Assembly (NCBI GenBank): GCA_030603365.1
Contig: JAUVXV010000010.1
Coordinates: forward strand, 32,001 to 96,000
Length of the DNA stretch: 64,000 bases
Source of the DNA: Candidatus Heimdallarchaeota archaeon
GTDB taxonomy: Archaea; Asgardarchaeota; Heimdallarchaeia; Heimdallarchaeales; Heimdallarchaeaceae
Direction of reading: 5' to 3'
Positions 1-64,000 of the stretch are shown here, piece by piece. The notes beneath the pieces are model-generated. The model worked only from the letters and a program-made list of their open reading frames with translations. It was not told the DNA's origin and did no database searches. The translations under genes and the position numbers were made by a program. The first letter of the stretch is position 1. Every line of letters begins with the position of its first letter.

Positions 1-1
1 T

Positions 2-1264
2 CGAGGTTCTACAATTTTCAACAACACTTGTAACTATAATGATAATGGTATTTACACCGGTGATAGTGCGTATTCGAACATTCTTAATAATACTTGTAAC
101 TATAATGATGTGGGGATACTGTGGCCTTCTTTTTATTCAATTGTAGCTAATAATACATGTAATAATAATGATGTTGGTATTTCGTTGTCTCAATCTACAG
201 GTTCAATTGTCACTCACAATGAATGTTCAAATAATTATGATGACGGTATCAGTGGTTCTGCCTTTTTCAATCTCACGATTAACTACAACACTTGTAACAA
301 CAATGGTTTTGATGGTATAGGTCTAGGTGGTCTTAGTAGTCATTATTCTGTAATCAACAATACTTGCAATAATAATGGCATGTATGGTATCTGGATTAAT
401 AATGAAGGTAGTCATAAGGTTATTAACAATACTTGCAGTAATAATGCGTATGAGGGTATAATTCTCTCTGCTTGGGATCCTTCAGGTGGTTCTTTTATTG
501 CAAACAACACCTTAACTAATTGTGGATTAACAATAAGTGAGAATTACGTTGATGCCTATCTCTCACATACAGTAGAGAATAACTGGGTAAATGGCAAAAA
601 ACTAGGATTTTTCACTAACCTTGACTCTGAAATAATAAGTGATTCAATATATGGACAATTAATTTTAGTTAATTGTACTTTGACAACCATAAGTCATCAA
701 ATACTTAATGCAGCTACAAAAGGGTTATTTCTCTACTCCTGTTCTTCTGTTACACTTCTAAACAATACGTGCGCTTACAACAGTCTATATAGTATTAAAA
801 GTGAATTATGTACTAGTTTAATTATTATCAACAATACATGTAACAATAACCTTCATGGTATTTACCTTGAAGATACTGATTCTTGTCTCATAACTTACAA
901 CTTTCTTAAAGAGAATGAGAATTATGGTGTAAATTTGAGAACTCGAACAATAGCCAAATCTGAAAATAATCTTGTTCATCATAATATTTTCTTAGACAAT
1001 AATTTGTTGGGAACATCTCAAGCTAGTGATAGTGGAACCAACAATTTGTGGTATGATTCTGTTACACAAGAAGGCAATGAATGGTCGGACTGGTCTGGAG
1101 CTGGATCTTACTCGATTGATGGTTCTGCTAATTCCGTTGATTTATATCCTCTTGGAGGACCTGTTGTAGCTGAATTTACTCAGAGCATTTTACTAGTTTT
1201 CCTATTATCTATATTCTCATTATTCCTTGTAAGAGTATTATCAAAGAAAATAAGAAAGAAATGA
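2..1264 (+). CDS. NosD/right-handed parallel beta-helix surface protein with C-terminal TM anchor (5'-truncated by window)
   Basis: Frame is open from base 2. Many NNTCxNNxxxGI repeats, a GNEWSDW...DLYPL motif, then VAEF + hydrophobic helix + basic tail. Confidence 0.85.
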   Translation, partial: RGSTIFNNTCNYNDNGIYTGDSAYSNILNNTCNYNDVGILWPSFYSIVANNTCNNNDVGISLSQSTGSIVTHNECSNNYDDGISGSAFFNLTINYNTCNNNGFDGIGLGGLSSHYSVINNTCNNNGMYGIWINNEGSHKVINNTCSNNAYEGIILSAWDPSGGSFIANNTLTNCGLTISENYVDAYLSHTVENNWVNGKKLGFFTNLDSEIISDSIYGQLILVNCTLTTISHQILNAATKGLFLYSCSSVTLLNNTCAYNSLYSIKSELCTSLIIINNTCNNNLHGIYLEDTDSCLITYNFLKENENYGVNLRTRTIAKSENNLVHHNIFLDNNLLGTSQASDSGTNNLWYDSVTQEGNEWSDWSGAGSYSIDGSANSVDLYPLGGPVVAEFTQSILLVFLLSIFSLFLVRVLSKKIRKK

Positions 1265-1381
1265 TTTAGAATTATTGTTTCAACTTAGACCGTTTCTTCT
1301 TTTCCATAAAATCCCCATAGAATGAGTTAGACTATATGTTTATATTGCGTTTGAAAATGAAATGGAAATGAGGTACATCAT

Positions 1382-1924
1382 ATGAACTTTATCTCTCAAG
1401 TCGAAGAAATTCTACAACAAATGGAACACATGGGGTCTTCTACACAGATACGCGTTCCACATGGAATAATGTCCTATGCAAGTACATATCAAAACCAGCT
1501 TACTTTTCTCAATAATAATACTCTCAAAAAGAATCTATCTTATCTTTTAATGCTAAATGATTTTCTTACTTGGGCAGTAAGAAGATTTTCACTTGTACCA
1601 GGTATAAAAGATATGTTATTCAAGAATATAATAGCAAATTATGGGTTTGCTGTTGAAGCAATTAACAAAAATCTAGCAAAGAAAATAACAAACAACAAGG
1701 ACATTGGTTTTGATTCCTCTTCTTCTGTTCTGAATGAAAATAACATAATTACGAAATCGATGAAAAAGGAAATTAGATGGTTATACGATATTAGAAATAA
1801 ACAACATTATGATACGCTTCCCAAAGTTGAATTTGAACATTATACATATAGGGATTGTAAGAAAGCACAAAGGATTTTTAGTCAATATATTCGTCAAATA
1901 GGCCAAAAATATGAGGGTGAATAA
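1382..1924 (+). CDS. hypothetical protein, possible HEPN/Abi-like RNase
   Basis: 180-aa helical ORF with a C-terminal DIRNKQH motif, shorter-spaced than canonical Rx4H; GAGGT upstream. Confidence 0.5.
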   Translation: MNFISQVEEILQQMEHMGSSTQIRVPHGIMSYASTYQNQLTFLNNNTLKKNLSYLLMLNDFLTWAVRRFSLVPGIKDMLFKNIIANYGFAVEAINKNLAKKITNNKDIGFDSSSSVLNENNIITKSMKKEIRWLYDIRNKQHYDTLPKVEFEHYTYRDCKKAQRIFSQYIRQIGQKYEGE

Positions 1925-2029
1925 TCAACAATATAGACAAAGAAGATTTTCTCGCTGAATACAGGAAAGATAAGAAAAAGGGTGATAGAAGGGTTTTTAA
2001 TCCTTCAGTCATGGCATAATTCCTGGGTC

Positions 2030-2833
2030 TTATGTTGTATAAGATTCTATGAATAAAGTTTCAAATTCTGAAAAATCCATAGTATCAATATCTAGAAACA
2101 CTTCTAAAATGCCATTATCTAGAAGTAGAACCATATCTGCAATAAGTAATTCACTATCTTCAACATATTGAGAATTCAAGTAGATATATTCCCCAATTTT
2201 GAAATTACTCTCAGGAGAAAGTTCTATTAACTTCTTACTAATGATTCCATTTGAATGAACTAAGATATTTCTAATCTCGTAGAAAATATCAATTTTCTGA
2301 AGTATTGGCGGATCTACTTCTAAATTTATATTAATTTTTTCTTTCACTCGATTGAATATTCTTGAGTAATCACCATACAGCATATCTCGAATATATTTAG
2401 AAGTTACTTCCGTGAGAATATCCTGTTTATCATTCTCGTCAGACGTCATAGAATTCTCCAAACGCTCTTTCAAAATCTCAGGTTTCTTTTCCAACCATAT
2501 TTTGAAGATGTTGTATAGATAGCTTTCAAGGATTGTATTTAAATGAACTATCATATTCTTAATTCTGAGACCATTGTATCCTGTGGACAACCATAGTTCT
2601 AAAGCTCCTGACCTGGTTTGTAATTTAGCATCAGAAGTGTACCTCTTTCCGAAAGGATTTGGCTCTGAACTACCGAATTTGGAGAGAATTACATCTATCA
2701 ACTCATCTTGAGAGTATTCAACAGACATGATGTTCAAAGTCATGATGTCAAACAAGGTTTGAGAAGCGTATGTGCTTATTTTCCTATCTCTGTTTTTCTC
2801 AATAAAATCCCTATTTTTGTACTGGTTAAACAT
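2030..2833 (-). CDS. HEPN-domain protein
   Basis: N-terminal ILESYL helix and EIRNILVHSNG (Rx4H) motif. Confidence 0.7.
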   Translation of the reverse strand: MFNQYKNRDFIEKNRDRKISTYASQTLFDIMTLNIMSVEYSQDELIDVILSKFGSSEPNPFGKRYTSDAKLQTRSGALELWLSTGYNGLRIKNMIVHLNTILESYLYNIFKIWLEKKPEILKERLENSMTSDENDKQDILTEVTSKYIRDMLYGDYSRIFNRVKEKININLEVDPPILQKIDIFYEIRNILVHSNGIISKKLIELSPESNFKIGEYIYLNSQYVEDSELLIADMVLLLDNGILEVFLDIDTMDFSEFETLFIESYTT

Positions 2834-2921
2834 AAAATCACATATTGAATTGTGTTTAGTATCTAAATTGTATGTGAGTATAATAATTTTTCATCGAAAT
2901 AAAGATGAAAACTAACTTGAC

Positions 2922-3146
2922 TCAAAGGAAATCTTCCAAATCTGATTGCTTCTTGGGACGCATGAAATCCTTCAGTTCCTTTTCTTTAAGTTCAATAAAC
3001 CATTGTTTGATGAGTTTAGAATCAGGATGAACAACAGACTTAGGAACCCAGATAGGACGGTCAGAGAGAGTATCCACAAAAGCAAGAAAAGCTTTCTCAG
3101 TCTCAAGATCAATCTTACCAAGCTTATAAGTAGAATAATCACTCAT
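2922..3146 (-). CDS. small WxPKS-motif protein with C-terminal PIP-box-like motif
   Basis: ETEKAF...PIWVPKSVV...WF; ends KQSDLEDFL. Paralogous to 3564-3782 and 52192-52458. Confidence 0.75.
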   Translation of the reverse strand: MSDYSTYKLGKIDLETEKAFLAFVDTLSDRPIWVPKSVVHPDSKLIKQWFIELKEKELKDFMRPKKQSDLEDFL

Positions 3147-3209
3147 CTTGAGAATTCTAAGAGAAATTAATATAAAAATGATTAAGAGAGATTTGAGTGT
3201 TTGTTCTTC

Positions 3210-3329
3210 TCATGAAAGCAATTGGAGTAATAGTGCAAGCAAATCAAAGCCTAGTTGTTCAAGAACAACATATACAACTGAGAAACTAAATACACTTATT
3301 GGTATTATAATTTTAATATTTATTTTCAT
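3210..3329 (-). CDS. putative 39-aa membrane peptide
   Basis: ATG..TGA ORF MKINIKIIIPISVFSFSVVYVVLEQLGFDLLALLLQLLS, read manually; below the ORF-track cutoff. Confidence 0.35.
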   Translation of the reverse strand: MKINIKIIIPISVFSFSVVYVVLEQLGFDLLALLLQLLS

Positions 3330-3563
3330 TTTGAGTCTATTTTCACAAACAGCCTTTTAAGCCTTTCTAATCTCATTTTTTGTTATTTCACTTATTTTCC
3401 AAAATATAGAAAATATAGATGATTTTATATTCTATATAGAGACAAATATATCGCGAAATTTCAATTGTATATAGTATATTTCTTTGTATATTTTAAAAGG
3501 AGATATCAAAAGAGTAATTTCCATTAATCTCTCGTTTTATAGAGTTTGTTGGATAAATCTTTT

Positions 3564-3782
3564 TTACTTTCTTTTCCAATTTCTCTTGCCTTCCTTAATC
3601 TGTCTGATAAACCAGTGTTTAATTCTCCAATGTTTATCAACAACAGATTTAGGAAACCAGATGGGTTCATCAGTAAGGTCGTAAATAGTAGCATAGAAAG
3701 AGTTGGCAGATTCACCAAGAAGGTAATCAATAGAATAATCAGAAAAAGAAGAATCTTTAGGAGGAGAATCTTCTAAAACCAT
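3564..3782 (-). CDS. small WxPKS-motif protein (paralog)
   Basis: From ATG 3782: MVLEDSPP...SDYSID...EPIWFPKSVV...HWFI; aligns by eye with 2922-3146 and 52192-52458. Confidence 0.7.
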   Translation of the reverse strand: MVLEDSPPKDSSFSDYSIDYLLGESANSFYATIYDLTDEPIWFPKSVVDKHWRIKHWFIRQIKEGKRNWKRK

Positions 3783-3850
3783 AAACGCTTTCAGGCAAAG
3801 AAAAGGAAGAAAGTATAAAAAGACCAAGAAAAACCAAGTATTTGGTAAAC

Positions 3851-4693
3851 ATGGAAATTGATACGACAGAAGAACCATTTCTCAAATATAGAGTAAAGAA
3901 ATCCACAAGAATAGATTATGCTGATACATTGGAAATTATATTAGAGAGTGATTTTACTGAAGAAGAGAAGTTTTTCTTTGTGAGATTCAACGATGTTGAT
4001 AGAAAGGTTAAGAAATTTCACAACAATGTTTGGGGATTAAAAGCTACTAGACTTTGGATAAAGGGTAAAGAAGTATATCTTGAGGAGTCAGGTAGACATG
4101 GAATCACTGAGACAATATTTTGTTCATATAAAGAGGATTGTGAAGGGATATGTAAACATAATATGGGATTAGCTAGAACTTGGGAAGTTTCTAGAGATGA
4201 TCCATTCTATGACGAGAAAATAGCTGAAACAGATAGTATACAAGGTATATTAAAAAGGATAGAAAAAGTAAAGGAGGATATAAAACCTGATGAAAGTGAG
4301 GACTATATACTTCGTGAAATGGAAAATTTGTCTATAGTTGAATTGAGATTGGAAGAAAAGAAATATATGATGAACAAAACCGTTTTCAGAAAATATCTTG
4401 AGAAGAAACTGGGATTTGAGTTCGAATATTGTCCAATAATCTCAAAAGATGATACACTTCGAATTATAGAAGGCTTTCCAGAAGAATTCTTGCTATCAGA
4501 GGAAATGATAAGATATCTTACTAGAGATAGATTTGAAACAGGGATGACTGTTTCCAGTTTAGAAAGAACAGAAGGGGAAGAGATAGAGAAAGAGGAATGG
4601 GAGTATGAAAAGAAGCAGGCGGAATTGATAGGAGATGAAGTAGAGAAAAGATTCAGGAAAGTCCTATCAGAGTTTTTCAATAGGAGAGAATAA
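3851..4693 (+). CDS. hypothetical protein with SWIM-like zinc finger
   Basis: FCSYKEDCEGICKH Cys/His cluster; acidic/charged C-terminus. Confidence 0.6.
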   Translation: MEIDTTEEPFLKYRVKKSTRIDYADTLEIILESDFTEEEKFFFVRFNDVDRKVKKFHNNVWGLKATRLWIKGKEVYLEESGRHGITETIFCSYKEDCEGICKHNMGLARTWEVSRDDPFYDEKIAETDSIQGILKRIEKVKEDIKPDESEDYILREMENLSIVELRLEEKKYMMNKTVFRKYLEKKLGFEFEYCPIISKDDTLRIIEGFPEEFLLSEEMIRYLTRDRFETGMTVSSLERTEGEEIEKEEWEYEKKQAELIGDEVEKRFRKVLSEFFNRRE

Positions 4694-4710
4694 AAATCAC
4701 GCTTTATTGT

Positions 4711-4914
4711 TTAATGTGTGATTATTTCTTCTTCTATCATTTTCTCCCGATTAACTGCCCCACAATTCTTGCAAATCTGTTCTCATCTGGTTTCATCAAG
4801 AACCAAGTTTCGTTCTCCACAAACCGAACAATCAAATTCATCCATATTGATAGAATAGAGTTTAGCTTCCAGTTCTTCCTGTTCTGTAAGAGATTTAACG
4901 CATCTGGATATGCT
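4711..4914 (-). pseudogene. TFIIB-type zinc-ribbon remnant with in-frame TGA
   Basis: Manual translation ...MDEFDCSVCGERNLVLDETR*EQICKNCGAVNREKMIEEEIITH*. The TGA at 4783-4785 falls at the conserved RGE glycine. Confidence 0.6.
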
Positions 4915-6105
4915 CTACTCACTCTTATCGGTTCTAGTAATTTCTATATTGAATACATAATCCCCATAATAAACATCGAGTAACTCACAACCTTTGAGTT
5001 CCAATGTATGTATGTCGTTTATTATACGAGAAGGGTATTCCCAGAATTCCATAACAATGAGAAAAACGCTTTTGCAACGCTTACATTCGTGTGTTCCATT
5101 GAATGTATGCTGTTCTTCAATTCCTAGTGATTGCTCTTCACCAGAATCGGTTTGTTCCCAATTGAGATGAAATTCTTGTGTTTTTCCACAATTACAACAT
5201 TCTACAGTTGTTACAGGTTTAATCTTATAGATATCATCTTCAAACTCTCGATTATAGAAAAATCTCTTGTCAATACTTCTAAAAAAATCCATTAAATTAA
5301 CAAAAAAAGTTTCATCTTCTAACCATATATCTAATTCGTTCTTTGAGGATATCTTTTCAAGAAGTTTTTCTTGTTTTTCTTTCCATTCATCAACAAAATC
5401 TTCGAAGTTATTGTATGAAGCTTTTTTGAGAAACTTCATAATTGATTGATTAGGTTGTATGTTTATTGCAGTATACCAATTTTGAATAAATTTTGTGATT
5501 AAATTCTCTAGAATGTTTAAATTCTGGTCTTTTATTGATTTTTTATCTGGTTTCAAATGCAAATAATGTTTGTCAATTATTTCTTTAAACTCATACCAAA
5601 CATCTCCATTTCTCTCAATTTTATTAGTTAGAACTATTTGTAGATTATTTTTTTCTGTTATAACTAATTCCATGTTCTCGTGAATGTATGTCCAATATAT
5701 TGTTGGTGAGGATATAGGATCTTTTCCTACTTCTGAAGAATAATCGACAAAAAAGAAGAAAAATGGTTTACGAGATGCGCTCCATGTTTCAATATAGGTT
5801 TCTTCTATTGGAAAAAGAATTTTACCATCTGATTTTTTATATTCCTCTGTCGTAGATGATTTTATTTGACCAGAAAAATCATATTTAGTAGAATTCGCTA
5901 CTGAATCGAAATATATGTAGTTTCTATATTTGTTTACGCCTTTCTCCTCTGGCATGTGACCGATAATGTCAGTTCCTGTATCAATAAATGGATACTTCTC
6001 TATAAATATACAATGAGGAGAAATTAACTGACATGACAAATGTTTGTATGAAACTTCCTCTTGTATTTTTGTATATAGCATAATTTTACTCAGTGATTTT
6101 CCCAT
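4915..6105 (-). CDS. DUF4365-like PD-(D/E)XK nuclease with C-terminal zinc ribbon
   Basis: DTGTD...GQIKSS N-terminal motif; C-terminal CCNCG...CKRC. Confidence 0.65.
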   Translation of the reverse strand: MGKSLSKIMLYTKIQEEVSYKHLSCQLISPHCIFIEKYPFIDTGTDIIGHMPEEKGVNKYRNYIYFDSVANSTKYDFSGQIKSSTTEEYKKSDGKILFPIEETYIETWSASRKPFFFFFVDYSSEVGKDPISSPTIYWTYIHENMELVITEKNNLQIVLTNKIERNGDVWYEFKEIIDKHYLHLKPDKKSIKDQNLNILENLITKFIQNWYTAINIQPNQSIMKFLKKASYNNFEDFVDEWKEKQEKLLEKISSKNELDIWLEDETFFVNLMDFFRSIDKRFFYNREFEDDIYKIKPVTTVECCNCGKTQEFHLNWEQTDSGEEQSLGIEEQHTFNGTHECKRCKSVFLIVMEFWEYPSRIINDIHTLELKGCELLDVYYGDYVFNIEITRTDKSE

Positions 6106-6192
6106 TTTGAATCACTTGTATTAACTAAATAAATAGTTAAAAACTCCACAGATTTTTGTGTTCTCCGTTCTCTCCCTAAGAAGAATTACTAC

Positions 6193-8601
6193 TCACGTTA
6201 TTTCCATTTTCAGTAACTGATTAGCTAATTCCCGTTGCGCACAGAGGACGACTTTTTCTTCATTATGAAGTGTTCTTTCCTTCAGTACTTCTTTCAATAA
6301 ATCTTCTAGAGAAGATGATTTTTCCCCAAGTATTGCTTGTTCTATCTCATGTCTGGAGTATCTCTTAATCAGTAGAGAACAAGCATTTCTTGCATTTTTT
6401 CTTATTATTGAGCATTCTTTCTCGTTTTTACTCAACGAACAATAGGTTATACAGACATCATCAGGTTTGAACTTGTGATTAAGAAACGAACTGTTTTGTT
6501 CCTTTGGTTTTTGCCTTTCAGCATTTGTTTTTTTCTCTTTTTGGTAGTTCTTTTTTGAAGTCTGGTTCGACTGAGTAAGTTTGTCGTGAAGAGTTGTTCT
6601 CATTTCTATAAAACTACTAAACAAGAGAGGATAGAGTGAAGAAGAGTATTTTCTTTTAAGAAACAATAGATAGGTCTGATAATCCAAGGGTTTGCAGTTG
6701 AATTCCTTTGTAATTATCTCCAAAGCCTTATTTTCTCCATCTTTCCAGATAAAACAATGACGAATAGGTAGTTGTTGGAGTCGTTCATAATGAAACTCAT
6801 GTAAGTTGAGAGCTTTAGCTAGTTTCTCTGTTTCTTGACCTGAACGAAAAACAATCTTTGTAGAAGAATTAGCATGAACAATATTACTTACATTATGCCA
6901 CATTTGGGTACAGAAGATATGACCAATACCTAAGCTTCTACCTAGCAGAATGTTATTTTCAGCTGTGATCAAAGAAGCCGAACTCTGTGTTCGATAAATT
7001 TTTGGGATAATATTAATCGCTTCTTCTAAAACTAGAACGTAACGAAGCTTATTGGTGAGATCTTTTGCGGCAGCAAACCTATAGAAGAGTTTCAGAATCA
7101 AGTTACAGACAAGATAAATGTCTGAAGGTCTTGCTGCTCTTCGCTGGAATTGGCTGAGATCTAGGATAATAGTCTTCCCTTGATCCATTACATCAAAATT
7201 CAACGTTGTTTGAGACACTCCTAAGATTTCAAAATTACTAGGGTTAAAAATGAAATTCAGTCTATTTAACACAGCATCTAGCGTGTTCTGGATAGTAGTA
7301 ACTCGTTTATTTTTCTTAGCCAAAGTAATAAGGTGCTCTGCAAAAACCTCTAATGTCCTCTTTTCTTCTTTGTGAGTGAGAAAAAGAGCTGTTTCAAAAA
7401 GGTTCTTCATAGATGGACTAAAATTCTGATCAGTAGAAGCAATCATTTCTTCAATAACTAGAAGTGTTCCTCTAACGTCATCCTCATCTTCGGTGTCAAA
7501 GAGATTAACGCAAAGAGGATGTGGACTACCGATAGTAAAGATTTCCACATTGGGTTCTGTAGCAAAAGTCATTGCATATTCTCCTTTAATATCAAAAACC
7601 AAACTTGGCACATTACTATGGATAAGGCTTTGGAGAATACCGCTGACAAATCTTGTCTTCCCTCTCCCTATCATTCCATAGATTTCAACGTTGTAGAGCA
7701 GTTCACCTATACTGATAGAGATTTCATCATCAAGTAATTCATTTATGTATTCGTATCCAAGAAGGATAGATTCTCCTTGCTTGAACACTGTTCTTGGTTT
7801 AGATAGAACAGCTGTAGTTATCTCTTTATAATCTAAAGGAATGTGGAAATACTTTGGTACATCATCAAGTAAAACTATTTCATACTCTTGAACTGAAGAT
7901 GTATTCTGCTTCTTTGACATATTTGTTGCGTTCAAGAATTTCCTGATTGAGAAGTTATCATCAGATAAAGCTGAGAATCTAACGTAAAATTCACCATTAA
8001 TATGTTTCAAGTTTTGAACACTAATCATTAAACTAACATCAGGACAACGTTCAAGAGCTATAGTCTTGTACATCATGTCCATTACATCTATCTCTGTATC
8101 GACCAAAGCAGAGTAATCTAGAGGTATTCTCTTTTTCTTCTTTCTTAGAAAACGAAGAAGAAGTTTAGATTGTTTAGAATTAAGGATATTGAAGTGGCCT
8201 TCATAGTTTGTAGAAAGAGCGTTGGTAACAAGTAGTAATTCTTTTTCTAATTTTTGTAAAATCCTCTTCTTGGAGAAGCCTTGTTTAGAAAGAAGGATGT
8301 AAAGACTCGTTCTCGACTGATATTTGGAGATTACTATCTGGATTTTTTCAACATTCAAAGCAACTAAAGTACTAAAACTGGTATGAATTCCTTCTACTTC
8401 TTCTGAATTGAGTTTAATATTGCAATTAATATGTTTGATAAGTAAAACTACCTTACATCTGTAAAATGGTAGAAGGATTTTTCTCTGTAAAAAAAACTCA
8501 TTGTTTCTGGTTCTGATATAAGGAAACGAAAGAACAAGCAAAAGAATGACAAAAATAGAACTGAACAAGAAAGTTAACAATACTATATCCATAGCTATCA
8601 C
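6193..8601 (-). CDS. HerA/DUF87-family (FtsK-HerA) ATPase with N-terminal TM helix
   Basis: Walker A GMIGRGKT, FDIKGEY, Walker B LVLEEA, GRSLGIG..CTQ. Confidence 0.85.
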   Translation of the reverse strand: MIAMDIVLLTFLFSSIFVILLLVLSFPYIRTRNNEFFLQRKILLPFYRCKVVLLIKHINCNIKLNSEEVEGIHTSFSTLVALNVEKIQIVISKYQSRTSLYILLSKQGFSKKRILQKLEKELLLVTNALSTNYEGHFNILNSKQSKLLLRFLRKKKKRIPLDYSALVDTEIDVMDMMYKTIALERCPDVSLMISVQNLKHINGEFYVRFSALSDDNFSIRKFLNATNMSKKQNTSSVQEYEIVLLDDVPKYFHIPLDYKEITTAVLSKPRTVFKQGESILLGYEYINELLDDEISISIGELLYNVEIYGMIGRGKTRFVSGILQSLIHSNVPSLVFDIKGEYAMTFATEPNVEIFTIGSPHPLCVNLFDTEDEDDVRGTLLVIEEMIASTDQNFSPSMKNLFETALFLTHKEEKRTLEVFAEHLITLAKKNKRVTTIQNTLDAVLNRLNFIFNPSNFEILGVSQTTLNFDVMDQGKTIILDLSQFQRRAARPSDIYLVCNLILKLFYRFAAAKDLTNKLRYVLVLEEAINIIPKIYRTQSSASLITAENNILLGRSLGIGHIFCTQMWHNVSNIVHANSSTKIVFRSGQETEKLAKALNLHEFHYERLQQLPIRHCFIWKDGENKALEIITKEFNCKPLDYQTYLLFLKRKYSSSLYPLLFSSFIEMRTTLHDKLTQSNQTSKKNYQKEKKTNAERQKPKEQNSSFLNHKFKPDDVCITYCSLSKNEKECSIIRKNARNACSLLIKRYSRHEIEQAILGEKSSSLEDLLKEVLKERTLHNEEKVVLCAQRELANQLLKMEIT

Positions 8602-8695
8602 TCGTGCTTTATATAAAGTTTAAACTCACAGAATAAACAAAAAAACCATATAAAAACACATCAAAGTATTAGCAAAAACCTCAGAAATAGACAAA

Positions 8696-9697
8696 TCATT
8701 TTCCATATCTAAATTGTGTAATTTCCTCAATAATGGCCAAATACTTAATACATGATTGACTAATTTCCATAAACAGAAATGCTAAGTGTATATCTTTTAA
8801 AACAGTATTCAAGATATTCGTAAATGCTTTCTTCATCTCCGAACTTGGCTCTGTCCTTTTTTTCTTATCTTTATTATCAGAGAAATCAAATTTCACAATA
8901 GAATCGATTATGTAATCTTTTTTCTCCTTTGCTTTTTTGTATTGTTTTCGAAATTTACTTCTTAGTTTTTCCAATTTTGGCAAAGGATTCGCATGTGCTA
9001 TAGAGTTTCGTGTTTCTAAAAATAGGTCAAAGGCAGCTTTATCATTTATGCCTTTATAATCAAAGTAAAAACCATCTATTTGTTCAGGTAACTTATCACC
9101 CATCACTTTAAGTAGGAATTTTGTTTTGTCTTTTATTCCACCTTTTTTGGGATATCCATCTAGCTTCTCTCTTTCTTCAAGAGGAATCTTCTTCTTGAGA
9201 AGTTTCTCAAAGTATTCATCAAGATAAACATCAATATAGGCATATAAAGCAAGAATATAATATGCAGAACAACGTTGAACAATTTTCAACTCTTGCATTC
9301 CTTTTTTGGATAATACATCTTCATTCTTCTTATCTTCTGCTGAACCAAATACAGGGAAAATATGTGGTCTCAGAGTCAAGATTGCTTCAGTAATCTCATG
9401 ATTTTCTTTTTCAGTATCATTTTTAAGAAACATCTCAGTCCCCTCATCTATCAGCTTGTTGTAATAGGGCTCAAGTTTTGGTCTCTTGTTTACTATTGAT
9501 ACAAGTAGTATGATTGCTTCTGTAAAAATCGTAAGATCAGCACATTTGCTTTCAAGTTTCTTTCCAAATTTAGATTCTAGTACTTTATCCAAAAGCGTGA
9601 AACCAAAGTATTTTGATTTGTTAGTTAACTCCTCTGTTTCAATAAGCGCTAATTTCTGACTGATAATACAATGAACATCGTCTTGTGATAAGTCCAT
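8696..9697 (-). CDS. HEPN-like protein
   Basis: ETRNSIAH (Rx4H) motif in a helical protein. Confidence 0.55.
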   Translation of the reverse strand: MDLSQDDVHCIISQKLALIETEELTNKSKYFGFTLLDKVLESKFGKKLESKCADLTIFTEAIILLVSIVNKRPKLEPYYNKLIDEGTEMFLKNDTEKENHEITEAILTLRPHIFPVFGSAEDKKNEDVLSKKGMQELKIVQRCSAYYILALYAYIDVYLDEYFEKLLKKKIPLEEREKLDGYPKKGGIKDKTKFLLKVMGDKLPEQIDGFYFDYKGINDKAAFDLFLETRNSIAHANPLPKLEKLRSKFRKQYKKAKEKKDYIIDSIVKFDFSDNKDKKKRTEPSSEMKKAFTNILNTVLKDIHLAFLFMEISQSCIKYLAIIEEITQFRYGK

Positions 9698-9797
9698 ATG
9701 ATAGAAGGCACTTAAAGAGATATAATTGTGTCTATATCAAGGTAAATTAGCACTTATTTGGAGTTCATACTTGAATATGAAAACTGAATTTGCTAGT

Positions 9798-10499
9798 TCA
9801 TTTATTGATAAACATTATTTCCTCATTTGAATACCGTTTCTCTAGCCTATTTCTATATTCCCTAAACAAGTCTCTTGTTTCTAATTGGCAGATTACGATA
9901 ATAATTCGTCCATAAAGCTCAATATTTCTGTCCACTTGACCACTTAACCTATCAAAATCTTCTCGTTTAGGATTCTTCTTAAGTTCAATTGGGATAGAGT
10001 CATTAACTAAGATGTCTACTTGTGTTGGTCCTGCTTCATCTTTAACATTGAATCCATACTTAAGTTCTAATAATGATCTTAGTTCTGTTTGATATCCTTC
10101 TTCTGTTTTATACCTACGAGCAGGTATCCACTTTTGAATTATTATCTCTAAAGGTATTGTTTCTTCTTCGATTACTTCTTGCTCTTTCTCAACGAGTTTC
10201 TCCTCTGTTTTTTCTAATTCTTTTAGAGTTTGCTTTATATTTAGTTTTAAATCATCTACTATTCTATTCCAGAGTGTGTCTTTTGAACCAGAAATAGGTA
10301 AATCAAGCTCCCAACACAAATCAGACAGATGATGCTTGTAAAAATATGCTGTTAAATCATCAAGCTCGAAGTCCTTACAGGAAAGGATACGAAGGATAAT
10401 ATCCTCTTTCTTACCAGATTTATCTAAACCTAAATTTTTTGCTAAATCTTGTACTTCTTCTTTGTAGAGATGTTTCTTCATAAAATCAAAGACATTCAT
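9798..10499 (-). CDS. tandem SAP-domain protein fused to PD-(D/E)XK nuclease domain
   Basis: LYKEEVQDLAKNLGLDKSGKKEDIILRI and FYKHHLSDLCWELDLPISGSKDTLWNRI; C-terminal VDILV...PIELK. Confidence 0.7.
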   Translation of the reverse strand: MNVFDFMKKHLYKEEVQDLAKNLGLDKSGKKEDIILRILSCKDFELDDLTAYFYKHHLSDLCWELDLPISGSKDTLWNRIVDDLKLNIKQTLKELEKTEEKLVEKEQEVIEEETIPLEIIIQKWIPARRYKTEEGYQTELRSLLELKYGFNVKDEAGPTQVDILVNDSIPIELKKNPKREDFDRLSGQVDRNIELYGRIIIVICQLETRDLFREYRNRLEKRYSNEEIMFINK

Positions 10500-10634
10500 A
10501 GTAAACCAAGAATATCTTAAGAAAGCAAAGTATTAGTATTTTTCGACAGAATTTAGAGGGGATATTGACTGAGTTTTATCAACATGCTTTAAGAACTCAA
10601 ATGTAGTATTATCGGATTGAAGAGTCTGTTTCTC

Positions 10635-12206
10635 ATGTCTGAAAAAAAGCCTAAATCTAAATCTATTTCAGATTTTCCTGAACTAGTTAAGGAATGGCAT
10701 CCTACAAAAAACGGGGATTTGAAACCTGAGAGCGTTTCTTTTGGTTCTAAAGAAGACATATGGTGGAAATGTCTAGAAGGACCAGATCATGAGTGGTTAA
10801 CTAAACCCAATTATAGAACTGGCGGAAAAAAAATAACAGGATGTCCTTTTTGTGCAGGAAAAAAAGTTTCTGTGACTAACTCTTTGGCTATTAATTTTCC
10901 AGAAATAGCTAAAGAGTGGCATCCAACAAAAAACTTAGGGAAAACCCCAGATGAAGTTCTAATGAAATCAAGTAAAGAAATTTGGTGGCAATGTAGAGTT
11001 AACTCTAAGCATAATTGGGTAGCAAAAGTAAATGACAGAACTGGAGTGAATAAATCAGGATGTCCTTATTGTTCTGGAAGATTGGTTTTGGAAGAAGATT
11101 CTTTAGCTGAATTATATCCAGAAATTATCAAAGAATGGCATCCAACAAAAAATACAAATCTAAATCCAAATGAATTATCCCCAGGTTCAAAGAAAAAGGC
11201 TTATTGGATATGCGATAAAGGACCAGATCATATTTGGAAGGCAGTGATAGACAGCAGAATAAGAGGGAATAGGAAATGCCCCTATTGTGCAAATAAAAAG
11301 GTGTCAGTGACGAATTCATTAGCCACTAAATTTCCAGAAATAGCCAAGGAATGGCATCCTACTATGAATAGAGATCTAACACCAAATAAAGTTGTACCAG
11401 GATCTGATAAATTAATCTGGTGGCAATGTTCTCAAAACTCTGAACATATTTGGGACACCAAAATTCATGAAAGAACTGGATCTAAAAAAACAGGATGTCC
11501 GATATGCTCACATAGAAGATTATCTCCTTATAACTCTCTGAGAACACTCTATCCAGAAATAGCTAAAGAGTGGCATCCAACAAAAAATTCTGGACTAACT
11601 TCAGAGATGGTGATAGGAGGTTCTCACAGAGAGGTATGGTGGAAATGCTCAAAAAATTCTGATCATACATGGATAGCTAAGATAAATAATCGGGTTCATA
11701 ACAAAAGTGGATGTCCATTTTGTAACTTATCTGGTGGTTTGGAAATAATAGGATATTTATGGGAAAGAATATGTCACAGAATTGCCAGATACTTATTGGA
11801 AGGGAAGAAATGGAAATGGCAACCGAAAATTGATACTCCAGAAATAGATGAAAGAAATTGGATATTTCCTGAGATACTTATAGAAAATCTTGATGGAACT
11901 TTAGAAATTATAGAAATAAAAAAATCGCCCTCGGCAATAACAAACAAAGACACATCCATTTATCCACTATATGCGGCTGAAGTAAAATTTTGGTGTCTAT
12001 CTGTTGAATTTTCTGATAATTCGGACTTAGCTGAGAGTTTTGAATTTATCTCAAGCAACGAGTTAGTTCAGCAATTAAAAAACAAGATTAATGAGGAAAA
12101 TAAGAAGGGGATTTATAGGATAATTAAAGATATTGAAAGACTTAAAGATGGAAAATTTTCATCTCAACAAAAACTTCTTACAGATTTTATTTCTATAGAT
12201 GATTAA
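10635..12206 (+). CDS. zinc-ribbon (DUF4379/treble-clef) repeat protein with C-terminal PD-(D/E)XK-like domain
   Basis: Five EWHPTxN...WWxC...HxW...CPxC repeats; FPEILI...IIEIKK; ends QQKLLTDFI. Confidence 0.85.
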   Translation: MSEKKPKSKSISDFPELVKEWHPTKNGDLKPESVSFGSKEDIWWKCLEGPDHEWLTKPNYRTGGKKITGCPFCAGKKVSVTNSLAINFPEIAKEWHPTKNLGKTPDEVLMKSSKEIWWQCRVNSKHNWVAKVNDRTGVNKSGCPYCSGRLVLEEDSLAELYPEIIKEWHPTKNTNLNPNELSPGSKKKAYWICDKGPDHIWKAVIDSRIRGNRKCPYCANKKVSVTNSLATKFPEIAKEWHPTMNRDLTPNKVVPGSDKLIWWQCSQNSEHIWDTKIHERTGSKKTGCPICSHRRLSPYNSLRTLYPEIAKEWHPTKNSGLTSEMVIGGSHREVWWKCSKNSDHTWIAKINNRVHNKSGCPFCNLSGGLEIIGYLWERICHRIARYLLEGKKWKWQPKIDTPEIDERNWIFPEILIENLDGTLEIIEIKKSPSAITNKDTSIYPLYAAEVKFWCLSVEFSDNSDLAESFEFISSNELVQQLKNKINEENKKGIYRIIKDIERLKDGKFSSQQKLLTDFISIDD

Positions 12207-12366
12207 TATTTGGAAGTTTACTCATTTAGTAGTCAGAAAAAGCTAAAAAAGAACTAAAAATGAAGGAGTTCGAATTAAATTCTAGATTTAAGCAGTCTCT
12301 GATAAACACAAATAATACTAACTTTCATAACATTTTTAAGAAGACAATGATTTCTTGAAATGACTG

Positions 12367-13311
12367 ATGATGAAGATCTTGGGGAAGTATGGTAAAGACG
12401 ATTTAGCTATACTTTATATCGCGAAACATGATGGCAAAATAGTAGAATTTGTCGAAAGTTTACAACCCCCTATTCCCCGAGAGAAAAAGTGGGTTCTGAT
12501 AATATCTACAATGTATGGATGCCCAGTAGGATGTCTAATGTGTGATGCAGGAGAATACTATCATGGGAATGTCTCCGCAGATGGGATGCTAAAGGAAATT
12601 GATTTTATGATTAAAAACCGCTTTCCTGATGGTAAAATTCCTATAAACAAATTCAAAATCCAATTTGCCCGTATGGGAGAACCAACCCTTAATGAACATG
12701 TTCTAGAGGTTATTAAAACCCTACCTGAGAGATATGAAGCAGCAGGTTTGATGCCTTGTATTAGTACAGTAGCTCCTAATGGTTGTGAAAAGTTTCTAGA
12801 TGAACTAATAAAGATTAAAGATGAGCTCTTTTCAGATGGTAATTTTCAGATACAGTTCTCCATCCATTCAACTGATGATAATGAAAGACACAAGTGGATG
12901 ACTAAGAATATTTGGTCTTTAAAGAAAATTGCGGAATTCGGAAACAGGTGGTTTAAAGAGGGAGATAGGAAAGTGACGCTCAATTTTGCAGTAGCAGAGG
13001 ATTCCAAAATAGATCCAAAAGTAGTTAAAGAACTTTTTAACCCAAAAAAATACTGGATCAAATTAACTCCTATTAACCCAACCAATAAAGCTGTTAATAA
13101 TAAGATTCAAAGTGGAATTACTGAAGACAACACTGAATACTTTCCACTAGTACAAGAATTTCGTAATCTGGGATTTGATGCAGCTATTAGTATTGGTGAA
13201 TGGGAGGAAAATGATATTGGAACTAATTGTGGTCAATTTGCAACACAATACAAAGATGGCAAGGTTGGAATCAAGGATAGCTATACTACCACAAATTACA
13301 CTATGGATTAG
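12367..13311 (+). CDS. radical SAM protein, RlmN/Cfr-related
   Basis: GCPVGCLMC (CxxxCxxC), RMGEP, NCGQ. Confidence 0.8.
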   Translation: MMKILGKYGKDDLAILYIAKHDGKIVEFVESLQPPIPREKKWVLIISTMYGCPVGCLMCDAGEYYHGNVSADGMLKEIDFMIKNRFPDGKIPINKFKIQFARMGEPTLNEHVLEVIKTLPERYEAAGLMPCISTVAPNGCEKFLDELIKIKDELFSDGNFQIQFSIHSTDDNERHKWMTKNIWSLKKIAEFGNRWFKEGDRKVTLNFAVAEDSKIDPKVVKELFNPKKYWIKLTPINPTNKAVNNKIQSGITEDNTEYFPLVQEFRNLGFDAAISIGEWEENDIGTNCGQFATQYKDGKVGIKDSYTTTNYTMD

Positions 13312-13371
13312 TTAAAGACGATTTTCTTAAAATCCAAAATAAGTTTTTTTAAAAAAGAAAAATTGTAAGGA

Positions 13372-15420
13372 TCATTCCTTAACTAATCCCATTTTATCTA
13401 AGACATTTGCATAGATGAAGGCAGTTTCTTTCAGATATTCATATCTTCCAGATGCTCCATGATGTCCTGCGCCCATATTGGTTTTCAATAGAAGTTCGTT
13501 TCCATCAGTTTTTAGAACTCTTAATTTTGCAACGAATTTTGCAGGTTCCCAAAATGCTACTCTAGGATCATTCAATCCTGTTGTTACTAGCATGTGCGGA
13601 TAATCTATTGCTTGAACATTATCATAAGGTGAATAGGACAACATATACTCGAAATTCTCTTTATCTTTAGGGTCACCCCATTCTTTCCACTCTTGTGCAG
13701 TCAATGGGATGCTAGCATCTAGCATTGTATTGATAACATCCACAAATGGCACTCTCGCAACAACATAACGAAACAGATTGGGTTCTATTGTAACAGCTGC
13801 GCCAACAAGTAAACCGCCAGCACTTCCCCCAGCTATCGTCAGTTTGTCTTTTGTGGTCATATTTTCTTCTATTAAGTACTTTGCACTGTCTATAAAATCA
13901 TAGAATGTATTTTTCTTTTTCAGAAGTTTTCCATCTTCATACCATGGTCTCCCAAGTTCTCCCCCTCCTCTAATATGTGCTATAACATAAATGATACCTC
14001 TATCTGTTAAACTCAAAATAGATGATGAGAAGTATGGATCCATGTTAACCCCATAAGAACCATATCCGTAGAGATATGTTGGAGCTGGAGTACTGATGTC
14101 TTTACGATGGACAATAGAAATTGGAACTTTTGCACCATCTCTAGCTGTGATGAATCTTCTTTCAGTTACATATTCTTCCTTTTTATAGTTCTTTACTTCC
14201 TCTTGCTTCTTTAGCTCTAATTCCTTTGTCGAAACATCATAGTCATAAGTTGACATAGGAGTAATAAGGGAAGTATAACCAAGTCTTACAAAATCACTTG
14301 AATATTCATGGTTAGGTCCAGACCAAACTCCATAAACAGATTCTGGTAATTCAATTGTGTGGTTTCTTTCATCTCCCTTTTCATAGAAAATATCTACTTT
14401 TGGTAAACCTTCTTCTCGTTTATAGATAACTAGAAAATTCTCAAAAGCTTCTGTCCATTGAAGTCGTACATCTCCATCATGTGGCAAAATTTCTTCCCAG
14501 TTATCGTTAGCAATATTTTCAATGGGTGTTCGTAATAGTTTGAAATTTATTGAATCATCTGAATTAGTGACAATATAGAAATACCCATCTTTGTGTGTAA
14601 TGAAATATTCATGTACCTCTTCCCTAGGATAAAAAATTTCAAATTCACCTAGGGGTCTATTTAAATCTATGAAATGTATTTCAGAACTTAAAGTAGATTC
14701 CGAATTCATAAAGAGAAATTTGTGATCCTTACTTTTCCAAACTGATACTCTTCGCTCTATATCTTTTTCTTCGAAGATTATTGTATCTCGCTCAGATGGG
14801 TTACCTATGATGTGTCTCTTTAGCATATATGGTCTTTGAGCTTCATCTCTTATGTTGTAAAAAATAACAGTATCATCAGCCCATTCAAAGTTCCAACCAA
14901 TATTTTCAATTCCAGGTGCATAGGTTTCCCCAGTTTCCAAATCTTTTATTTGCATTATGAATTTCTCGTACCCTGTATTATCTATTGAATAAGCTAAGAG
15001 ATTTTGGTTAGGGCTTATCTTGAAAGTTCGAAGTTTGTAATACTCGTAATCTTTTGCCAATTCGTTTATGTCAAGGAGGATTTCTTCTTCAGCATCTAGA
15101 CTTAAGTGTTTTCGACAATAGATTTTGTATTCCTTACCTTTCACATCTCTGTTGTAGTAAAAGTAGTCCTTGTATTTGTAAGGAACGCTTTCATCATCTT
15201 CTTTAATTCGATTTTTCATCTCAATAAAGAGTTCATCAGTGAAAGCATCAAGATGTTTTGTTTTTACTTTAGTATGATCATTTTCAGCTGTTAAATAATC
15301 AATAACCTCTTGATTTTCCTTAAACCGTAACCAAAAGTAGTCATCCTTTAACTCATGACCATGAATTTCAGTAATTTTTGGCTCTTTTTTGGCTATAGGA
15401 GGTTTACTTTGTTCACTCAT
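13372..15420 (-). CDS. ptrB: oligopeptidase B (S9A family)
   Basis: DDYFWLR, HIRGGGELG, GGSAGG nucleophile elbow, DPRV, GAGHHG. Confidence 0.92.
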   Translation of the reverse strand: MSEQSKPPIAKKEPKITEIHGHELKDDYFWLRFKENQEVIDYLTAENDHTKVKTKHLDAFTDELFIEMKNRIKEDDESVPYKYKDYFYYNRDVKGKEYKIYCRKHLSLDAEEEILLDINELAKDYEYYKLRTFKISPNQNLLAYSIDNTGYEKFIMQIKDLETGETYAPGIENIGWNFEWADDTVIFYNIRDEAQRPYMLKRHIIGNPSERDTIIFEEKDIERRVSVWKSKDHKFLFMNSESTLSSEIHFIDLNRPLGEFEIFYPREEVHEYFITHKDGYFYIVTNSDDSINFKLLRTPIENIANDNWEEILPHDGDVRLQWTEAFENFLVIYKREEGLPKVDIFYEKGDERNHTIELPESVYGVWSGPNHEYSSDFVRLGYTSLITPMSTYDYDVSTKELELKKQEEVKNYKKEEYVTERRFITARDGAKVPISIVHRKDISTPAPTYLYGYGSYGVNMDPYFSSSILSLTDRGIIYVIAHIRGGGELGRPWYEDGKLLKKKNTFYDFIDSAKYLIEENMTTKDKLTIAGGSAGGLLVGAAVTIEPNLFRYVVARVPFVDVINTMLDASIPLTAQEWKEWGDPKDKENFEYMLSYSPYDNVQAIDYPHMLVTTGLNDPRVAFWEPAKFVAKLRVLKTDGNELLLKTNMGAGHHGASGRYEYLKETAFIYANVLDKMGLVKE

Positions 15421-15530
15421 ATTTCTAGAACTATGAAAGTTACTTAAAAGAATTGTCAAGAATTAAAAAAAGAGAGTTCTGAGATATTAGTAAAAGGTTT
15501 TACTTTTTTTTCTTGGAAAAGTTAAAAAAA

Positions 15531-15737
15531 TCAATGTGGATGCAACTTCATATTTCCTTCTTTATCGATAATTGCACCAGCATGTCTTAACGCCCAACAA
15601 GAAATAACCACTCCCACAGGCAAACTTGCGGGATGTCGAGCTGCGAATTCCATATGAACATCTAACACTGAAGGTCCTTCACCTAAACTAATGGCACCAA
15701 TTTCTAACTTATTCAAGATTTCAATAAGATTTTTCAA
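15531..15737 (-). pseudogene. orphan 3' tail (~68 codons) of fumarate hydratase alpha subunit
   Basis: Near-identical peptide to the C-terminus of 16505-17389, with mostly synonymous nucleotide changes. Confidence 0.9.
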
Positions 15738-15743
15738 GTAAAA

Positions 15744-16412
15744 TTATTTCTTCATTCTCAAGATATTATTTCTCTTTCTATTGTAGAAGTAAGAGATTAC
15801 AAATAAAATTGGAAGAAGAACTGAAAATAAAGGAATAGCCTTGAGTTTAAAGGGATTTTCATTGAAAGAGATTTCAGAACCATTATCAGAAATTTCTAGA
15901 GATATTCTTGCTGGAGCTATTATCTCCTCATAGATACTAGCTTTCCATTCACCAATAGTAATTTCATACAGTCCTTTTGGAAGCTCTGTTATAGTAGGAT
16001 CATATATAAAAAATTGAGCAGATGCCCACGAAATAGTTTGACCAGGAGGAAAAGTTAAGGAGACACAGGCCAGAGTACAAATTTCACCTCCATTTTTAGT
16101 CTCTAAACTTTTATTCTGCAAATTGCATTTGACTGAAGAATCCCATAAACATCCATCACCAAATCCTATAATGATATCAGTTAAGTAGATGTTAGTAATA
16201 GTCAAGTCTATAGAGAACTTAAAATTGACTGAATCTTCAAACTGACCCCAAAGATGCCAAGATAAAGAAGAAGGTGTTAAACTAAGCACATTGGTCATTT
16301 CAGATTCATCAGTATTAGAAATAACAGTTTCAGACAAACTACTGATAACAAGGAAAATAGAAAATAGAGGAATAAATAACTGTCTCTTCTTCATTAGATT
16401 TCTAGTAAACAT
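15744..16412 (-). CDS. secreted/membrane-anchored hypothetical protein (cargo)
   Basis: Signal-like N-terminus, beta-rich core, C-terminal TM + basic tail. Confidence 0.7.
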   Translation of the reverse strand: MFTRNLMKKRQLFIPLFSIFLVISSLSETVISNTDESEMTNVLSLTPSSLSWHLWGQFEDSVNFKFSIDLTITNIYLTDIIIGFGDGCLWDSSVKCNLQNKSLETKNGGEICTLACVSLTFPPGQTISWASAQFFIYDPTITELPKGLYEITIGEWKASIYEEIIAPARISLEISDNGSEISFNENPFKLKAIPLFSVLLPILFVISYFYNRKRNNILRMKK

Positions 16413-16504
16413 AGTAGAATAGGAATATTAAGCTTTTGTAGAAAAATAATAAGAGCTTTAGATAATGATTCGGAGTGTGAAATATACTAAAATGAGAAAA
16501 AATG

Positions 16505-17389
16505 TTAGTGGGGATGCAACTCCACATTTCCTTCTTTATCAATAGTTGCTCCAGCATGTCTTAAAGCCCAACATGAAATAACTACTCCAACAGGCAAACT
16601 CGCTGGATGTCGAGCAGCGAATTCCATATGAACATCTAAAACTGATGGTCCTTCACCTAGACCCATTGCTCCTATTTCCAGTTTGTTTAAGATACTCAAA
16701 AGTTCTTTTTCAATTGAAGCAATACTTTCATCTTCATGGTACTTAAATAATGGTCGTAAAAGAGCCTTCTTTGCTAGGTTCATACACATATCTTCTCCTC
16801 CACCAACACCCACACCAACTGTATAAGGAGGACATGCGAGCGGACCAGCAGCAGCAACTGCTTCTACAACAAATTCTTTTACACCTTTGATACCTTTACC
16901 AGGAGGAACCATTTTCATTTTACCCACATTTGATGATCCTCCACCCTTAGGCATGGCAATGATTTCACATTTATCTCCCTCTACTAAATCGAAATAAAAC
17001 CATGGAACATATCCGCGGATACCAACGTTATTATTGGTGTTTCCTTTAAACATATCAACTGCATTAGGTCTTAATGGAACCTTTTCTGTTGCTCTCTTTG
17101 TTGCTTTGATCAGAGCTGTTTTAATCTCTGATTTTAGTGGAAACTTATCTCCTACTTTCACAAAGAAAGAAACAAGCCCAGTATCTTGGCACATAGGTTT
17201 GATTTCACTTTCTGCAATTCGAACATTTTCATTAATTGCATGTAATTGTGATTTACCTAAAGCTCCTTCTGTTGTATTTTCACTTTTTATTAAAACCTCT
17301 TTAACTTCAGTTGGTAGTTCAGTAGCAGCCAATTTTAACAATCCTACAGCTGTATCTTCTATTACTTGTGCTATATCCTTCATTATCAT
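16505..17389 (-). CDS. fumA: class I fumarate hydratase / tartrate dehydratase alpha subunit
   Basis: PMCQDTG, PKGGGS, ACPPY, RHPA..VVISCWALRH. Confidence 0.9.
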   Translation of the reverse strand: MIMKDIAQVIEDTAVGLLKLAATELPTEVKEVLIKSENTTEGALGKSQLHAINENVRIAESEIKPMCQDTGLVSFFVKVGDKFPLKSEIKTALIKATKRATEKVPLRPNAVDMFKGNTNNNVGIRGYVPWFYFDLVEGDKCEIIAMPKGGGSSNVGKMKMVPPGKGIKGVKEFVVEAVAAAGPLACPPYTVGVGVGGGEDMCMNLAKKALLRPLFKYHEDESIASIEKELLSILNKLEIGAMGLGEGPSVLDVHMEFAARHPASLPVGVVISCWALRHAGATIDKEGNVELHPH

Positions 17390-17525
17390 CACAATTCCTG
17401 TAAAATTTTCTCTTTATTAGCTTCAATATTCTTTTTTGATTCTTCTGTTAAATTTCCACCATGTGTGTCAATTGTTATTGTCAAAGGACCAAATTCTTCT
17501 ACTTCGTAGACCCAGAAACATTCGG
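17389..17525 (-). pseudogene. orphan 3' tail (~45 codons) of fumarate hydratase beta subunit
   Basis: ECFWVYEVEEFGPLTITIDTHGGNLTEESKKNIEANKEKILQEL* is colinear with 20479-20615. Its TGA overlaps the fumA ATG. Confidence 0.9.
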
Positions 17526-17635
17526 TTGAATGCATGTGTTTCACAGAAATAATTTGATTTAAAATCTTGTGTTATATACTTATACTTATTTTGTAAAATC
17601 AAACGTAGTTATTGGAAGTTTAGGAGATAAATGCA

Positions 17636-20353
17636 TCAAATATCATTCCAATTTGAAACTATATAATCCCAGGTTTCTTCTAAAGCTATCTCAGGTGTGG
17701 AGTCAAGCACTTCCTTCCATATTTGAAATTGAATGTCTTCTACCAATTTATTAAATAAATTATTTTGTATAGGTAGGATAAATGTCCTATTAATCTCTTT
17801 TCTAATAGTCCACTTATCAACACCATATTTTGTTCCAAAACCTAAAAGAACTTCTCTCCAATCTCCATTACCTGTATAGTCAAATTGAACTTGTTTGTCA
17901 ACAACACGAATTCTAAACCCATTTCGAGGTTCAATAGAACTAGGTAAAAAAAACGACCAGTCATCTATTGTTTGGATATATTCTAGTATCCATGAAAAAA
18001 GAGTTGCCCAGACTTCTTTAAATTCAAATACTATTGCAAAAAGAAGTTTGATGTTAAAATCTCCTTCAGAATTTCTAAAATTATAGTTTGTTTTTAGAAA
18101 ATTTACTGGTTCTACAGGAATACCGGACTGAATAAGTCGTTTCTTCCAAGCATCAACTATCTGATTAGAGCTACTGAATTCAACTCCTCTTACATTGATT
18201 TTAAAAGGAAATTGTAAAAGCATTTTACTTAAAGATTCATTAGTTTTAAAAAATTGATTCAAATTCAATTTAACGCCAAACCAAGGTAATCTACCATTAA
18301 ACCCTACAACTTCAACTGGGGATATTGTTTTTCGATCAAAGAAAATTATAGGTTTAATTAATTTTGATTTATGATTTAGATTAAATCCATCTGGTACTTT
18401 ATAAGGTGGTTCTAAATCTCTTAATATTTTTTGTATCCAATTTGGATTATTTAAATAATGTTGCCAAATTTCTTTTTCACATTCAACATTTACACTATCA
18501 CTAACTAAGAGATCTCCAAAGAATTTAGCTTTCAATTTACTCCAACCACTAAAGAAATCAGATCCTTCTGTTATGCGATTTCTTTTGAAAATTTTTTCAA
18601 GTGAATAAGAACATTCCCAATGTTGATGAAATTTATAGGGTACTACACATTTGCTTTCGAAATTTTTGTCTAGTTTTTTAAATGTTTTTTGACCGAAATT
18701 ATTTAGGGTTTCTAGACAATGAAACATCGTCCCACAATTAAAAACTGAAAATTCTTCAATAATTTTCCTTTGGCTAAGAATCATAATTTCATAGTAGATA
18801 GTTCTTTGCATTTCATTAATCTTTTTAACTATTTCAAGTTCAGACATACCATCATGAATCAAACAAGGAGAGAGTTTATCCAGAGCTCCTTTCAAAATTG
18901 AATTCAGCATTGAATAGGTTGGGTATTTATCAGATGATTTTTTACCAGATTTTATCATGTCTTGAAGATTTGTATTAAAACAATCTAGAGATAATCTTAT
19001 TGTTCCATCTTTCGTTTTTACAAAGATTGGCAAAAATACATCTCGATGTATTTTGATTGATATAAATCTATTATTGTTATAACTTGTTCTAGTTTTTACT
19101 TTAAGTTCTATTTCTTGAACAGCTTCATCTGCAACGGTGAAATATCCGTTTTTTGTTACTAATTTATGTGCATTACCATGTTGAATTAAGGAAATTAATT
19201 GGTTTTGCTTTATAGCTCCCTTCAATATTCTATTAATTGTAATTTGAGAAAGCCCTGAATCTATCAGAACATTTCGTAAATTTCCTGATTTAATTTTTTT
19301 ATTAAAGTTGAAACCCACACCAGAAGTTGTGAATAAATATTTCTTTCTTAAAGCATCCACCAAATCATTTGCTTTCTTGAAACCAATCTTTAAATGGATA
19401 AGTTCCACATGTTTTGCTTTCAAAAATGAATCAATATCATCAAATATTTGTGTAGTAAATTTGATATTCTTACTTGTTCTAATATAGTCAAAAAAACCCC
19501 CCAAATCCTCCCCTACTTTCATTTCAACAATCTTAAGATCATACTTTGCAGATTTTCCTTTTCCAATTACTCCTAAAATAATGTCATCGAACCCATTGGA
19601 ACTGGAAAACTTACCTTTTAATCCTCTAATTAATATTTTATCTAGTTTTAATGAAACCCCATTGATATTCCAAAACCGCCGCATTTCATCTTTTTCGAAA
19701 TTTAATTTAATTTGAGCTTTTAGAAAACTCTCAGCTGTATGAGTACTTGTAATTCCTTTAACACCATATTTAGTCAATAGTACTCTTACATATGAATCAG
19801 ATTCTGAAGGTTCAAGAGGTGTCGAAAATTGTTTCAGATCTAGAGAATCAGAGGTTCTTTGATACTTTTGACAATTTCCATTTTTTGAATCATTATAATC
19901 CTTCAAAAAATGAATTCCAAGCTCATTTACATTTCTTTCTCCATATTGATTTAAAGGACCAAAAACCTTGTTGAGGTTTTCAGAATCATTAATGAGAGAA
20001 TTTACCCAATTATCGTAATTACTTTCTGGTTTTCCATGTAGATCGTTTATATCATTCCTAAGACGATTTGAATATTCAATACTCTCATTTAGGTGTGAAA
20101 TTAGAATCTTCTTAAACTGATTTTCGTTCTCCGTCAGATTATTTTGTATAACAAATCTACTCCTTACAAAATTTGAATTATCTTGTTTCATAGTTTCCAT
20201 ACTGAAATCCAAACTATCTTTATTTTGAGCAATTAACTTTGTTATTTGTTTTTTTATTTGCTTAATTGTTTTTAATTCATCTTCTATTTTCTTAAACAAA
20301 TTATCAGATTCTAGCTGTTTGTGAGCTTTGTTTTCATTTATTCTTGTATTCAT
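17636..20353 (-). CDS. 905-aa hypothetical protein with putative PD-(D/E)XK nuclease domain (cargo)
   Basis: Long, very AT-rich ORF; N-terminal coiled coil; HTAE...NGFDD...IVEMK motif. Confidence 0.65.
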   Translation of the reverse strand: MNTRINENKAHKQLESDNLFKKIEDELKTIKQIKKQITKLIAQNKDSLDFSMETMKQDNSNFVRSRFVIQNNLTENENQFKKILISHLNESIEYSNRLRNDINDLHGKPESNYDNWVNSLINDSENLNKVFGPLNQYGERNVNELGIHFLKDYNDSKNGNCQKYQRTSDSLDLKQFSTPLEPSESDSYVRVLLTKYGVKGITSTHTAESFLKAQIKLNFEKDEMRRFWNINGVSLKLDKILIRGLKGKFSSSNGFDDIILGVIGKGKSAKYDLKIVEMKVGEDLGGFFDYIRTSKNIKFTTQIFDDIDSFLKAKHVELIHLKIGFKKANDLVDALRKKYLFTTSGVGFNFNKKIKSGNLRNVLIDSGLSQITINRILKGAIKQNQLISLIQHGNAHKLVTKNGYFTVADEAVQEIELKVKTRTSYNNNRFISIKIHRDVFLPIFVKTKDGTIRLSLDCFNTNLQDMIKSGKKSSDKYPTYSMLNSILKGALDKLSPCLIHDGMSELEIVKKINEMQRTIYYEIMILSQRKIIEEFSVFNCGTMFHCLETLNNFGQKTFKKLDKNFESKCVVPYKFHQHWECSYSLEKIFKRNRITEGSDFFSGWSKLKAKFFGDLLVSDSVNVECEKEIWQHYLNNPNWIQKILRDLEPPYKVPDGFNLNHKSKLIKPIIFFDRKTISPVEVVGFNGRLPWFGVKLNLNQFFKTNESLSKMLLQFPFKINVRGVEFSSSNQIVDAWKKRLIQSGIPVEPVNFLKTNYNFRNSEGDFNIKLLFAIVFEFKEVWATLFSWILEYIQTIDDWSFFLPSSIEPRNGFRIRVVDKQVQFDYTGNGDWREVLLGFGTKYGVDKWTIRKEINRTFILPIQNNLFNKLVEDIQFQIWKEVLDSTPEIALEETWDYIVSNWNDI

Positions 20354-20478
20354 GATGATAACTTCATATTATAATGCTAAAAATGATTTAAAAACTCATG
20401 AAAAAACATATAACTAAGTAAAAGTGGAAAAAGGGGTTAAGATTTAGAAATCTTAGTGAAAAAACCAAAATTATTTTT

Positions 20479-21075
20479 TTACAAGTTTTGTATAATTTTA
20501 TTTTTGTTCTCTTCTATCTTCTTTTTGCTTTTTTCAGTCATATTACCACCATGGGTATCAATTGTTATAGTTAAAGGACCAAAGTTTTCTACATCGAAGA
20601 GCCAAAGCGATTCGGGCATTCCCAACTCCTCAAACCAAAAAACGTCCTTGACTTTCTTTATTCTATTTGCTGCGAGTAGTGCAGCACCTCCTGTAAAGTA
20701 ACCATAAATGCATGTTTCCTCTTGGCATGCTTTTGTAGTTCTTTCTCCCATACCACCTTTACCTATGATGATACCTGGCTGGAAAACTCTAATGAATTCA
20801 TCTTGGAAAATTTCCATTCTTGCTGAAGTTGTTGGTCCTGCTGCAACAACAATCCATTCACCTTCTTCATTCTTCTTCATGACTGGACCGCAGTGGAAAA
20901 GACCAATCCCTTTGAAATCTACGGGAGGTTTTTCTCCTTTTTTATGCAGTTCCAATGCTTTTAGATGAGCCTCATCCCGAGCAGTTACAACCGTCCCTGT
21001 GAGATACACAATATCCCCAATAGATATTTTCTTCAAATCTTCTGGGGGAATTGGAGTAGTCAAATGATATTCCAT
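20479..21075 (-). CDS. fumB: class I fumarate hydratase / tartrate dehydratase beta subunit
   Basis: TARDEAH, HCGP, GPTTSARM, IGKGGM, FGPLTITIDTHG. Confidence 0.9.
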   Translation of the reverse strand: MEYHLTTPIPPEDLKKISIGDIVYLTGTVVTARDEAHLKALELHKKGEKPPVDFKGIGLFHCGPVMKKNEEGEWIVVAAGPTTSARMEIFQDEFIRVFQPGIIIGKGGMGERTTKACQEETCIYGYFTGGAALLAANRIKKVKDVFWFEELGMPESLWLFDVENFGPLTITIDTHGGNMTEKSKKKIEENKNKIIQNL

Positions 21076-21200
21076 GAGTTTCGAGCTAACATAAATTATT
21101 TAATCTTTCGAAGGGGACTTATCGAATAGCTGAATAAACTAGTGCTAGTCAAAATTTTAAATAAGCGATAAAGATATACTATAAGATAAAGTGAGATTCA

Positions 21201-21971
21201 ATGACAACCATTTCTGACTTATTAGAAGAAGTTGCTCAGCTAGTTGTTGACGCTAATTCTATAGTTATCTTTACTGGTGCTGGAATAAGTACTCCAAGTG
21301 GCATTCCTGATTTTCGCTCTCCAGGAGGATTATGGGAAAAATATGACCCATTTGAGGTTTCATCAATGAGAGCGTTCAAGAAAGAGCCAGAAAAGGTTTG
21401 GGAATTTTTCAGAGATTTATATCAACAATTTGAGGATCCTCAGCCAAATCCTGCACATTTTGCAGTTACAGACATTCAAAAATTAAAGGGGAGTGATCAT
21501 GTTCATATTGTCACACAGAATATTGATGGACTTCACACAAAATCAGGAGCGAAAAATGTTTTTGAAATTCATGGAAATGCTGAAAAAATGCATTGCTACA
21601 AATGTGCTTTTGAGGAAGATTTGGATGTAGAAAAGCATCTTAATACTCACCCATACCCCAAATGTCCAAATTGTGAAAAACCACTCAAACCAAAAGTTGT
21701 GCTATTTGAAGAATTGTTAGATAATAATTTATTCCAAAGAGCATTAAGATTAGCAGTGAAGAGTGATTTAGCTATAGGTGTAGGCACAAGTCTAGGTGTT
21801 TTTCCTGCAGCAGATATTCTTTTGAGACCTCCTCCAAAAACAAAGAAAGTAATTTTTAATCTCACACCAACCTACTATGATCATTTAATACATTATAGAG
21901 TCAGAGGAGATATTGTAGATACTCTACCTGAATTGGTTAAAGAAGTTAAGAAAAAAATGAGTGACGAATAA
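21201..21971 (+). CDS. cobB: Sir2-family NAD-dependent protein deacylase
   Basis: GAGISTPSGIPDFRS, TQNIDGLH, HG, two CxxC pairs, GTSLGVFP. Confidence 0.93.
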   Translation: MTTISDLLEEVAQLVVDANSIVIFTGAGISTPSGIPDFRSPGGLWEKYDPFEVSSMRAFKKEPEKVWEFFRDLYQQFEDPQPNPAHFAVTDIQKLKGSDHVHIVTQNIDGLHTKSGAKNVFEIHGNAEKMHCYKCAFEEDLDVEKHLNTHPYPKCPNCEKPLKPKVVLFEELLDNNLFQRALRLAVKSDLAIGVGTSLGVFPAADILLRPPPKTKKVIFNLTPTYYDHLIHYRVRGDIVDTLPELVKEVKKKMSDE

Positions 21972-22054
21972 ATAGCAGTTTTTGAAGAAGATTACTACTT
22001 CCAGAAAGTTTAAAGTATTAAGTCCGTTAATTAATAGACATAAGGTAGATTTGA

Positions 22055-23059
22055 ATGTCATTTGATAAAGATCCTGAAGAATTCAAGAAAGAAGTACAAG
22101 AAGAAAGTACTTTTCAAAAAGAACTGCTTGATGCTGTAGAAGACCAAGCAGAGGAAATTGAGGAAGAAGAGGTCCGCTACAAACAGGAAGCCGTTAGGGA
22201 AGAAAAACCAAAGAAAAAGGAAATAGAAACTAGACCTACTCCAGCTCCTGTTGCAAAACCAGTAGATGAGAAGAAAAAGAAAAAGGAACCAAGAGTAGTA
22301 TATACTCATATAGATGTTGATCTATGGAGAACTAAATTACATAAAGAAGAATGGGGAATCAGAAAAGATGCTCAAAGAGCTCAGAAAGATAGACAGTGGA
22401 CAAGAGATATGGATCAACTTGGAACTGTAAAGATTGATGGAGAAGACTACGGGCTTCTAGCTATACGAGAGAAATCTTGGAAAGAAAAAGATCCTCTTGA
22501 AAGAAGATTTGTCATGAAAATGTTCTCTCCAAGTGGTTATTGGAGAGCTAGTATTGAAAGATTACAGGGAGAAAGTTTTGCTAATTCACTAGCAACAAAG
22601 GAACCTTCACCAGCTTATGTTTGTATTTTTAAACACACTCGAAATCTATTCCGAATTCGAAGATTAGCTCATTTCCCACGTTTCCAAGGTCAAATATTTG
22701 GTTTCAGTTATTTGGATGAAACTGATGTTTTTCATTCCTTTGTTATTGATGATAAACGATTACGTTTAGGTTCTGACTGGGTTGTAAAAGATATACATAA
22801 TAAAGTCATAGCTAAAATAAATGGTAAATTCATGAACATCGGTGGTAGATTCAAAATTGATATCTTCAACCAAAAATTGGCTAAAGACAAGACTTTCTTT
22901 AACACTCTAATCTTATTCAGTACTACACTTAGGTTCTATAGAGACATAAAGAAAAACATAAAGAAGGCACTTAAAGAGCTTAAAACTTCTGATGCAGAGG
23001 TTAAACTTGACGATAGTGAAACAAATCTTTACCTCAACCCTAGAAAGCTATCAATATAG
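22055..23059 (+). CDS. hypothetical protein; acidic N-terminus, possible tubby/LURP-one-like C-terminal domain
   Basis: Beta-strand-rich C-terminal half (IAKINGKFMNIGGRFKIDI) followed by a hydrophobic helix. Confidence 0.6.
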   Translation: MSFDKDPEEFKKEVQEESTFQKELLDAVEDQAEEIEEEEVRYKQEAVREEKPKKKEIETRPTPAPVAKPVDEKKKKKEPRVVYTHIDVDLWRTKLHKEEWGIRKDAQRAQKDRQWTRDMDQLGTVKIDGEDYGLLAIREKSWKEKDPLERRFVMKMFSPSGYWRASIERLQGESFANSLATKEPSPAYVCIFKHTRNLFRIRRLAHFPRFQGQIFGFSYLDETDVFHSFVIDDKRLRLGSDWVVKDIHNKVIAKINGKFMNIGGRFKIDIFNQKLAKDKTFFNTLILFSTTLRFYRDIKKNIKKALKELKTSDAEVKLDDSETNLYLNPRKLSI

Positions 23060-23148
23060 CTTTACTAGTTTCTCTTTATTTTTTCTTATTTCTCTAATAA
23101 ACAGTGTTTTTATACCTAAATAACATATTTTCTAAAGAAGGAAGGCTC

Positions 23149-24552
23149 ATGTCTATTGAAGTCAATATTCGTTTTAAATTAGCTTTTGATCTTATTCTTG
23201 AAGCTAGTGGAAGGATTGAAGACAAGGAATTGTTAAAATTTCTAAAAGAGAATCCAAAAAAGGAAAATGAATATCGTGCTTCTCCTCATAATTATCAGCT
23301 GATTCAGCGAATAATGAAAACTAAAAAATATATTGTTAATTCTTTTATTCTGGAGGATACAGATTTATCCGAAAATTATCTCAAGAGAATAGGAGTCAAA
23401 TTAGCATTAAGAGATTATCAGATAAAAGCTTTGGATGAATTTACAGATAATGATGGAATGGGCATAGTAATTCTTCCAACGGCAGCAGGTAAAACAATAA
23501 TAGGTTTGAAAGCGATCGAACGCTTAAAACAGAAAACAGTGATAGTTGTTCCTACAAAGAATCTTCTCTATCAATGGGTAGAACATTTAACAAAATATAC
23601 ATCTCTTACAAGAGATTTGATTGGACAACTTGGTGATCAAGTTCGAGATATAAAAGAGATAACAGTTACAACCTATGATAGTGCAAGATTGAACATCAAT
23701 GAATTGAGAAAACACTTTAATTTTATAATATTCGATGAAGCACATCATGCAGGAGCCAAGGAGACTCTTAAGGTATTAGAAGGTCTACCCTCAGCTTATA
23801 GACTGGGCTTAACAGCTACTCCAGATAGGTCAGATAAAGCTGAAGAAATTTTATTCGAACTAATTGGTAAACCCATAAAGGTAGCTAGAGTCACAGATCT
23901 AGCAGAAAATGGATATATTGCAAAATATCAGCATAAAGCCATCAAAGTTCAATTGGATCAGGACGAGAGAGAATTATATAATGATTATATGAAAACATAC
24001 AGAGGATATCTAAAAAGTAGGAACATTCAGATTCGTACGCCTGAAGATTATGAAAAATATTTAATTTTTCGAGTTAATCAAGATTTTAAGGCTAAGGAAG
24101 CTTTAGATTCTCACAGAAAAGCAAGAACTCTGGTTTTCTCATCCAAAGCAAAACTAAGAAAAGTTGAAGATTTATTAATCCAACATAAAAACGACCAGAT
24201 AATCATTTTTTCTGAGTTTAACGATATGGTTTATGATATTAGTAGAAGGCATTTGATTCCTGCAATTACTCATGAAACTAAAAGCAATGAACGCGAGGAT
24301 ATTCTGCAGAGGTTCAACCAAGGAGAATATTCCAAAATAGTTACAGGAAGAGTTCTAGACGAAGGGTGGGATTGTGGTAACGTTAATGTTGGTATAATTG
24401 TTAGCGGTACTGGGCAAGCAAGACAATTCATCCAAAGACTAGGAAGAATTTTACGACCTAAAGAAGGCGAGGCTCTACTCTATGAATTAATTACTCCTGA
24501 GTCTTTAGAAACTGGTACTGCTAGAAGAAGGAAAGATAGTGATGTGATTTAA
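23149..24552 (+). CDS. xpb: XPB/Rad25-type SF2 helicase
   Basis: LRDYQ, PTAAGKT, DEAHH, LTATPDRSD, QRLGRILRP. Confidence 0.9.
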   Translation: MSIEVNIRFKLAFDLILEASGRIEDKELLKFLKENPKKENEYRASPHNYQLIQRIMKTKKYIVNSFILEDTDLSENYLKRIGVKLALRDYQIKALDEFTDNDGMGIVILPTAAGKTIIGLKAIERLKQKTVIVVPTKNLLYQWVEHLTKYTSLTRDLIGQLGDQVRDIKEITVTTYDSARLNINELRKHFNFIIFDEAHHAGAKETLKVLEGLPSAYRLGLTATPDRSDKAEEILFELIGKPIKVARVTDLAENGYIAKYQHKAIKVQLDQDERELYNDYMKTYRGYLKSRNIQIRTPEDYEKYLIFRVNQDFKAKEALDSHRKARTLVFSSKAKLRKVEDLLIQHKNDQIIIFSEFNDMVYDISRRHLIPAITHETKSNEREDILQRFNQGEYSKIVTGRVLDEGWDCGNVNVGIIVSGTGQARQFIQRLGRILRPKEGEALLYELITPESLETGTARRRKDSDVI

Positions 24553-26264
24553 TGAGAATAGCATTAGCAGAATTTGAATTTGACATCAAAGGTTCAGGAA
24601 ATAAAGCTACCTTTCACCCTCTATTTCTCAATCCTACAGAAAAAAACAAAGTACAGGCATTTATTCAGTTCCTCAATAATAGTCTGGGGTCTAAAAAAGC
24701 AGACATTAATTTTGAGATTCTAGATGATTTATTTACATCATATAAAATTATTAGATCTCTACAAGTTTCATCTTTGAGATTCTTTTCATTAAATTCACAA
24801 ACCTTTAGTGATATTCTGCAAGAGGGTAAGTCTTCAACTAAAGGTTCAAGCGATATCATTTCGTTCATATCTGAAAAAACCTCTTCAAATTTAGATATTC
24901 TAAGAATGGAGGTTGTTCAGTTTAGAAATAAAATCTTTGATTACTTGAATAAGAACAATAAGGGGTTTGTTAGTTTATCTGAGAGAGAAGAACATGTCAC
25001 TAAACTAGAAAGTGAATTTGGTTTACCTGCTAAATCACTTGATACATTGATGTATATTGATCTTGATTCAGAGAAAGTTTTAACCAAAAGTGATGAGGTT
25101 GACCCTGTTCAACTTATTCGGTTCTATAATTATGATATTGTTGATACTACTCTGTCTTTCTCAATCGATTTACAAATGAGGTTAAAGAGTCTTCCCGGTT
25201 ATTTAGCGAAGAAACTTGTTTATTTTTCAAAGAAAAATTATGTTTTTAGTGATATCGTTTTAGAAGAGGAAGGTTACAGAATTACAATTGAACCGCCATT
25301 GGAAATGTTTAGAGAGAAAGGTGGGTGGGGGAGGAATATTGCAAACGTCGCAACCTACATCCTGAGAGTTTTATTACGAGAAGAAATCCCATTTCAACTT
25401 AATGCAATAGTCGAACCCAGAAACAGAAAATCTCTGTTTAAATTGGATTCTCAGGAACTACCAATTTTACCATCTTTTAGAACAGAGGAAGAGGATATGG
25501 TTTTCAGACCCGCGATAGATTCAAAGGTAGAAGATCAATTCTTAAAATCCTGGAGAAATTACCATGGATGGAAAGCGATACCTGAACCAGAAGCAATTAT
25601 TGTAGGTAAGAAAATGTATGTTCCAGACTTCCTTCTTGAAAGAGGAGATAAAACCATCTTTTTGGAAATTGTCGGATTTTATACATCAAAATATATTCAA
25701 AAGAAAAAGAATCAAATGTCTGAATTAGATAAATTGGGAGTGTCTATTATCTATCTTATTGATGAGAACCTACAAACTCATTTTGCAAATCTTCGGAATA
25801 ATAAAATACTCTATTATTCAGGAACTAAAATTCCAAACCAGGATCTTATTAGATTGCTTGATAAGGATTATTCTGATTTTGAGGAAAGATTACCGAAATT
25901 CCAAGAAACATTGATTCGAGTATGTAAGAATATAGCAGAAAATGGATCTCTTTTAACATTACAAGAATTGAATGGTGAATTACAAACTTATTCTGATAGT
26001 GAAACTGAGAGACTCATGGCATCCGAAAATGTTATTGATATTTTACAAAATCATCAAGTTGTTATGCTTCCAAGTTTTGGTCTAGTAAGTGATGTAATAG
26101 TACAAAAAGTGAAGGATTACATGATTAAAACAAAGAAAATATCCTTGTCCTCGCTAAAAGAAGTATATCCTAAATACAAGGATGCATTAATTGCTATATG
26201 TCAACACATAGGTTGCTCTGTTAAATGGAAATCGATAGATAAAGTAGAGATATCTATGAAATAA
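24552..26264 (+). CDS. bax1: DUF790/Bax1 endonuclease (XPB partner)
   Basis: DSKVE...EPE...VPDF...LEIVGFYT..Y; overlaps the xpb stop (TAATG). Confidence 0.85.
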   Translation: MRIALAEFEFDIKGSGNKATFHPLFLNPTEKNKVQAFIQFLNNSLGSKKADINFEILDDLFTSYKIIRSLQVSSLRFFSLNSQTFSDILQEGKSSTKGSSDIISFISEKTSSNLDILRMEVVQFRNKIFDYLNKNNKGFVSLSEREEHVTKLESEFGLPAKSLDTLMYIDLDSEKVLTKSDEVDPVQLIRFYNYDIVDTTLSFSIDLQMRLKSLPGYLAKKLVYFSKKNYVFSDIVLEEEGYRITIEPPLEMFREKGGWGRNIANVATYILRVLLREEIPFQLNAIVEPRNRKSLFKLDSQELPILPSFRTEEEDMVFRPAIDSKVEDQFLKSWRNYHGWKAIPEPEAIIVGKKMYVPDFLLERGDKTIFLEIVGFYTSKYIQKKKNQMSELDKLGVSIIYLIDENLQTHFANLRNNKILYYSGTKIPNQDLIRLLDKDYSDFEERLPKFQETLIRVCKNIAENGSLLTLQELNGELQTYSDSETERLMASENVIDILQNHQVVMLPSFGLVSDVIVQKVKDYMIKTKKISLSSLKEVYPKYKDALIAICQHIGCSVKWKSIDKVEISMK

Positions 26265-26318
26265 GTAGATAATTGTTGCGACGAAACATTCTTTTAAGAT
26301 ATATTATATTGTTATGCA

Positions 26319-27080
26319 ATGTCAAAGAAGATTGCAATCATCGGAGGCTCAGGAGTTTATGATTTATTTGAAGGTGCTGAAACCATTATGGTCAAAACAC
26401 CGTATGGTAAGGTTGAGAATGCGAGTAGAATTAAAATATCGGAAAAAGAAATTTTCTTTCTACCAAGACATGGTCCTGATCATTCAATGCCACCACACTT
26501 GATAAATTATAGAGCAAACATTTATGCTTTACACTCACTAGAAGTAGAAGAAATTTACGCTACAAATGCTGTAGGGTCAATCCACACAAAAATCCATCCA
26601 GGAGATTTCGTTGTACCAGACCAGTTGATTGATATGACTAAAAACAGACCTTTGACATTCTTTGATGGTGAAACTGAGATTGTTTTTAAAGATGGTACAT
26701 CAAAAAGAGGAGTTGTACATCTAGATTACACAGAACCCTATACCCCAAAATTAAGAATGAGGTATTTATCTCTGGCTAAGGTATCTTCTAGAAAAGTACA
26801 TGATAAGGGAGTTCTTGTGTGCACAGAAGGTCCTAGATTTGAGACACCAGCTGAAATCAAAATGTTTCAATCTTTTGGAGGAACTTTGGTAGGAATGACT
26901 TCAGTTCCTGAAGCTATACTGGCGCGAGAAGTACAGATTGCATATGCAACTCTTTGTTTAGTAACAAATTATGGTGCAGGGATGCAAGAAGAAGTTACTC
27001 ATGCAGAAGTAATTGAGATTTTTAATAAGAAGATTCAAGTTGTAAAATCAATTATGCAGAAGATAATTGAAGAGAAATAA
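26319..27080 (+). CDS. mtnP: 5'-methylthioadenosine/inosine phosphorylase
   Basis: IIGGSG, PRHG, NYRANI, EGPRFETPAE, VGMT. Confidence 0.9.
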   Translation: MSKKIAIIGGSGVYDLFEGAETIMVKTPYGKVENASRIKISEKEIFFLPRHGPDHSMPPHLINYRANIYALHSLEVEEIYATNAVGSIHTKIHPGDFVVPDQLIDMTKNRPLTFFDGETEIVFKDGTSKRGVVHLDYTEPYTPKLRMRYLSLAKVSSRKVHDKGVLVCTEGPRFETPAEIKMFQSFGGTLVGMTSVPEAILAREVQIAYATLCLVTNYGAGMQEEVTHAEVIEIFNKKIQVVKSIMQKIIEEK

Positions 27081-27186
27081 TTATTCACTATCCAGCACAA
27101 ACAATAATACTTTGAGTACAATCCCTAAAATGCAGAAGAATGACGTTAAAACATTAAATTTAATGACCTTTATAAAACTTGGTCTT

Positions 27187-27203
27187 GAAAAGCTTTATAA
27201 ATA
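27187..27203 (+). promoter_or_regulatory. BRE + TATA box upstream of tbp
   Basis: GAAAAG-CTTTATAAATA about 50 nt upstream of the ATG. Confidence 0.5.
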
Positions 27204-27251
27204 GAAGTAGTTTAAAGTCCTTCAACGTTTATAAAGGCGTGATGGTATAAT

Positions 27252-27830
27252 ATGACACCAAAAATTGATTATGGTATAATAATTCAGAATGTTGTAGCCA
27301 GTATTAATCTTTTTACAACCATTGATCTTGTTACAGCATATCAAACACTTATTGATGAAGATGATTTATTCGTCAGTTATAATCCAGAAACTTTCCCAGG
27401 TCTTATTTTAAAAATTAAGAAACCAAAGATTTCCAGTCTAGTTTTCAGTTCTGGAAAACTTGTTCTCACTGGTGCTAAATCTACTAGTATGGTTCATGAG
27501 GGTGTTCTAGAAATGATCAAAATCCTCAAAACTGTAGGAACAAAAATAACTGAAGAACCAGAAATCATTGTACAAAACATTGTAGCATCTGGTCATTTCA
27601 ATCATCGAACAATTAACTTGGAATTAGCAGCTTTATGGTTAGAACATTCCATGTACGAGCCAGAACAATTCCCAGGTTTAATCTACAGACTTGCTGAACC
27701 AAAAACTGTTCTTCTCTTATTCCAATCAGGAAACCTAGTTTGTACTGGAGCAAAAACTGAGGTACAAGTCCGTCAAGCTGTTGAAAATACTTACAACACT
27801 TTAGATGAAATCAATGCTTTTGATTTCTAA
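27252..27830 (+). CDS. tbp: TATA-box-binding protein
   Basis: Two repeats: QNVVAS...YNPETFPGL and QNIVASG...YEPEQFPGL; LVxTGAK. Confidence 0.97.
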   Translation: MTPKIDYGIIIQNVVASINLFTTIDLVTAYQTLIDEDDLFVSYNPETFPGLILKIKKPKISSLVFSSGKLVLTGAKSTSMVHEGVLEMIKILKTVGTKITEEPEIIVQNIVASGHFNHRTINLELAALWLEHSMYEPEQFPGLIYRLAEPKTVLLLFQSGNLVCTGAKTEVQVRQAVENTYNTLDEINAFDF

Positions 27831-27923
27831 CTTCATTCCCTCCTCTTTTTATTTTGTTTTTTATCTAGTTTAAAACTCATTGTTCATCTAAAAATTTTTA
27901 ATGAAACTAAGAAATTCTGTATT

Positions 27924-28979
27924 ATGCAATCCTATCAAGAAGAAATTATTTCTCTTTTTAAGGAATTATTAGAAATACCCTCTCCTTCTGGTCAAGAAGG
28001 TAAGATGGGAGATTTTATTTTTGAGAAGTTAGAATCTTGGGAATTCAATCCTAAGAAAGATCACTCAGGCAATATATTTGTAAAAATCACTGGAGACAGC
28101 TCAGATGTTTCATGCTGTTTAGCTTCTCATATAGATGAAATTGGGTTGATGGTTACTAAAATCAATGATGATGGCACACTTAACGTTGAACGTGTAGGTG
28201 GTTGTCTTCCTTGGAAATTTGGTGAGAGACCTGTTGAAATCTTTGGGAAAGACAAAATAATCAAAGGTTTAACATCTATGGGTTCTGGTCATGGTGGTAG
28301 AAAAGGTGATACACAGATAAAATGGGAAGAGGTAAAAGTAATTACAGGTTACTCTTCTGAGAAACTAAATAGTTTTGGAATTTTAGCTGGTACAAGGATT
28401 CTCCCTCTTCGTTCTGATTGTGGTCCCCATGTTCTAGGTGATGAATCAGATCCACTATTAGCAGCTTGGACATTTGATGATCGTATGGGAGTAGTTACAC
28501 TCTTAAGACTTCTAAAAACTATTAAGGAGGAAAGAATTCAACCCAAGATGGATATATTCATTGCTTTTACTGTCCAAGAAGAAACCAGTTGTTTCGGTGC
28601 CCGTTCCCTTGCACAAAAACTCAAACCTACTTACTTCATAGCTGTTGATGGATGTCCTACAGCTTCCCATTCACCATTAGAAATGGATGAACGTCCTGGA
28701 ATATGGTTAAAAGATCGCAGACAATTTTATAGTGAAGAACTAATAGAAGGTTTAACTAAAGCCGCAACTACAGTTGGAGTTGAGCTTCAACGTGCAATTT
28801 TCACGGGTGCAGCTAGTGATGCAAGTTCTGTTGGTATGACTGGTTTTTCTGATCAACTTGCTACAATTGGTCATGTTCGTAAAAATAGTCATGGTTATGA
28901 AGTAGCATCTTTAGAAGCTTTTGAGAACCTTTTCAAAACTCTTAAAGAATTCATTTCTACTTGGGTTGATAGTAAATAG
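27924..28979 (+). CDS. M42-family aminopeptidase/endoglucanase-like protein
   Basis: PSPSGQE, SHIDEIG, FDDRMG, VQEE, C-terminal H. Confidence 0.85.
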   Translation: MQSYQEEIISLFKELLEIPSPSGQEGKMGDFIFEKLESWEFNPKKDHSGNIFVKITGDSSDVSCCLASHIDEIGLMVTKINDDGTLNVERVGGCLPWKFGERPVEIFGKDKIIKGLTSMGSGHGGRKGDTQIKWEEVKVITGYSSEKLNSFGILAGTRILPLRSDCGPHVLGDESDPLLAAWTFDDRMGVVTLLRLLKTIKEERIQPKMDIFIAFTVQEETSCFGARSLAQKLKPTYFIAVDGCPTASHSPLEMDERPGIWLKDRRQFYSEELIEGLTKAATTVGVELQRAIFTGAASDASSVGMTGFSDQLATIGHVRKNSHGYEVASLEAFENLFKTLKEFISTWVDSK

Positions 28980-29011
28980 AATTTGTAGAAACTATTCTTT
29001 CTACTTTCTGT

Positions 29012-30208
29012 CTATTTTATTTTTGCAAGAGCTTGGTCCATATCCTCTATTAAATCATCGATGTTTTCCAATCCGATTGACATCCGAATCATTGTATCTG
29101 GTATTCCTAGAGCTATTCTCTCATCTTGTGTGAGTTGTTGATGTGTAGTGAAAGCAGGATGTGTTGCTAATGTTTTTGTTGTTCCCAGATGTCCTGTATG
29201 GATAATCAAATCAAAGGCATCTATTACATTTTTAGCATCTGTCAGTTCTCCTTTGGTTACGAATGACATTAACGCACTATAGCCCTTCAACTGCTTCTTT
29301 GCCAGTTCATGTTGAGGATGACTTTTCAATCCTGGATAAAGAACAGATTCTACTTTGGAGTGATTTTCAAGAAATTCAGCCATCGCTTGGGCATTCTCAC
29401 AATGTTTGCTCATTCTAAGACTTAACGTTTCCATGCCTAATAATAACAGCCAACTATTGAATGGGCTAATAGAAGGACCTATGTTTCGATAGTCTTTTTC
29501 TCTCATATTATCAATAAACTCAGCACTTCCAGCAACTACACCCGAGATACAAGATGCGTTTCCGCTTAAATATTTTGTAGCAGAATGAACTATAATGTCT
29601 GCACCCAAGGCAACAGGTTGTTGAAGAGCTGGGGAAGCAACTGTATTATCTACTACTAAAGGCAAATCATGTTCATGAGCTAGTTTTGCTAATGCGGGAA
29701 TATCACCTACAAACAAGTTTGGATTGGAAGGAGATTCAACATACAGAAATTTTGTTTTGTTATTAATTCCTTCAGACCAAACCTCAATATCTGATGAGTC
29801 TGTTACAAAAAATGGTTCAAACCCCATTTTTGGAAAAGTTTCAGTGAACAGTTTGTTTGTTCCACCATAGATTTTATTTGATGTTACAAATCCTTCTCCT
29901 TTTTCCATAAGATGAAGACAAGCCATGAATATTGCTGACATTCCAGATCCGGTTGCAAGTGCTTTTTCTGTTAATTCTACAGCTGCTAATCTTTCTTCAA
30001 ACATTTGATTTGTAGGATTGTCCATACGACCATACATGAAACCCTCTATTTCATATCGGAATAGTTTTGCTGCATATTCAGCACTTTCATACGGATAGGC
30101 TACACTCTGATAAATTGGAGGAGTAATCGTTTTTGTTTCTAGAACATCATGTCCTGTGTGAATACAATGTGTATCAAAACCATATTCTTTATCAGGTTTT
30201 TTAGGCAT
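29012..30208 (-). CDS. Cys/Met-metabolism PLP enzyme (methionine gamma-lyase / sulfhydrylase-like)
   Basis: YGRMDNPT, GSGMSA, ESPSNP, VDNT, HSATKYLSG, SIGLE. Confidence 0.9.
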   Translation of the reverse strand: MPKKPDKEYGFDTHCIHTGHDVLETKTITPPIYQSVAYPYESAEYAAKLFRYEIEGFMYGRMDNPTNQMFEERLAAVELTEKALATGSGMSAIFMACLHLMEKGEGFVTSNKIYGGTNKLFTETFPKMGFEPFFVTDSSDIEVWSEGINNKTKFLYVESPSNPNLFVGDIPALAKLAHEHDLPLVVDNTVASPALQQPVALGADIIVHSATKYLSGNASCISGVVAGSAEFIDNMREKDYRNIGPSISPFNSWLLLLGMETLSLRMSKHCENAQAMAEFLENHSKVESVLYPGLKSHPQHELAKKQLKGYSALMSFVTKGELTDAKNVIDAFDLIIHTGHLGTTKTLATHPAFTTHQQLTQDERIALGIPDTMIRMSIGLENIDDLIEDMDQALAKIK

Positions 30209-30393
30209 GGTTAGATTTTTCTTTTATGAAGTTAAAATCTTTTTCCTAGATTTAACAAAACTCGAAACTCCATCTAAGTGGATAAACCACATCAATATGA
30301 ACTTGCTTTAAATTACCTAAAAAGAGAAAGAAAACAACTCTCTTCTTGAATGCAATCGTATATAAAGAAGAGACTACAAATATTCTCATAAGA

Positions 30394-31626
30394 ATGAGCA
30401 GAATAAAGGGAACAATTGATTTTATTAAGCGATTTTATTTAGAAATAGTAGCAACAATGTTTTTTGTAGCGGCTTCCATAATTTTATGGTTCTATATTGA
30501 TTTCTGGGATTTCATAATAGCAGAAGCTATCATAGTTATTGTTATGGTAATAATCATATTACTTTTGAGGAAAATTGTTGGAAGAATACGCGATAGAGAT
30601 TCAAAATCTGTTGATAGAGCAGATTACTCAGAGTTGACAGCAGAGACAATACATTCAAAATTAGTAAGAAGGGGAGATATTGGGACTATACTACCAGGAT
30701 TTGCTGGACCTTATGGGGGAAGTAGTCCAAGACCTATGATTAGTATGCATGAAATAGAATATGGGGGTCAAACTGATGGTAAAACACTTTTTGGTCAAGT
30801 AAATATTCCCAGAAATGAAATAAAATTAGAGAAATTAAAGAAAATACTGATTAAAGAACAAAAACAATCTCCTTCCTCAGAAGCTAGGAAGCAGGTTGAA
30901 CAGTTACGTATATATGAAACTAGAATATTTGATATAGGAGGATTAAATATCAAAATATTCAACGATGATTGGGGATTGAGCTATTCATTCATTTTTGATA
31001 AAAATAGCCACCACGGAATATTCTTAGGAGCTACATTGGAGAGAAACCAAGATGGAAAAATAGTCATTGAAGGAATTCTAAAGAAATCACAACCATTTTC
31101 TTTATCCATTCATAAAATAGATGATGAAAAGGAGAAATACTCAACAATTATCAATTCCTCTCTTGAGTGGGAGAGTATTCATCAGCAAGCAGATGTTCAG
31201 AAAATGCTTAATGAGATATTTCCATCTATGGAACATCTGATGTTTGATGAGAAATATTTTACTGCAATCTTCAAAAATCTCAATGATTTACAGTTTATTA
31301 TTGAATTAATAGGGAGGATATATCGTGAATTGTTGAAACATGAATTTGGAAAAGTAGATGTTGATGACATTAAATGTTACAAATGTGGAACAATATTAGC
31401 TCCAACCGATAAAGAGTGTTCAAAATGTGGTTCACAAAGACCAACATGCAAAGTATGCTTGCTTGATCTCTATCCTTCTGAAAAGCAAGAAGTTGTTCAA
31501 ACACCCTGCTGTGGAATATACGCTCATAAACTACACATGATTATGTGGTTAGAAAGAACTCAAAAGTGTCCAAATTGTAAAAAAAGACAACTAAAATGGT
31601 TAGATCAACTTAAAGAATCGTTCTAA
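30394..31626 (+). CDS. membrane protein with zinc ribbon and C-terminal RING finger
   Basis: Two N-terminal TM helices; CYKC..CSKC; CKVC...PCC...H..H...W...CPNC. Confidence 0.8.
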   Translation: MSRIKGTIDFIKRFYLEIVATMFFVAASIILWFYIDFWDFIIAEAIIVIVMVIIILLLRKIVGRIRDRDSKSVDRADYSELTAETIHSKLVRRGDIGTILPGFAGPYGGSSPRPMISMHEIEYGGQTDGKTLFGQVNIPRNEIKLEKLKKILIKEQKQSPSSEARKQVEQLRIYETRIFDIGGLNIKIFNDDWGLSYSFIFDKNSHHGIFLGATLERNQDGKIVIEGILKKSQPFSLSIHKIDDEKEKYSTIINSSLEWESIHQQADVQKMLNEIFPSMEHLMFDEKYFTAIFKNLNDLQFIIELIGRIYRELLKHEFGKVDVDDIKCYKCGTILAPTDKECSKCGSQRPTCKVCLLDLYPSEKQEVVQTPCCGIYAHKLHMIMWLERTQKCPNCKKRQLKWLDQLKESF

Positions 31627-31691
31627 CACCCCATAATTCTGTTTTTGAGAGAAACTTTTTAGGACAGAGTTTTTTAAAGATTACGAGAAGT

Positions 31692-33029
31692 ATGTCTTTA
31701 GAAGAAGTTTATCAAGAAATAGAGCATAATAAAGATGCATCGATAAATCTTTTATGTGATTTGCTGAAAATTCCAAGTATAGCTGCGAAGAAAACTGGAG
31801 GACCAGAAGCGATAGAATTTTTGTCAAAAGTTTTTGAAGAAGCAGGATTTAGTTATTTCCTAGCTGAAACAGCAGGTAATCCTGTTTTTTGTGCAGAGAT
31901 GAATGTAGGAGCTAGGAAAACTTTACTGTTCTATGATCATTATGATGTTCAACCAGAAGATCCTGTAGATCTATGGGATTCACCTCCATTTGAACCAACA
32001 ATTAGAGATGGTAAGATATTTGCAAGAGGAGTTTCTGATAACAAAGGAGAAATAATATGCAGACTTCAGGCAATAAAAGCATACAACCATGTTTTCGGGA
32101 AACCTCCTGTTAACATCAAATTTGTTATTGAAGGAGAAGAAGAGGTGGGGTCACCAAACCTTGAAGAGTTCGTGAATAATAACAAGAATTTCATTTCAGA
32201 TGCTGATGGTTGCATCTGGGAATTTGGTGGTAGAGATGGAGATGGGATACAACAAGTGTATCTAGGGGTAAAAGGGATTCTCTATGTTCACCTAAAAACA
32301 AACACTATTGGTAGAGATGTACATAGTGGATATACCCAATTTGTTGACAACGCAGCTTATGAGTTAAGTTGTGCTTTAGCTGCTCTAAAAGATCGAAACG
32401 ACAAAATACAAGTACCAGGTTTTTATGATAACATCCCAGAACCTTCTGAAAAAGATATGAGAATAATCGAGGAATTTGAACTGAAAGAAGATCTTTTCAA
32501 AGAAAATTTTGGAATTGATCATTTTCGATTAAACTTAACAGGCATGGATATGAAAAAGAAATATTTTCTTGAACCTACCTGCAATATCTGTGGGTTATGG
32601 AGTGGATATCAAGGACCAGGTGGAAAAACAGTTACACCAAATGAAGCTTTTGCGAAAGTTGACTTTAGATTAGTTCCAGGTCAAGATCCTAAAGATTTGA
32701 TAGAAAAAATTCGTAAATTCTGGGATGATAATAATTTTCAACACATCGAAATAACTGGTTGGGATGGATACATTGCTGCTCAAACTTCAATTGAAAATCC
32801 TTTTGCTTTGGCAGTTATAAACACTATCAAAGATGTTGAAGGGCATGATCCCGTCATTTGGCCTATGGTTGGTGGTTCAGGACCAATGTATCTTTTCGAA
32901 GGTGTTCCTTGCATATCAATCGGTTGTGGTCACTCCAAAGGCAATGCACATGCACCAAATGAAAATATTTTCATTGATGATTTTGTCATAGGTATGAAAA
33001 CAATAGCAGAACTAATTCATCGGTTCTAA
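31692..33029 (+). CDS. M20-family peptidase/deacylase
   Basis: HYDVQP, RGVSDNKG, EGEEEVGS, AHAPNE. Confidence 0.9.
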   Translation: MSLEEVYQEIEHNKDASINLLCDLLKIPSIAAKKTGGPEAIEFLSKVFEEAGFSYFLAETAGNPVFCAEMNVGARKTLLFYDHYDVQPEDPVDLWDSPPFEPTIRDGKIFARGVSDNKGEIICRLQAIKAYNHVFGKPPVNIKFVIEGEEEVGSPNLEEFVNNNKNFISDADGCIWEFGGRDGDGIQQVYLGVKGILYVHLKTNTIGRDVHSGYTQFVDNAAYELSCALAALKDRNDKIQVPGFYDNIPEPSEKDMRIIEEFELKEDLFKENFGIDHFRLNLTGMDMKKKYFLEPTCNICGLWSGYQGPGGKTVTPNEAFAKVDFRLVPGQDPKDLIEKIRKFWDDNNFQHIEITGWDGYIAAQTSIENPFALAVINTIKDVEGHDPVIWPMVGGSGPMYLFEGVPCISIGCGHSKGNAHAPNENIFIDDFVIGMKTIAELIHRF

Positions 33030-33079
33030 ATTGAATCGGTGCAAACTTTTTTTTATTACTAATACTATCGTTCATTACA

Positions 33080-34483
33080 ATGTGTGATACTGTTGTAGCC
33101 GTTGGTAATTCAACTAAAGACAAAAGCGTAATTTTAGGTAAAAACTCTAACAGATTGCCTAATGAGGCACATAATATAGAATTTGTTAAAGGTAAGAAGC
33201 ATAAAGCAAATTCAAAAGTGAAATGTACTTACATTTCTATTCCTCAAGTTGAACAAACTTTTGATGTCCTCCTACTAAAACCATTTTGGATGTTTGGTTG
33301 TGAAATGGGAGCAAATGAACATGGGGTAACAATAGGTAACGAAGCAGTGTGGAGTAAAGAACCTATCAGAGACACTGGACTATTAGGGATGGATTTGATG
33401 AGATTGGCTCTTGAAAGAACAAAAACAGCTAAAGATGCTTTAACTACAATAACAGATTTATTGGAAAAGCACGGTCAAGGAGGTCAGCATTCATATGGTG
33501 TAGTTGGTAGAGATTATCATAATTCTTACATAATTGCAGATTCTAAAGAAGCGTGGGTTCTAGAAACAGCTGATAAATATTGGATAGCAGAGAAAGTAAA
33601 GGGTATCAGAACTATCTCAAACACCTTATCTATAGGAAGTGAGTATGACTTAATTCATCCAGATCTGGTAAAAAATGCAATCAAAAAAGGTTATACTAAA
33701 TCTAAAGAAGACTTTCACTTTGCAAACGATTTTATCCCTAAATTTAGATTTTATCATGCTCTCAAAGAATCAAGTCCAAGATCACAGTATTTCACAAAAG
33801 GTTTCGACAGACAACAATGTACTACCGCTCTATTACTCAAGAACAAAGGAAAAGTAACTCCTGAGGATGTTATGGCAGTATTAAGAAATCACAATATCCC
33901 TGTGGAAAAGGAAAAAACTTGGTCTGTAGATCAAGCTAAGGCTAGTAGTCCATGTCACCATGCCACTGGAATAACCTTGCCAGACCAATCCATTGGCTCG
34001 TTAGTATCTCACGTTAAGAAAGATATACAAGTACACTGGGTCACCGGATCTGCTGCACCTTGTATTAGTACTTTCAAACCTATTTTCTTCCCCAAACCAG
34101 GACTCAAGAAGAAGCTAAAAACCTCAGATGCGATATTTTATGCAAATACGTTTTGGTGGATGAATGAGAAATTCCAAAGATTAGTTAGTTTAGATTATCA
34201 AAAGCGTCTTAGCACTTTTAGAAAAGAGAGAGATGAATTTGAAGAAAACATTTCAAAACAAGTCCAGAGTATCTTAAAGAAAGTAACTGGAAAACCAACA
34301 GAAGCTAACCTAAAGAAAATGGAAAAAATCACATCTGATGCCTTTTCTAAAAGCATAAAGAATGTTAAGAAATGGACTAAGCAAATTGAGCATTTACCTA
34401 TTGAAGCTAAAACTGGTTTATTTTATAGATCCTACTGGAATAAGCAAAATAAACAAGCTAAGTTGGAACTAAATAGTGCGTAG
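33080..34483 (+). CDS. C69-family dipeptidase / secernin-like protein
   Basis: N-terminal MCDT nucleophile, KNSNR, EMGANEHGV. Confidence 0.88.
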   Translation: MCDTVVAVGNSTKDKSVILGKNSNRLPNEAHNIEFVKGKKHKANSKVKCTYISIPQVEQTFDVLLLKPFWMFGCEMGANEHGVTIGNEAVWSKEPIRDTGLLGMDLMRLALERTKTAKDALTTITDLLEKHGQGGQHSYGVVGRDYHNSYIIADSKEAWVLETADKYWIAEKVKGIRTISNTLSIGSEYDLIHPDLVKNAIKKGYTKSKEDFHFANDFIPKFRFYHALKESSPRSQYFTKGFDRQQCTTALLLKNKGKVTPEDVMAVLRNHNIPVEKEKTWSVDQAKASSPCHHATGITLPDQSIGSLVSHVKKDIQVHWVTGSAAPCISTFKPIFFPKPGLKKKLKTSDAIFYANTFWWMNEKFQRLVSLDYQKRLSTFRKERDEFEENISKQVQSILKKVTGKPTEANLKKMEKITSDAFSKSIKNVKKWTKQIEHLPIEAKTGLFYRSYWNKQNKQAKLELNSA

Positions 34484-34554
34484 ATTCAGTGGTGCCGTTA
34501 TTTTCATCGCATGAAACATGCTCCAACGGTAAAACCTACATCACTATCTACGCA
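34477..34554 (-). ncRNA. candidate box C/D-like (K-turn) small RNA
   Basis: 9-bp terminal stem TGCGTAGAT/ATCTACGCA enclosing box C-like GTGATGT, C'-like GCGATGA and box D CTGA. Confidence 0.5.
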
Positions 34555-34630
34555 AACTTCAGTTATTTTCTAATAAAATAAAGGTATCTTTTACGATAAC
34601 TTTAATTTATGCTTAATTAAAATATCTGTA

Positions 34631-36421
34631 ATGAAAGATGTTATTCAGCAATTCTTAGAAAAAGTATATCAAGAAGCTAAAAGAGTACACAACCTTCAAC
34701 TCCAGTTTGATAGATATCAAACAATGAGTAAAGACCTGATAGATGAGTTTCAATCAGAGTCGTCTGGTTCTACTACTCTAATTGTTTCAGCATTATATAC
34801 TGCCGATTATATTATAACTTCTTCTGACGTTAAGTTTGAGCTTGAAGATTCAGCAAGAAGAAAAGAAATTATTGAATTATGGTCAAAACTTTCTTTGCCC
34901 AAAGAAGATGTATGGCATGAAGTTACACATCTCGTAGCCTTTTCATACCACGTCGCTTCAATTCTTAGGAAAAGATATTATTATCTTCTAGATAGAGGGG
35001 TGGCAAAGCATGTTGCAGCTGCTCTAGTAGCAGATTATTATACAAGGCACCACCTAAAATTTGTTCGTGATAAATTAACATATATCCCATCTTGGTGGGT
35101 TTCTCTTCTCATGGAAACAGCGCTATGTCAAACGATTTTTTCGACTACAAAAAAGAAATGGGAAAGTATGCAAAAAATACTTCAATCAGGAGAATTTGGA
35201 GTAATTGCGCAAATTATCGCTAGGCACTTTGTTGATGAAACAGAAGGTGAACCAAATCCTGCTGTACCTATTCCTTACTTCAATGAATCAACTTTGTTTT
35301 ACTATTTTACTTGGCAAAGTGGAGAGAGTAAAGGTGATAAGTTTGAATCATTACTCCCTATTTTGAAATCTCCTCAATTAGCAAAAGAATTCAGGAAAAC
35401 TACAAAATTGTTAAGTGGTGATTACCCACATCTACTCAAATACATTAGAATGGGAAGTAAACTTGAAACAATGTCATCAGAAATAAACTTCTTTGTTGTA
35501 CATGCTGAGACAGCTAATGCTGAAGGGTGGATTGGTTTACTAAGTCCATTAGATGATATTAACCTACGCGAAATTGAGTCTTTGCTAAAATTAAAACTAG
35601 AAGATATTGCTTCTTTTGAGTCATATAAGAGTGAGTTACCTCAGTTAAGTGTTCTCACAAGAGAAAAAGAGGAAAGAGAGATTGTTGAAGAAAAAATGGA
35701 ACTTGAGGAAAAACCAAAACCAGTTGGATTCTTTGCCAAATTATTCTCAAAATTCAAGAAGAAACAAAAACCAACTTATAAGAAATCATTTGTTAAGAAG
35801 ACCGTACCAATAGATGCTTGGTCTAGGTTAATACTTGATGAGATCTTGCTTATGAGTGTTTCAGGTATAGGTTTTGGTTTGGAAATTTATGATGCTTATC
35901 GTGAGGATGATTTTGTTATCAGCGGTGTGATTGAATCACAACAGAAGCGAGCTCAAACTTCATCGTTCTATGAAGAACCTGAAGTAAAACCAACAACTTT
36001 CTATTCAGAAGCTCCCATTCAGTTCCCAACAGAGTTTTTAGATCCCGTTATTGGGATACTCAACATTGCAAAGAATTTCATATCTATGAGTTATAGAAAA
36101 AAGGTTATTTCAATCATTCCAGAAGAAGCCTTCTTTGAGAACAAAGTTAACCCAGAGGTATTTAGATTAGTAGAATTTATTAAAGGTGAGAAGGTATTAA
36201 TTGGAATTCTTGGTGAAAAACAAGCAATAACTGCTATGACAGTTGCTCAACCTGAACCAACTTATCAAAGACGATCATTAATTCGAAAGGCAAATGAGAT
36301 GATTCATGCAAGAAGAGTCAATAATATTATTGATGCTGGGAAAAGAACCCTTGCGAGGGAAATTAACTGGGATAGTGTCAACAAAAGCTATGAAGATCAA
36401 CCACTGTTTTATGAGGCTTGA
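34631..36421 (+). CDS. hypothetical protein
   Basis: 596-aa ORF with host-like codon usage; no motif recognised. Confidence 0.7.
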   Translation: MKDVIQQFLEKVYQEAKRVHNLQLQFDRYQTMSKDLIDEFQSESSGSTTLIVSALYTADYIITSSDVKFELEDSARRKEIIELWSKLSLPKEDVWHEVTHLVAFSYHVASILRKRYYYLLDRGVAKHVAAALVADYYTRHHLKFVRDKLTYIPSWWVSLLMETALCQTIFSTTKKKWESMQKILQSGEFGVIAQIIARHFVDETEGEPNPAVPIPYFNESTLFYYFTWQSGESKGDKFESLLPILKSPQLAKEFRKTTKLLSGDYPHLLKYIRMGSKLETMSSEINFFVVHAETANAEGWIGLLSPLDDINLREIESLLKLKLEDIASFESYKSELPQLSVLTREKEEREIVEEKMELEEKPKPVGFFAKLFSKFKKKQKPTYKKSFVKKTVPIDAWSRLILDEILLMSVSGIGFGLEIYDAYREDDFVISGVIESQQKRAQTSSFYEEPEVKPTTFYSEAPIQFPTEFLDPVIGILNIAKNFISMSYRKKVISIIPEEAFFENKVNPEVFRLVEFIKGEKVLIGILGEKQAITAMTVAQPEPTYQRRSLIRKANEMIHARRVNNIIDAGKRTLAREINWDSVNKSYEDQPLFYEA

Positions 36422-36545
36422 ATTGTCACTCTTTTTCCTTCTACTTTTTTAATCAAATTGCGGATGAAACTATTAGAAAGTATATATTAATCCAAGGAGC
36501 TATTAATCCAAGGAAAAGTCGAATAGTGGCTAGGGGTTCTAAGGT

Positions 36546-37346
36546 ATGAGAGACCAAGAAAACAATGCTAACCAATTCTTCATGAGAGGACAACAAGGCT
36601 TCAAGGCTGGTAACTACCAGACTTGCATCAAGGACCTCATCTATGCTCAAGAGATTTTTTCTTCAATTGGTATGAAAGAGCAGTCTGCTCACGCTTTATT
36701 TTTAACAGCTCAAGCTTATCAAAACATTTGTCAATACACCCAAGCTAGACAATTTTACGTTCTTGCGTTTAACAGATACAAAGAACTAAACAATCTTCAC
36801 AAAATAGGTGAATGTACATTGGTTCTAGGAATCATCTATCGTGAAGAAGGAGATTTTAAGAAAAGTAAACAAAGCCTTGCAGAAGCTATAGAGGTATTTA
36901 CTACCTTGAATGATTTTGAGAAACTTGCCGACTCATGGAGAATACTAGCTCTAACATACCAAATAGATTTGAATCAGTATTCTGAACATCCTATGCATTC
37001 AATAAGTGCATATCGAAAAGCCATTCTTCTTTACAAGAAAATCAAACAACTGGAGAAGAAAGCAGAGACCGAACACGATTTGGGTCACATTCTAATTTCA
37101 CAATCTAAATATCATGATGCTCTTGAAGTGTTTCAAGATGCATTGAATTACTATAAAAAGCAAAATGATAAAGAACAGATCATACCTATTTCTATTCTAA
37201 TTGGTCGCATTTATTTTGAGTTGGGAAAGAAGCCAAAAGCAAAAGATTACATGCATAAAGCTATTAATGAAATGAAAAAATACGATTACTCTCCAGAGAA
37301 AATAAATCTACTAAAGCAATCAATAATAGCTATGTTTAGCAGTTAG
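36546..37346 (+). CDS. tetratricopeptide-repeat protein
   Basis: Repeated TPR-like helical pairs (A...LG..Y...G...A). Confidence 0.8.
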   Translation: MRDQENNANQFFMRGQQGFKAGNYQTCIKDLIYAQEIFSSIGMKEQSAHALFLTAQAYQNICQYTQARQFYVLAFNRYKELNNLHKIGECTLVLGIIYREEGDFKKSKQSLAEAIEVFTTLNDFEKLADSWRILALTYQIDLNQYSEHPMHSISAYRKAILLYKKIKQLEKKAETEHDLGHILISQSKYHDALEVFQDALNYYKKQNDKEQIIPISILIGRIYFELGKKPKAKDYMHKAINEMKKYDYSPEKINLLKQSIIAMFSS

Positions 37347-37352
37347 TTCTAC

Positions 37353-38942
37353 CTACTTAAACGTTCGAATAAATGTAGTATTTATTTCATCAGTTATAAC
37401 TAGGATTTCTATTTTCTTGAATTTTTGAGGGGCACGGATGAGATTGTTCAAAAACTCCATGTCATAAGCCTCTATGTGTTTTTGTGATTTTAGTGAAGGA
37501 GGTATTATATGTCCTATTATTTGAAAACCAGAAAATACTTTCTTCTTTTTCTTCAGTTCTTTTTCATTCATAGTTGTTCCAACAAAGAGTAGAGATTCTA
37601 ATTCATCACTAATACTAATGGTATTTACTACGAAAAGTTCGAGATTTTCTAGAATATCTTCTCTAGCATTCGAATATCTGAATTGAGTTATATTTCTTTG
37701 AATTTCATACCGATCTTTGATACTAGGCAGAAGGGAATCTTTAATGAATTCTGTACTAATACCAAAAGCAGCATCAGAGTCTTTTACAGCATTGGTAAAA
37801 GAAATAAAATTTCCAGCTTCTGAAGCTAGGTTATCAGTATTAGTCTTTATTCCTAGATTCTTCAACATTTGTGTTGTTTGTGGTGAGGATTGCAAATCAT
37901 ATAGCATTGAAACTCCCAACAACAAAGAAAGAGTGTAGGCATAGTTTTTCTTTATTTTTCTTTGGTTATCATCTTTAGTATATTGTATAAAATCCATTGC
38001 TCTTTCGAAGAAAATTAATGCATATTGATAATCTTTGTAATCTGAAATGCCACTTGCTAAAGCTGAATAGAAAATCGATTTTTTGCTATTGCTAAGCTTA
38101 TCAATGAATGAATCTATTACCTTTAAAGAAGGTTCTACAACTTTCTGTGACAGTTTCAAGAAACTAGCTAAAATTGAAATTCGTCTTGTTGCTTCAAAAT
38201 CATTCTTGAATTGTTTGATTGTTTTTATAACAACTTTAACTCCTTTTAATATGGTTTCGTGATACTTCTCGACAGCCACTAAACCAGGATTTTCTGAAAA
38301 AACTTGTAGAAAATAATCTGTTGGCATCACTAATTTGTTATCTGGAAAGGGTTTTGTGATAATGACTTCCATTATCTCTTTACAATAATCAGCTGCTTTG
38401 TTGAAATCTTCTTTAAAATAGTGCATTAATCCAATATTTACATTACAAAAAACAATATTATCATAAAAATCATTTGCTTCCGAAATCTCCTTTGATTTTA
38501 ACAAGTATCCCATTGCTTTATCTTTTCCAATGGTTCGATGTATAACAAAAAGCATGTTAAAAACCCTAGTCTGTAATCTTGGATCATTTAACCTATTTGC
38601 AATTGAATTAGCTTTATTAACAGATTTCTTAGCTCCCTCGTAATCATTAGCTAAGAGGAAGGAATCAGCTAAAGTCAAATAAAAAAAAGCATCTAAACGA
38701 TCATTTACCTTAGGTAGTAACGGTTTAATATGTTTTAGAATGATTAAAGCTTCTTTTCTCTTTTCTTGGTTAATCAGTTTCTTACATTCTACGAGCATAT
38801 ATTCGACAAAATTGTCAATGGAAAGACTAGTACTCAACTCTAGACGTGTAAGCATTTCTTTATACTTGTTTGCATCGTCAACAAGGGTGACTAGTTCTTG
38901 TGGTTTCTTTGACTTCAAGTAGTTATGTAAAATAACTGTCAT
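37353..38942 (-). CDS. TPR-like helical protein
   Basis: TPR-like N-terminal half (NIGLMHYFKEDFNKAADY). Confidence 0.7.
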   Translation of the reverse strand: MTVILHNYLKSKKPQELVTLVDDANKYKEMLTRLELSTSLSIDNFVEYMLVECKKLINQEKRKEALIILKHIKPLLPKVNDRLDAFFYLTLADSFLLANDYEGAKKSVNKANSIANRLNDPRLQTRVFNMLFVIHRTIGKDKAMGYLLKSKEISEANDFYDNIVFCNVNIGLMHYFKEDFNKAADYCKEIMEVIITKPFPDNKLVMPTDYFLQVFSENPGLVAVEKYHETILKGVKVVIKTIKQFKNDFEATRRISILASFLKLSQKVVEPSLKVIDSFIDKLSNSKKSIFYSALASGISDYKDYQYALIFFERAMDFIQYTKDDNQRKIKKNYAYTLSLLLGVSMLYDLQSSPQTTQMLKNLGIKTNTDNLASEAGNFISFTNAVKDSDAAFGISTEFIKDSLLPSIKDRYEIQRNITQFRYSNAREDILENLELFVVNTISISDELESLLFVGTTMNEKELKKKKKVFSGFQIIGHIIPPSLKSQKHIEAYDMEFLNNLIRAPQKFKKIEILVITDEINTTFIRTFK

Positions 38943-39005
38943 TGTTGGTAAGAAAAATAGAATAAATAAATCTGTTTTGTTTAAAGGCTGAAAAATAGGA
39001 AAAAT

Positions 39006-40505
39006 CTAAAGTGATAGCTTTTCCTTGATTTTGAGCTCTAGTTCTGAGAGTAAAATAGCTTCCTGCTCTCCCGTCTTCATATCTCTAAGAGTCACTTTGT
39101 TTTCTTCAAGATCTCTCTTACCAATAATCACCATTAACGGAATGGATCTACTATTCGCATCTTCTAGCTGTCTAGAGAGTTTCCAACCAAACGGATTGAA
39201 TAAAACAGAATAGCTTTTTCTAAGTTTGTTGACTATTTCAGCTGTTTCTTGAATGACATTTTCTGCTATTATTCCTACATAGATCTGTGACGGATGAGTA
39301 TAAGGAGGTGTTCTGTTAAGAGCTTTGAGTATGGAAAGCAGAACAGTTTCACCCATTCCTATTCCAGTACTTGGGATCTTTCCACCACCTAAATCTTCTA
39401 CAAGTTTATCATAGCGTCCTCCTCCTGCGATTGCTCTAGCAACTGAACCAGTTCTGTCAAGAAACTCAAAAACAATCCCAGTGTAGTAATCCAATCCACG
39501 AGCTATGGACATATCAAACTCACAATCTTGTGCAACTTCAAATATCTCTAAATATGTAATGAGTTCTTCAAGATTGTCGATGGCTTTTGTTATTTTCTCA
39601 TTTACATCTAGTGCCCTTAAAGAAGCAATTACATCTCTCGGTTTACCTTTCATTAATGAGAACTCAAATAACTTTGATATCTGTGCTGAATCAAGATTTG
39701 CTTCTTCCATTGCTTTCTTTACTTCTTGTTCCTCTATTTCTGTTAGCTTGTTTAGATAGGATGAAAGATTTGGGTGTTTATCGATTTCTGGATAAACTTT
39801 TGTTATTTGTGGATCTTGATGCCAGACTGTTCTTAACAACTGTGCATGTTCTTTTGCTTCATTTAAAGAAGAGCCTTTTTCCTTTAACTCTGCTTCAATA
39901 GCGGTTTGAACAAACTTTCCCTTTGAATCGATAATTCTAATTACATCTAGATGATTTGAAATCTTCAAGAATTCAATATAGTTTTGAAGGAGATCTCTAC
40001 TGTTTATCACACAGACAAATTCTCCTGTTTTTAATCCTGAAGTTTTGATTATATTTGTAGTCACAGCAATAATCTCTGCATCAGCAGCTGGATGATCGAC
40101 ACCAAAAATATCTGCGTTAAACTGAAAGTGCTCTTTTACCCTACCTCTTTGTGGAGTCTCATCCCTAAAAACTCTAGGAATGCTATACCAACGGAGAGGC
40201 TTGGGGTAACGTTGGTGTTGATTAGAAATTAACCTAGCCAAAGATGGGGTCATCTCAGGTCTGAGCACAAGCTTTCTCTCTTCTCGGTCAAACAATCTGT
40301 ACGTTTCATCAGCTAGTGCTCTACCTGATTTATACTCAATAAGCTTAGCAAATTCAAGTATAGGTCCTTCATAGAGTTCATAGCCAAATTGTTTGGAAAC
40401 AGTGTGCATAGCATCAAAAATCAACTTAATCTCTGCATAATCTTCAGGGTAGAAGTCTCGATTTCCCTTTATACCTTTGAGAACTTCTTTGATTTCTGGA
40501 TCCAT
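39006..40505 (-). CDS. hisS: histidyl-tRNA synthetase
   Basis: LRPEMTPS, FRDETPQRGR, ARGLDYYTG, GGGRYD, C-terminal anticodon-binding domain. Confidence 0.95.
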   Translation of the reverse strand: MDPEIKEVLKGIKGNRDFYPEDYAEIKLIFDAMHTVSKQFGYELYEGPILEFAKLIEYKSGRALADETYRLFDREERKLVLRPEMTPSLARLISNQHQRYPKPLRWYSIPRVFRDETPQRGRVKEHFQFNADIFGVDHPAADAEIIAVTTNIIKTSGLKTGEFVCVINSRDLLQNYIEFLKISNHLDVIRIIDSKGKFVQTAIEAELKEKGSSLNEAKEHAQLLRTVWHQDPQITKVYPEIDKHPNLSSYLNKLTEIEEQEVKKAMEEANLDSAQISKLFEFSLMKGKPRDVIASLRALDVNEKITKAIDNLEELITYLEIFEVAQDCEFDMSIARGLDYYTGIVFEFLDRTGSVARAIAGGGRYDKLVEDLGGGKIPSTGIGMGETVLLSILKALNRTPPYTHPSQIYVGIIAENVIQETAEIVNKLRKSYSVLFNPFGWKLSRQLEDANSRSIPLMVIIGKRDLEENKVTLRDMKTGEQEAILLSELELKIKEKLSL

Positions 40506-40557
40506 GATATAATCAAGGATAGGTGAAATGAAAAATATTTAACACTATTGTTTCTTA

Positions 40558-41550
40558 TTAAAAAATCTCGTCAGTATCGATTGTTGAGATTTCAAACATT
40601 GGTAATTGTTTTTCAGACCAAAAGGTTTGATTGTCAATCATATATTTGATAAGATAACTGGTTAAATCTGATTCAGATATACCATTATCTTTCTGAACTC
40701 GCAAACCTTGAATTTCTTTAATAAATTCAGTCAGAAGTTTCATTAAAAGACTGGTTCCTTTAAATTCTTCACTTCTGGTGGTAATTAACCAGCAAGAAGT
40801 TTGTTCATCGGCGGCCATAACAACTTGTCTACCTCCGATCCTCATGTATTCCAGTATTGATTCTGCATTTGTAGCAAATTTATAACGAATTACTGGGAAT
40901 GAACTTTCATCAACTATGTTATCATCAGCAGTTTTAATTCTAGCTTCAACAATTCCTGTTTCTGTTTTAATATAAGCTACAAAATAATCAACAGTGATAC
41001 CAGCTGTGATCAGAGTAGAAATTATAGCATTAGCTAACCAGTCAACAGTTTTGTTCAAATTCTTTCCTGTAATTGGAGAAATAGACATGTATTCAATATC
41101 ATGACCACCGGAAGGACTTGTAAAGATATTATTGATTGTTTTAACAACCTCTTCATCTATTGGTTTGTCCCAAGTATTAATCAAAACAAGAACAGGGGAA
41201 TTCTGTTTAATCCATTTGAGAGCTCGAACAAACCATTGTTTAGATTCATCTAATTTTTCTTCCTTGGTTCCGTCTACTACATAGATTAGTGCGTCTGAAC
41301 GAGAGAGGTAACTTGGCCAAAGAGAATTACGAAAAGGTTCTTTTCCACCCAAGTCAGTTAAACCAAGTCTCAAGCCATTGATTTTGACAATTTCTTGATT
41401 TATGCCATATGTAGAATAAGTTTCAGATATCTCTTCACGCAGGAGCTTATTGACAATGGAAGTCTTTCCAACTCCATCTAAACCTGCAATCGATACTGTC
41501 ATGTCTCTACTTGACACTGCTAAATCAGTACTTGTTTCTGACCCCAACAA
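40558..41550 (-). CDS. Arf/Rag-like small GTPase with C-terminal extension
   Basis: GLDGVGKTS, TYG, DLGG; G4 degenerate (NTWD). Confidence 0.85.
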   Translation of the reverse strand: MLGSETSTDLAVSSRDMTVSIAGLDGVGKTSIVNKLLREEISETYSTYGINQEIVKINGLRLGLTDLGGKEPFRNSLWPSYLSRSDALIYVVDGTKEEKLDESKQWFVRALKWIKQNSPVLVLINTWDKPIDEEVVKTINNIFTSPSGGHDIEYMSISPITGKNLNKTVDWLANAIISTLITAGITVDYFVAYIKTETGIVEARIKTADDNIVDESSFPVIRYKFATNAESILEYMRIGGRQVVMAADEQTSCWLITTRSEEFKGTSLLMKLLTEFIKEIQGLRVQKDNGISESDLTSYLIKYMIDNQTFWSEKQLPMFEISTIDTDEIF

Positions 41551-41717
41551 ATCCTTTCACTACCGCTGATTCATACACTAAACTTGAACCGCCAGAATAC
41601 CCCGTATTATTATATTCACTCGGACTCTTAAAAATATTTGCAGAGAGGTAAGAAAGAGGGTTGAGGATTTGTGTCAATATCTAGAAGAAAAATCCGCAAT
41701 TGAAGAGATGAGATAGT

Positions 41718-42866
41718 TTAAACCATTTCTACTCTCTTTTTCAGAACCAATATAATTACTAAGAGAGGAGTAATCATAAATACTAAAATTATAGGTTTCT
41801 CCAATTCGGGAATGACAGGAAGATCTCCAAATGAAAATAAAGGATATAAATCAGCTGATTGCGCATCACCATCAATTTCATAATAACCAACACCATTCCA
41901 ATCGCTCCAATAATTTCCTGTTTGAGTGATAGTATTATACCAATAATTGTGACCTGTTATATTCGATGGTCCTTCATGATAAGCTTGTGATGTTCCACCA
42001 GCATTATCGATAAATACATTTTGATACACTTGTACATTAGTAGAATCGTAGGCTAATACTACTCCAAACAAACCATTAGCTTCAAGCCAATTATAGTATA
42101 CATTGCTCTCATGAGCTGCATCTAGTCTTGTTCCATTTTCACTATTGAAACTGCATGTATTGTTATACACATTTGTATAACTTGTTCTTAGAACATAAAT
42201 CCCAGTAGGATTAAATTTGCATGTATTATTGTAAATCTGGTAGTAATCTCCATCATCAGCTATTATTCCAGCATATACATTATTAGTGACAGTATTATTA
42301 CAAATCAATGCATTCCCCCCAGTAACTGATATTCCTACATGATAACCTGATACTGCGTTATTTACAATAACAGAATTTTGACCTAGTATGTATATACCAT
42401 GATTAAGTCCACCATTAGCAATGATGCAATTTAATATTGTTACATTTCTGGCATACATCACTGAAATGCCAGTTCGTTCAACACTGTCAATAGTAACTCC
42501 ATCAATAACTATAGCCCCTTCTGTAGTATTATATAATCGAATACCTCTAGACTCAGCTCTTATGAAACAATTTCTTATTACGAATTTTTGAGGGACACTT
42601 AATATGTAAATACCCCAATAATTACTAGTTATAATTTCATAATTTTCAATCAGATATGGATCATCAAGAGTCCCATTACCTGGAAAGTTGTATATATCCC
42701 AATCATCTTCATTGTTAATGAAGATACTTGAGTGAGGTGTGAGGTTTGTCCTTAATTGGGATTGATTAAGAGAAGATAGAACACATGTACAAGGCGTTCG
42801 TGTATGTAAGAAAGACAGAACCACGATAAAAAATATCTGAAAACCAACAACTCTAAAATTCCTCAT
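41718..42866 (-). CDS. NosD/beta-helix surface protein with IPEL + TM tail
   Basis: Signal peptide, PGNGTLDDPY, NN-repeat beta-helix, GNYWSDW..DLYPL. Confidence 0.85.
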   Translation of the reverse strand: MRNFRVVGFQIFFIVVLSFLHTRTPCTCVLSSLNQSQLRTNLTPHSSIFINNEDDWDIYNFPGNGTLDDPYLIENYEIITSNYWGIYILSVPQKFVIRNCFIRAESRGIRLYNTTEGAIVIDGVTIDSVERTGISVMYARNVTILNCIIANGGLNHGIYILGQNSVIVNNAVSGYHVGISVTGGNALICNNTVTNNVYAGIIADDGDYYQIYNNTCKFNPTGIYVLRTSYTNVYNNTCSFNSENGTRLDAAHESNVYYNWLEANGLFGVVLAYDSTNVQVYQNVFIDNAGGTSQAYHEGPSNITGHNYWYNTITQTGNYWSDWNGVGYYEIDGDAQSADLYPLFSFGDLPVIPELEKPIILVFMITPLLVIILVLKKRVEMV

Positions 42867-43085
42867 AATAATGATTCACCTAACTCAACTAGCAAACTTA
42901 TACGTTTAAATCCTTAAAAGCTTTTATGGAGATTTCCTAAAAATACTGGGATAAACTAATTTTCTTAAAGACTTATTTTCCTTCATAATACTTAATTTGA
43001 ATTATTAAGAAATGCAGGAACAAAAGAAATCTGTGTGAGAAGGTTTTTGTTCTATGGACATATACAGTGTTAGGAGTTTTATCAC

Positions 43086-43247
43086 ATGAATAATGGTGGT
43101 ATTGGAGGATTAGGTGGATTGGAGGAAAGCGAGGATGAACTCACTTCGGAGGAAATTGAAAGAATAAAGGAAGAAAGAAGATTAAAGGAAGAGGAAAAGA
43201 AAAACAAAAAGAAGGAAAAAAAGAGGAAAAAGGAATACGGATATTAA
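43086..43247 (+). CDS. 53-aa low-complexity acidic/basic small protein
   Basis: AGGAG upstream; MNNGGIGGLGGLEESEDELTSEEIERIKEERRLKEEEKKNKKKEKKRKKEYGY*. Confidence 0.5.
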   Translation: MNNGGIGGLGGLEESEDELTSEEIERIKEERRLKEEEKKNKKKEKKRKKEYGY

Positions 43248-43380
43248 GCTATATCATCCCTATCTGTTTTTAAAAGATTCACATTTCAGTTTTTCACAAA
43301 AGCGTAAAGGTTATATATCAGTGATTAGACACATGAACTTGAAAATTTGATAATCTTACGATTACAAAGAGGTATTTACA

Positions 43381-45006
43381 ATGTATGGTCAACCAGTTTA
43401 TATTATGAAAGAAGGAACTGAAAGAACCCAAGGAAGAGATGCCCAACGCAATAACATCACTGCTGCAAGAGCTGTTTCAGAAGCTATTCGTTCTGCACTT
43501 GGTCCTAAGGGAATGGACAAGATGTTAATTGACAACTTTGGTGATACTACTGTCACCAATGATGGTGCAACTATCCTTAAAGAGATTGAAGTCAGCCATC
43601 CTGCAGCCAAATTCGTGATCGATCTTGCTAAGACTCAAGATCAAGAAACCGGTGATGGCACTACCACTGTTGTGGTTATTGCTGGTGAGTTGCTTAAACA
43701 AGCAGAAGAATTATTGGACTTGGATATTCATCCTAGTATCATTATTGAAGGATATAGATTAGCTCGCTTTAAAGCTGATGAAATCCTTGATGGAATGTCT
43801 ACTGAAGTTCTATTTGATAACGATAAGACTTTGAGAGCTGTAGCTGAAACTTCTATGTCTTCTAAAATCGTTAGTGGTGAAAAAGGTTTACTAGCTGAGA
43901 TTGTTGTTAAGGCTGTTAAAGCCATATCTGAAGACAAAGATGGTAAAAAGTTTGCTGATATTGATAACATTCAAATTCAGAAGAAGAAAGGTGGGAGCCT
44001 TGTTGATGCTGAATTAATTGATGGTATCATTATGGATAAAGAATTCGTTCACTCAGATATGCCTAAGAAGATTGAGGATGCTAAAATTCTTCTACTTGAT
44101 AAGGGATTAGAATTAAGCAAAACCGAAATTGATGCGAAAATCAATATTACCAGTCCTGAACAGATTCAAGCTTTTCTTGATAATGAACATGAAATGCTCA
44201 AAGAAATGGCTGATAAAATCATTGCTTCTGGAGCTAATGTGGTTCTTTGCCAGAAAGGAATTGACGATATTATTCAACACTATTTGGCTAAGAAAGATAT
44301 TTCAGCTGTTCGTAGAATTAAGAAAAGCGACATGGAAAAACTAGCTAAAGCTACAGGTGCACAAATAACTACCAGTTTAGAAGATCTCAAGGATTACATT
44401 GGTAATGCAAATCTTGCTGAAGAGAGATCTATCGGTGATGATAACATGATTTTTGTAACTGGATGCGAAAATCCTAAAGCTGTTTCTATAATCATCCGTG
44501 GTGGAACTGAAATGATAGTTGATGAAGCTGATCGTGCTATTCATGATGCTCTCTGTGTTGTTCGTCAAGTTATTAACGACAAGCAAGTTGTTCCAGGTGG
44601 TGGAGCTCCCGAAATTCGAATTAGCCAAAAACTTGGAGAATTTGCAATGGATTACACCAGTAAAGTACAACTAGCAATCGAGAAGTTCGCAAAAGCTATG
44701 GAAATCATTCCTAGAACTTTAGCAGAAAACGCAGGACTTGATCCAATCGATGTTCTATCAGAATTACATGGACAACATGCAAAAAACGGTCATGTTTTTG
44801 GAGTTAATCCATTTAAATCAAAAGTAGATGATATGGCAAAACTCAATGTTTGGGAACCAATTTCAGTAAAGAAACAAGCTATTAGCGGTGCTGCTGAAGC
44901 TGCTGAAATGATTCTCAGAATTGATGATGTTATTGCTGCTAAGGAATTATCTGGTGGGGCGGGTGGAATGCCTCCAGATCCTGGCGGAATGGATGAGGAT
45001 TTCTAA
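43381..45006 (+). CDS. ths: thermosome subunit (group II chaperonin)
   Basis: LGPKGMDKML, TNDGATIL, GDGTTT, GGGAPE, GGM tail. Confidence 0.97.
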   Translation: MYGQPVYIMKEGTERTQGRDAQRNNITAARAVSEAIRSALGPKGMDKMLIDNFGDTTVTNDGATILKEIEVSHPAAKFVIDLAKTQDQETGDGTTTVVVIAGELLKQAEELLDLDIHPSIIIEGYRLARFKADEILDGMSTEVLFDNDKTLRAVAETSMSSKIVSGEKGLLAEIVVKAVKAISEDKDGKKFADIDNIQIQKKKGGSLVDAELIDGIIMDKEFVHSDMPKKIEDAKILLLDKGLELSKTEIDAKINITSPEQIQAFLDNEHEMLKEMADKIIASGANVVLCQKGIDDIIQHYLAKKDISAVRRIKKSDMEKLAKATGAQITTSLEDLKDYIGNANLAEERSIGDDNMIFVTGCENPKAVSIIIRGGTEMIVDEADRAIHDALCVVRQVINDKQVVPGGGAPEIRISQKLGEFAMDYTSKVQLAIEKFAKAMEIIPRTLAENAGLDPIDVLSELHGQHAKNGHVFGVNPFKSKVDDMAKLNVWEPISVKKQAISGAAEAAEMILRIDDVIAAKELSGGAGGMPPDPGGMDEDF

Positions 45007-45044
45007 TATCCTTATTCCTAAATTTTCTCTTTTTAAAACAGAAT

Positions 45045-45263
45045 TTAAAGCCTATATGTTTTCAAGGCACTTGTAACTTTTTGTAACATTTCTTCAGTTA
45101 CTTTATCGGATTCTAACTCCACAATAGCTACCCAAGTAGAGTAAGCTGCTTCTCTTACTTCCTTATTATTATCTTTCATACCATCCACGATAATGTCAAC
45201 TACTTCAGTATTGAGAGTGGATATTTTGTTACCTTTCTTAAGTTCAATAGGAGTGTAAGACAT
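45045..45263 (-). CDS. small HEAT-repeat-like protein or fragment
   Basis: GMKDNNKEVREAAY HEAT-like motif. Confidence 0.45.
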   Translation of the reverse strand: MSYTPIELKKGNKISTLNTEVVDIIVDGMKDNNKEVREAAYSTWVAIVELESDKVTEEMLQKVTSALKTYRL

Positions 45264-45392
45264 TGTCCCCGTAAAAATTAGAACTAATGACTTTAAAAAT
45301 GTTTTTCAAATCAGACAAAAAACGCAGTTTTAAGTGGTTTTTTTGGGGTTTGGATAAAAAAATGTAATGCAGAGAAGAAGAAATAGAGAGAG

Positions 45393-46568
45393 TTACTCCT
45401 TTACTCTTTGAGCAACTTTCTTTCCTAAATCCTTTGCTTGTTGAAGAATTTCATCAGTTGGTGCTCCTCTAAATTCCAATAGAGGTTCAACAACTTCCCA
45501 ATCCAATTCTTGAACTTGATCTGCTGCTTGTTTAAGAGCTCTCCCACTCCACATAGATGACCCAAAGAAACCTACGATTCTTTCTCTCAAATCTTTTCTT
45601 TTTACTAAGTGAAGATAATAAGATGTGTTAAGAAAAGGTCCTCCATCATAAACTGGGAAACCTAGAATCACTCCTTTGTATTTCCATGTTTCTTTGATTA
45701 GGTAACTCAAATGATCCTTCGAGAAGTTTAGAACAGTAACTGGCAATCCCTCTTCTTTTATCCCATCAACAACACTATTAACAACCTTAGCAGTGTTCCC
45801 ATACATTGATCCCCATATGACTACGACACCTGGTAAAGCCATCCTATCTGAAAGACGAACATACAAATCAAGTATTCGTTGTGGATCTTTTCTCCAAATT
45901 AAACCATGAGCTGGAGCAATAATTTTGATATCTAAAGCTCCGAGTTTTTCCATAGCTTTCTTAACGTATTTAACATATTTAGCAACTATATTGCTAAAAT
46001 AACGTATTGTTTCTTCAAAGAAGATATCAGGGTCACAATCATCATCAAAAATTCCAAAATCAAGAGCTTTATATGAACCAAATGCATCGCATGAAAACAA
46101 GATTTTCTCTTGATTATCATAGGTTATCATTGTTTCAGGCCAGTGAACCAAGGGATCCATGTAGAATGTCAATATTCTTCCTCCCAAGTCCAATGTATCT
46201 CCTTCTCCTACAACTCGAATGTTCTCTGTGATTCTATAGAGACTATTAAGCATATCTTCTGCTTTCTTTGAACAAAGTATTGTTGCATTTGGAACTTTTT
46301 CTAGTAGTCTAGTTAGAGAACTGCTATGATCCGGTTCTATATGGTTCAAAATGATATAATCAATATCAAACGAAGTTACTTCTTCTACTTTGTTCAGAAA
46401 CTCATCAACAAAAGGTATTTTCACGGTTTCTATTAATGCAGTTTTTTCTCCTTTAACCACATAGCTATTATAACTCACACCTTCAGGGATAGGCCAAAGT
46501 CCTTCGAACAAGTCAGTTAAGTGATCATTCACTCCAACATAATATACTTCAGATGCTACTTCCTTCAT
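45393..46568 (-). CDS. fprA: flavodiiron protein (FprA family)
   Basis: HIEPDHS, HWPE, CDAFG, PAHG, flavodoxin SMYGNT. Confidence 0.92.
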   Translation of the reverse strand: MKEVASEVYYVGVNDHLTDLFEGLWPIPEGVSYNSYVVKGEKTALIETVKIPFVDEFLNKVEEVTSFDIDYIILNHIEPDHSSSLTRLLEKVPNATILCSKKAEDMLNSLYRITENIRVVGEGDTLDLGGRILTFYMDPLVHWPETMITYDNQEKILFSCDAFGSYKALDFGIFDDDCDPDIFFEETIRYFSNIVAKYVKYVKKAMEKLGALDIKIIAPAHGLIWRKDPQRILDLYVRLSDRMALPGVVVIWGSMYGNTAKVVNSVVDGIKEEGLPVTVLNFSKDHLSYLIKETWKYKGVILGFPVYDGGPFLNTSYYLHLVKRKDLRERIVGFFGSSMWSGRALKQAADQVQELDWEVVEPLLEFRGAPTDEILQQAKDLGKKVAQRVKE

Positions 46569-46744
46569 TTCTAACTACTCTTTAATTTATGGATTATATT
46601 TAAGAGAATTAACCTCTCAATTCACATGTAAAAGCACTTAGGAATCTTTTAAAAACGTTAGGTTCTCTCAAACAATTTTGTATATTTTTCTTCTTTTTGA
46701 CCAAAATTCTTAAGGAGTTTAACATAAATCTATCCTTGTAGAAA

Positions 46745-47692
46745 ATGGAACTCAAAGGAATCGATAAGAAAATAACAGAGATACTTGAGAAAGCTAATCT
46801 AAATCTCGAAACAATAGCTGTTTCTACAGCTGAAGAATTATCTTCACTAGCTGAGATAGACAATAAAGAAGCTAAGAAAGTAATCAAAGCTGCTCAAGAA
46901 GAATTAGGTATTCAACCTATGACTGCTTTGAAATTCTTAGAGCATGAGTCAAAGAGAGGAAAGATTACAACATCCTCTACTGAGTTTGATACAATTCTAG
47001 GAGGAGGTATCTGGACTCAAGAGCTTACAGAACTTGCTGGATCCTTTGGTAGTGGAAAAACACAATTATGTTTTCAACTCTGTTTAAATGTTCAACTCCC
47101 AGTTGATGAAGGTGGATTGGAAGGAAATGCATTTTTCATAGATACTGAAAGAACTTTTTCTCCCAGAAGAGTTGTTGAAATTGCTTCTTATAGAGAATTT
47201 GACGTGGAGAAAGCGTTAGGTAATATATACATTGGCTCTGCTCTTAACACTCATCATCTTTTCAGTATAGTAGATGAATTAGAAGAAATCATCCCAGACA
47301 AAAATATCAAACTTCTAATAGTAGATTCCTTTGCATCACATTTCAGATCTGAATTCATTGGGAAGAATCGTTTAGTAGAAAGACAACAGAAGATTATGCA
47401 AATAGCAGAAAAACTTATTGCACTTGCTGTTAAATTTGATCTAGCTGTTGTCGTAACTAATCAGATTATTGCTAATGTTGAAGAGTTTCTTTTTGGTAGT
47501 CCTGAAGAACCAGCTCTTGGATTTGCATGGGCTCACAGACCTCAACAAAGGATTTTTCTCCGAAAATCACGAGGTAGCTCGAGGATTGCAAGACTTTTTG
47601 ACAGTTCAAGAATGCCTGAAAGAGAGGCTCTTTTCTATGTAACTGAAAATGGTTTATCAGATGCACCATTCTCTTCTGATTTCTACTCTTAG
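46745..47692 (+). CDS. radA: RadA/Rad51-family recombinase (possibly a paralog)
   Basis: N-terminal HhH-like domain, GSFGSGKTQ, IDTERTF, IVDS, TNQ. Confidence 0.85.
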   Translation: MELKGIDKKITEILEKANLNLETIAVSTAEELSSLAEIDNKEAKKVIKAAQEELGIQPMTALKFLEHESKRGKITTSSTEFDTILGGGIWTQELTELAGSFGSGKTQLCFQLCLNVQLPVDEGGLEGNAFFIDTERTFSPRRVVEIASYREFDVEKALGNIYIGSALNTHHLFSIVDELEEIIPDKNIKLLIVDSFASHFRSEFIGKNRLVERQQKIMQIAEKLIALAVKFDLAVVVTNQIIANVEEFLFGSPEEPALGFAWAHRPQQRIFLRKSRGSSRIARLFDSSRMPEREALFYVTENGLSDAPFSSDFYS

Positions 47693-47749
47693 AAAATAAA
47701 TCTCTATTTAACAATGAAAATCATAAAACTAGAAAAAGATAGATGAGAG

Positions 47750-48061
47750 TTAGCTACTTTCAATGGCAGCTGAATAGACTATTGTTCGTCTAGATTTGGT
47801 TATGATTTTAATAATATTATTTTCTTCTGCTTCACGTAATATCTTCTTAGCAGTACTTACTCTAATATTGTATTTATAAGCTAAGTAAGCAGGAGTAATT
47901 CCTTTAGCTCTTTTTATTTCATCATCTATTTTCTTCTTGGTATCGTCATCAGGTTTTAAATCTCGAATTGTAGGGATAAATTCTACAACTAAACCGAACT
48001 TTTTCTTCTTCCTGACTACTTTTCTTTCGCGTCCAGACATTTCTCTCGATTTTGCGTTCAT
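47750..48061 (-). CDS. rps25e: 30S ribosomal protein S25e
   Basis: Lys-rich N-terminus; ITPAYLAYKYNIRVSTAKKILRE winged helix. Confidence 0.8.
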   Translation of the reverse strand: MNAKSREMSGRERKVVRKKKKFGLVVEFIPTIRDLKPDDDTKKKIDDEIKRAKGITPAYLAYKYNIRVSTAKKILREAEENNIIKIITKSRRTIVYSAAIESS

Positions 48062-48183
48062 GTGTTGATTTTTAAGTTATTCGATTGAATGCTTTTTATG
48101 AAGGAAAAATCTGAACTATTAAAAAAGCAAAGCTAACCTCCCGTGAACCAAAATCTTGATAATTCAAGATTTAAAGAAAACAT

Positions 48184-49179
48184 ATGGACAAGTTGGATTT
48201 ACTCTTAGATACTTTTAAAGGAATAAACAGTGATTACCCACTCTTTAGTTTGTGGAAACATTTCCCTAATATCGATAGAGACCCCCAGCAATTAGCTAAA
48301 AACCATGTCGATTTTTATAACAAGTATGATTTTGACTTGATGAAGATTTCTCCCCATGGAAGATTTCCTGTAGTTGATTATGGGTGCACTGTTGGAGCAG
48401 ATTATGATCCCATTACTGGCAGTACTCGTTGTGAGGATTGTTGTATTAAATCAATACAAGATTGGCAATCTTTAGAACCATTAAATGTTAGTGAAGGAGA
48501 ATTAGGAAAACAAATAGAAACAGTCAAACTGATACATAAGAAACTTGAATTTTTGCCAAAAATGATGACAGTGTTCTCTCCCCTGATGGTCGCATCAAAG
48601 ATGGATCCTAATTTAGTTACAAACATAAGAGAGCATCCTGATATTATTATAGATTCTATGTTCATCTTATTGAAAGATATAATAGAATATGCTGAAGCTT
48701 CAAAAGATGCAGGAGCAGAAGGTATTTTTCTAGCATCTCAACATTTTCGAAAAACAGATTTATCATTTGAAGAAGTTCAAAGATTTGAGATAAATTTTCT
48801 GGACAAATTCCTCTCTAGAATCAATAAAAAAGTTGATTTTACAGTTATTCATGTCCATGGTGAGGACATTAAATTCAAAGAAGCAGCTGATAAACTCCAG
48901 GTTGATGCTTTAAACTGGCATGATAGATTGACTTGGCCATCTCTTGCAGAAGCTGCAAAAATGTTCCCAAAGGGTTTATTAGCTGGAATAGATGAAACAA
49001 AATCACTCGTTAATGGAAAACCAGAAGAAATACAGAATAACATTCTAGATGCATTTCAACAATCGATGAATTTTGATAATAGAATAATAATTGCTCCTGG
49101 TTGCGTAATCCCTATAACTGTTCCAGAGAAAAATATAGAGATTATATCAAAAACTATTAAGAAAGCAAGAAGAGGTTAG
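48184..49179 (+). CDS. uroporphyrinogen decarboxylase / MtaA-like family protein
   Basis: TVFSP, IHVHG, IIAPGCVIP. Confidence 0.8.
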   Translation: MDKLDLLLDTFKGINSDYPLFSLWKHFPNIDRDPQQLAKNHVDFYNKYDFDLMKISPHGRFPVVDYGCTVGADYDPITGSTRCEDCCIKSIQDWQSLEPLNVSEGELGKQIETVKLIHKKLEFLPKMMTVFSPLMVASKMDPNLVTNIREHPDIIIDSMFILLKDIIEYAEASKDAGAEGIFLASQHFRKTDLSFEEVQRFEINFLDKFLSRINKKVDFTVIHVHGEDIKFKEAADKLQVDALNWHDRLTWPSLAEAAKMFPKGLLAGIDETKSLVNGKPEEIQNNILDAFQQSMNFDNRIIIAPGCVIPITVPEKNIEIISKTIKKARRG

Positions 49180-49185
49180 GTTAAT

Positions 49186-49839
49186 ATGAGCAAGAATAAT
49201 CAGGAAAAGGATATAATAATATCAAAGATGCCGAAGAGAACTGGTTGGAAAGATTTCATCTTGAATCTGGTATTTAGCCTAATTATGATTGCAAGTTTCT
49301 ATGTCTTTGTTATTTATGACCGTCCTGTAGATATTGCAGATTGGTTAATCAAGATTTTTGTTACAGTATTACCGCTTCTAATTTTTGGAAATAGAACAGT
49401 GAAAGAAATTTATTACACTAAGGACTTCATAAGAATAGAAGGAACTAAGATACAGTATAGATCAACCCCATTTGTAATGACTGGTTTCAGGGTAAAGAAG
49501 GGGAGTATTGACATTAAAGAAATAAGAAAATATGGGTTGTCAAGAATTCCCAGAAAATTATCTCTAGATTTTTGGGGTCAGAAAACTAAAGCTATGACAG
49601 TAGTTCAACTTAAGAGTGGAAAAGAGTATTTTATTGGAGAATACTTTTCAAATGAAGACCTTGCTGAAATTTGTCTAAATATTAGACACATCTATCCTAA
49701 AGCAAGATTTACTACAAATATTCCTGATGAATTTCCCGAGTTAACAAAAAAAGAGAAAGATCTTGTTAAATCTAAAAAAATTAAGAAAATTGTTGACGAG
49801 GATGAAGAGCCAGAAGGTGTTGGGGTTCGAAAACGTTGA
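49186..49839 (+). CDS. membrane protein (2 TM + soluble beta domain)
   Basis: Two hydrophobic helices near the N-terminus. Confidence 0.65.
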   Translation: MSKNNQEKDIIISKMPKRTGWKDFILNLVFSLIMIASFYVFVIYDRPVDIADWLIKIFVTVLPLLIFGNRTVKEIYYTKDFIRIEGTKIQYRSTPFVMTGFRVKKGSIDIKEIRKYGLSRIPRKLSLDFWGQKTKAMTVVQLKSGKEYFIGEYFSNEDLAEICLNIRHIYPKARFTTNIPDEFPELTKKEKDLVKSKKIKKIVDEDEEPEGVGVRKR

Positions 49840-49884
49840 GAAGAATATCCTAGCTTTTATTAATAGAAAACGATAGAAATTAAC

Positions 49885-50946
49885 ATGATGGAATACAATC
49901 AACCAGTAAGTTTTTCTGTAACAAAAAGAAACATAGCAGTATTAGATTTTGGGGTTACATCTCTCAAAATAGTCATTTTAGACCCAGTCCACCCAGAAGA
50001 GCCTTTACATTTCCAACGTATTTATCTTCCCTTGAGAACTAAAAAAGAGGAAGTTGAAAGTGTCCTCAAAACTCTTCTACGTTCTTATTCTGATTATCAT
50101 ATTCGCAAATTCATAATTACTACTACAAGTCCTCTATTTGCTTCTGCTCAGGAAACAGTTGAATATATTATTATGTCAGTGACTAAATTTATCCATCCAA
50201 CAAACATCACATTATACACTCATGATGAGAAGTTTGTTTCAATAAATGAAGCATTAGTCGATCCAACCAAGGTTGTTTCGGTAGGCTGGAAGGCGCTAGG
50301 AAAAGGATTATGGCATATGGTGAAAAAAGACGGATTAGTAGTTGATTTCTCTACCAGAACCACTAGCTTTATTCCTGTGAAAGATGGAAAAATTCTCTCT
50401 GAATCTCAGTCTGACTTCGAAAGGATGAAAAGAGATGAGTTGATTTTCTTTGGTTTCTTGGAAACAAATGTGGCATTCATACAACCAAGATTCGAGTTTA
50501 ATGGAGAAACATACAATCTTCCATTTGAACCTCATGTAATAATGGCAGATATATTTCTTATCACAGGCGATTTGAAATCTAATGATTATGTAACTGATAC
50601 TCCTGATAAAAAAGCAAAGTTTAGAGAAGATGCCTTAGATAGGTTGAAAAGAATGTTGTGCATAATAGACGATCATTTCAGTGAGAATGATTTAGTCAAA
50701 GTTGCACACATATTAAAAGTTCGAATGTTAGAGAAGATTAATCAGATAATTAATAAGAAATTACAAGAACATAATCTTTCAAGGATTTTGATAACAGGTA
50801 TTGGGTCAAATCTCCTCTATCAGTATCTCTATGAGAAAAATGAATCAAGAGATATCATTAAAGTATCCGATATATTAAAAACTGCAGAGATTAATCCTTC
50901 TTACAGTTTAGCTTTCATATACGCAACAAAAAAAGATGATGAATAA
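49885..50946 (+). CDS. hydantoinase/oxoprolinase (MfnF-like) family protein, degenerate motifs
   Basis: LDFG..SLK, VVDFSTRTT, TPD....RE.A..RL.RMLC, TGIG. Confidence 0.65.
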   Translation: MMEYNQPVSFSVTKRNIAVLDFGVTSLKIVILDPVHPEEPLHFQRIYLPLRTKKEEVESVLKTLLRSYSDYHIRKFIITTTSPLFASAQETVEYIIMSVTKFIHPTNITLYTHDEKFVSINEALVDPTKVVSVGWKALGKGLWHMVKKDGLVVDFSTRTTSFIPVKDGKILSESQSDFERMKRDELIFFGFLETNVAFIQPRFEFNGETYNLPFEPHVIMADIFLITGDLKSNDYVTDTPDKKAKFREDALDRLKRMLCIIDDHFSENDLVKVAHILKVRMLEKINQIINKKLQEHNLSRILITGIGSNLLYQYLYEKNESRDIIKVSDILKTAEINPSYSLAFIYATKKDDE

Positions 50947-52184
50947 TGGCTGAGAGAGCTGATTTGAGGAATAGAATCAATGTGATGTTATTTCACTTTG
51001 ATCAAAGATTAGGTCCAAGGTTACTGTTCAATGTTGCTGAGATTCAAGATACAAGAATAACAGCATCATTAACTCGACTAATGGATTTTAATTTCCTTGA
51101 AGAAATGAAAGCTATAGTTAATGCCATGGCCAATGTTGTATATTCAAGCATGTTCTTCTCCATTCCAAATCCTACAGCAAGAGGTGGAGTAGAGCAATTC
51201 ATGCTTTCTTTTATAATTTTTGATCCTACAATAACCGAATATCTAACAATCTCTTCTTTAGAAGAAGAAATGTCAAAGATAATAAGCAATCTAATTCTTC
51301 TCTCTGAAATGTTCATCATTATAACCTACAGTAATCCAGTGCTTGAGGATTTTCCCGAGGTAGAAAATACACTAAAATCATTGAGAGATAATGCAATTAA
51401 TGTTTTCCAAGACATCTTTTATGGGCAATTTGAGGGAACCAAGGATGCTATATCACAAATATTAGGTAAAATTGGTTTCGAAGCAGGTAAACAAATTGTA
51501 CAAGAACTGCGGATAGATGATGAAGGTTCAGTGAAATCTTATACTGAGGCCCTAGTTAATTCACCAATTCTTACAAGATGGGGAAATATTAACATTCTTC
51601 ATTTTGACCCGGGAGAAAAAGTAGCTACAATATCTTTAGATAGATCTATTTGGACAGAATCTCTTGGAGTAATTGCAACAAAAACCTGTGCATTCATTGA
51701 AGGAATGTTAGAAGCTATTTTCAGTAAAATTTTAGATGAACCAATCATCTGTGATGAGATGAGATGTGCCTCTGAGTATAGTTACGTTAAAGATTGTATA
51801 TTTCAGATAGCTCCAGGAGGAGGAAGTAGGGAGATAATAGCTTATAGAGAAGATCAAACTATCAAAGAGATGGGAGTGCAAGAAAGAGAAAAAACTATGG
51901 AGTTAATCACTTCGGCTATTGGAGAACAATTCTACTATGAACTAGATCCCATGATAAGATTAATCCAATTGTTTAACAAAGCACCATTCATTTCTGACCA
52001 TTTTATCCAAGAGTCAGAGGAAGAAGTAAAATTTCTAGTAGTTTGTAATTACTGGAGATATCCTAATGAAATAATGTGTAACAGCTGTGAAAAGTGGATA
52101 AGAAATTCAAGCAAATTTCCTGTTAAACTAGTTAAGAGTAAACATCGTATTTGTGAAATAACATATGAAACAGAGAGTCAATAG
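50946..52184 (+). CDS. longin/uDENN-like + V4R domain protein
   Basis: N-terminal FHFDQRLGP...RGG; central TCAFIEGMLEAIFS...E.RC...C.F (V4R). Confidence 0.7.
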   Translation: MAERADLRNRINVMLFHFDQRLGPRLLFNVAEIQDTRITASLTRLMDFNFLEEMKAIVNAMANVVYSSMFFSIPNPTARGGVEQFMLSFIIFDPTITEYLTISSLEEEMSKIISNLILLSEMFIIITYSNPVLEDFPEVENTLKSLRDNAINVFQDIFYGQFEGTKDAISQILGKIGFEAGKQIVQELRIDDEGSVKSYTEALVNSPILTRWGNINILHFDPGEKVATISLDRSIWTESLGVIATKTCAFIEGMLEAIFSKILDEPIICDEMRCASEYSYVKDCIFQIAPGGGSREIIAYREDQTIKEMGVQEREKTMELITSAIGEQFYYELDPMIRLIQLFNKAPFISDHFIQESEEEVKFLVVCNYWRYPNEIMCNSCEKWIRNSSKFPVKLVKSKHRICEITYETESQ

Positions 52185-52191
52185 AGACTCT

Positions 52192-52458
52192 TCAAGTATC
52201 AAAGAAATTCTTTAGTTTGGTTTGAACTATTTTAGTTTCAACCTTTTTCCAAATTGTTTTACCTGATATGTATTGACTAACCCACCGGCTCTTAAGTCTA
52301 AGATTTTTACCTACGGCAATTTTAGGAATCCAAACTGGTTCGATTGTTAATCCATCAATTACTCCATAATAGGATTTGATAGAATCTACAAAGAGAAAAT
52401 CTATCTTATATTCAGACAATGCTTCTTCTCTAGATTTAGTAATAACTTGTCCCATCAT
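52192..52458 (-). CDS. small WxPK-motif protein with canonical PIP box
   Basis: SEYKID...EPVWIPK...W; ends QTKLKNFF. Confidence 0.75.
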   Translation of the reverse strand: MMGQVITKSREEALSEYKIDFLFVDSIKSYYGVIDGLTIEPVWIPKIAVGKNLRLKSRWVSQYISGKTIWKKVETKIVQTKLKNFFDT

Positions 52459-52976
52459 AGTTTCTCCAACAATCTTGTAGCATAGTCAACAATGAGAAGT
52501 TCATCACAAGTGTATGATTGAATGAAATTTTCCGCTCTCTTCAACCAAAGTTTGAGGATTTCTTTATCTGGATAATCCATTGTAACTAAGGTAAAGAGAA
52601 CTTTGGAAGGGAGACGAGGAGCAAGGTCAGGATTGGAATTTGTTTCCCAAGCGAGAGAATAGTAGCCTATAGCTATTTCCAATTCATCCCGTATTGTATG
52701 AAGGTTCCCTAAATAGAAATAAGTTAAATTAGAGGAAAGATCGGATAAAGAAAGTTCTTGGAAGAATCGTATTGCAGAATCAACTTCTCCTTGTTGAATT
52801 AAACTAAGACCTAGAGTTAAAAGCAGGTTATATTCAAAATCAAATAGAGCATCGATTGCAGTTTGTTCTTTTTCTTCTGATTCTAAACTTAGCATGATTA
52901 CTTTCATTAAAGAGTCTAGAAAAATAGTATAAAAACCTAACAAAAAATCTCTCAAGATAAACAGAAGAAAACTCAT
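52455..52976 (-). CDS. TPR-like protein
   Basis: LGLSLIQQGEVDSAI / YFYLGNLH..AIGYY; the true start may be internal. Confidence 0.65.
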   Translation of the reverse strand: MSFLLFILRDFLLGFYTIFLDSLMKVIMLSLESEEKEQTAIDALFDFEYNLLLTLGLSLIQQGEVDSAIRFFQELSLSDLSSNLTYFYLGNLHTIRDELEIAIGYYSLAWETNSNPDLAPRLPSKVLFTLVTMDYPDKEILKLWLKRAENFIQSYTCDELLIVDYATRLLEKL

Positions 52977-53002
52977 CTAATTTCTGTTTATTACTCGTAG
53001 AA

Positions 53003-54100
53003 TTAGAATTTTTTCAAAAACTTCTGTAACTCTTCTTTAGTAAACTCAAAAACTACTTCTGAATTCCATTTCTTGTATCCTAAAATCTCATTTATTTTAT
53101 GCATATGGATGTTAGCTGAAGAACTACCTGTTGACCATGTTCTTACTTGTGTGGTTTTTAACATTCTCTCCAGCATTTGGTACTTTAAAGCTAATCCGAG
53201 ACCATTTCCTCTATGTTCATGTAGAACACCTGTTTCCCACTGCCATGCAACCTGTGGTTGATAATCACTGATTACTGAAACAGTAATGCCAACTGGGTTT
53301 TTTGTTTTTCTTTCAATAGCGACGAAAGACAGAAAAGTTTCCCATCTCTGAAGATTATTATCACATTGCTCATCATAACGCTCTGTAGTTAGTTTTGTAT
53401 TTTCTTCTGAAAGCTTCTCTCTTGGCATGTCATTCCAAACACATTCTATTAAATTGACGAACTTTGGATAGTCTTCTATATTTTCTTTGTAATTCAGATT
53501 ATCAACAATTATTAGATCATAACCTTTCTGAAGTACTTTCTCTTTTTGTTTTTGAGCTTCTAAAGAAATCTCATCTAAATTATGCTCATCAAGATTCGCA
53601 ATGTAAAAAAACTCTTCATAAGCTCGTTCATCCTTAATTTTATCATAAAAGTGCTCTTCTTTTGATTCACTCAAGTACCAAGCATACATTGTTTTGATCT
53701 GCTCTGGAATACTATTCACTATCTCTCTAAACATAATCATTCTGTTATTCTCTTTTTCCTTATTGTCCTGTAAGTGAATAAAATGCCAAGCTTGTTCTAA
53801 ATTGTCATATTTTGTATTCCAGCCTAACCAAGCATAACTCATAACTTCATCATTCTCATTTACTCCTACAAATTGGAGGCTTTTTACCCAAGATAACTCA
53901 GGAACCTTCCAGTTTTTTCTATAGAAATTTAAGTGAGGAGGATCAGCAGGAAGGTATTCTCTTTGAGATTTCTGCATTAATTCGAATATACTCTCAAGAT
54001 ATTTTTCGGGAATGTCTTCCTTCATCCCTGAGATGATGTTCTGAATTCTCATTTTGTCACACTCCAAAGAAATCGTTAAAAATCTGTTGAATTGAAACAA
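53003..54100 (-). CDS. GNAT-family N-acetyltransferase (tandem)
   Basis: TGVLHEHRGNGLG..LK, N..M..IN..LGY. Confidence 0.85.
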   Translation of the reverse strand: MFQFNRFLTISLECDKMRIQNIISGMKEDIPEKYLESIFELMQKSQREYLPADPPHLNFYRKNWKVPELSWVKSLQFVGVNENDEVMSYAWLGWNTKYDNLEQAWHFIHLQDNKEKENNRMIMFREIVNSIPEQIKTMYAWYLSESKEEHFYDKIKDERAYEEFFYIANLDEHNLDEISLEAQKQKEKVLQKGYDLIIVDNLNYKENIEDYPKFVNLIECVWNDMPREKLSEENTKLTTERYDEQCDNNLQRWETFLSFVAIERKTKNPVGITVSVISDYQPQVAWQWETGVLHEHRGNGLGLALKYQMLERMLKTTQVRTWSTGSSSANIHMHKINEILGYKKWNSEVVFEFTKEELQKFLKKF

Positions 54101-54141
54101 TTTCAGATAATACTTAAAATAGCTAGAACGAATAATTAATT

Positions 54142-55686
54142 ATGAGAAATCATCTTTCTATCATTTGCTTTATCCTTGTAATTTTAGCTCCATTTACTGG
54201 AACTGGATCAACTTTACAGCAAGCTAGTCCTACAATTGTCGATTATATCTATTGTAATAGTAATATTATAACAATTGATGATTCCAGCTCATTGTTTGAA
54301 GCTATTGCAATTAAAGATGGCATTATAGTTGCCTTAGGTAGTAACGAAGAAATTCTATCAAATTATGAAGCAGAAAATAATCAATGCTATAATCTGGAAG
54401 GACGAACCATTATGCCTGGAATAATCGATGGTCATACACACTATATGGCATCATTATTTTGGATTGGAGAAACAGAAACAATCTATGAATCTCAAATTTT
54501 AGCTTTAGCTAATGGCTATACAACCTTAAATGAAAAAAGTATAGACATGGGTGAATTTCAATGGTTACAGGAAGCAGAACAAAGTAATACGCTTCGTCTT
54601 CGAGTAAACGCTTTTCTTATTTACAATTATGCTTGGCTTGAAAATAATGAATCTGTATTAGTTGAACACTGGAATCCAGATTTAGAACCTCTACTAAATC
54701 ATGACCGCAAGTTTCGTGTTCCTGGATTCAAAATCTATTTAGATGGAGCTTACGGACACCGAGGTTTTCCAGCAATGAGTGACCCTTATACACAGGAAAT
54801 GATAGATTTATGGGGGATTATCAATCCTTATGGAGATCTTTATTTTAATCAATCAGAATTAAATTCAGTAGTAGATTCTTTTCATGATAGAGGTTTTAGT
54901 GTAGCTGTTCACGCAATGGGTGATAGAGCAACTGAAACAATCCTAAATTCTATAGAATATGCTTTGAATGGGACAGATAATGATAATGCACGACATCAGA
55001 TTGAGCATAACAGCTTCATTAGAGAAGATCAAATCGCTAAAGCTTTATCACTTAATACTATTCATTCTGTTAGAGGCTACTTCCCAACTTATTGGCAGCA
55101 AGAATATGCTGATCTTTACAGTTCCATATGGATGGAAAGGACAGTAAACAGATACTCTCTGCCTGGAGAAGGACTTCATTCTTATCTAGAAACTGATTTT
55201 GGTTTTCTTCATGGTTATGATGAAGATAATTGGAGTAAATCAGCTAATATCAGACCTTTCCTACACTTATGGGGTTTGGTTACTAGAAAAGCAATTGATA
55301 TTAATGGTACAATCCATGAACCTGATCCTTGGGTTGCAGAACATGAAATTACAGTTGAACAAGCACTAAGAATGATGACCATAGAAGGAGCGTATGCAGT
55401 AAAACAAGAGGACTATATTGGTTCTTTGGAAGTTGGTAAATATGCAGATATAATAATTTTAACAGCTGATCCTCTAACAATTGATCCTGATGAGCTAAAA
55501 GATATTGAAGTTATGCTTACAATGGTAGAAGGAAAAATAGAATTCCAAATGGCAAGTCACTCATTCCCAATAACATGTGAGCTTTCAACACCAGGGACAG
55601 ATACAACACCATGGACCATTCTCTTATCAATAACTGGAATATGTGTCATTGTTCTAATAACCACAAAAAAGATAAGAATAAAATAA
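54142..55686 (+). CDS. secreted amidohydrolase-3 (YtcJ-like) with C-terminal TM
   Basis: MPGIIDGHTH, KIYLDG, HAMGD, IEH, GSLEVGKYAD. Confidence 0.85.
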   Translation: MRNHLSIICFILVILAPFTGTGSTLQQASPTIVDYIYCNSNIITIDDSSSLFEAIAIKDGIIVALGSNEEILSNYEAENNQCYNLEGRTIMPGIIDGHTHYMASLFWIGETETIYESQILALANGYTTLNEKSIDMGEFQWLQEAEQSNTLRLRVNAFLIYNYAWLENNESVLVEHWNPDLEPLLNHDRKFRVPGFKIYLDGAYGHRGFPAMSDPYTQEMIDLWGIINPYGDLYFNQSELNSVVDSFHDRGFSVAVHAMGDRATETILNSIEYALNGTDNDNARHQIEHNSFIREDQIAKALSLNTIHSVRGYFPTYWQQEYADLYSSIWMERTVNRYSLPGEGLHSYLETDFGFLHGYDEDNWSKSANIRPFLHLWGLVTRKAIDINGTIHEPDPWVAEHEITVEQALRMMTIEGAYAVKQEDYIGSLEVGKYADIIILTADPLTIDPDELKDIEVMLTMVEGKIEFQMASHSFPITCELSTPGTDTTPWTILLSITGICVIVLITTKKIRIK

Positions 55687-55703
55687 AATGAAATGAAATA
55701 GGA

Positions 55704-55825
55704 TTAATTTAATCCTATAATGTCCCCATCTTCACTGTAGTCCATTCTATTAGCAGTTGGATTGAAGGGAATTAAGGGATTAAAACAAACTACAGTATAC
55801 AGGAAAAAAGTACGAGCTCCAATGG
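55704..55825 (-). pseudogene. second, more decayed orphan 3' tail of fhs
   Basis: ...PTANRMDYSEDGDIIGLN*; weak similarity continues to acgagctcc (GAR codons). Confidence 0.8.
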
Positions 55826-55902
55826 TAGTCTCTTTCTTCTTTAGAATCTATAGGAGATTTATGAAAGACAACTATAAATAATACAAATGATATAATTTAG
55901 GT

Positions 55903-56274
55903 ATGTCTGAAGAGGAGATTAAAGAACTGGAAGAGTTCCTTTTACCATATGTTAATGACAGACTTGACAAGTGGTACATAGCTACTAAAATTGGAGAGTG
56001 TTTTATGTGGGTTGCTAGAGCCTTGATTAGATGTCTTCTAAATGTTACCGAGAAGATTCATTTGCATGAAATAACGTCGATTTCACTTTCTGAAGTTTAT
56101 TTTATAGAAAAAATTAATATATTTCAGAATAAGGATGGTGCTATTTCCAGCTTTATGGAAATGGACCCACATAAAATTTCAGGAGAAATACACCAATGGA
56201 TTATTCATCTTCAGGAAAATGGAAAACTCTCCGGAATATACGAAAGGCATACTGGATTTTATCGAAATAAATAG
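55903..56274 (+). CDS. hypothetical protein, possibly frameshifted/pseudogene
   Basis: 123-aa ORF with an overlapping downstream frame (56135-56347). Confidence 0.45.
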   Translation: MSEEEIKELEEFLLPYVNDRLDKWYIATKIGECFMWVARALIRCLLNVTEKIHLHEITSISLSEVYFIEKINIFQNKDGAISSFMEMDPHKISGEIHQWIIHLQENGKLSGIYERHTGFYRNK

Positions 56275-56468
56275 TTATGATAACTTTTGGGACATATATC
56301 AACTAAACCGCATCATGTTCATGAAAGAGGGAAAAAAGATGCAGTAGAAAGCGAGATGACAGGAAACTCTGATAACGACATACCTCTACTAATTGAAGTT
56401 TTGAAGATATTTCTAGTGTAAAAATGAGCATATTCTGTATGAAGAATTATGACATAGTAAAAGTTTGT

Positions 56469-56518
56469 TAAAAAAAAAGGGGTTTGCTCCAACTTCTGTT
56501 GGATTAGAACAGAGTGGA
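56469..56518 (-). terminator. hairpin + T-tract after gene 56543-57100
   Basis: Minus strand: CTCCACTCTGTT..AACAGAAGTTGGAG followed by CCCC and a T run. Confidence 0.55.
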
Positions 56519-56542
56519 GTGTGTTTCAAAGGTTATTTATGC

Positions 56543-57100
56543 TTAATAAGGCATAAAATAATTGTTCATAAAGGCTAAGTCTACTCCAGGAGTTACATAG
56601 TGTGCCATTCCTGGCATTGGTCCACCGTCGAAGTTGAAGGCTGTTCTGGCTGTATGTTTGAGCCAAATAACTTTATCAGGATGTTCAGCTCCACCATCAA
56701 CTGCTCTCATTTCATGTCTATGAACATATCCCATACTGGCATATGCTTCAGCCTTTTCTGGACTCCATGTATCGATAATACCATGTACTATGAAAAGGAG
56801 TTCACCATCAGCTGCGTCAGAAGACCACCATTGTGCCATTCCAAAAGGACCAGTGTTATAGTGTTTTCCAACGAACTGATTAGGTCCAGCTTGTACCCAG
56901 TAATGACCAGGAACATCGAATTCTCCATTAGGACCATCAGGCGCACCTGCCATGTAATAATCTATTCCATCAACATTGAAAACGATCCCATGTACAAAAC
57001 CTTTAGCGTTTGCTGAGGTTGTTTCTGCAGATGCTAGTGCTGTTAAAGCAAAAATCGAAAGCATAAACAAACTCAGACCGATTGTTTTTGATTTATTCAT
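56543..57100 (-). CDS. secreted Gly/His-rich hypothetical protein (cargo)
   Basis: Signal peptide; PGHYW, HYNTGP, HRHE, WLKH His-rich motifs. Confidence 0.75.
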   Translation of the reverse strand: MNKSKTIGLSLFMLSIFALTALASAETTSANAKGFVHGIVFNVDGIDYYMAGAPDGPNGEFDVPGHYWVQAGPNQFVGKHYNTGPFGMAQWWSSDAADGELLFIVHGIIDTWSPEKAEAYASMGYVHRHEMRAVDGGAEHPDKVIWLKHTARTAFNFDGGPMPGMAHYVTPGVDLAFMNNYFMPY

Positions 57101-57274
57101 AATTCATCAAACCGTTAAGTGTTACCAATATAATGGTAACATTACTTATAATTAAGTATCCAACTATAAATATATGTGGTTTAAACAAAAATAAACATAT
57201 GATCAAAAAAACCAACTGCAAAAAAGATTATTGTAAGTTTAAATGTGTCAGTATAGATTGAAAATTCACTATAG

Positions 57275-57538
57275 TTGATTTATTTAACGCTAGGGGAACC
57301 AAAATATACGATGGGGGGGAAATATTTGCTGTTAGTACAATTCAAATTAATACGACATTTATTTTACCATTTGATTTCGATGGTGTATATGAAAAAAATC
57401 GGAAGTGATTATGTTGGTTATTATCATTATACGCTTAAAGTAACTGGAACAACTGAACCTACAGATTTTGGTTTCACAATAATAGGAGTAGTGATAGTCG
57501 TTATCTGGATTACTAAACATAGAAAAAAGAAAATATAA
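57275..57538 (+). pseudogene. C-terminal remnant of TM-anchored surface protein
   Basis: ...TGTTEPTDFGFTIIGVVIVVIWITKHRKKKI* tail with no credible start. Confidence 0.5.
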
Positions 57539-57561
57539 GAATGAATAAAAGTAGGGCTAGT

Positions 57562-57873
57562 TTAGTTTAACCCTATAATGTTTCTATCTTCAGTATAGTC
57601 CATTCTGTTAGCTGCTGGAACTGGAGGTAGTCCAGGCAGTAAGAACATGCTACCACAAATGGGAACGATAAAACGAGCACCAGTGTATAATCTGACCTCG
57701 TCAACATTAAGGGTCCAACCCTTGGGTGCACCCATGAGACCAATCTTGTCTGAAAGGTTGAGTTGAGTCTTAGCCATACAGAGAGGGAAGTCAGCAAAAC
57801 CAAGCTTTTCGATGTAAGCAATATCTTGGAGAGCTTGAGGTGAGCATTCTACGCCTTCAACACCATAGATTTT
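57562..57873 (-). pseudogene. orphan 3' tail (~103 codons) of fhs
   Basis: Colinear with 59985-60296 without indels; 7 amino-acid differences and many synonymous changes. Confidence 0.95.
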
Positions 57874-57897
57874 TATTCGAAAAGGAGAAAGAAGCTT

Positions 57898-59976
57898 ATG
57901 AGAGGAACAACTAGAGCAATAATCATGTTATTGATAGGGACCTCTTTGTTCAGTCCTTTGCTGATCGAATCAGATAATCAAAAAGATTTGAATTCATCTC
58001 CTTCTTCTCCTTTTCTTTTTTCTTATTCTAGTGCAATAAATATCGATAATGATTCTGCTTTTATTACATATGGATTTCCAGGAAATGGAACTTTTAGTAA
58101 TCCATTTAGAATTGAAAATCTGGAAATAATCTCAAACGAAACTTACTCGATTCGAATTCAAAATACTAATAGTTTCTTTATCATCACCAACTGTAAACTC
58201 AATTCAACATATAATGGTATTAATTTGAAAAATCTTGCAAACAACACAGCAATTGTAGAAAACAATGTTTTTTCAAATTTTGATCAAGGAATTGGATTAT
58301 ATATAGAAAACTCTTCTTTTACCAAAATTATAGATAATCATTTCTCATACTCAAAGACAGCAATTATGACAAGACTAGATACAGATAATTGTACTATAAT
58401 CAATAACTCCTTTGAGTATATATCAAGTGAATGCTTCTCGATACAAGAATCGGATAATTGTGTAATCATTAGTAATGAATGTTTAATTTCTAGTACCTTT
58501 CTGTACGCCTATTTTTGTGATTATTTGACAGTTGTTAATAATTTCTGTGATGATACGCGACAATTCACTCATGTAAGTCACTCTCAAAATTGTAATATTT
58601 CTAGTAATACATGTTCAAATATTACTGAAAATGGGATATATATTGGAGATACTGATTCATGCGATGTTTTATTCAATGAAATTAATGGAGGTTCAGCTGG
58701 TCTCAGAATTGTATCTTCATCAAATGTAAATATTTGTTGTAATACAATTGAATACTGTAATATTGGATTGGGTTTACGAAAATCCAGAGAATGCTATATT
58801 AAAAAGAATAATTTTACTAAATGCGGCATTTCTATCGATGAAGTAGAAGAACCAGATATTGATACATGGATGTTAGAAGACAATCTAGTTAATGGTAAGT
58901 TACTCGGTTTTTATCGGCACAAAGGAACTAATTTCTTAATTGAAGAAGAATATGGACAACTAATCCTAGTGGATTGTTTCCAAGTGACAGTTAGAAATAT
59001 AAAAATTGAAAACACTAGTATGGGGATAGGTTTATTTTATTGTGATTATTCAATTGTTGAAAACTGCACAATAAGTAATACAGTACAGAATTTTGTCCTC
59101 TATGAATCCTATTCATGTAATATTACAACTAGTTACAGTTTTGCCTCTACTTACGGTCTAGTAGTCTCTCGTTCAGAAAATTGTTATGTTCTAGAAACAG
59201 AAATTTACAACAATGATTATGGGATCCAAATTAGTCTATCAGAATATTGTTACATTAATAAGAATAATATCTTAGCAAATAATCACTATGGAATTGAACT
59301 CCATTTCTCTGATTACTGTGAGATAACAGAAAATACAATCAAAGAGAACATAAAAGGCATTTACCTAAACTTTGTGAGTACAATATTAATTGGAAGTAAT
59401 TACATATCACAAAATTATCCAAATCCCGTTTACAATAATAATTCCGCAGGAATTTATTCAACTGCAGCACTTTGGGTCTCAATTAAACACAATTCTTTTA
59501 CAGATAATGAAAAAGGAATATTGTTGTTGTTTAGTCATTATTTTATGATTTCAGATAATTGTTTTAGGAATAATAACTATGGTATTGTAGGGAAAGAAAT
59601 TTTGGAAAGTGAAATCAAATACAATTGGTTTGAAGAAAACAGCTTTTACGCCATTACTTTAAGTTCTATCTCTACAGGAAACATAATACATCATAATGCA
59701 TTCATAAATAATAATAATGGTAATGTTCAAGTTTTGGATGATGGATTTAATAACACTTGGTATAAAGTGGAAACAGAAGAAGGAAACTATTGGAGTGATT
59801 ATCAAAAAACAGGAAATTATAGTATAGATGGAATGGCAAATTCGTATGATCTCTATCCATTAATGGTAAATCCTTTAAGAAAGAGTTACTCGAGTTATTA
59901 TGCGTTTTTTTCAATGATAATTTTGATTCCAGTAAGTGTTATAGCTTTGAAAAAATATAGAAAAAGAAAAGAGTAA
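57898..59976 (+). CDS. NosD/beta-helix surface protein with C-terminal TM (cargo)
   Basis: Signal peptide, PGNGTFSNPF, NLVNGK.LGF, GNYWSDY..DLYPL, TM + KKYRKRKE. Confidence 0.88.
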   Translation: MRGTTRAIIMLLIGTSLFSPLLIESDNQKDLNSSPSSPFLFSYSSAINIDNDSAFITYGFPGNGTFSNPFRIENLEIISNETYSIRIQNTNSFFIITNCKLNSTYNGINLKNLANNTAIVENNVFSNFDQGIGLYIENSSFTKIIDNHFSYSKTAIMTRLDTDNCTIINNSFEYISSECFSIQESDNCVIISNECLISSTFLYAYFCDYLTVVNNFCDDTRQFTHVSHSQNCNISSNTCSNITENGIYIGDTDSCDVLFNEINGGSAGLRIVSSSNVNICCNTIEYCNIGLGLRKSRECYIKKNNFTKCGISIDEVEEPDIDTWMLEDNLVNGKLLGFYRHKGTNFLIEEEYGQLILVDCFQVTVRNIKIENTSMGIGLFYCDYSIVENCTISNTVQNFVLYESYSCNITTSYSFASTYGLVVSRSENCYVLETEIYNNDYGIQISLSEYCYINKNNILANNHYGIELHFSDYCEITENTIKENIKGIYLNFVSTILIGSNYISQNYPNPVYNNNSAGIYSTAALWVSIKHNSFTDNEKGILLLFSHYFMISDNCFRNNNYGIVGKEILESEIKYNWFEENSFYAITLSSISTGNIIHHNAFINNNNGNVQVLDDGFNNTWYKVETEEGNYWSDYQKTGNYSIDGMANSYDLYPLMVNPLRKSYSSYYAFFSMIILIPVSVIALKKYRKRKE

Positions 59977-59984
59977 AAGTAGGG

Positions 59985-61676
59985 TTAGTTTAACCCTATT
60001 ATATTCCCATCTTCAGTGTAGTCCATTCTGTTTGCTGCTGGAACTGGAGGGAGTCCAGGCAGTAAGAACATGCTACCACAAATGGGAACGATAAAACGAG
60101 CACCAGTGTATAGACGAACTTCATCTACATTGAGAGTCCAACCTTTTGGAGCACCCATCAAACCAATCTTGTCAGATAGACTTAGTTGGGTTTTAGCCAT
60201 ACACATTGGAAAATCAGCGAAACCAAGTTTTTCGATGTAAGCTATATCTTGGAGAGCTTGTGGTGAGTATTCAACATCATCAGCACCGTAGATTTTGGTG
60301 GCGATTTTCTCGATTTTAACTTTAATAGGATCAGAAAATTCGTAAGCAAATTTAACGTCACCAGTTCCTTTTTCGATAGCTTCTAAAACAGCTTCGGCAA
60401 GTTCTATACCACCTTCGCCACCTTTCATGAAAACTTCACTTTCAGCAGCAGTAACACCGAATTCAGAGCACTTGTCTTTAATCCATTTAATCTCTTCATC
60501 AGAATCAAAGGGGAAGCGGTTAATAGCAACAACAGGGGGTATATTAAAGACATTAAGCATGTTATCAAGATGTTTTTCAACATTCTCGAAACCTTTAGCT
60601 AATTCATCCATATGAATATTTTTAGCTTCATCTAAATCTTTGATACCACCGTGGAGTTTGAGGGCACGAGCAGTAACAACAAGAACTACTGCGTTTGGTA
60701 AGGTATCATATTGACGAGCAACAATATCGACAAATTTTTCGAAACCAAGGTCAGCTGCAAAACCACCTTCAGTGATGGTATAATCTGCAAGCTTGAGGGC
60801 AAGCTTTGTAGCAACGATAGAAGAGTTTCCGTGCGCCACGTTAGCAAATGGGCCTGCGTGTATGAACCCTGGTACTCCTTCAAAGTTTTGTACTAGGTTT
60901 GGTTTTATTGCATCTTTCAGTATTAGTGTCATTGCTCCTACTGCTTCAATATCCCTAGCGAAGACTGGCTTATCATCATAAGTGTATCCTAATAGAATAC
61001 TTCCTAATCTTTCTTTCAGTTCTCCCACATCAGCTGATAGAGCTAAAATAGCCATAATTTCTGAAGCTGCTGTAATAACAAAGCCTGTGTTTCGGACATC
61101 ACCACCCATTCTTCTTCCACCAAGTCCAGTAATGATATTTCTTAATGCTCTATCATTCATATCTATTGCTCTTGGCCAAGTTACTTTGGTTGGATCAATG
61201 TTACACTTATTTCCTTTTGTTAAGTGATTGTCAAGCAAAGCTGCTAGTAAATTATGAGCTGAAGTAATAGCATGTAAATCTCCTGTAAAGTGCAGATTTA
61301 TGTCCCACATTGGAAAAACTTGCGAAAGATGACCTCCTGTTGCTCCTCCTTTTATTCCGAAAGTTGGACCCATACTTGGTTCTCTTAAGGCAAACATAAC
61401 TTTCTTGCCTAATCTGTTAAACGCTTGAGAAAGACCTATTGTTGTAACAGTTTTACCTTCACCTGCTCTTGAAGCAGTCATAGCTGTTACAGCGATGAGT
61501 TTTCCATTAGGTTTATCGGATTTTAATATCTTTAGCATTGTTTGATAATTTATTTTTGCTACATATTTTCCGAATTGCTCGAGGTCATCTTCTTCCAGAC
61601 CTACTTTTGCAGCAATTTCCCTAATATTTTTCATATCTTTTTGCTTTTCTTGAGCAATTTCTATGTCAGTTTTCAT
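59985..61676 (-). CDS. fhs: formate--tetrahydrofolate ligase
   Basis: MKTDIEIAQ start, GEGKT, REPSMGP.FGIKGGA, HAGPFANVAHG, MAKTQ. Confidence 0.96.
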   Translation of the reverse strand: MKTDIEIAQEKQKDMKNIREIAAKVGLEEDDLEQFGKYVAKINYQTMLKILKSDKPNGKLIAVTAMTASRAGEGKTVTTIGLSQAFNRLGKKVMFALREPSMGPTFGIKGGATGGHLSQVFPMWDINLHFTGDLHAITSAHNLLAALLDNHLTKGNKCNIDPTKVTWPRAIDMNDRALRNIITGLGGRRMGGDVRNTGFVITAASEIMAILALSADVGELKERLGSILLGYTYDDKPVFARDIEAVGAMTLILKDAIKPNLVQNFEGVPGFIHAGPFANVAHGNSSIVATKLALKLADYTITEGGFAADLGFEKFVDIVARQYDTLPNAVVLVVTARALKLHGGIKDLDEAKNIHMDELAKGFENVEKHLDNMLNVFNIPPVVAINRFPFDSDEEIKWIKDKCSEFGVTAAESEVFMKGGEGGIELAEAVLEAIEKGTGDVKFAYEFSDPIKVKIEKIATKIYGADDVEYSPQALQDIAYIEKLGFADFPMCMAKTQLSLSDKIGLMGAPKGWTLNVDEVRLYTGARFIVPICGSMFLLPGLPPVPAANRMDYTEDGNIIGLN

Positions 61677-61877
61677 AGTAATCATCATCATATCGAGTGT
61701 TAATTGTTTTTTTTCCGAGTTTTGCTTAAAAAGTATTTGCATAGTTATAGAAAACCAAGGTGCCGACGGATTCACTGATGGAGATGCACAGAGTGTCAAT
61801 TCATTGTTTGTCAAATAGATATGTTCTAAAATACCCGTGTTCATTGAGCCATAGAACATTATTAGTGATTATTTCAA

Positions 61878-62861
61878 ATGCAATGTGAACATCCCCAGTG
61901 CAATACTGAAGCAGATATTTTATTCTACTGTCGATTCTGTAGAGGGTCCTTTTGTCAGAATCATAGAGATGCTCATACTCATAACTGCCCCTCGCTCAGT
62001 CAACCAAGTCAGTCAACACAAGGGGCCCAACCAGGTGCACCTCAGGGTCAAGTTAGAGCAGCGGAAGTTATGCGAAAAATAGCTTATGGTGTTGCTCAAG
62101 CTGCTCAACAAGCTGCTCAACAACAAGCTCAGGCTCAGCAACCTATGCACTTTCCCGATGAGAAGAGTAAGAAGGACTTTATTGCAAAAAGACTTACTTC
62201 TTCAGGTGAGCTATTTTCTTTAGGAAATGAGGTATTAGACATACTTTTTGGTTTTACATTAATAGTTCTTGTTTTTGGTTTTTTCCAATATATCAGAGCT
62301 ACAGAGAATAGATGGTGGGGTTTTGCTATTGCTGCAATATTAGTAGGTACCGCTTTCTTACCTCACGAATTAGCTCATAAATTTGTAGCCATCAGAAAAG
62401 GACAGTTTGCTCGATATATTCTATGGGTTAAAGGAATGTTGTTTACAATGCTCACGTTAGTTTTAGGAATTGGACTAATTGTCCCAGGTTTTGTAGCAAT
62501 AGTTCCTATGAGTCGTCAAATGAACAAAAAAGACATAGGCTTGGTTTCATTTGCGGGACCAGCAATAAATGCAGTAATAGGATTTGTTAGTCTAATTATC
62601 GGTTTCTTAACTTATAGTGGCTATGCTGTTGGATTCGCAGGTCCTCTAGCTCTTTATGGTCTTTTTGGTGTTCCTAACATTTTCATCCTTGTTGCGCAGT
62701 TTAATGGTATTATTGCTTTATTCAACTGTATACCTGTTTGGCAATTAGATGGTAAGAAAATCCTTAGTTGGAATAAAATGGCTTATTTTATACTTGTAGC
62801 AATCAATCTTGCAATTGTTATTCCTACATTTATCCTAAATCCAGGTTTCCTATCAGGGTAA
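61878..62861 (+). CDS. AN1-type zinc finger fused to M50 (site-2) intramembrane protease
   Basis: C..C...CRFC...FC..HR...H.C; Q/A-rich linker; HELAH, AGP..N, FNCIP...LDG. Confidence 0.85.
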   Translation: MQCEHPQCNTEADILFYCRFCRGSFCQNHRDAHTHNCPSLSQPSQSTQGAQPGAPQGQVRAAEVMRKIAYGVAQAAQQAAQQQAQAQQPMHFPDEKSKKDFIAKRLTSSGELFSLGNEVLDILFGFTLIVLVFGFFQYIRATENRWWGFAIAAILVGTAFLPHELAHKFVAIRKGQFARYILWVKGMLFTMLTLVLGIGLIVPGFVAIVPMSRQMNKKDIGLVSFAGPAINAVIGFVSLIIGFLTYSGYAVGFAGPLALYGLFGVPNIFILVAQFNGIIALFNCIPVWQLDGKKILSWNKMAYFILVAINLAIVIPTFILNPGFLSG

Positions 62862-62926
62862 GTGGATAAAATCATTTTCTTTCTTCTTTTATTTTCTATC
62901 ACAAAAGATAATTATGAGTAATTTAT

Positions 62927-63000
62927 ATGTGATTAGAGGATGAACAAGGCATTGCAGAGAGCTTTCGCTCTATGATGAATCATAGTTAGGCTGATAACAT
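62927..63000 (+). ncRNA. box C/D guide sRNA (predicted 23S rRNA H69-H71 targets)
   Basis: Box C AGGATGA (62937), D' CAGA, GAGC-TTTC-GCTC hairpin, C' ATGATGA, D CTGA (62991); guides ACAAGGCATTG and ATCATAGTTAGG. Confidence 0.8.
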
Positions 63001-63998
63001 TAAATTTTGTCTAAAATCTTATGCCTTTCTTTTTTTAATTCTTCTAAATTACTTATGTTAAGCATTGCCAATACTGCCTTCATTTCAAGGATGTATGTTG
63101 ATAGGAATTTTCTACAATCATCTATTCCTCCCTTTCCAATGGATCTCAGAATTGGTAGAGCTAAACCAACATAATCTGCTCCTAGAAGTAAAGCTTTTAC
63201 TGCGTCAAATCCACACCACACTCCTCCTGAAGCTATAAGCTTTACGCTTTTATTCTCAGCTAATTCAACTGCATTCAACAGACTGTTTTTCGTAGATATT
63301 CCCCAATTAAGAAACTTATCAGAAAGATATTTTACTTCCTTATTACGATAATATTCTATCCGGGACCAATTAGTCCCCCCTGCTCCTGCAACATCTAGAG
63401 CATAGATTTTCAATTGGGTTAAGGTTTTTGCATCTTCTTTTGTTAACCCCGTTCCTACACCTTTAATGATAATAGGAGAATCCAATTCTTGTTTAAGATC
63501 CACAATTTTCTTTAGAGCTTTTGATTGATTTTTGTCTCCTTCACCTTGAACAAACTCTTGAAGAGGATTGATGTGGATAGCTAAAGCATCAGCTCCAATC
63601 ATAGTAATAGCTTTTTGTGCTTGTACATGATCATATCCTTGAATAAACTGAGCTATTCCTAGATTTGCAATGAGTGGGATATTTGGTGCGATATGCCTAA
63701 CCTTGTAAGTATCGACAAGCTTTGGTTCTTCAATTGCAGCTCTTTGAGATCCAACACCCATACCTATATTGAATTCACTACAAATTCGTGCAACAGATTC
63801 ATTGAAAACCCTACCATTTTCACTTCCTCCAGTCATACCTGAGACTATGATAGGGTAGTTTACTTCCTTAGATAGGAATGTAGTAGATAAATCGACTTCT
63901 TCTGAGGAGAATTGTGTTAGTAAAGTAGGCTCAATAATTATATCATCAAAACCATTTGTTATTCCACTGTATTGAACATCTGATTCTAAACAAAGTAG
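63000..63998 (-). CDS. fni: type 2 isopentenyl-diphosphate delta-isomerase (5'-truncated by window)
   Basis: SGMTGG, GVGSQRAA, HINPLQE, GAGGTNW, ASGG. Confidence 0.93.
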   Translation of the reverse strand, partial: LLCLESDVQYSGITNGFDDIIIEPTLLTQFSSEEVDLSTTFLSKEVNYPIIVSGMTGGSENGRVFNESVARICSEFNIGMGVGSQRAAIEEPKLVDTYKVRHIAPNIPLIANLGIAQFIQGYDHVQAQKAITMIGADALAIHINPLQEFVQGEGDKNQSKALKKIVDLKQELDSPIIIKGVGTGLTKEDAKTLTQLKIYALDVAGAGGTNWSRIEYYRNKEVKYLSDKFLNWGISTKNSLLNAVELAENKSVKLIASGGVWCGFDAVKALLLGADYVGLALPILRSIGKGGIDDCRKFLSTYILEMKAVLAMLNISNLEELKKERHKILDKI

Positions 63999-64000
63999 AA

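Follow-up and report, generated by a model that had tools for sequence, protein, structure and literature searches.

In bacterial Rhs, CDI and T6SS arrays, a conserved upstream gene part acquires a new end together with a downstream gene, and the old end is displaced downstream. In these loci a toxin domain joined to the core forms the variable end, and its immunity gene follows. Displacement of Rhs C-termini has been proposed to proceed via homologous recombination with circular intermediates (Jackson et al. 2009, PMC2935791), and that of T6SS effectors is of the homology-facilitated illegitimate recombination (HFIR) type (Kirchberger et al. 2017, PMC5361080). The DNA analysed here, from an Asgard archaeon, has the same layout. 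An acquired end replaces the resident one, which is displaced downstream (at fumB in five genomic backgrounds and at fhs in genome G012), orphan ends stack, and integrase is absent. Unlike the bacterial arrays, the replaced ends are near-synonymous alleles of housekeeping genes (fumarase and fhs, 88-93% protein identity), and the cargo consists of separate genes without a toxin or defence match.

Restriction-modification genes can insert with a long target duplication (Nobusato et al. 2000, cited in Furuta et al. 2010, PMC2853133). In the cases described there, small units without a mobility gene carry direct repeats that align to a single copy at the empty site. These repeats are variable in length (30 to >400 bp), often overlap a gene 3' end and are near-identical in the examples given (44/46 or 417/423). 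No archaeal case passed the filters of that survey. At fumB we likewise find repeats longer than 30 bp that match one empty-site copy, without a mobility gene. In contrast to the cases presented in that paper, the upstream copy here is a diverged foreign allele (74-84% identity, dS ~0.8) that travels with the cassette and not with the host, and the cargo is not a recognisable restriction-modification system. In the fungal mitochondrial genes atp6 and cob, free-standing homing-endonuclease genes lie behind partial C-terminal duplications (PMC6279837). The order there is the one seen here, with an intact gene, mobile ORF(s) and a duplicated C-terminal segment, and the insertion point at fumB is fixed. 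The mitochondrial cargo belongs to the LAGLIDADG and GIY-YIG families, whereas here one of several cargo types carries a motif-level hint of PD-(D/E)xK.

Elements such as e14 in E. coli icd and ICESt1/3 in fda bring a slightly different gene 3' end and leave the native end as a pseudogene on the far side. They encode a tyrosine integrase, use a short identical core site and can accrete in tandem; neither the integrase nor such a core was found in the arrays described here. Flexible genomic islands of cell-surface genes come in replacement and additive forms (Lopez-Perez et al. 2014, PMC4033161). As in our arrays, variable surface-protein genes occupy a fixed slot beside conserved genes; in the islands, they are exchanged when these conserved neighbours recombine. 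A double crossover swaps replacement islands and leaves no duplicated gene ends, unlike here, and additive islands are usually tRNA-anchored with integrases, again unlike here (PMC4033161). A first-pass annotation of this DNA, made without recourse to the literature, knew of no description of the layout in this form. The same geometry is, however, already in PMC2935791, PMC5361080, PMC2853133 and PMC6279837.

Orphan gene ends behind fumB, fumA and fhs

The window, that is, the whole stretch of 64,000 nt analysed, comes from Candidatus Heimdallarchaeota archaeon (GCA_030603365.1, contig JAUVXV010000010.1, positions 32,001-96,000, forward strand). This genome is called G000 below, and G001 and so on are the congeneric genomes compared. 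All are metagenome-assembled, with contamination of 2-8%. Four orphan 3' ends lie downstream of, and co-oriented with, intact fumB, fumA and fhs, at 74-84% identity to the live ends. Self-BLASTN of the window recovered all four as direct repeats, in agreement with the first-pass annotation, with E-values of 1e-12 to 1e-104 that exclude chance. The tails are in frame, stop-terminated and free of internal stops, and decay is confined to the second, oldest fhs tail. For the second fhs tail the first-pass length of 41 codons is too liberal, as only its last 25 codons are recognisable.

The fumB locus holds the following features:

20479..21075, minus strand: live fumB, class I fumarate hydratase beta subunit, 198 aa (Pfam Fumerase_C, E=2.7e-43)
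20479-20615, minus strand: cassette-borne substitute end of live fumB, last ~45 codons (live ends of occupied genomes group apart from empty-site ends)
17636..20353, minus strand: cargo gene c905, 905 aa, without known family (GFDD...E(M/Q)K motif)
17557..17568, minus strand: A/T-rich TATA-like block before the orphan fumB end, conserved in 7 genomes (junction-flank alignment)
17389..17525, minus strand: orphan fumB 3' end, ~45 codons (self-BLASTN; its stop overlaps the fumA start as in the native operon junction)

The repeat pairs 17391-17525 with 20481-20615 (76.3%). Tail and live gene share 33 of 60 amino acids overall, with good conservation in the last ~45 codons only. The TATA-like block lies 21-32 nt ahead of an ATG at 17536 and is a candidate promoter.

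The fumA locus adjoins it:

16505..17392, minus strand: live fumA, alpha subunit, 295 aa (Pfam Fumerase, E=8e-84)
15744..16412, minus strand: cargo gene c222, predicted surface protein (translation: N-terminal signal/TM, C-terminal TM, basic tail)
15531..15737, minus strand: orphan fumA 3' end, 68 codons and stop (self-BLASTN; Pfam Fumerase, E=3.4e-14)
13372..15459, minus strand: prolyl oligopeptidase (S9), native downstream neighbour of fumA (Pfam; synteny in G032, G036, G014, G034 and G012)

Here 15524-15737 pairs with 16498-16713 (83.4%), and 60 of 68 amino acids are identical. The orphan end begins 6 nt past the c222 stop and ends 72 nt upstream of the S9 peptidase gene, a spacing that resembles the tight fumA-S9 layout of G032, G036 and G014. 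Members of the c222 family (30-35% identity) fill the fumA-S9 gap in G015 and G005; in G010 and G013 they are found close to fumA.

At fhs, two orphan ends are stacked:

59985..61859, minus strand: live fhs, formate-tetrahydrofolate ligase (Pfam FTHFS, E=2.8e-235)
59980..59998, no strand: palindrome spanning the fhs stop codon, read from the sequence, with copies at 57552-57575 and 55699-55717
57898..59976, plus strand: cargo NosD/beta-helix surface protein, 692 aa, convergent with fhs (Pfam NosD, Beta_helix)
57522..57873, minus strand: first orphan fhs end, 104 codons (57562-57873) and ~40 nt of shared post-stop sequence (self-BLASTN, Pfam FTHFS)
55826..57521, no strand: older cargo block, three ORFs or remnants
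57275-57538, plus strand: remnant of a TM-anchored gene in the older block
56543-57100, minus strand: secreted 185-aa protein in the older block
55903-56274, plus strand: 123-aa ORF in the older block
55704..55825, minus strand: second orphan fhs end, decayed (last 25 codons 72% identical)
54142..55686, plus strand: amidohydrolase with C-terminal TM and basic tail (Pfam Amidohydro_3)

The pairs are 57522-57873 with 59949-60296 (83.9%) and 55665-55793 with 59950-60076 (74.0%). Amino acid identity is 97 of 104 for the first tail and 18 of 25, over the last 25 codons, for the second. The NosD-like protein has a signal peptide, a C-terminal TM and a basic tail by translation, and homologues at 28-30% identity lie between fhs tails in G010 and G013. 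The second orphan end faces the 3' end of the amidohydrolase gene, which, of the convergent partners of the fhs end, lies innermost and is oldest. The palindrome is probably a bidirectional terminator hairpin, and its copy at 55699-55717 shows compensatory changes.

Divergence between tails and live ends was measured by the Nei-Gojobori method. As the first-pass annotation had proposed, it is mainly synonymous, with dN/dS of 0.05 for the first fhs tail (dS 0.81), 0.10 for fumA (dS 0.79) and 0.29 for fumB (dS 0.76). For the second fhs tail dN/dS is 0.40.

Empty and occupied sites in congeneric genomes

A synteny search for empty-site alleles found fumB and fumA adjacent in at least 14 congeners, and c905 with an orphan end in 6 genomes. 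The fumB insertion is not confined to this genome: at least six species carry it as a discrete module of 3 kb, bounded by the same two junctions. Besides G000, c905 sits at the same site in G012, G004, G001, G009 and G008. The 5' boundary of the orphan is identical (before E-C-L/F-W) in G000, G004, G009, G008 and G001.

In G012, G008, G004, G001 and G009, nucleotides 1-460 of live fumB are 87-97% identical to empty-site sister species. Over nucleotides 470-597, the same five genes are 68-75% identical to these sisters and mostly 78-91% identical to other cassette ends. The switch from native to cassette sequence falls at nt ~460-470 in all five species backgrounds, and the orphan begins at that nucleotide. 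Orphan fumB ends, in turn, match live ends of empty-site sisters at 92-96% (the nearest being G010 for the G008 tail, 95.8%; G017 for the G001 tail, 94.2%; and G013 for the G012 tail, 91.7%). These comparisons within the genus decide the direction of replacement at fumB: the live end was imported with the cargo, and the orphan is what is left of the native one. A reading in which native-looking flanks had moved instead of the cassette was rejected, since the fumAB flanks follow the rpoB-region tree. The idea that orphan fumB ends form a separately selected lineage was set aside, each being nearest to the live allele of a sister species. Between species, orphan ends differ by pN 0.02-0.18 versus pS 0.25-0.85.

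In the rpoB-region tree, G012 and G008 fall within a 95-97% cluster that also holds empty-site G010, G013 and G034. Their c905 genes share only 55% identity, one G000-like and the other G004-like, so the module was gained at least twice in this tight cluster. The insertion point is nonetheless the same, with both fumB junctions at the same nucleotides (within ~10 nt) in the five backgrounds and without co-transferred donor flank. These data are easier to reconcile with transfer of the module as a whole than with random single crossovers that recurred.

Polarity is also direct at fhs in G012. Its orphan end begins at nt 1009; compared with the live end in sister G013, identity is 94-99% from ~nt 1280 on and 83-91% right after the boundary. 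The live fhs of G012 departs from G013 at the same point. In G000, the absence of a closely related sampled genome leaves phylogeny undecided about the native copy at fumA and fhs; identities to the nearest relatives are 80-90%, and fhs is mosaic. Stacked fhs tails with differing boundaries occur in G000, G006, G007, G010, G012 and G013, with two tails each in G000, G006, G007, G010 and G013. At least eight distinct 5' boundaries among the fhs tails indicate that insertion there is recurrent. Longer partial fhs copies, up to 290 codons, are present in G012 and G013. One boundary, at nt ~1009, is common to G012 and one G013 contig, with unrelated neighbouring cargo.

A genome-wide search for more cases was productive. 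Elsewhere, the genome has at least 13 further orphan ends that share this signature (dN/dS 0.04-0.18, dS 0.5-1.8), paired orphan ends are stacked at C12:41720-42916 and C16:102684-103844, and the pattern is also genus-wide. Five of the 13 are orphan 5' heads upstream of their genes. The first-pass annotation named the 3' ends of protein genes as the site of insertion; the tails bear this out, while the heads mean that the process is not 3'-specific. Genome-wide, the fragments are always terminal, in frame and outward-facing. The cargo is accessory (anchored surface proteins, toxin-antitoxin-like pairs and TPR proteins), and across the genus the slots downstream of fhs and fumA would fit hypervariable slots for the exchange of surface genes.

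Origin of the modules

The tails are xenologous, as first proposed, and not fresh duplicates: this follows from dN/dS, decay tests and the grouping of orphans with live alleles of other species. The orphan is native and the live end imported, and such events recur without known recombinases. Two mechanisms come into question, homology-anchored recombination and a site-specific activity so far unrecognised. We favour the former, with a probability of roughly 0.6: the tails would be native 3' ends displaced by acquired modules that carry a foreign substitute end, likely through one homologous and one illegitimate joint. The chemistry of these joints, circular or linear intermediates and promoter function are what we infer from the arrangement.

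A horizontally acquired accessory module would land within the last 40-100 codons of a gene, orphaning the native end downstream. The module would carry an in-frame substitute end from the orthologous gene of another congeneric species, so the gene stays intact while its old end is shifted downstream. At fumB, the module may also bring a promoter-like block able to re-drive the stranded downstream gene. Modules would most likely originate through a homologous joint in the conserved gene end and an illegitimate joint elsewhere. This could occur by Campbell-type integration of a circularised fragment, or by break repair in which one end copies from foreign DNA and end-joining closes the gap. The first-pass annotation had proposed a single crossover, from circles or by homology-anchored recombination. 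An existing module could then spread between species as an "insertion allele". Selection would retain only events that restore an intact gene, and the scars would for that reason always be gene ends pointing away from it.

Some observations argue against this recombination model. Intermediates, circular or otherwise, were not seen. Ordinary homologous transfer at ~78% genome identity should scatter crossovers through the flanks, and fixed fumB junctions without donor flank look more site-specific or homing-like, unless exchange extends as far as the edge of the heterologous part or later recombination with local relatives made the flanks uniform. It is less likely, though possible, that the modules are site-specific or homing elements moved by an unrecognised enzyme. 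At fumB this would be c905, as a putative PD-(D/E)xK-like endonuclease that cuts empty fumB near nt 465, after which repair on an occupied allele as template would bring in the gene together with its substitute end and promoter block. The shared junctions, the repeated gain in one tight cluster from different cassette lineages, and the precedents in PMC6279837 and PMC2853133 favour such a scheme. So does the GFDD-x19-E(M/Q)K motif of c905, which is invariant in alignments A1 and A2, kept down to a 31%-identical homologue, placed on predicted beta strands and similar to that of PD-(D/E)xK nucleases. Language models gave weak leads to restriction-endonuclease-like families. Homologues of c905 are confined to Heimdallarchaeaceae, and c905-like genes also adjoin fhs ends in G018, G016 and G012.

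Against a homing origin, searches with c905 in Pfam (E up to 10), PDB profiles, PADLOC and the ESM atlas yielded no usable match. AlphaFold gave poor models of both the full-length protein (pLDDT 46) and the domain (pLDDT 53), which leaves the nuclease fold unverified, and a nuclease could equally be plain defence cargo. Most other modules (c222, NosD-like proteins, toxin-antitoxin pairs and TPR proteins) lack a candidate enzyme, and the many fhs boundaries are unlike one fixed target. We regard as doubtful the bolder proposal that the 3-kb fumB module is a new type of autonomous, integrase-less homing element. It would combine a recoded substitute end, the 905-aa PD-(D/E)xK-like protein and an outward promoter for the stranded end and fumA, and would jump between Heimdallarchaeaceae species, inserting at a single nucleotide position of a housekeeping gene. 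On that view the remaining cassettes with tails would have taken the same break-repair route, as passengers or as decayed relatives.

It is improbable that the arrays derive from integrase-bearing elements of the e14/icd or ICESt/fda kind, which insert at gene 3' ends, whether these have since lost the integrase (CIME-like) or were mobilised in trans by one encoded at another locus. In favour of this, such elements typically carry substitute gene ends and accrete in tandem, and the junctions of the fumB module are fixed. Against this, and in line with the first-pass annotation, which reported no integrase, IS or tRNA nearby, ARAGORN found no tRNA in the window, and no tyrosine integrase, serine recombinase or TnpB was detected within it. 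Pfam searches of the window neighbours showed no recombinase. The single PF00589 match of the genome is on contig C11, no serine recombinase lies on the contig under study, and five resolvase matches are all on others (C2, C14, C15 and C16). The nearest of 18 TnpB copies (C3:29810-30016) is ~2 kb beyond the window and >17 kb from the nearest tail. In the fumB and fhs stretches examined in congeners, with ORFs part-scanned by Pfam, there is no obvious large element, and the cargo is 0.7-5 kb of single host-like genes. The repeats are alleles of 76-84% identity over 120-350 bp or longer, and the fhs boundaries vary, where one short identical att core would be expected.

In-situ tandem duplication, or old tandem paralogues, with later 5' deletion and decay is very improbable and largely refuted. 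The long partial fhs copies and two full fumA copies in G003 are in its favour. The second fhs tail is compatible with decay, as is, weakly, the fumB tail when judged within G000 alone (P=0.06). Divergence of the fumA and first fhs tails is not neutral, however: at least 0.5 is expected for dN/dS, and decay is rejected at P=1e-9 and P=1e-20, respectively. Orphans also match live alleles of other species, sister species have empty sites, and the constant position, frame and orientation of the fragments speak against it. An RNA-templated origin was considered because the junctions lie 6 nt past the c222 stop and 24 nt ahead of the NosD start. A strain-chimera assembly artefact is scarcely credible: relatives' contigs, all from metagenomes, often break inside these repeats, and only four public sequencing runs matched the fhs stretch, at 0.05-0.14 of its words, and gave only fragmentary low-depth contigs of related organisms, none crossing junctions, but the same fumB junctions occur in at least six genomes assembled independently of one another (within one contig each in G000, G012, G004 and G009), copies 76-84% identical share too few exact k-mers for a mis-join, and the cargo genes are intact.

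Gene flow in an Asgard lineage

The Asgard mobile elements described so far bear integrases and short attachment motifs (PMC11529989, PMC8813620). The arrays reported here are the first clear case of such end-displacing insertion in Asgard archaea. The principle itself has been reported before, for toxin loci of bacteria, for restriction-modification genes and for mitochondria of fungi, so that these arrays are an extension of it and not a new principle.

How Asgard archaea take up foreign genes is little understood. Several housekeeping loci now attest to a recombinase-free route: sister species show both empty and occupied sites, the polarity is clear and the same slots were used more than once. 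It delivers mainly cell-surface and other accessory genes. The scars can be used as genome-wide markers of past insertions, and the fumB module, given its fixed junctions and unknown 905-aa protein, is a well-delimited candidate source of a mobility or nuclease activity that would be new. Together these arrays provide a concrete, testable model of gene flow for the archaeal lineage closest to eukaryotes.

Orphan gene ends in the window

The study genome (G000; 3.65 Mb, 33% G+C, 17 contigs) carries four displaced, in-frame 3' gene ends, or orphan ends, at two loci of the window, which covers C3:32001-96000. The first-pass annotation had placed them behind fumB, fumA and the formate-tetrahydrofolate ligase gene fhs, and all four were found. 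Self-BLASTN of the window recovered 4/4 repeats at 74-84% identity, single values being noisy for tails this short (120-310 nt). TBLASTN placed each in frame and closing with a stop. Named relatives of the window's proteins occur only in Candidatus Heimdallarchaeaceae.

Features of the two loci
21075-20479, minus: live fumB
20353-17636, minus: 905-aa cargo gene (c905), between fumB and its orphan end
17525-17389, minus: orphan fumB end, stop overlapping the fumA start
17392-16505, minus: live fumA
16412-15744, minus: 222-aa cargo gene (c222), between fumA and its orphan end
15737-15531, minus: orphan fumA end, followed by an S9 peptidase gene
61859-59985, minus: live fhs (second locus)
57898-59976, convergent with fhs: NosD-like gene
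57873-57562, minus: orphan fhs end 1, followed by an older cargo block and end 2
55825-55704, minus: orphan fhs end 2, adjoining a convergent amidohydrolase gene

In-situ duplication that left one copy dead from the start would be expected to give a pairwise dN/dS of ~0.5 or more. The fumA tail (dS 0.79, dN/dS 0.10, P = 1e-9) and fhs end 1 (dS 0.81, dN/dS 0.05, P = 1e-20) fall below this value, and duplication with decay is rejected for both. The fumB tail (dS 0.76, dN/dS 0.29, P = 0.06) is borderline on the G000 data alone. The claim that the tails are not neutral duplicates fails to extend to fhs end 2, which at dN/dS 0.40 is compatible with decay and appears decayed. Sequence divergence indicates that the tails are not fresh duplicates.

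Occupied and empty fumB sites

Among 25 genomes of the genus (metagenome-assembled, one per species, 2-8% contamination; G013 contigs C19 and C61 may stem from co-binned strains), synteny revealed empty sites, with fumB directly adjoining fumA, in at least 14. Six genomes (G000, G012, G004, G001, G009 and G008) instead have a c905 homologue and then an orphan fumB end; the duplication in G003 is of another kind. The orphan begins at one shared codon, directly ahead of E-C-(L/F)-W, with a conserved TATA-like block upstream. Compared with an empty-site sister, live fumB switches abruptly in identity at nt ~460-470.

Identity of live fumB between occupied genomes and empty-site sisters (nt 1-460; nt 470-597)
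G012 and G013: 95%; 71%
G008 and G010: 92%; 70%
G004 and G033: 94%; 70%
G001 and G011: 92%; 70%
G009 and G005: 89%; 70%

Over nt 470-597, occupied genomes have live ends that are similar among themselves (G012-G000 90%, G001-G004 91%, G008-G004 84%). The orphan ends show the reverse, each having its closest match in a sister species' live end (G008-G010 95.8%, G001-G017 94.2%, G012-G013 91.7%). The live end thus travels with the cassette, and the orphan was formerly the end of the host's own gene. The proposal that a new 3' end is supplied and the old one pushed downstream is thus borne out at fumB by five sister pairs.

The module has also moved between species. In a tree of one 4-kb rpoB-region locus, our only species tree, G012, G008, G010, G013, G034 and G018 form one 95-97% cluster, G000 groups with three empty-site genomes (G032, G036 and G016), and G004 groups with G011. 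The fumAB flanks agree with this tree, but the c905 genes do not: identity is 80.5% for G012-G000 and 73% for G008-G004, but only 55% for G012-G008. The tight cluster thus acquired the module at least two times, the sources being different cassette lineages. Both junctions are the same in each gain, and no donor flank was detected.

Several local features accompany these sites. At 17389-17568, and at the same place in G012, G004, G009, G008, G001 and G003, the TATA-like block and usually an ATG precede the orphan end; with the ATG it forms a 46-56-codon ORF closing at the fumA start, which may now be a leader ORF for fumA. G003 (L024, contig C76) has two full fumA copies (2087-2962 and 5603-6487, 88.5% identical) 2.5 kb apart with cargo and a fumB end between, and an in-frame TAG was reported in the first by the genome search. 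Since fumA of G017 (L041, contig C7, 4324-5200) matches as two pieces in different frames (residues 4-184 and 186-295), it is probably frameshifted. At the insertion point (nt 451-480), the empty-site fumB of G013 (L030, contig C117) has P-E-S-L-W codons like those of the cassette, and identity to sisters dips locally; this allele may have reverted, losing the module through recombination between the two ends.

The fhs hot spot and other orphan ends

G000, G006, G007, G010, G012 and G013 all have orphan fhs ends. Their 5' boundaries differ (~nt 1009, 1326, 1561, 1635, 1672, 1693, 1777, 1786 and 1825), so they record many separate events, and fhs is a recurrent insertion hot spot. From ~nt 1280 on, the G012 orphan matches the live end of its sister G013 at 94-99% identity, and where this orphan begins, live G012 fhs starts to diverge from that of G013. 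This indicates the same polarity as at fumB, again as first proposed. Small anchored surface proteins follow fhs even in the tail-less G004 and G003; the slot therefore holds surface-protein genes genus-wide.

Each G000 fhs stop sits within a palindrome (59980-59998, 57552-57575 and 55699-55717) and faces the 3' terminus of a convergent gene whose product has a TM segment and basic tail; because of this the repeat runs ~36 nt past the stop. The palindrome is probably a bidirectional terminator; in its oldest copy, compensatory changes (GGG/CCC to GGA/TCC) preserve the stem. The fhs gene is strongly mosaic between clades. At nt ~560-1000 of fhs (59985-61859), G000 and G004 are 96-100% identical, though their rpoB regions share only 74% identity, which points to recent inter-clade recombination within the gene. 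Distant (~31%) c905 homologues, a C-terminal fragment counted among them, lie convergent to fhs ends in G018 (L043, C218, 575-3094), G016 (L044, C155, 2430-3968) and G012 (L015, C41, 11718-12149), so the same family occupies both hot spots. NosD/beta-helix surface proteins, such as that at 57898-59976, belong to a paralogue family that is very large and highly diverged (25-45% identity; >100 tblastn matches on nearly all contigs).

In whole-assembly DNA- and protein-level scans of G000, at least 13 more orphan ends came to light beside their intact gene, all with dN/dS 0.04-0.18 and dS 0.5-1.8. Two stacked tails lie behind each of C12:41720-42916 and C16:102684-103844, and tails lie behind C15:41339-43366, C15:45963-47591 and C15:355571-356806. 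The suggested 3'-end route is therefore genome-wide but not confined to 3' ends, since orphan 5' heads also occur upstream of their own genes, most clearly 3.6 kb before C7:117549-119213 (120 codons, 87.5% identity). Scars thus point outward from the intact gene at either end, the pattern expected if selection keeps the gene intact. At C15:40141-44762, a surface-protein gene (41339-43366) is flanked on both sides by copies of its own 3' end, each set off by a small two-gene toxin-antitoxin-like pair (by eye, PIN-like plus a small partner upstream and nucleotidyltransferase/HEPN-like downstream).

Possible routes of insertion

The inserted unit is a foreign gene end plus cargo, with or without a promoter-like block. 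It displaces the native end, the events recur, and no known recombinase is present. We favor recombinase-free, homology-anchored capture and spread, at a probability of about 0.6. It would use one homologous and one illegitimate joint, a combination that fits heads and tails facing outward as well as the variable fhs boundaries. Circles may integrate in the Campbell manner, which has been proposed for Rhs (PMC2935791); alternatively, homology-facilitated illegitimate recombination (PMC5361080) may operate, or break repair templated from one end and completed by end-joining.

Such joints do not so readily account for the fumB module, whose junctions are fixed and free of donor flank in five backgrounds. 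These junctions look more like the work of an unrecognised site-specific or homing activity, which we rate overall as unlikely. In c905, predicted beta strands carry an invariant GFDD-x19-E(M/Q)K motif, but with no family or structure match and only low-confidence models, its being a nuclease is no more than a lead. Remnants of integrase-bearing elements are less probable still. Asgard mobile elements in the papers searched bear integrases and short attachment motifs, whereas the window, in line with the first-pass annotation, has no tRNA gene, and its cargo proteins match no integrase, transposase or defence system. The single tyrosine recombinase gene (contig C11) and all five resolvase-type genes lie on other contigs, and the nearest of 18 TnpB copies is ~2 kb outside. 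These TnpB genes are IS200/IS605-type (~420 aa; e.g. C5:143366-144553, C11:77864-79123 and C15:185633-186892; nearest C3:29810-30016); many contig ends fall inside them, and three adjoin resolvase-type (IS607-like) genes. We rate duplication with decay, and likewise an assembly artefact, as very improbable.

The first-pass annotation knew of no description of the layout in this form; its geometry is known (PMC2935791, PMC2853133, PMC6279837), and our literature search found no description of it from archaea. C-terminal displacement in Rhs/CDI/T6SS systems has the same geometry, but their toxin-immunity feature does not apply here. For restriction-modification genes, 'insertion with long target duplication' (PMC2853133) has a matching layout, but there the upstream repeat is a target copy and here a foreign allele. 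The layout also matches that of mitochondrial homing-endonuclease genes, behind which C-terminal duplications lie (PMC6279837). The cargo is accessory material, comprising surface proteins (signal peptide, C-terminal TM segment and basic tail), toxin-antitoxin-like pairs and TPR proteins.

Follow-up and report, generated by a model that had tools for sequence, protein, structure and literature searches.

Gain of genes by replacement of the end of a resident gene is known for bacterial toxin genes and for a yeast selfish element. No description of archaeal housekeeping genes gaining cargo by end replacement was found in the literature. In Enterobacteriaceae, Rhs loci undergo 'C-terminal displacement' (Jackson et al. 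2009, PMC2935791), in which partial copies of the conserved 3' region, variable in length and each with different downstream DNA, are strung out behind the full gene as laterally acquired new ends shunt the old end downstream without an integrase; older fragments are frameshifted. What varies in Rhs is the tip, a toxin portion of the same protein that comes with immunity genes, and the retention of orphan fragments has a selective rationale. Effector-immunity modules of the V. cholerae T6SS show 'sequential displacement', for which homology-facilitated illegitimate recombination was proposed and an explicit analogy to integrons, without an integrase, was drawn (Kirchberger et al. 2017, PMC5361080). 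The resulting arrays are ordered by successive insertions anchored on conserved upstream sequence and the loci are mosaic; the immunity genes are retained under selection, and no recurrent break position is reported.

The WHO homing elements at FBA1 in Torulaspora/Lachancea (Coughlan et al. 2020, PMC7282813; Osborne et al. 2026, bioRxiv 10.64898/2026.08.13.744650) encode their own cutting enzyme, a LAGLIDADG/zinc-finger endonuclease, and home in diploid meiosis. The 3' part of an essential metabolic gene is swapped for an allelic variant and old fragments pile up downstream; identity is 99% upstream of the cut and 85% downstream of it, and the fragments begin just past the cleavage site (PMC7282813). 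Additive flexible genomic islands with tRNA-fragment repeats are found in Ca. Actinomarinales (PMC7771536). In integrons, the cassettes are small and promoterless-looking; the newest lies by a fixed end and older ones are pushed back. Tycheposon-type arrays occur at the tRNA genes of Prochlorococcus, and tandem arrays bounded by partial 3' copies of the target gene are typical of integrase-driven integrative elements.

The locus described here lies in a 64,000-nucleotide stretch of DNA (the window) from a Heimdall-group Asgard archaeon, in which imported genes appear to have been spliced in behind fhs twice, without an integrase. In window coordinates, the array consists of the following features.

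54142..55686, plus strand: amidohydrolase gene at the far edge of the array (Pfam Amidohydro_3, 4e-39)
55665..55830, minus strand: tail 2, a decayed remnant of the ancestral fhs 3' end with hairpin and T-run, from about codon 584 to the stop (E 2.5e-11)
55903..56274, plus strand: cargo 2c, a 123-aa ORF of unassigned function, with no Pfam match even at E 5
56543..57100, minus strand: cargo 2b, a predicted secreted protein of 185 aa (signal peptide in the translation)
57275..57538, plus strand: cargo 2a, an 87-codon ORF with a TM anchor and KKK tail in the translation, convergent on tail 1
57522..57873, minus strand: tail 1, an intact, apparently displaced fhs 3' end with stop, hairpin and T-run (codons 522-624 in the numbering of the 624-codon ORF)
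57898..59976, plus strand: cargo 1, a NosD/right-handed beta-helix surface protein of 692 aa (Pfam NosD 2.1e-47, Beta_helix 3.9e-36)
59949..59998, minus strand: fhs stop-codon hairpin and T-run, with a terminator-like match at 59998-59980 and a post-stop stretch common to both tails
59985..61688, minus strand: live fhs, formate--tetrahydrofolate ligase, 567 aa (Pfam PF01268 (FTHFS), E 2.8e-235)

The open frame of fhs extends to 61859; the ATG at 61688 is the start in the relatives, all of which have 567-aa ORFs, and the upstream gene order orf278-M50-fhs is kept across the genus. The NosD gene is convergent on fhs, with its final 9 codons on the complement of the fhs hairpin/T-run stretch and its start codon 25 nt from the start of tail 1; its translation has an N-terminal signal/TM segment and a C-terminal TM segment with a Lys/Arg tail. 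The second cargo block consists of the 185-aa secreted gene and small or decayed ORFs. Cargo 2a has the look of a leftover C-terminus from an older gene for a surface protein; it has no Pfam match, and its C-terminal half resembles an anchor in the relative L055. Cargo 2b has a local GC of 44% against ~30% nearby and 932 homologues of 60-89% identity in Anaerolineae, Gammaproteobacteria, Spirochaetes and Bathyarchaeia; its family is widely transferred. An Atlas search with cargo 2c yields at most a weak bacterial PH-like lead.

A preliminary description of the locus read it as gene, cargo, tail, cargo and older tail, with a post-stop sequence common to tail 1 and fhs. Both points were borne out, with the cargo as described. 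In a search of the whole genome, tail 1 (57562-57873) matches the last 312 nt of fhs at 86% nucleotide identity (E 1.5e-101), and the match continues 40 nt beyond the stop, to 57522. Tail 2 (55704 to ~55830, ~125 nt) matches the fhs end at 77% (E 2.5e-11), with a post-stop match to 55665; the homology of fhs with the tails reaches ~36 nt beyond its stop. No further copies of the fhs end are present in the 3.65-Mb assembly. The post-stop CCCTACTTTTA and the stop-codon hairpin are found in fhs and in tail 1 (hairpin at 57575-57552), and the hairpin of tail 2 is preserved through a compensatory change.

The two tails differ in state. Relative to the live end, tail 1 has 92% amino acid identity with zero stops or frameshifts, 36 of 46 differences fall at third positions, and dN/dS is 0.054 at a dS of 0.83. 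The low dN/dS (0.05) and open frame imply that the two copies diverged as functional genes, each in its own lineage, and the synonymous allelic divergence that the event joined DNA of two lineages; tail 1 is thus a displaced allele from another lineage, not a decayed copy. Same-orientation direct repeats could also come from tandem duplication, so that the fhs end would have been duplicated locally and diverged, with cargo inserted later and without horizontal transfer. This history is extremely improbable, as it is at odds with the dS, dN/dS and undamaged frame of tail 1, with orphans in the genus that are nearer to the live fhs of other genomes than to their own, and with cargo of foreign composition that has cross-phylum homologues; the dN/dS of tail 1 rules it out. 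The origin of the repeats is allelic, not duplicative.

In contrast to tail 1, tail 2 carries three frameshifts, each a 1-nt deletion. It directly abuts the amidohydrolase gene and is collinear with the fhs-amidohydrolase junction of the relative L032, an empty site in which the amidohydrolase lies 20 nt from the fhs stop without cargo. This collinearity settles the earlier concern that the segment at 55704 might be a chance match. An amidohydrolase-GNAT pair flanks the arrays of L055 and L116 as well. By gene order, the amidohydrolase gene is the ancestral convergent neighbour of fhs and tail 2 the ancestral fhs end in its ancestral position. The analysis supports the earlier proposal that a single site received two insertions in succession, the newer one lying next to fhs. 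The claim that decay grows with distance holds for tail 2 and fails for tail 1, whose 14% difference is allelic, which leaves one decayed copy as the basis of the age gradient.

Variable cassette content, which the preliminary description anticipated among relatives, is what the genus displays. Orphan 3' ends are present in 9 of the 19 genus genomes that have fhs, with 1 to at least 4 fragments each and lengths of ~28 to 288 codons; a metagenome scan contributed only seven related contigs. The linked cargo varies by genome (beta-helix/caspase pairs, transporters, a P-type ATPase) and overall comprises beta-helix and caspase-like surface proteins, transporters, methyltransferases and similar proteins; the smallest cassettes are 2.4 kb with one ordinary gene. 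Identical cargo genes are placed differently relative to the orphans in G010 and G013, so cassettes are not fixed units. The orphan of G012 is nearly identical to the live fhs of G013 over codons ~480-610, and that of G013 to the live fhs of G012 over codons 442-590, reciprocal alleles that fit no single simple event history. The tail of G007 is 92% identical to L027.

The reading we favor, with a probability of about 0.65, is that the fhs 3' end is a hot spot of integrase-free, homology-anchored 3'-end replacement. Incoming DNA of a related lineage would carry the 3' part of its own fhs with whatever lay downstream and recombine with the resident gene through homology within fhs. The resident fhs would retain its 5' part and acquire the foreign 3' part and cargo, with its own 3' part stranded downstream as an orphan. 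The array in the window would be the product of two such events. The older would have imported the cargo 2 genes, of which 2a, 2b and 2c are still present, and displaced the ancestral end (tail 2) from about codon 584; the recent one would have imported the NosD gene and left tail 1, from codon 522 on, as its displaced end. A donor of the NosD cassette was not found, the closest homologues being 57-62% identical, and the recent event is therefore without a before/after pair. The left joint was presumably made by the cell's own homologous recombination, and the mosaic pattern within fhs supports a homologous joint. For the right joint, end joining, template switching or pairing with an orphan that the donor already carried could be responsible; among right joints, compared without donor sequence, one possible microhomology (13/16) occurs at L105a. 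Events would begin at preferred break sites, which in the genus may include codon 337.

Across the genus, orphans begin at nt 1009-1015 (codon 337, within 7 nt) in at least five distinct flank contexts; starts at codons 593-597 occur in three or four contexts, and fhs contains at least five boundary classes. Live alleles break at the same place. The fhs genes of G010 and G013 diverge by 2.3% before codon 336/337 and by 22% after it. L116, which could be a chimeric metagenome contig, shows a jump from 4.5% to 18% against L118 at codon 338, and its live 3' part and flank are 100% identical over 2.8 kb to the orphan of G016, which is native-like from its first base while the live gene is foreign from the same codon. 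The breakpoint histogram has its maximum at codons 320-339, in counts that overstate the support because genome pairs are not independent. Codons 338-357 are the most diverse stretch of fhs (0.276 versus 0.141 just upstream) despite encoding the conserved PFANIAHG motif. No conserved arm sequence was found beside the fhs orphan boundaries, and no restriction site or motif is common to the boundaries at 13 loci of the genome; GGNCC is present at fhs codon 336/337, and the junctions regenerate no site.

Recurrent boundaries with differing flanks are not expected from random illegitimate joining, and no enzyme accounts for them. The T6SS modules resemble fhs in their ordered arrays and mosaic loci, but homology-facilitated illegitimate recombination alone does not predict the codon-337 hot spot.

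The codon-337 signatures, namely orphan starts in many contexts, the leap in live-allele divergence at exactly that codon and the diversity just past it, are the ones reported for WHO elements at yeast FBA1 (PMC7282813). As in WHO, the host gene is metabolic, its 3' part has been replaced by an allelic variant with the old part left downstream, and the phylogeny of the 5' part disagrees with that of the 3' part. An endonuclease with site specificity, whose gene would lie in some cassettes or elsewhere, might cut sensitive fhs alleles at fixed sites (codon 337, perhaps 442, 522, ~550 and ~595), with the orphan beginning at the cut; repair from a resistant donor would then copy the donor 3' part and cargo, and the cassettes of the window would be elements minus the nuclease. 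Such homing is conceivable but doubtful. The common start and divergence jump characterize the genus at codon 337, not codon 522 of the window: the tail 1 boundary is a singleton present in no relative, and the live fhs of the window is a complex mosaic with no clean breakpoint at codon 522. Relatives are uninformative on whether the live 3' end of the window is native or foreign, as the gene is a multi-breakpoint mosaic. Unlike WHO elements, fhs cassettes carry ordinary accessory genes; LAGLIDADG, HNH, GIY-YIG or other nuclease domains are absent from ~55 cargo ORFs, and neither Pfam to E 5 nor one Atlas search revealed a nuclease in those of unassigned function. LAGLIDADG is confined in the own genome to inteins on contig C17 and HNH to C16, away from fhs. 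Many nucleases would also be needed for the same architecture at many different genes. TnpB-guided homing was rejected; TnpB-like genes number 19-32 per genome, but none lies inside any fhs array.

The fhs locus shares with Rhs an intact gene followed by laterally acquired, variable-length fragments with different downstream sequence. As has been proposed for the same architecture in Rhs (PMC2935791), homologous recombination only could suffice: recombination between fhs and an orphan would pop out a circle with an fhs fragment and cargo, and the transferred circle would enter another fhs by a single crossover. Several observations are consistent with this model. A 60-nt patch (codons ~583-603) is identical in tail 1 and the live end and could mark a crossover; the orphans of G010 and G013 have a common 3' tip and ICMT flank (92-100% identity) and are 23% different upstream, as expected of a crossover near the end; and the S8+224-aa cassette retains its junction flank between L055 and L113. 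However, the model is unable to make new cargo-fragment junctions, yet codon 337 has at least five flanks; in G016 the crossover would have to lie exactly at the border of the fragment; and the first orphan still requires an illegitimate event. It is likewise only tentatively entertained. The anchor at fhs is a housekeeping gene of an archaeal host, the replaced part is functionally equivalent and the cargo is unrelated and often convergent, in contrast to the toxin tip and immunity gene exchanged in Rhs, neither of which occurs as such a unit in fhs cargo.

Tandem accretion is also known from integrative elements, for example the ICE/CIME at streptococcal fda or tRNA-gene islands. Decayed integrase-driven elements that targeted the fhs 3' end and brought a replacement end, with the integrase lost or acting in trans, would leave tandem arrays bounded by partial 3' copies, and the recurrent start point could be an att core. 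We regard this history as quite unlikely. Pfam detects no integrase among the ~55 cargo ORFs of ~12 arrays; the whole own genome has a single PF00589 match, far off on contig C11; tyrosine recombinases are missing from four of the five relatives with arrays, in genus MAGs that are 72-92% complete and in which a recombinase could be unassembled; and fhs contigs have no serine recombinases. The recombinase and the short att core, identical at either end, that such elements should show were not seen, the boundaries lack a conserved arm and fall into at least five classes in one gene, many genes are affected, and cassettes are as small as 2.4 kb with a single ordinary gene. Searches for recombinase families, covering the own genome and five relatives, led to the rejection of an integrase-driven island. 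Although content varies between close relatives at fhs as at tRNA-gene islands and tycheposons, the latter target tRNA genes, have short repeats and are generally attributed to site-specific recombinases, whereas the fhs repeats are long (90-860 nt) and protein-coding, with several boundary classes.

The earlier comparison with integron accretion holds for the array order, with small, promoterless-looking cassettes, and for the lack of integrase and attC: no IntI-type recombinase gene adjoins the array, and no attC was found at cassette ends, which consist of fhs 3' fragments of 28-288 codons. The sole structure common to these ends is the fhs stop-codon hairpin, part of the gene itself. The comparison fails in that what is repeated is part of the neighbouring gene, the cassettes have no fixed limits and the same architecture recurs elsewhere; by analogy, Rhs and T6SS displacement and yeast WHO elements appear to be closer matches. 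The orphan-tail layout was verified at fumA and fumB in the same window and flagged at about six more loci of the genome.

Large genomes with many transferred genes are characteristic of Asgard archaea, yet integrases are almost absent in the present genus. The fhs, fumA/fumB and other loci highlight a concrete entry route, in which foreign genes ride on a replacement end. Each event leaves a datable fossil behind a conserved gene, and orphan tails provide a built-in chronology and donor signature of horizontal transfer in uncultured archaea. The codon-337 break, mirrored in live alleles, makes plain recombination testable against WHO-type homing, so far known only from yeast. It is possible, though rather improbable, that the Heimdall group has a prokaryotic WHO counterpart, in which a putative site-specific nuclease makes its cut at set codons of housekeeping genes, fhs among them, and repair from a resistant allele swaps the 3' part and drags its neighbours along. 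If true, selfish homing would generally drive gene gain in the closest archaeal relatives of eukaryotes.

Two displaced copies of the end of fhs, the formate--tetrahydrofolate ligase gene, lie behind the live gene with cargo between them, and a search of the whole 3.65-Mb assembly (17 contigs; the window is G000:C3:32001-96000) detects no further copies. Given the two matches (tail 1, E 1.5e-101; tail 2, E 2.5e-11), the array proposed in the preliminary description is real.

Features of the fhs array
59985-61688, minus strand: fhs, 567 aa
57898-59976, plus strand: NosD/beta-helix gene, between fhs and tail 1
57562-57873: tail 1, copy of the last 312 nt of fhs, 86% identity
56543-57100, minus strand: secreted 185-aa cargo gene, in a GC-rich patch (44% vs ~30% local GC)
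55704 to ~55830: tail 2, shorter fhs-end copy, 77%
59980-59998, 57552-57575 and 55700-55720: hairpins at the fhs and tail ends
59949-59976, 57522-57538 and 55665-55686: ends of the three genes convergent on fhs or its tails

The homology of both tails to fhs continues ~36 nt beyond the stop codon, across a hairpin and a T-run. The fhs hairpin spans the stop codon; in tail 2 a compensatory G:C to A:T change preserves it. It probably serves as a terminator or 3'-end structure that each tail brings along. A different hairpin occupies its place in the relative L108. The NosD gene is preceded by a TTTTTATT box 21-28 nt ahead of its start, and the interval between the tails holds 87 codons left over from a gene for a membrane-anchored protein, then the secreted 185-aa gene and an ORF of 123 aa. 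Three genes, namely NosD, the 87-codon remnant, and an amidohydrolase gene, are convergent on fhs or its tails; each ends with a TM helix and a Lys/Arg-rich tail, the codons of this tail lying on the strand opposite the fhs T-run. The 185-aa cargo gene looks like a widely transferred gene, its family (~180 aa) having 932 matches with 60-89% identity in Anaerolineae, Gammaproteobacteria, Spirochaetes, and Bathyarchaeia. The JGI label for this family is 'selenium-binding protein 1'.

The two tails differ in their state of preservation. Tail 1 is open across all 104 codons and differs from the live fhs end at 46 positions, 36 of which are third positions (dN 0.045, dS 0.83, dN/dS 0.054). So much synonymous change under purifying selection is more than a stranded fragment can have gathered, so tail 1 and the current end were once the functional fhs ends of two separate lineages, one of them imported. 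Tail 2 carries three single-base deletions and many substitutions, and it aligns base for base with the fhs-amidohydrolase junction of L032 (a relative in which these genes are convergent with no insert), so it is the remainder of the ancestral fhs end. The proposed age order holds in that the newest end lies beside fhs and the oldest farthest from it; the accompanying gradient of decay is carried by tail 2 only, the frame of tail 1 being open. Local duplication is excluded as the origin of the tails.

Upstream of fhs, synteny with orf278 and an M50-type peptidase gene is kept genus-wide; the downstream side is different in nearly each genome. In a set of 25 genomes of the genus, 19 match the fhs 3' half, and nine of these bear at least one extra 3' fragment (orphan); the count takes in contigs that carry fhs and contigs that break at the repeat. 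The cargo differs between genomes, in agreement with the expectation of variable cassette content. Among relatives (G- and L-handles denote their genomes or contigs), it includes beta-helix and caspase-like pairs (L036, twice; L029; L105), an ABC ATPase with an FtsX-like permease (L030), a P-type ATPase with a TRASH regulator together with SHOCT and beta-lactamase-like genes (L026), and elsewhere a subtilase, a solute-binding protein, methyltransferases, and epimerases. G010 and G013 have two genes in common, one of 562 aa (93% identical) and one for a beta-helix protein (89%), whose placement relative to the orphans differs; the cassettes are not fixed units. The frames of most orphans remain open, which points to fast turnover. 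Pairs of NosD-like beta-helix and caspase-like (C14/C13) peptidase genes recur behind fhs in several species (L036:11735-18700, L029:6031-9899, L105:2949-5252) and may be a fast-evolving surface module; the two L036 pairs are ~41-42% identical to each other, and beta-helix genes across different arrays ~30-35%.

The closest match of an orphan is often a live fhs from a different genome. Over codons ~480-610 (numbered in the 624-codon ORF), almost no differences separate the G012 orphan from the live gene of G013, and the same is true of the G013 orphan and the live G012 gene over codons 442-590; a G007 tail has 92% identity with L027. The live fhs genes are mosaic in structure. [quoted passage not shown]

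The boundaries of these events recur. In L030, L036 (twice), L055/L113, L104, L107, and L117, the orphan begins at nt 1009-1015, where codon 337 opens the PFANIAHG motif; these cases represent at least five unrelated upstream flanks, with no conserved arm beside the starts. A second class starts at codons 593-597 (L105b, L109, L110a), and tail 2 of the window begins near codon 584, some ten codons upstream of that class; the remaining starts are at codons 442, 458, 522 (tail 1, the sole case), and 545-558. Divergence between live genes changes at the same place, from 2.3% over codons 58-336 to 22% from codon 336/337 on for G010 and G013, and from 4.5% to 18% at codon 338 for L116 and L118. The orphan of G016 (a MAG) and its 1.9-kb flank match the live 3' part of L116 and its flank at 100% identity, and by this comparison, L116 being possibly a chimeric contig, the live G016 gene is foreign from the same codon at which its orphan begins. 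A pairwise scan of non-independent pairs places the main breakpoint peak at codons 320-339 and smaller ones at 180-189, 420-429, 480-489, and 540-559. The live-allele breakpoints at codons 180-189 (window ~61293-61322) cluster strongly, with no orphan class there. Diversity of fhs is maximal in codons 338-357 (0.276 vs 0.141 immediately upstream) despite the conserved protein motif.

Three routes may lead to such a replacement. Break-initiated repair would begin with a break at a preferred site, use a diverged donor as template, and close the far joint by end joining, template switching, or donor-orphan pairing; it predicts that the orphan starts at the live-gene breakpoint, as observed at codon 337. 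Pop-out and pop-in of a circle by homologous recombination, the model put forward for Rhs (PMC2935791), is consistent with a patch of identity shared by tail 1 and the live fhs end and with the G010 and G013 orphans having only the 3' tip and flank in common, but it is unable to create new joints between cargo and fragment at one fixed position. Homology-facilitated illegitimate recombination, proposed for the V. cholerae T6SS arrays (PMC5361080), predicts no hot spots, in contrast with the recurrent starts.

A dedicated enzyme is not apparent. Approximately 55 cargo ORFs contain no recombinase, transposase, or nuclease domains. The window's own genome (G000) has one tyrosine recombinase gene, on contig C11, and none is detected in four of five array-bearing relatives (81-90% completeness). 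In the same genome, LAGLIDADG is confined to inteins on C17 and HNH to C16; serine recombinases and numerous TnpB-like genes are located away from the fhs arrays. The genus has almost no tyrosine recombinases; G000, G010, G012, G013, and G020 each have 3-5 serine recombinase genes, and all except G020 (seven) have 19-32 TnpB-like (Cas12f1-like_TNB) genes. An integrase-driven history is unlikely. The ordered stack and the integrase-free cargo of the suggested integron-like accretion stand, and the integron comparison is an analogy only.

The stacked layout is not specific to fhs. The fumarase genes of the window are split in the same manner.

Features of the fumarase array (window 15531-21075), in order
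20479-21075, minus strand: fumB-like gene
17636-20353, minus strand: 905-aa cargo behind the fumB-like gene
17391-17525: orphan fumB tail
16505-17392, minus strand: fumA-like gene
15744-16412, minus strand: 222-aa cargo behind the fumA-like gene
15531-15737: orphan fumA tail, Pfam Fumerase positions 216-268

A strict genome screen for live genes whose 3' end recurs in frame as an orphan no more than a few kb away flags further loci (G000:C4:49523/52377, C5:45453/46730, C12:32402-42129, C15:40902-46093, and C15:356711/360374). The left boundaries share no motif across 13 cases of the genome.

The fhs array is a real, dynamic, and ordered stack of displaced gene ends, an architecture already known from bacterial toxin loci and one yeast element family. 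The yeast WHO elements, at FBA1, bear the same hot-spot signature and encode the endonuclease that makes the cut (PMC7282813). No such gene is found in the fhs cargo. A literature search found no description of such gene-end stacks in archaea. What is new here is the setting: a housekeeping gene in an Asgard archaeon, cargo of an ordinary kind, a sharp, recurrent break site, and no enzyme found.
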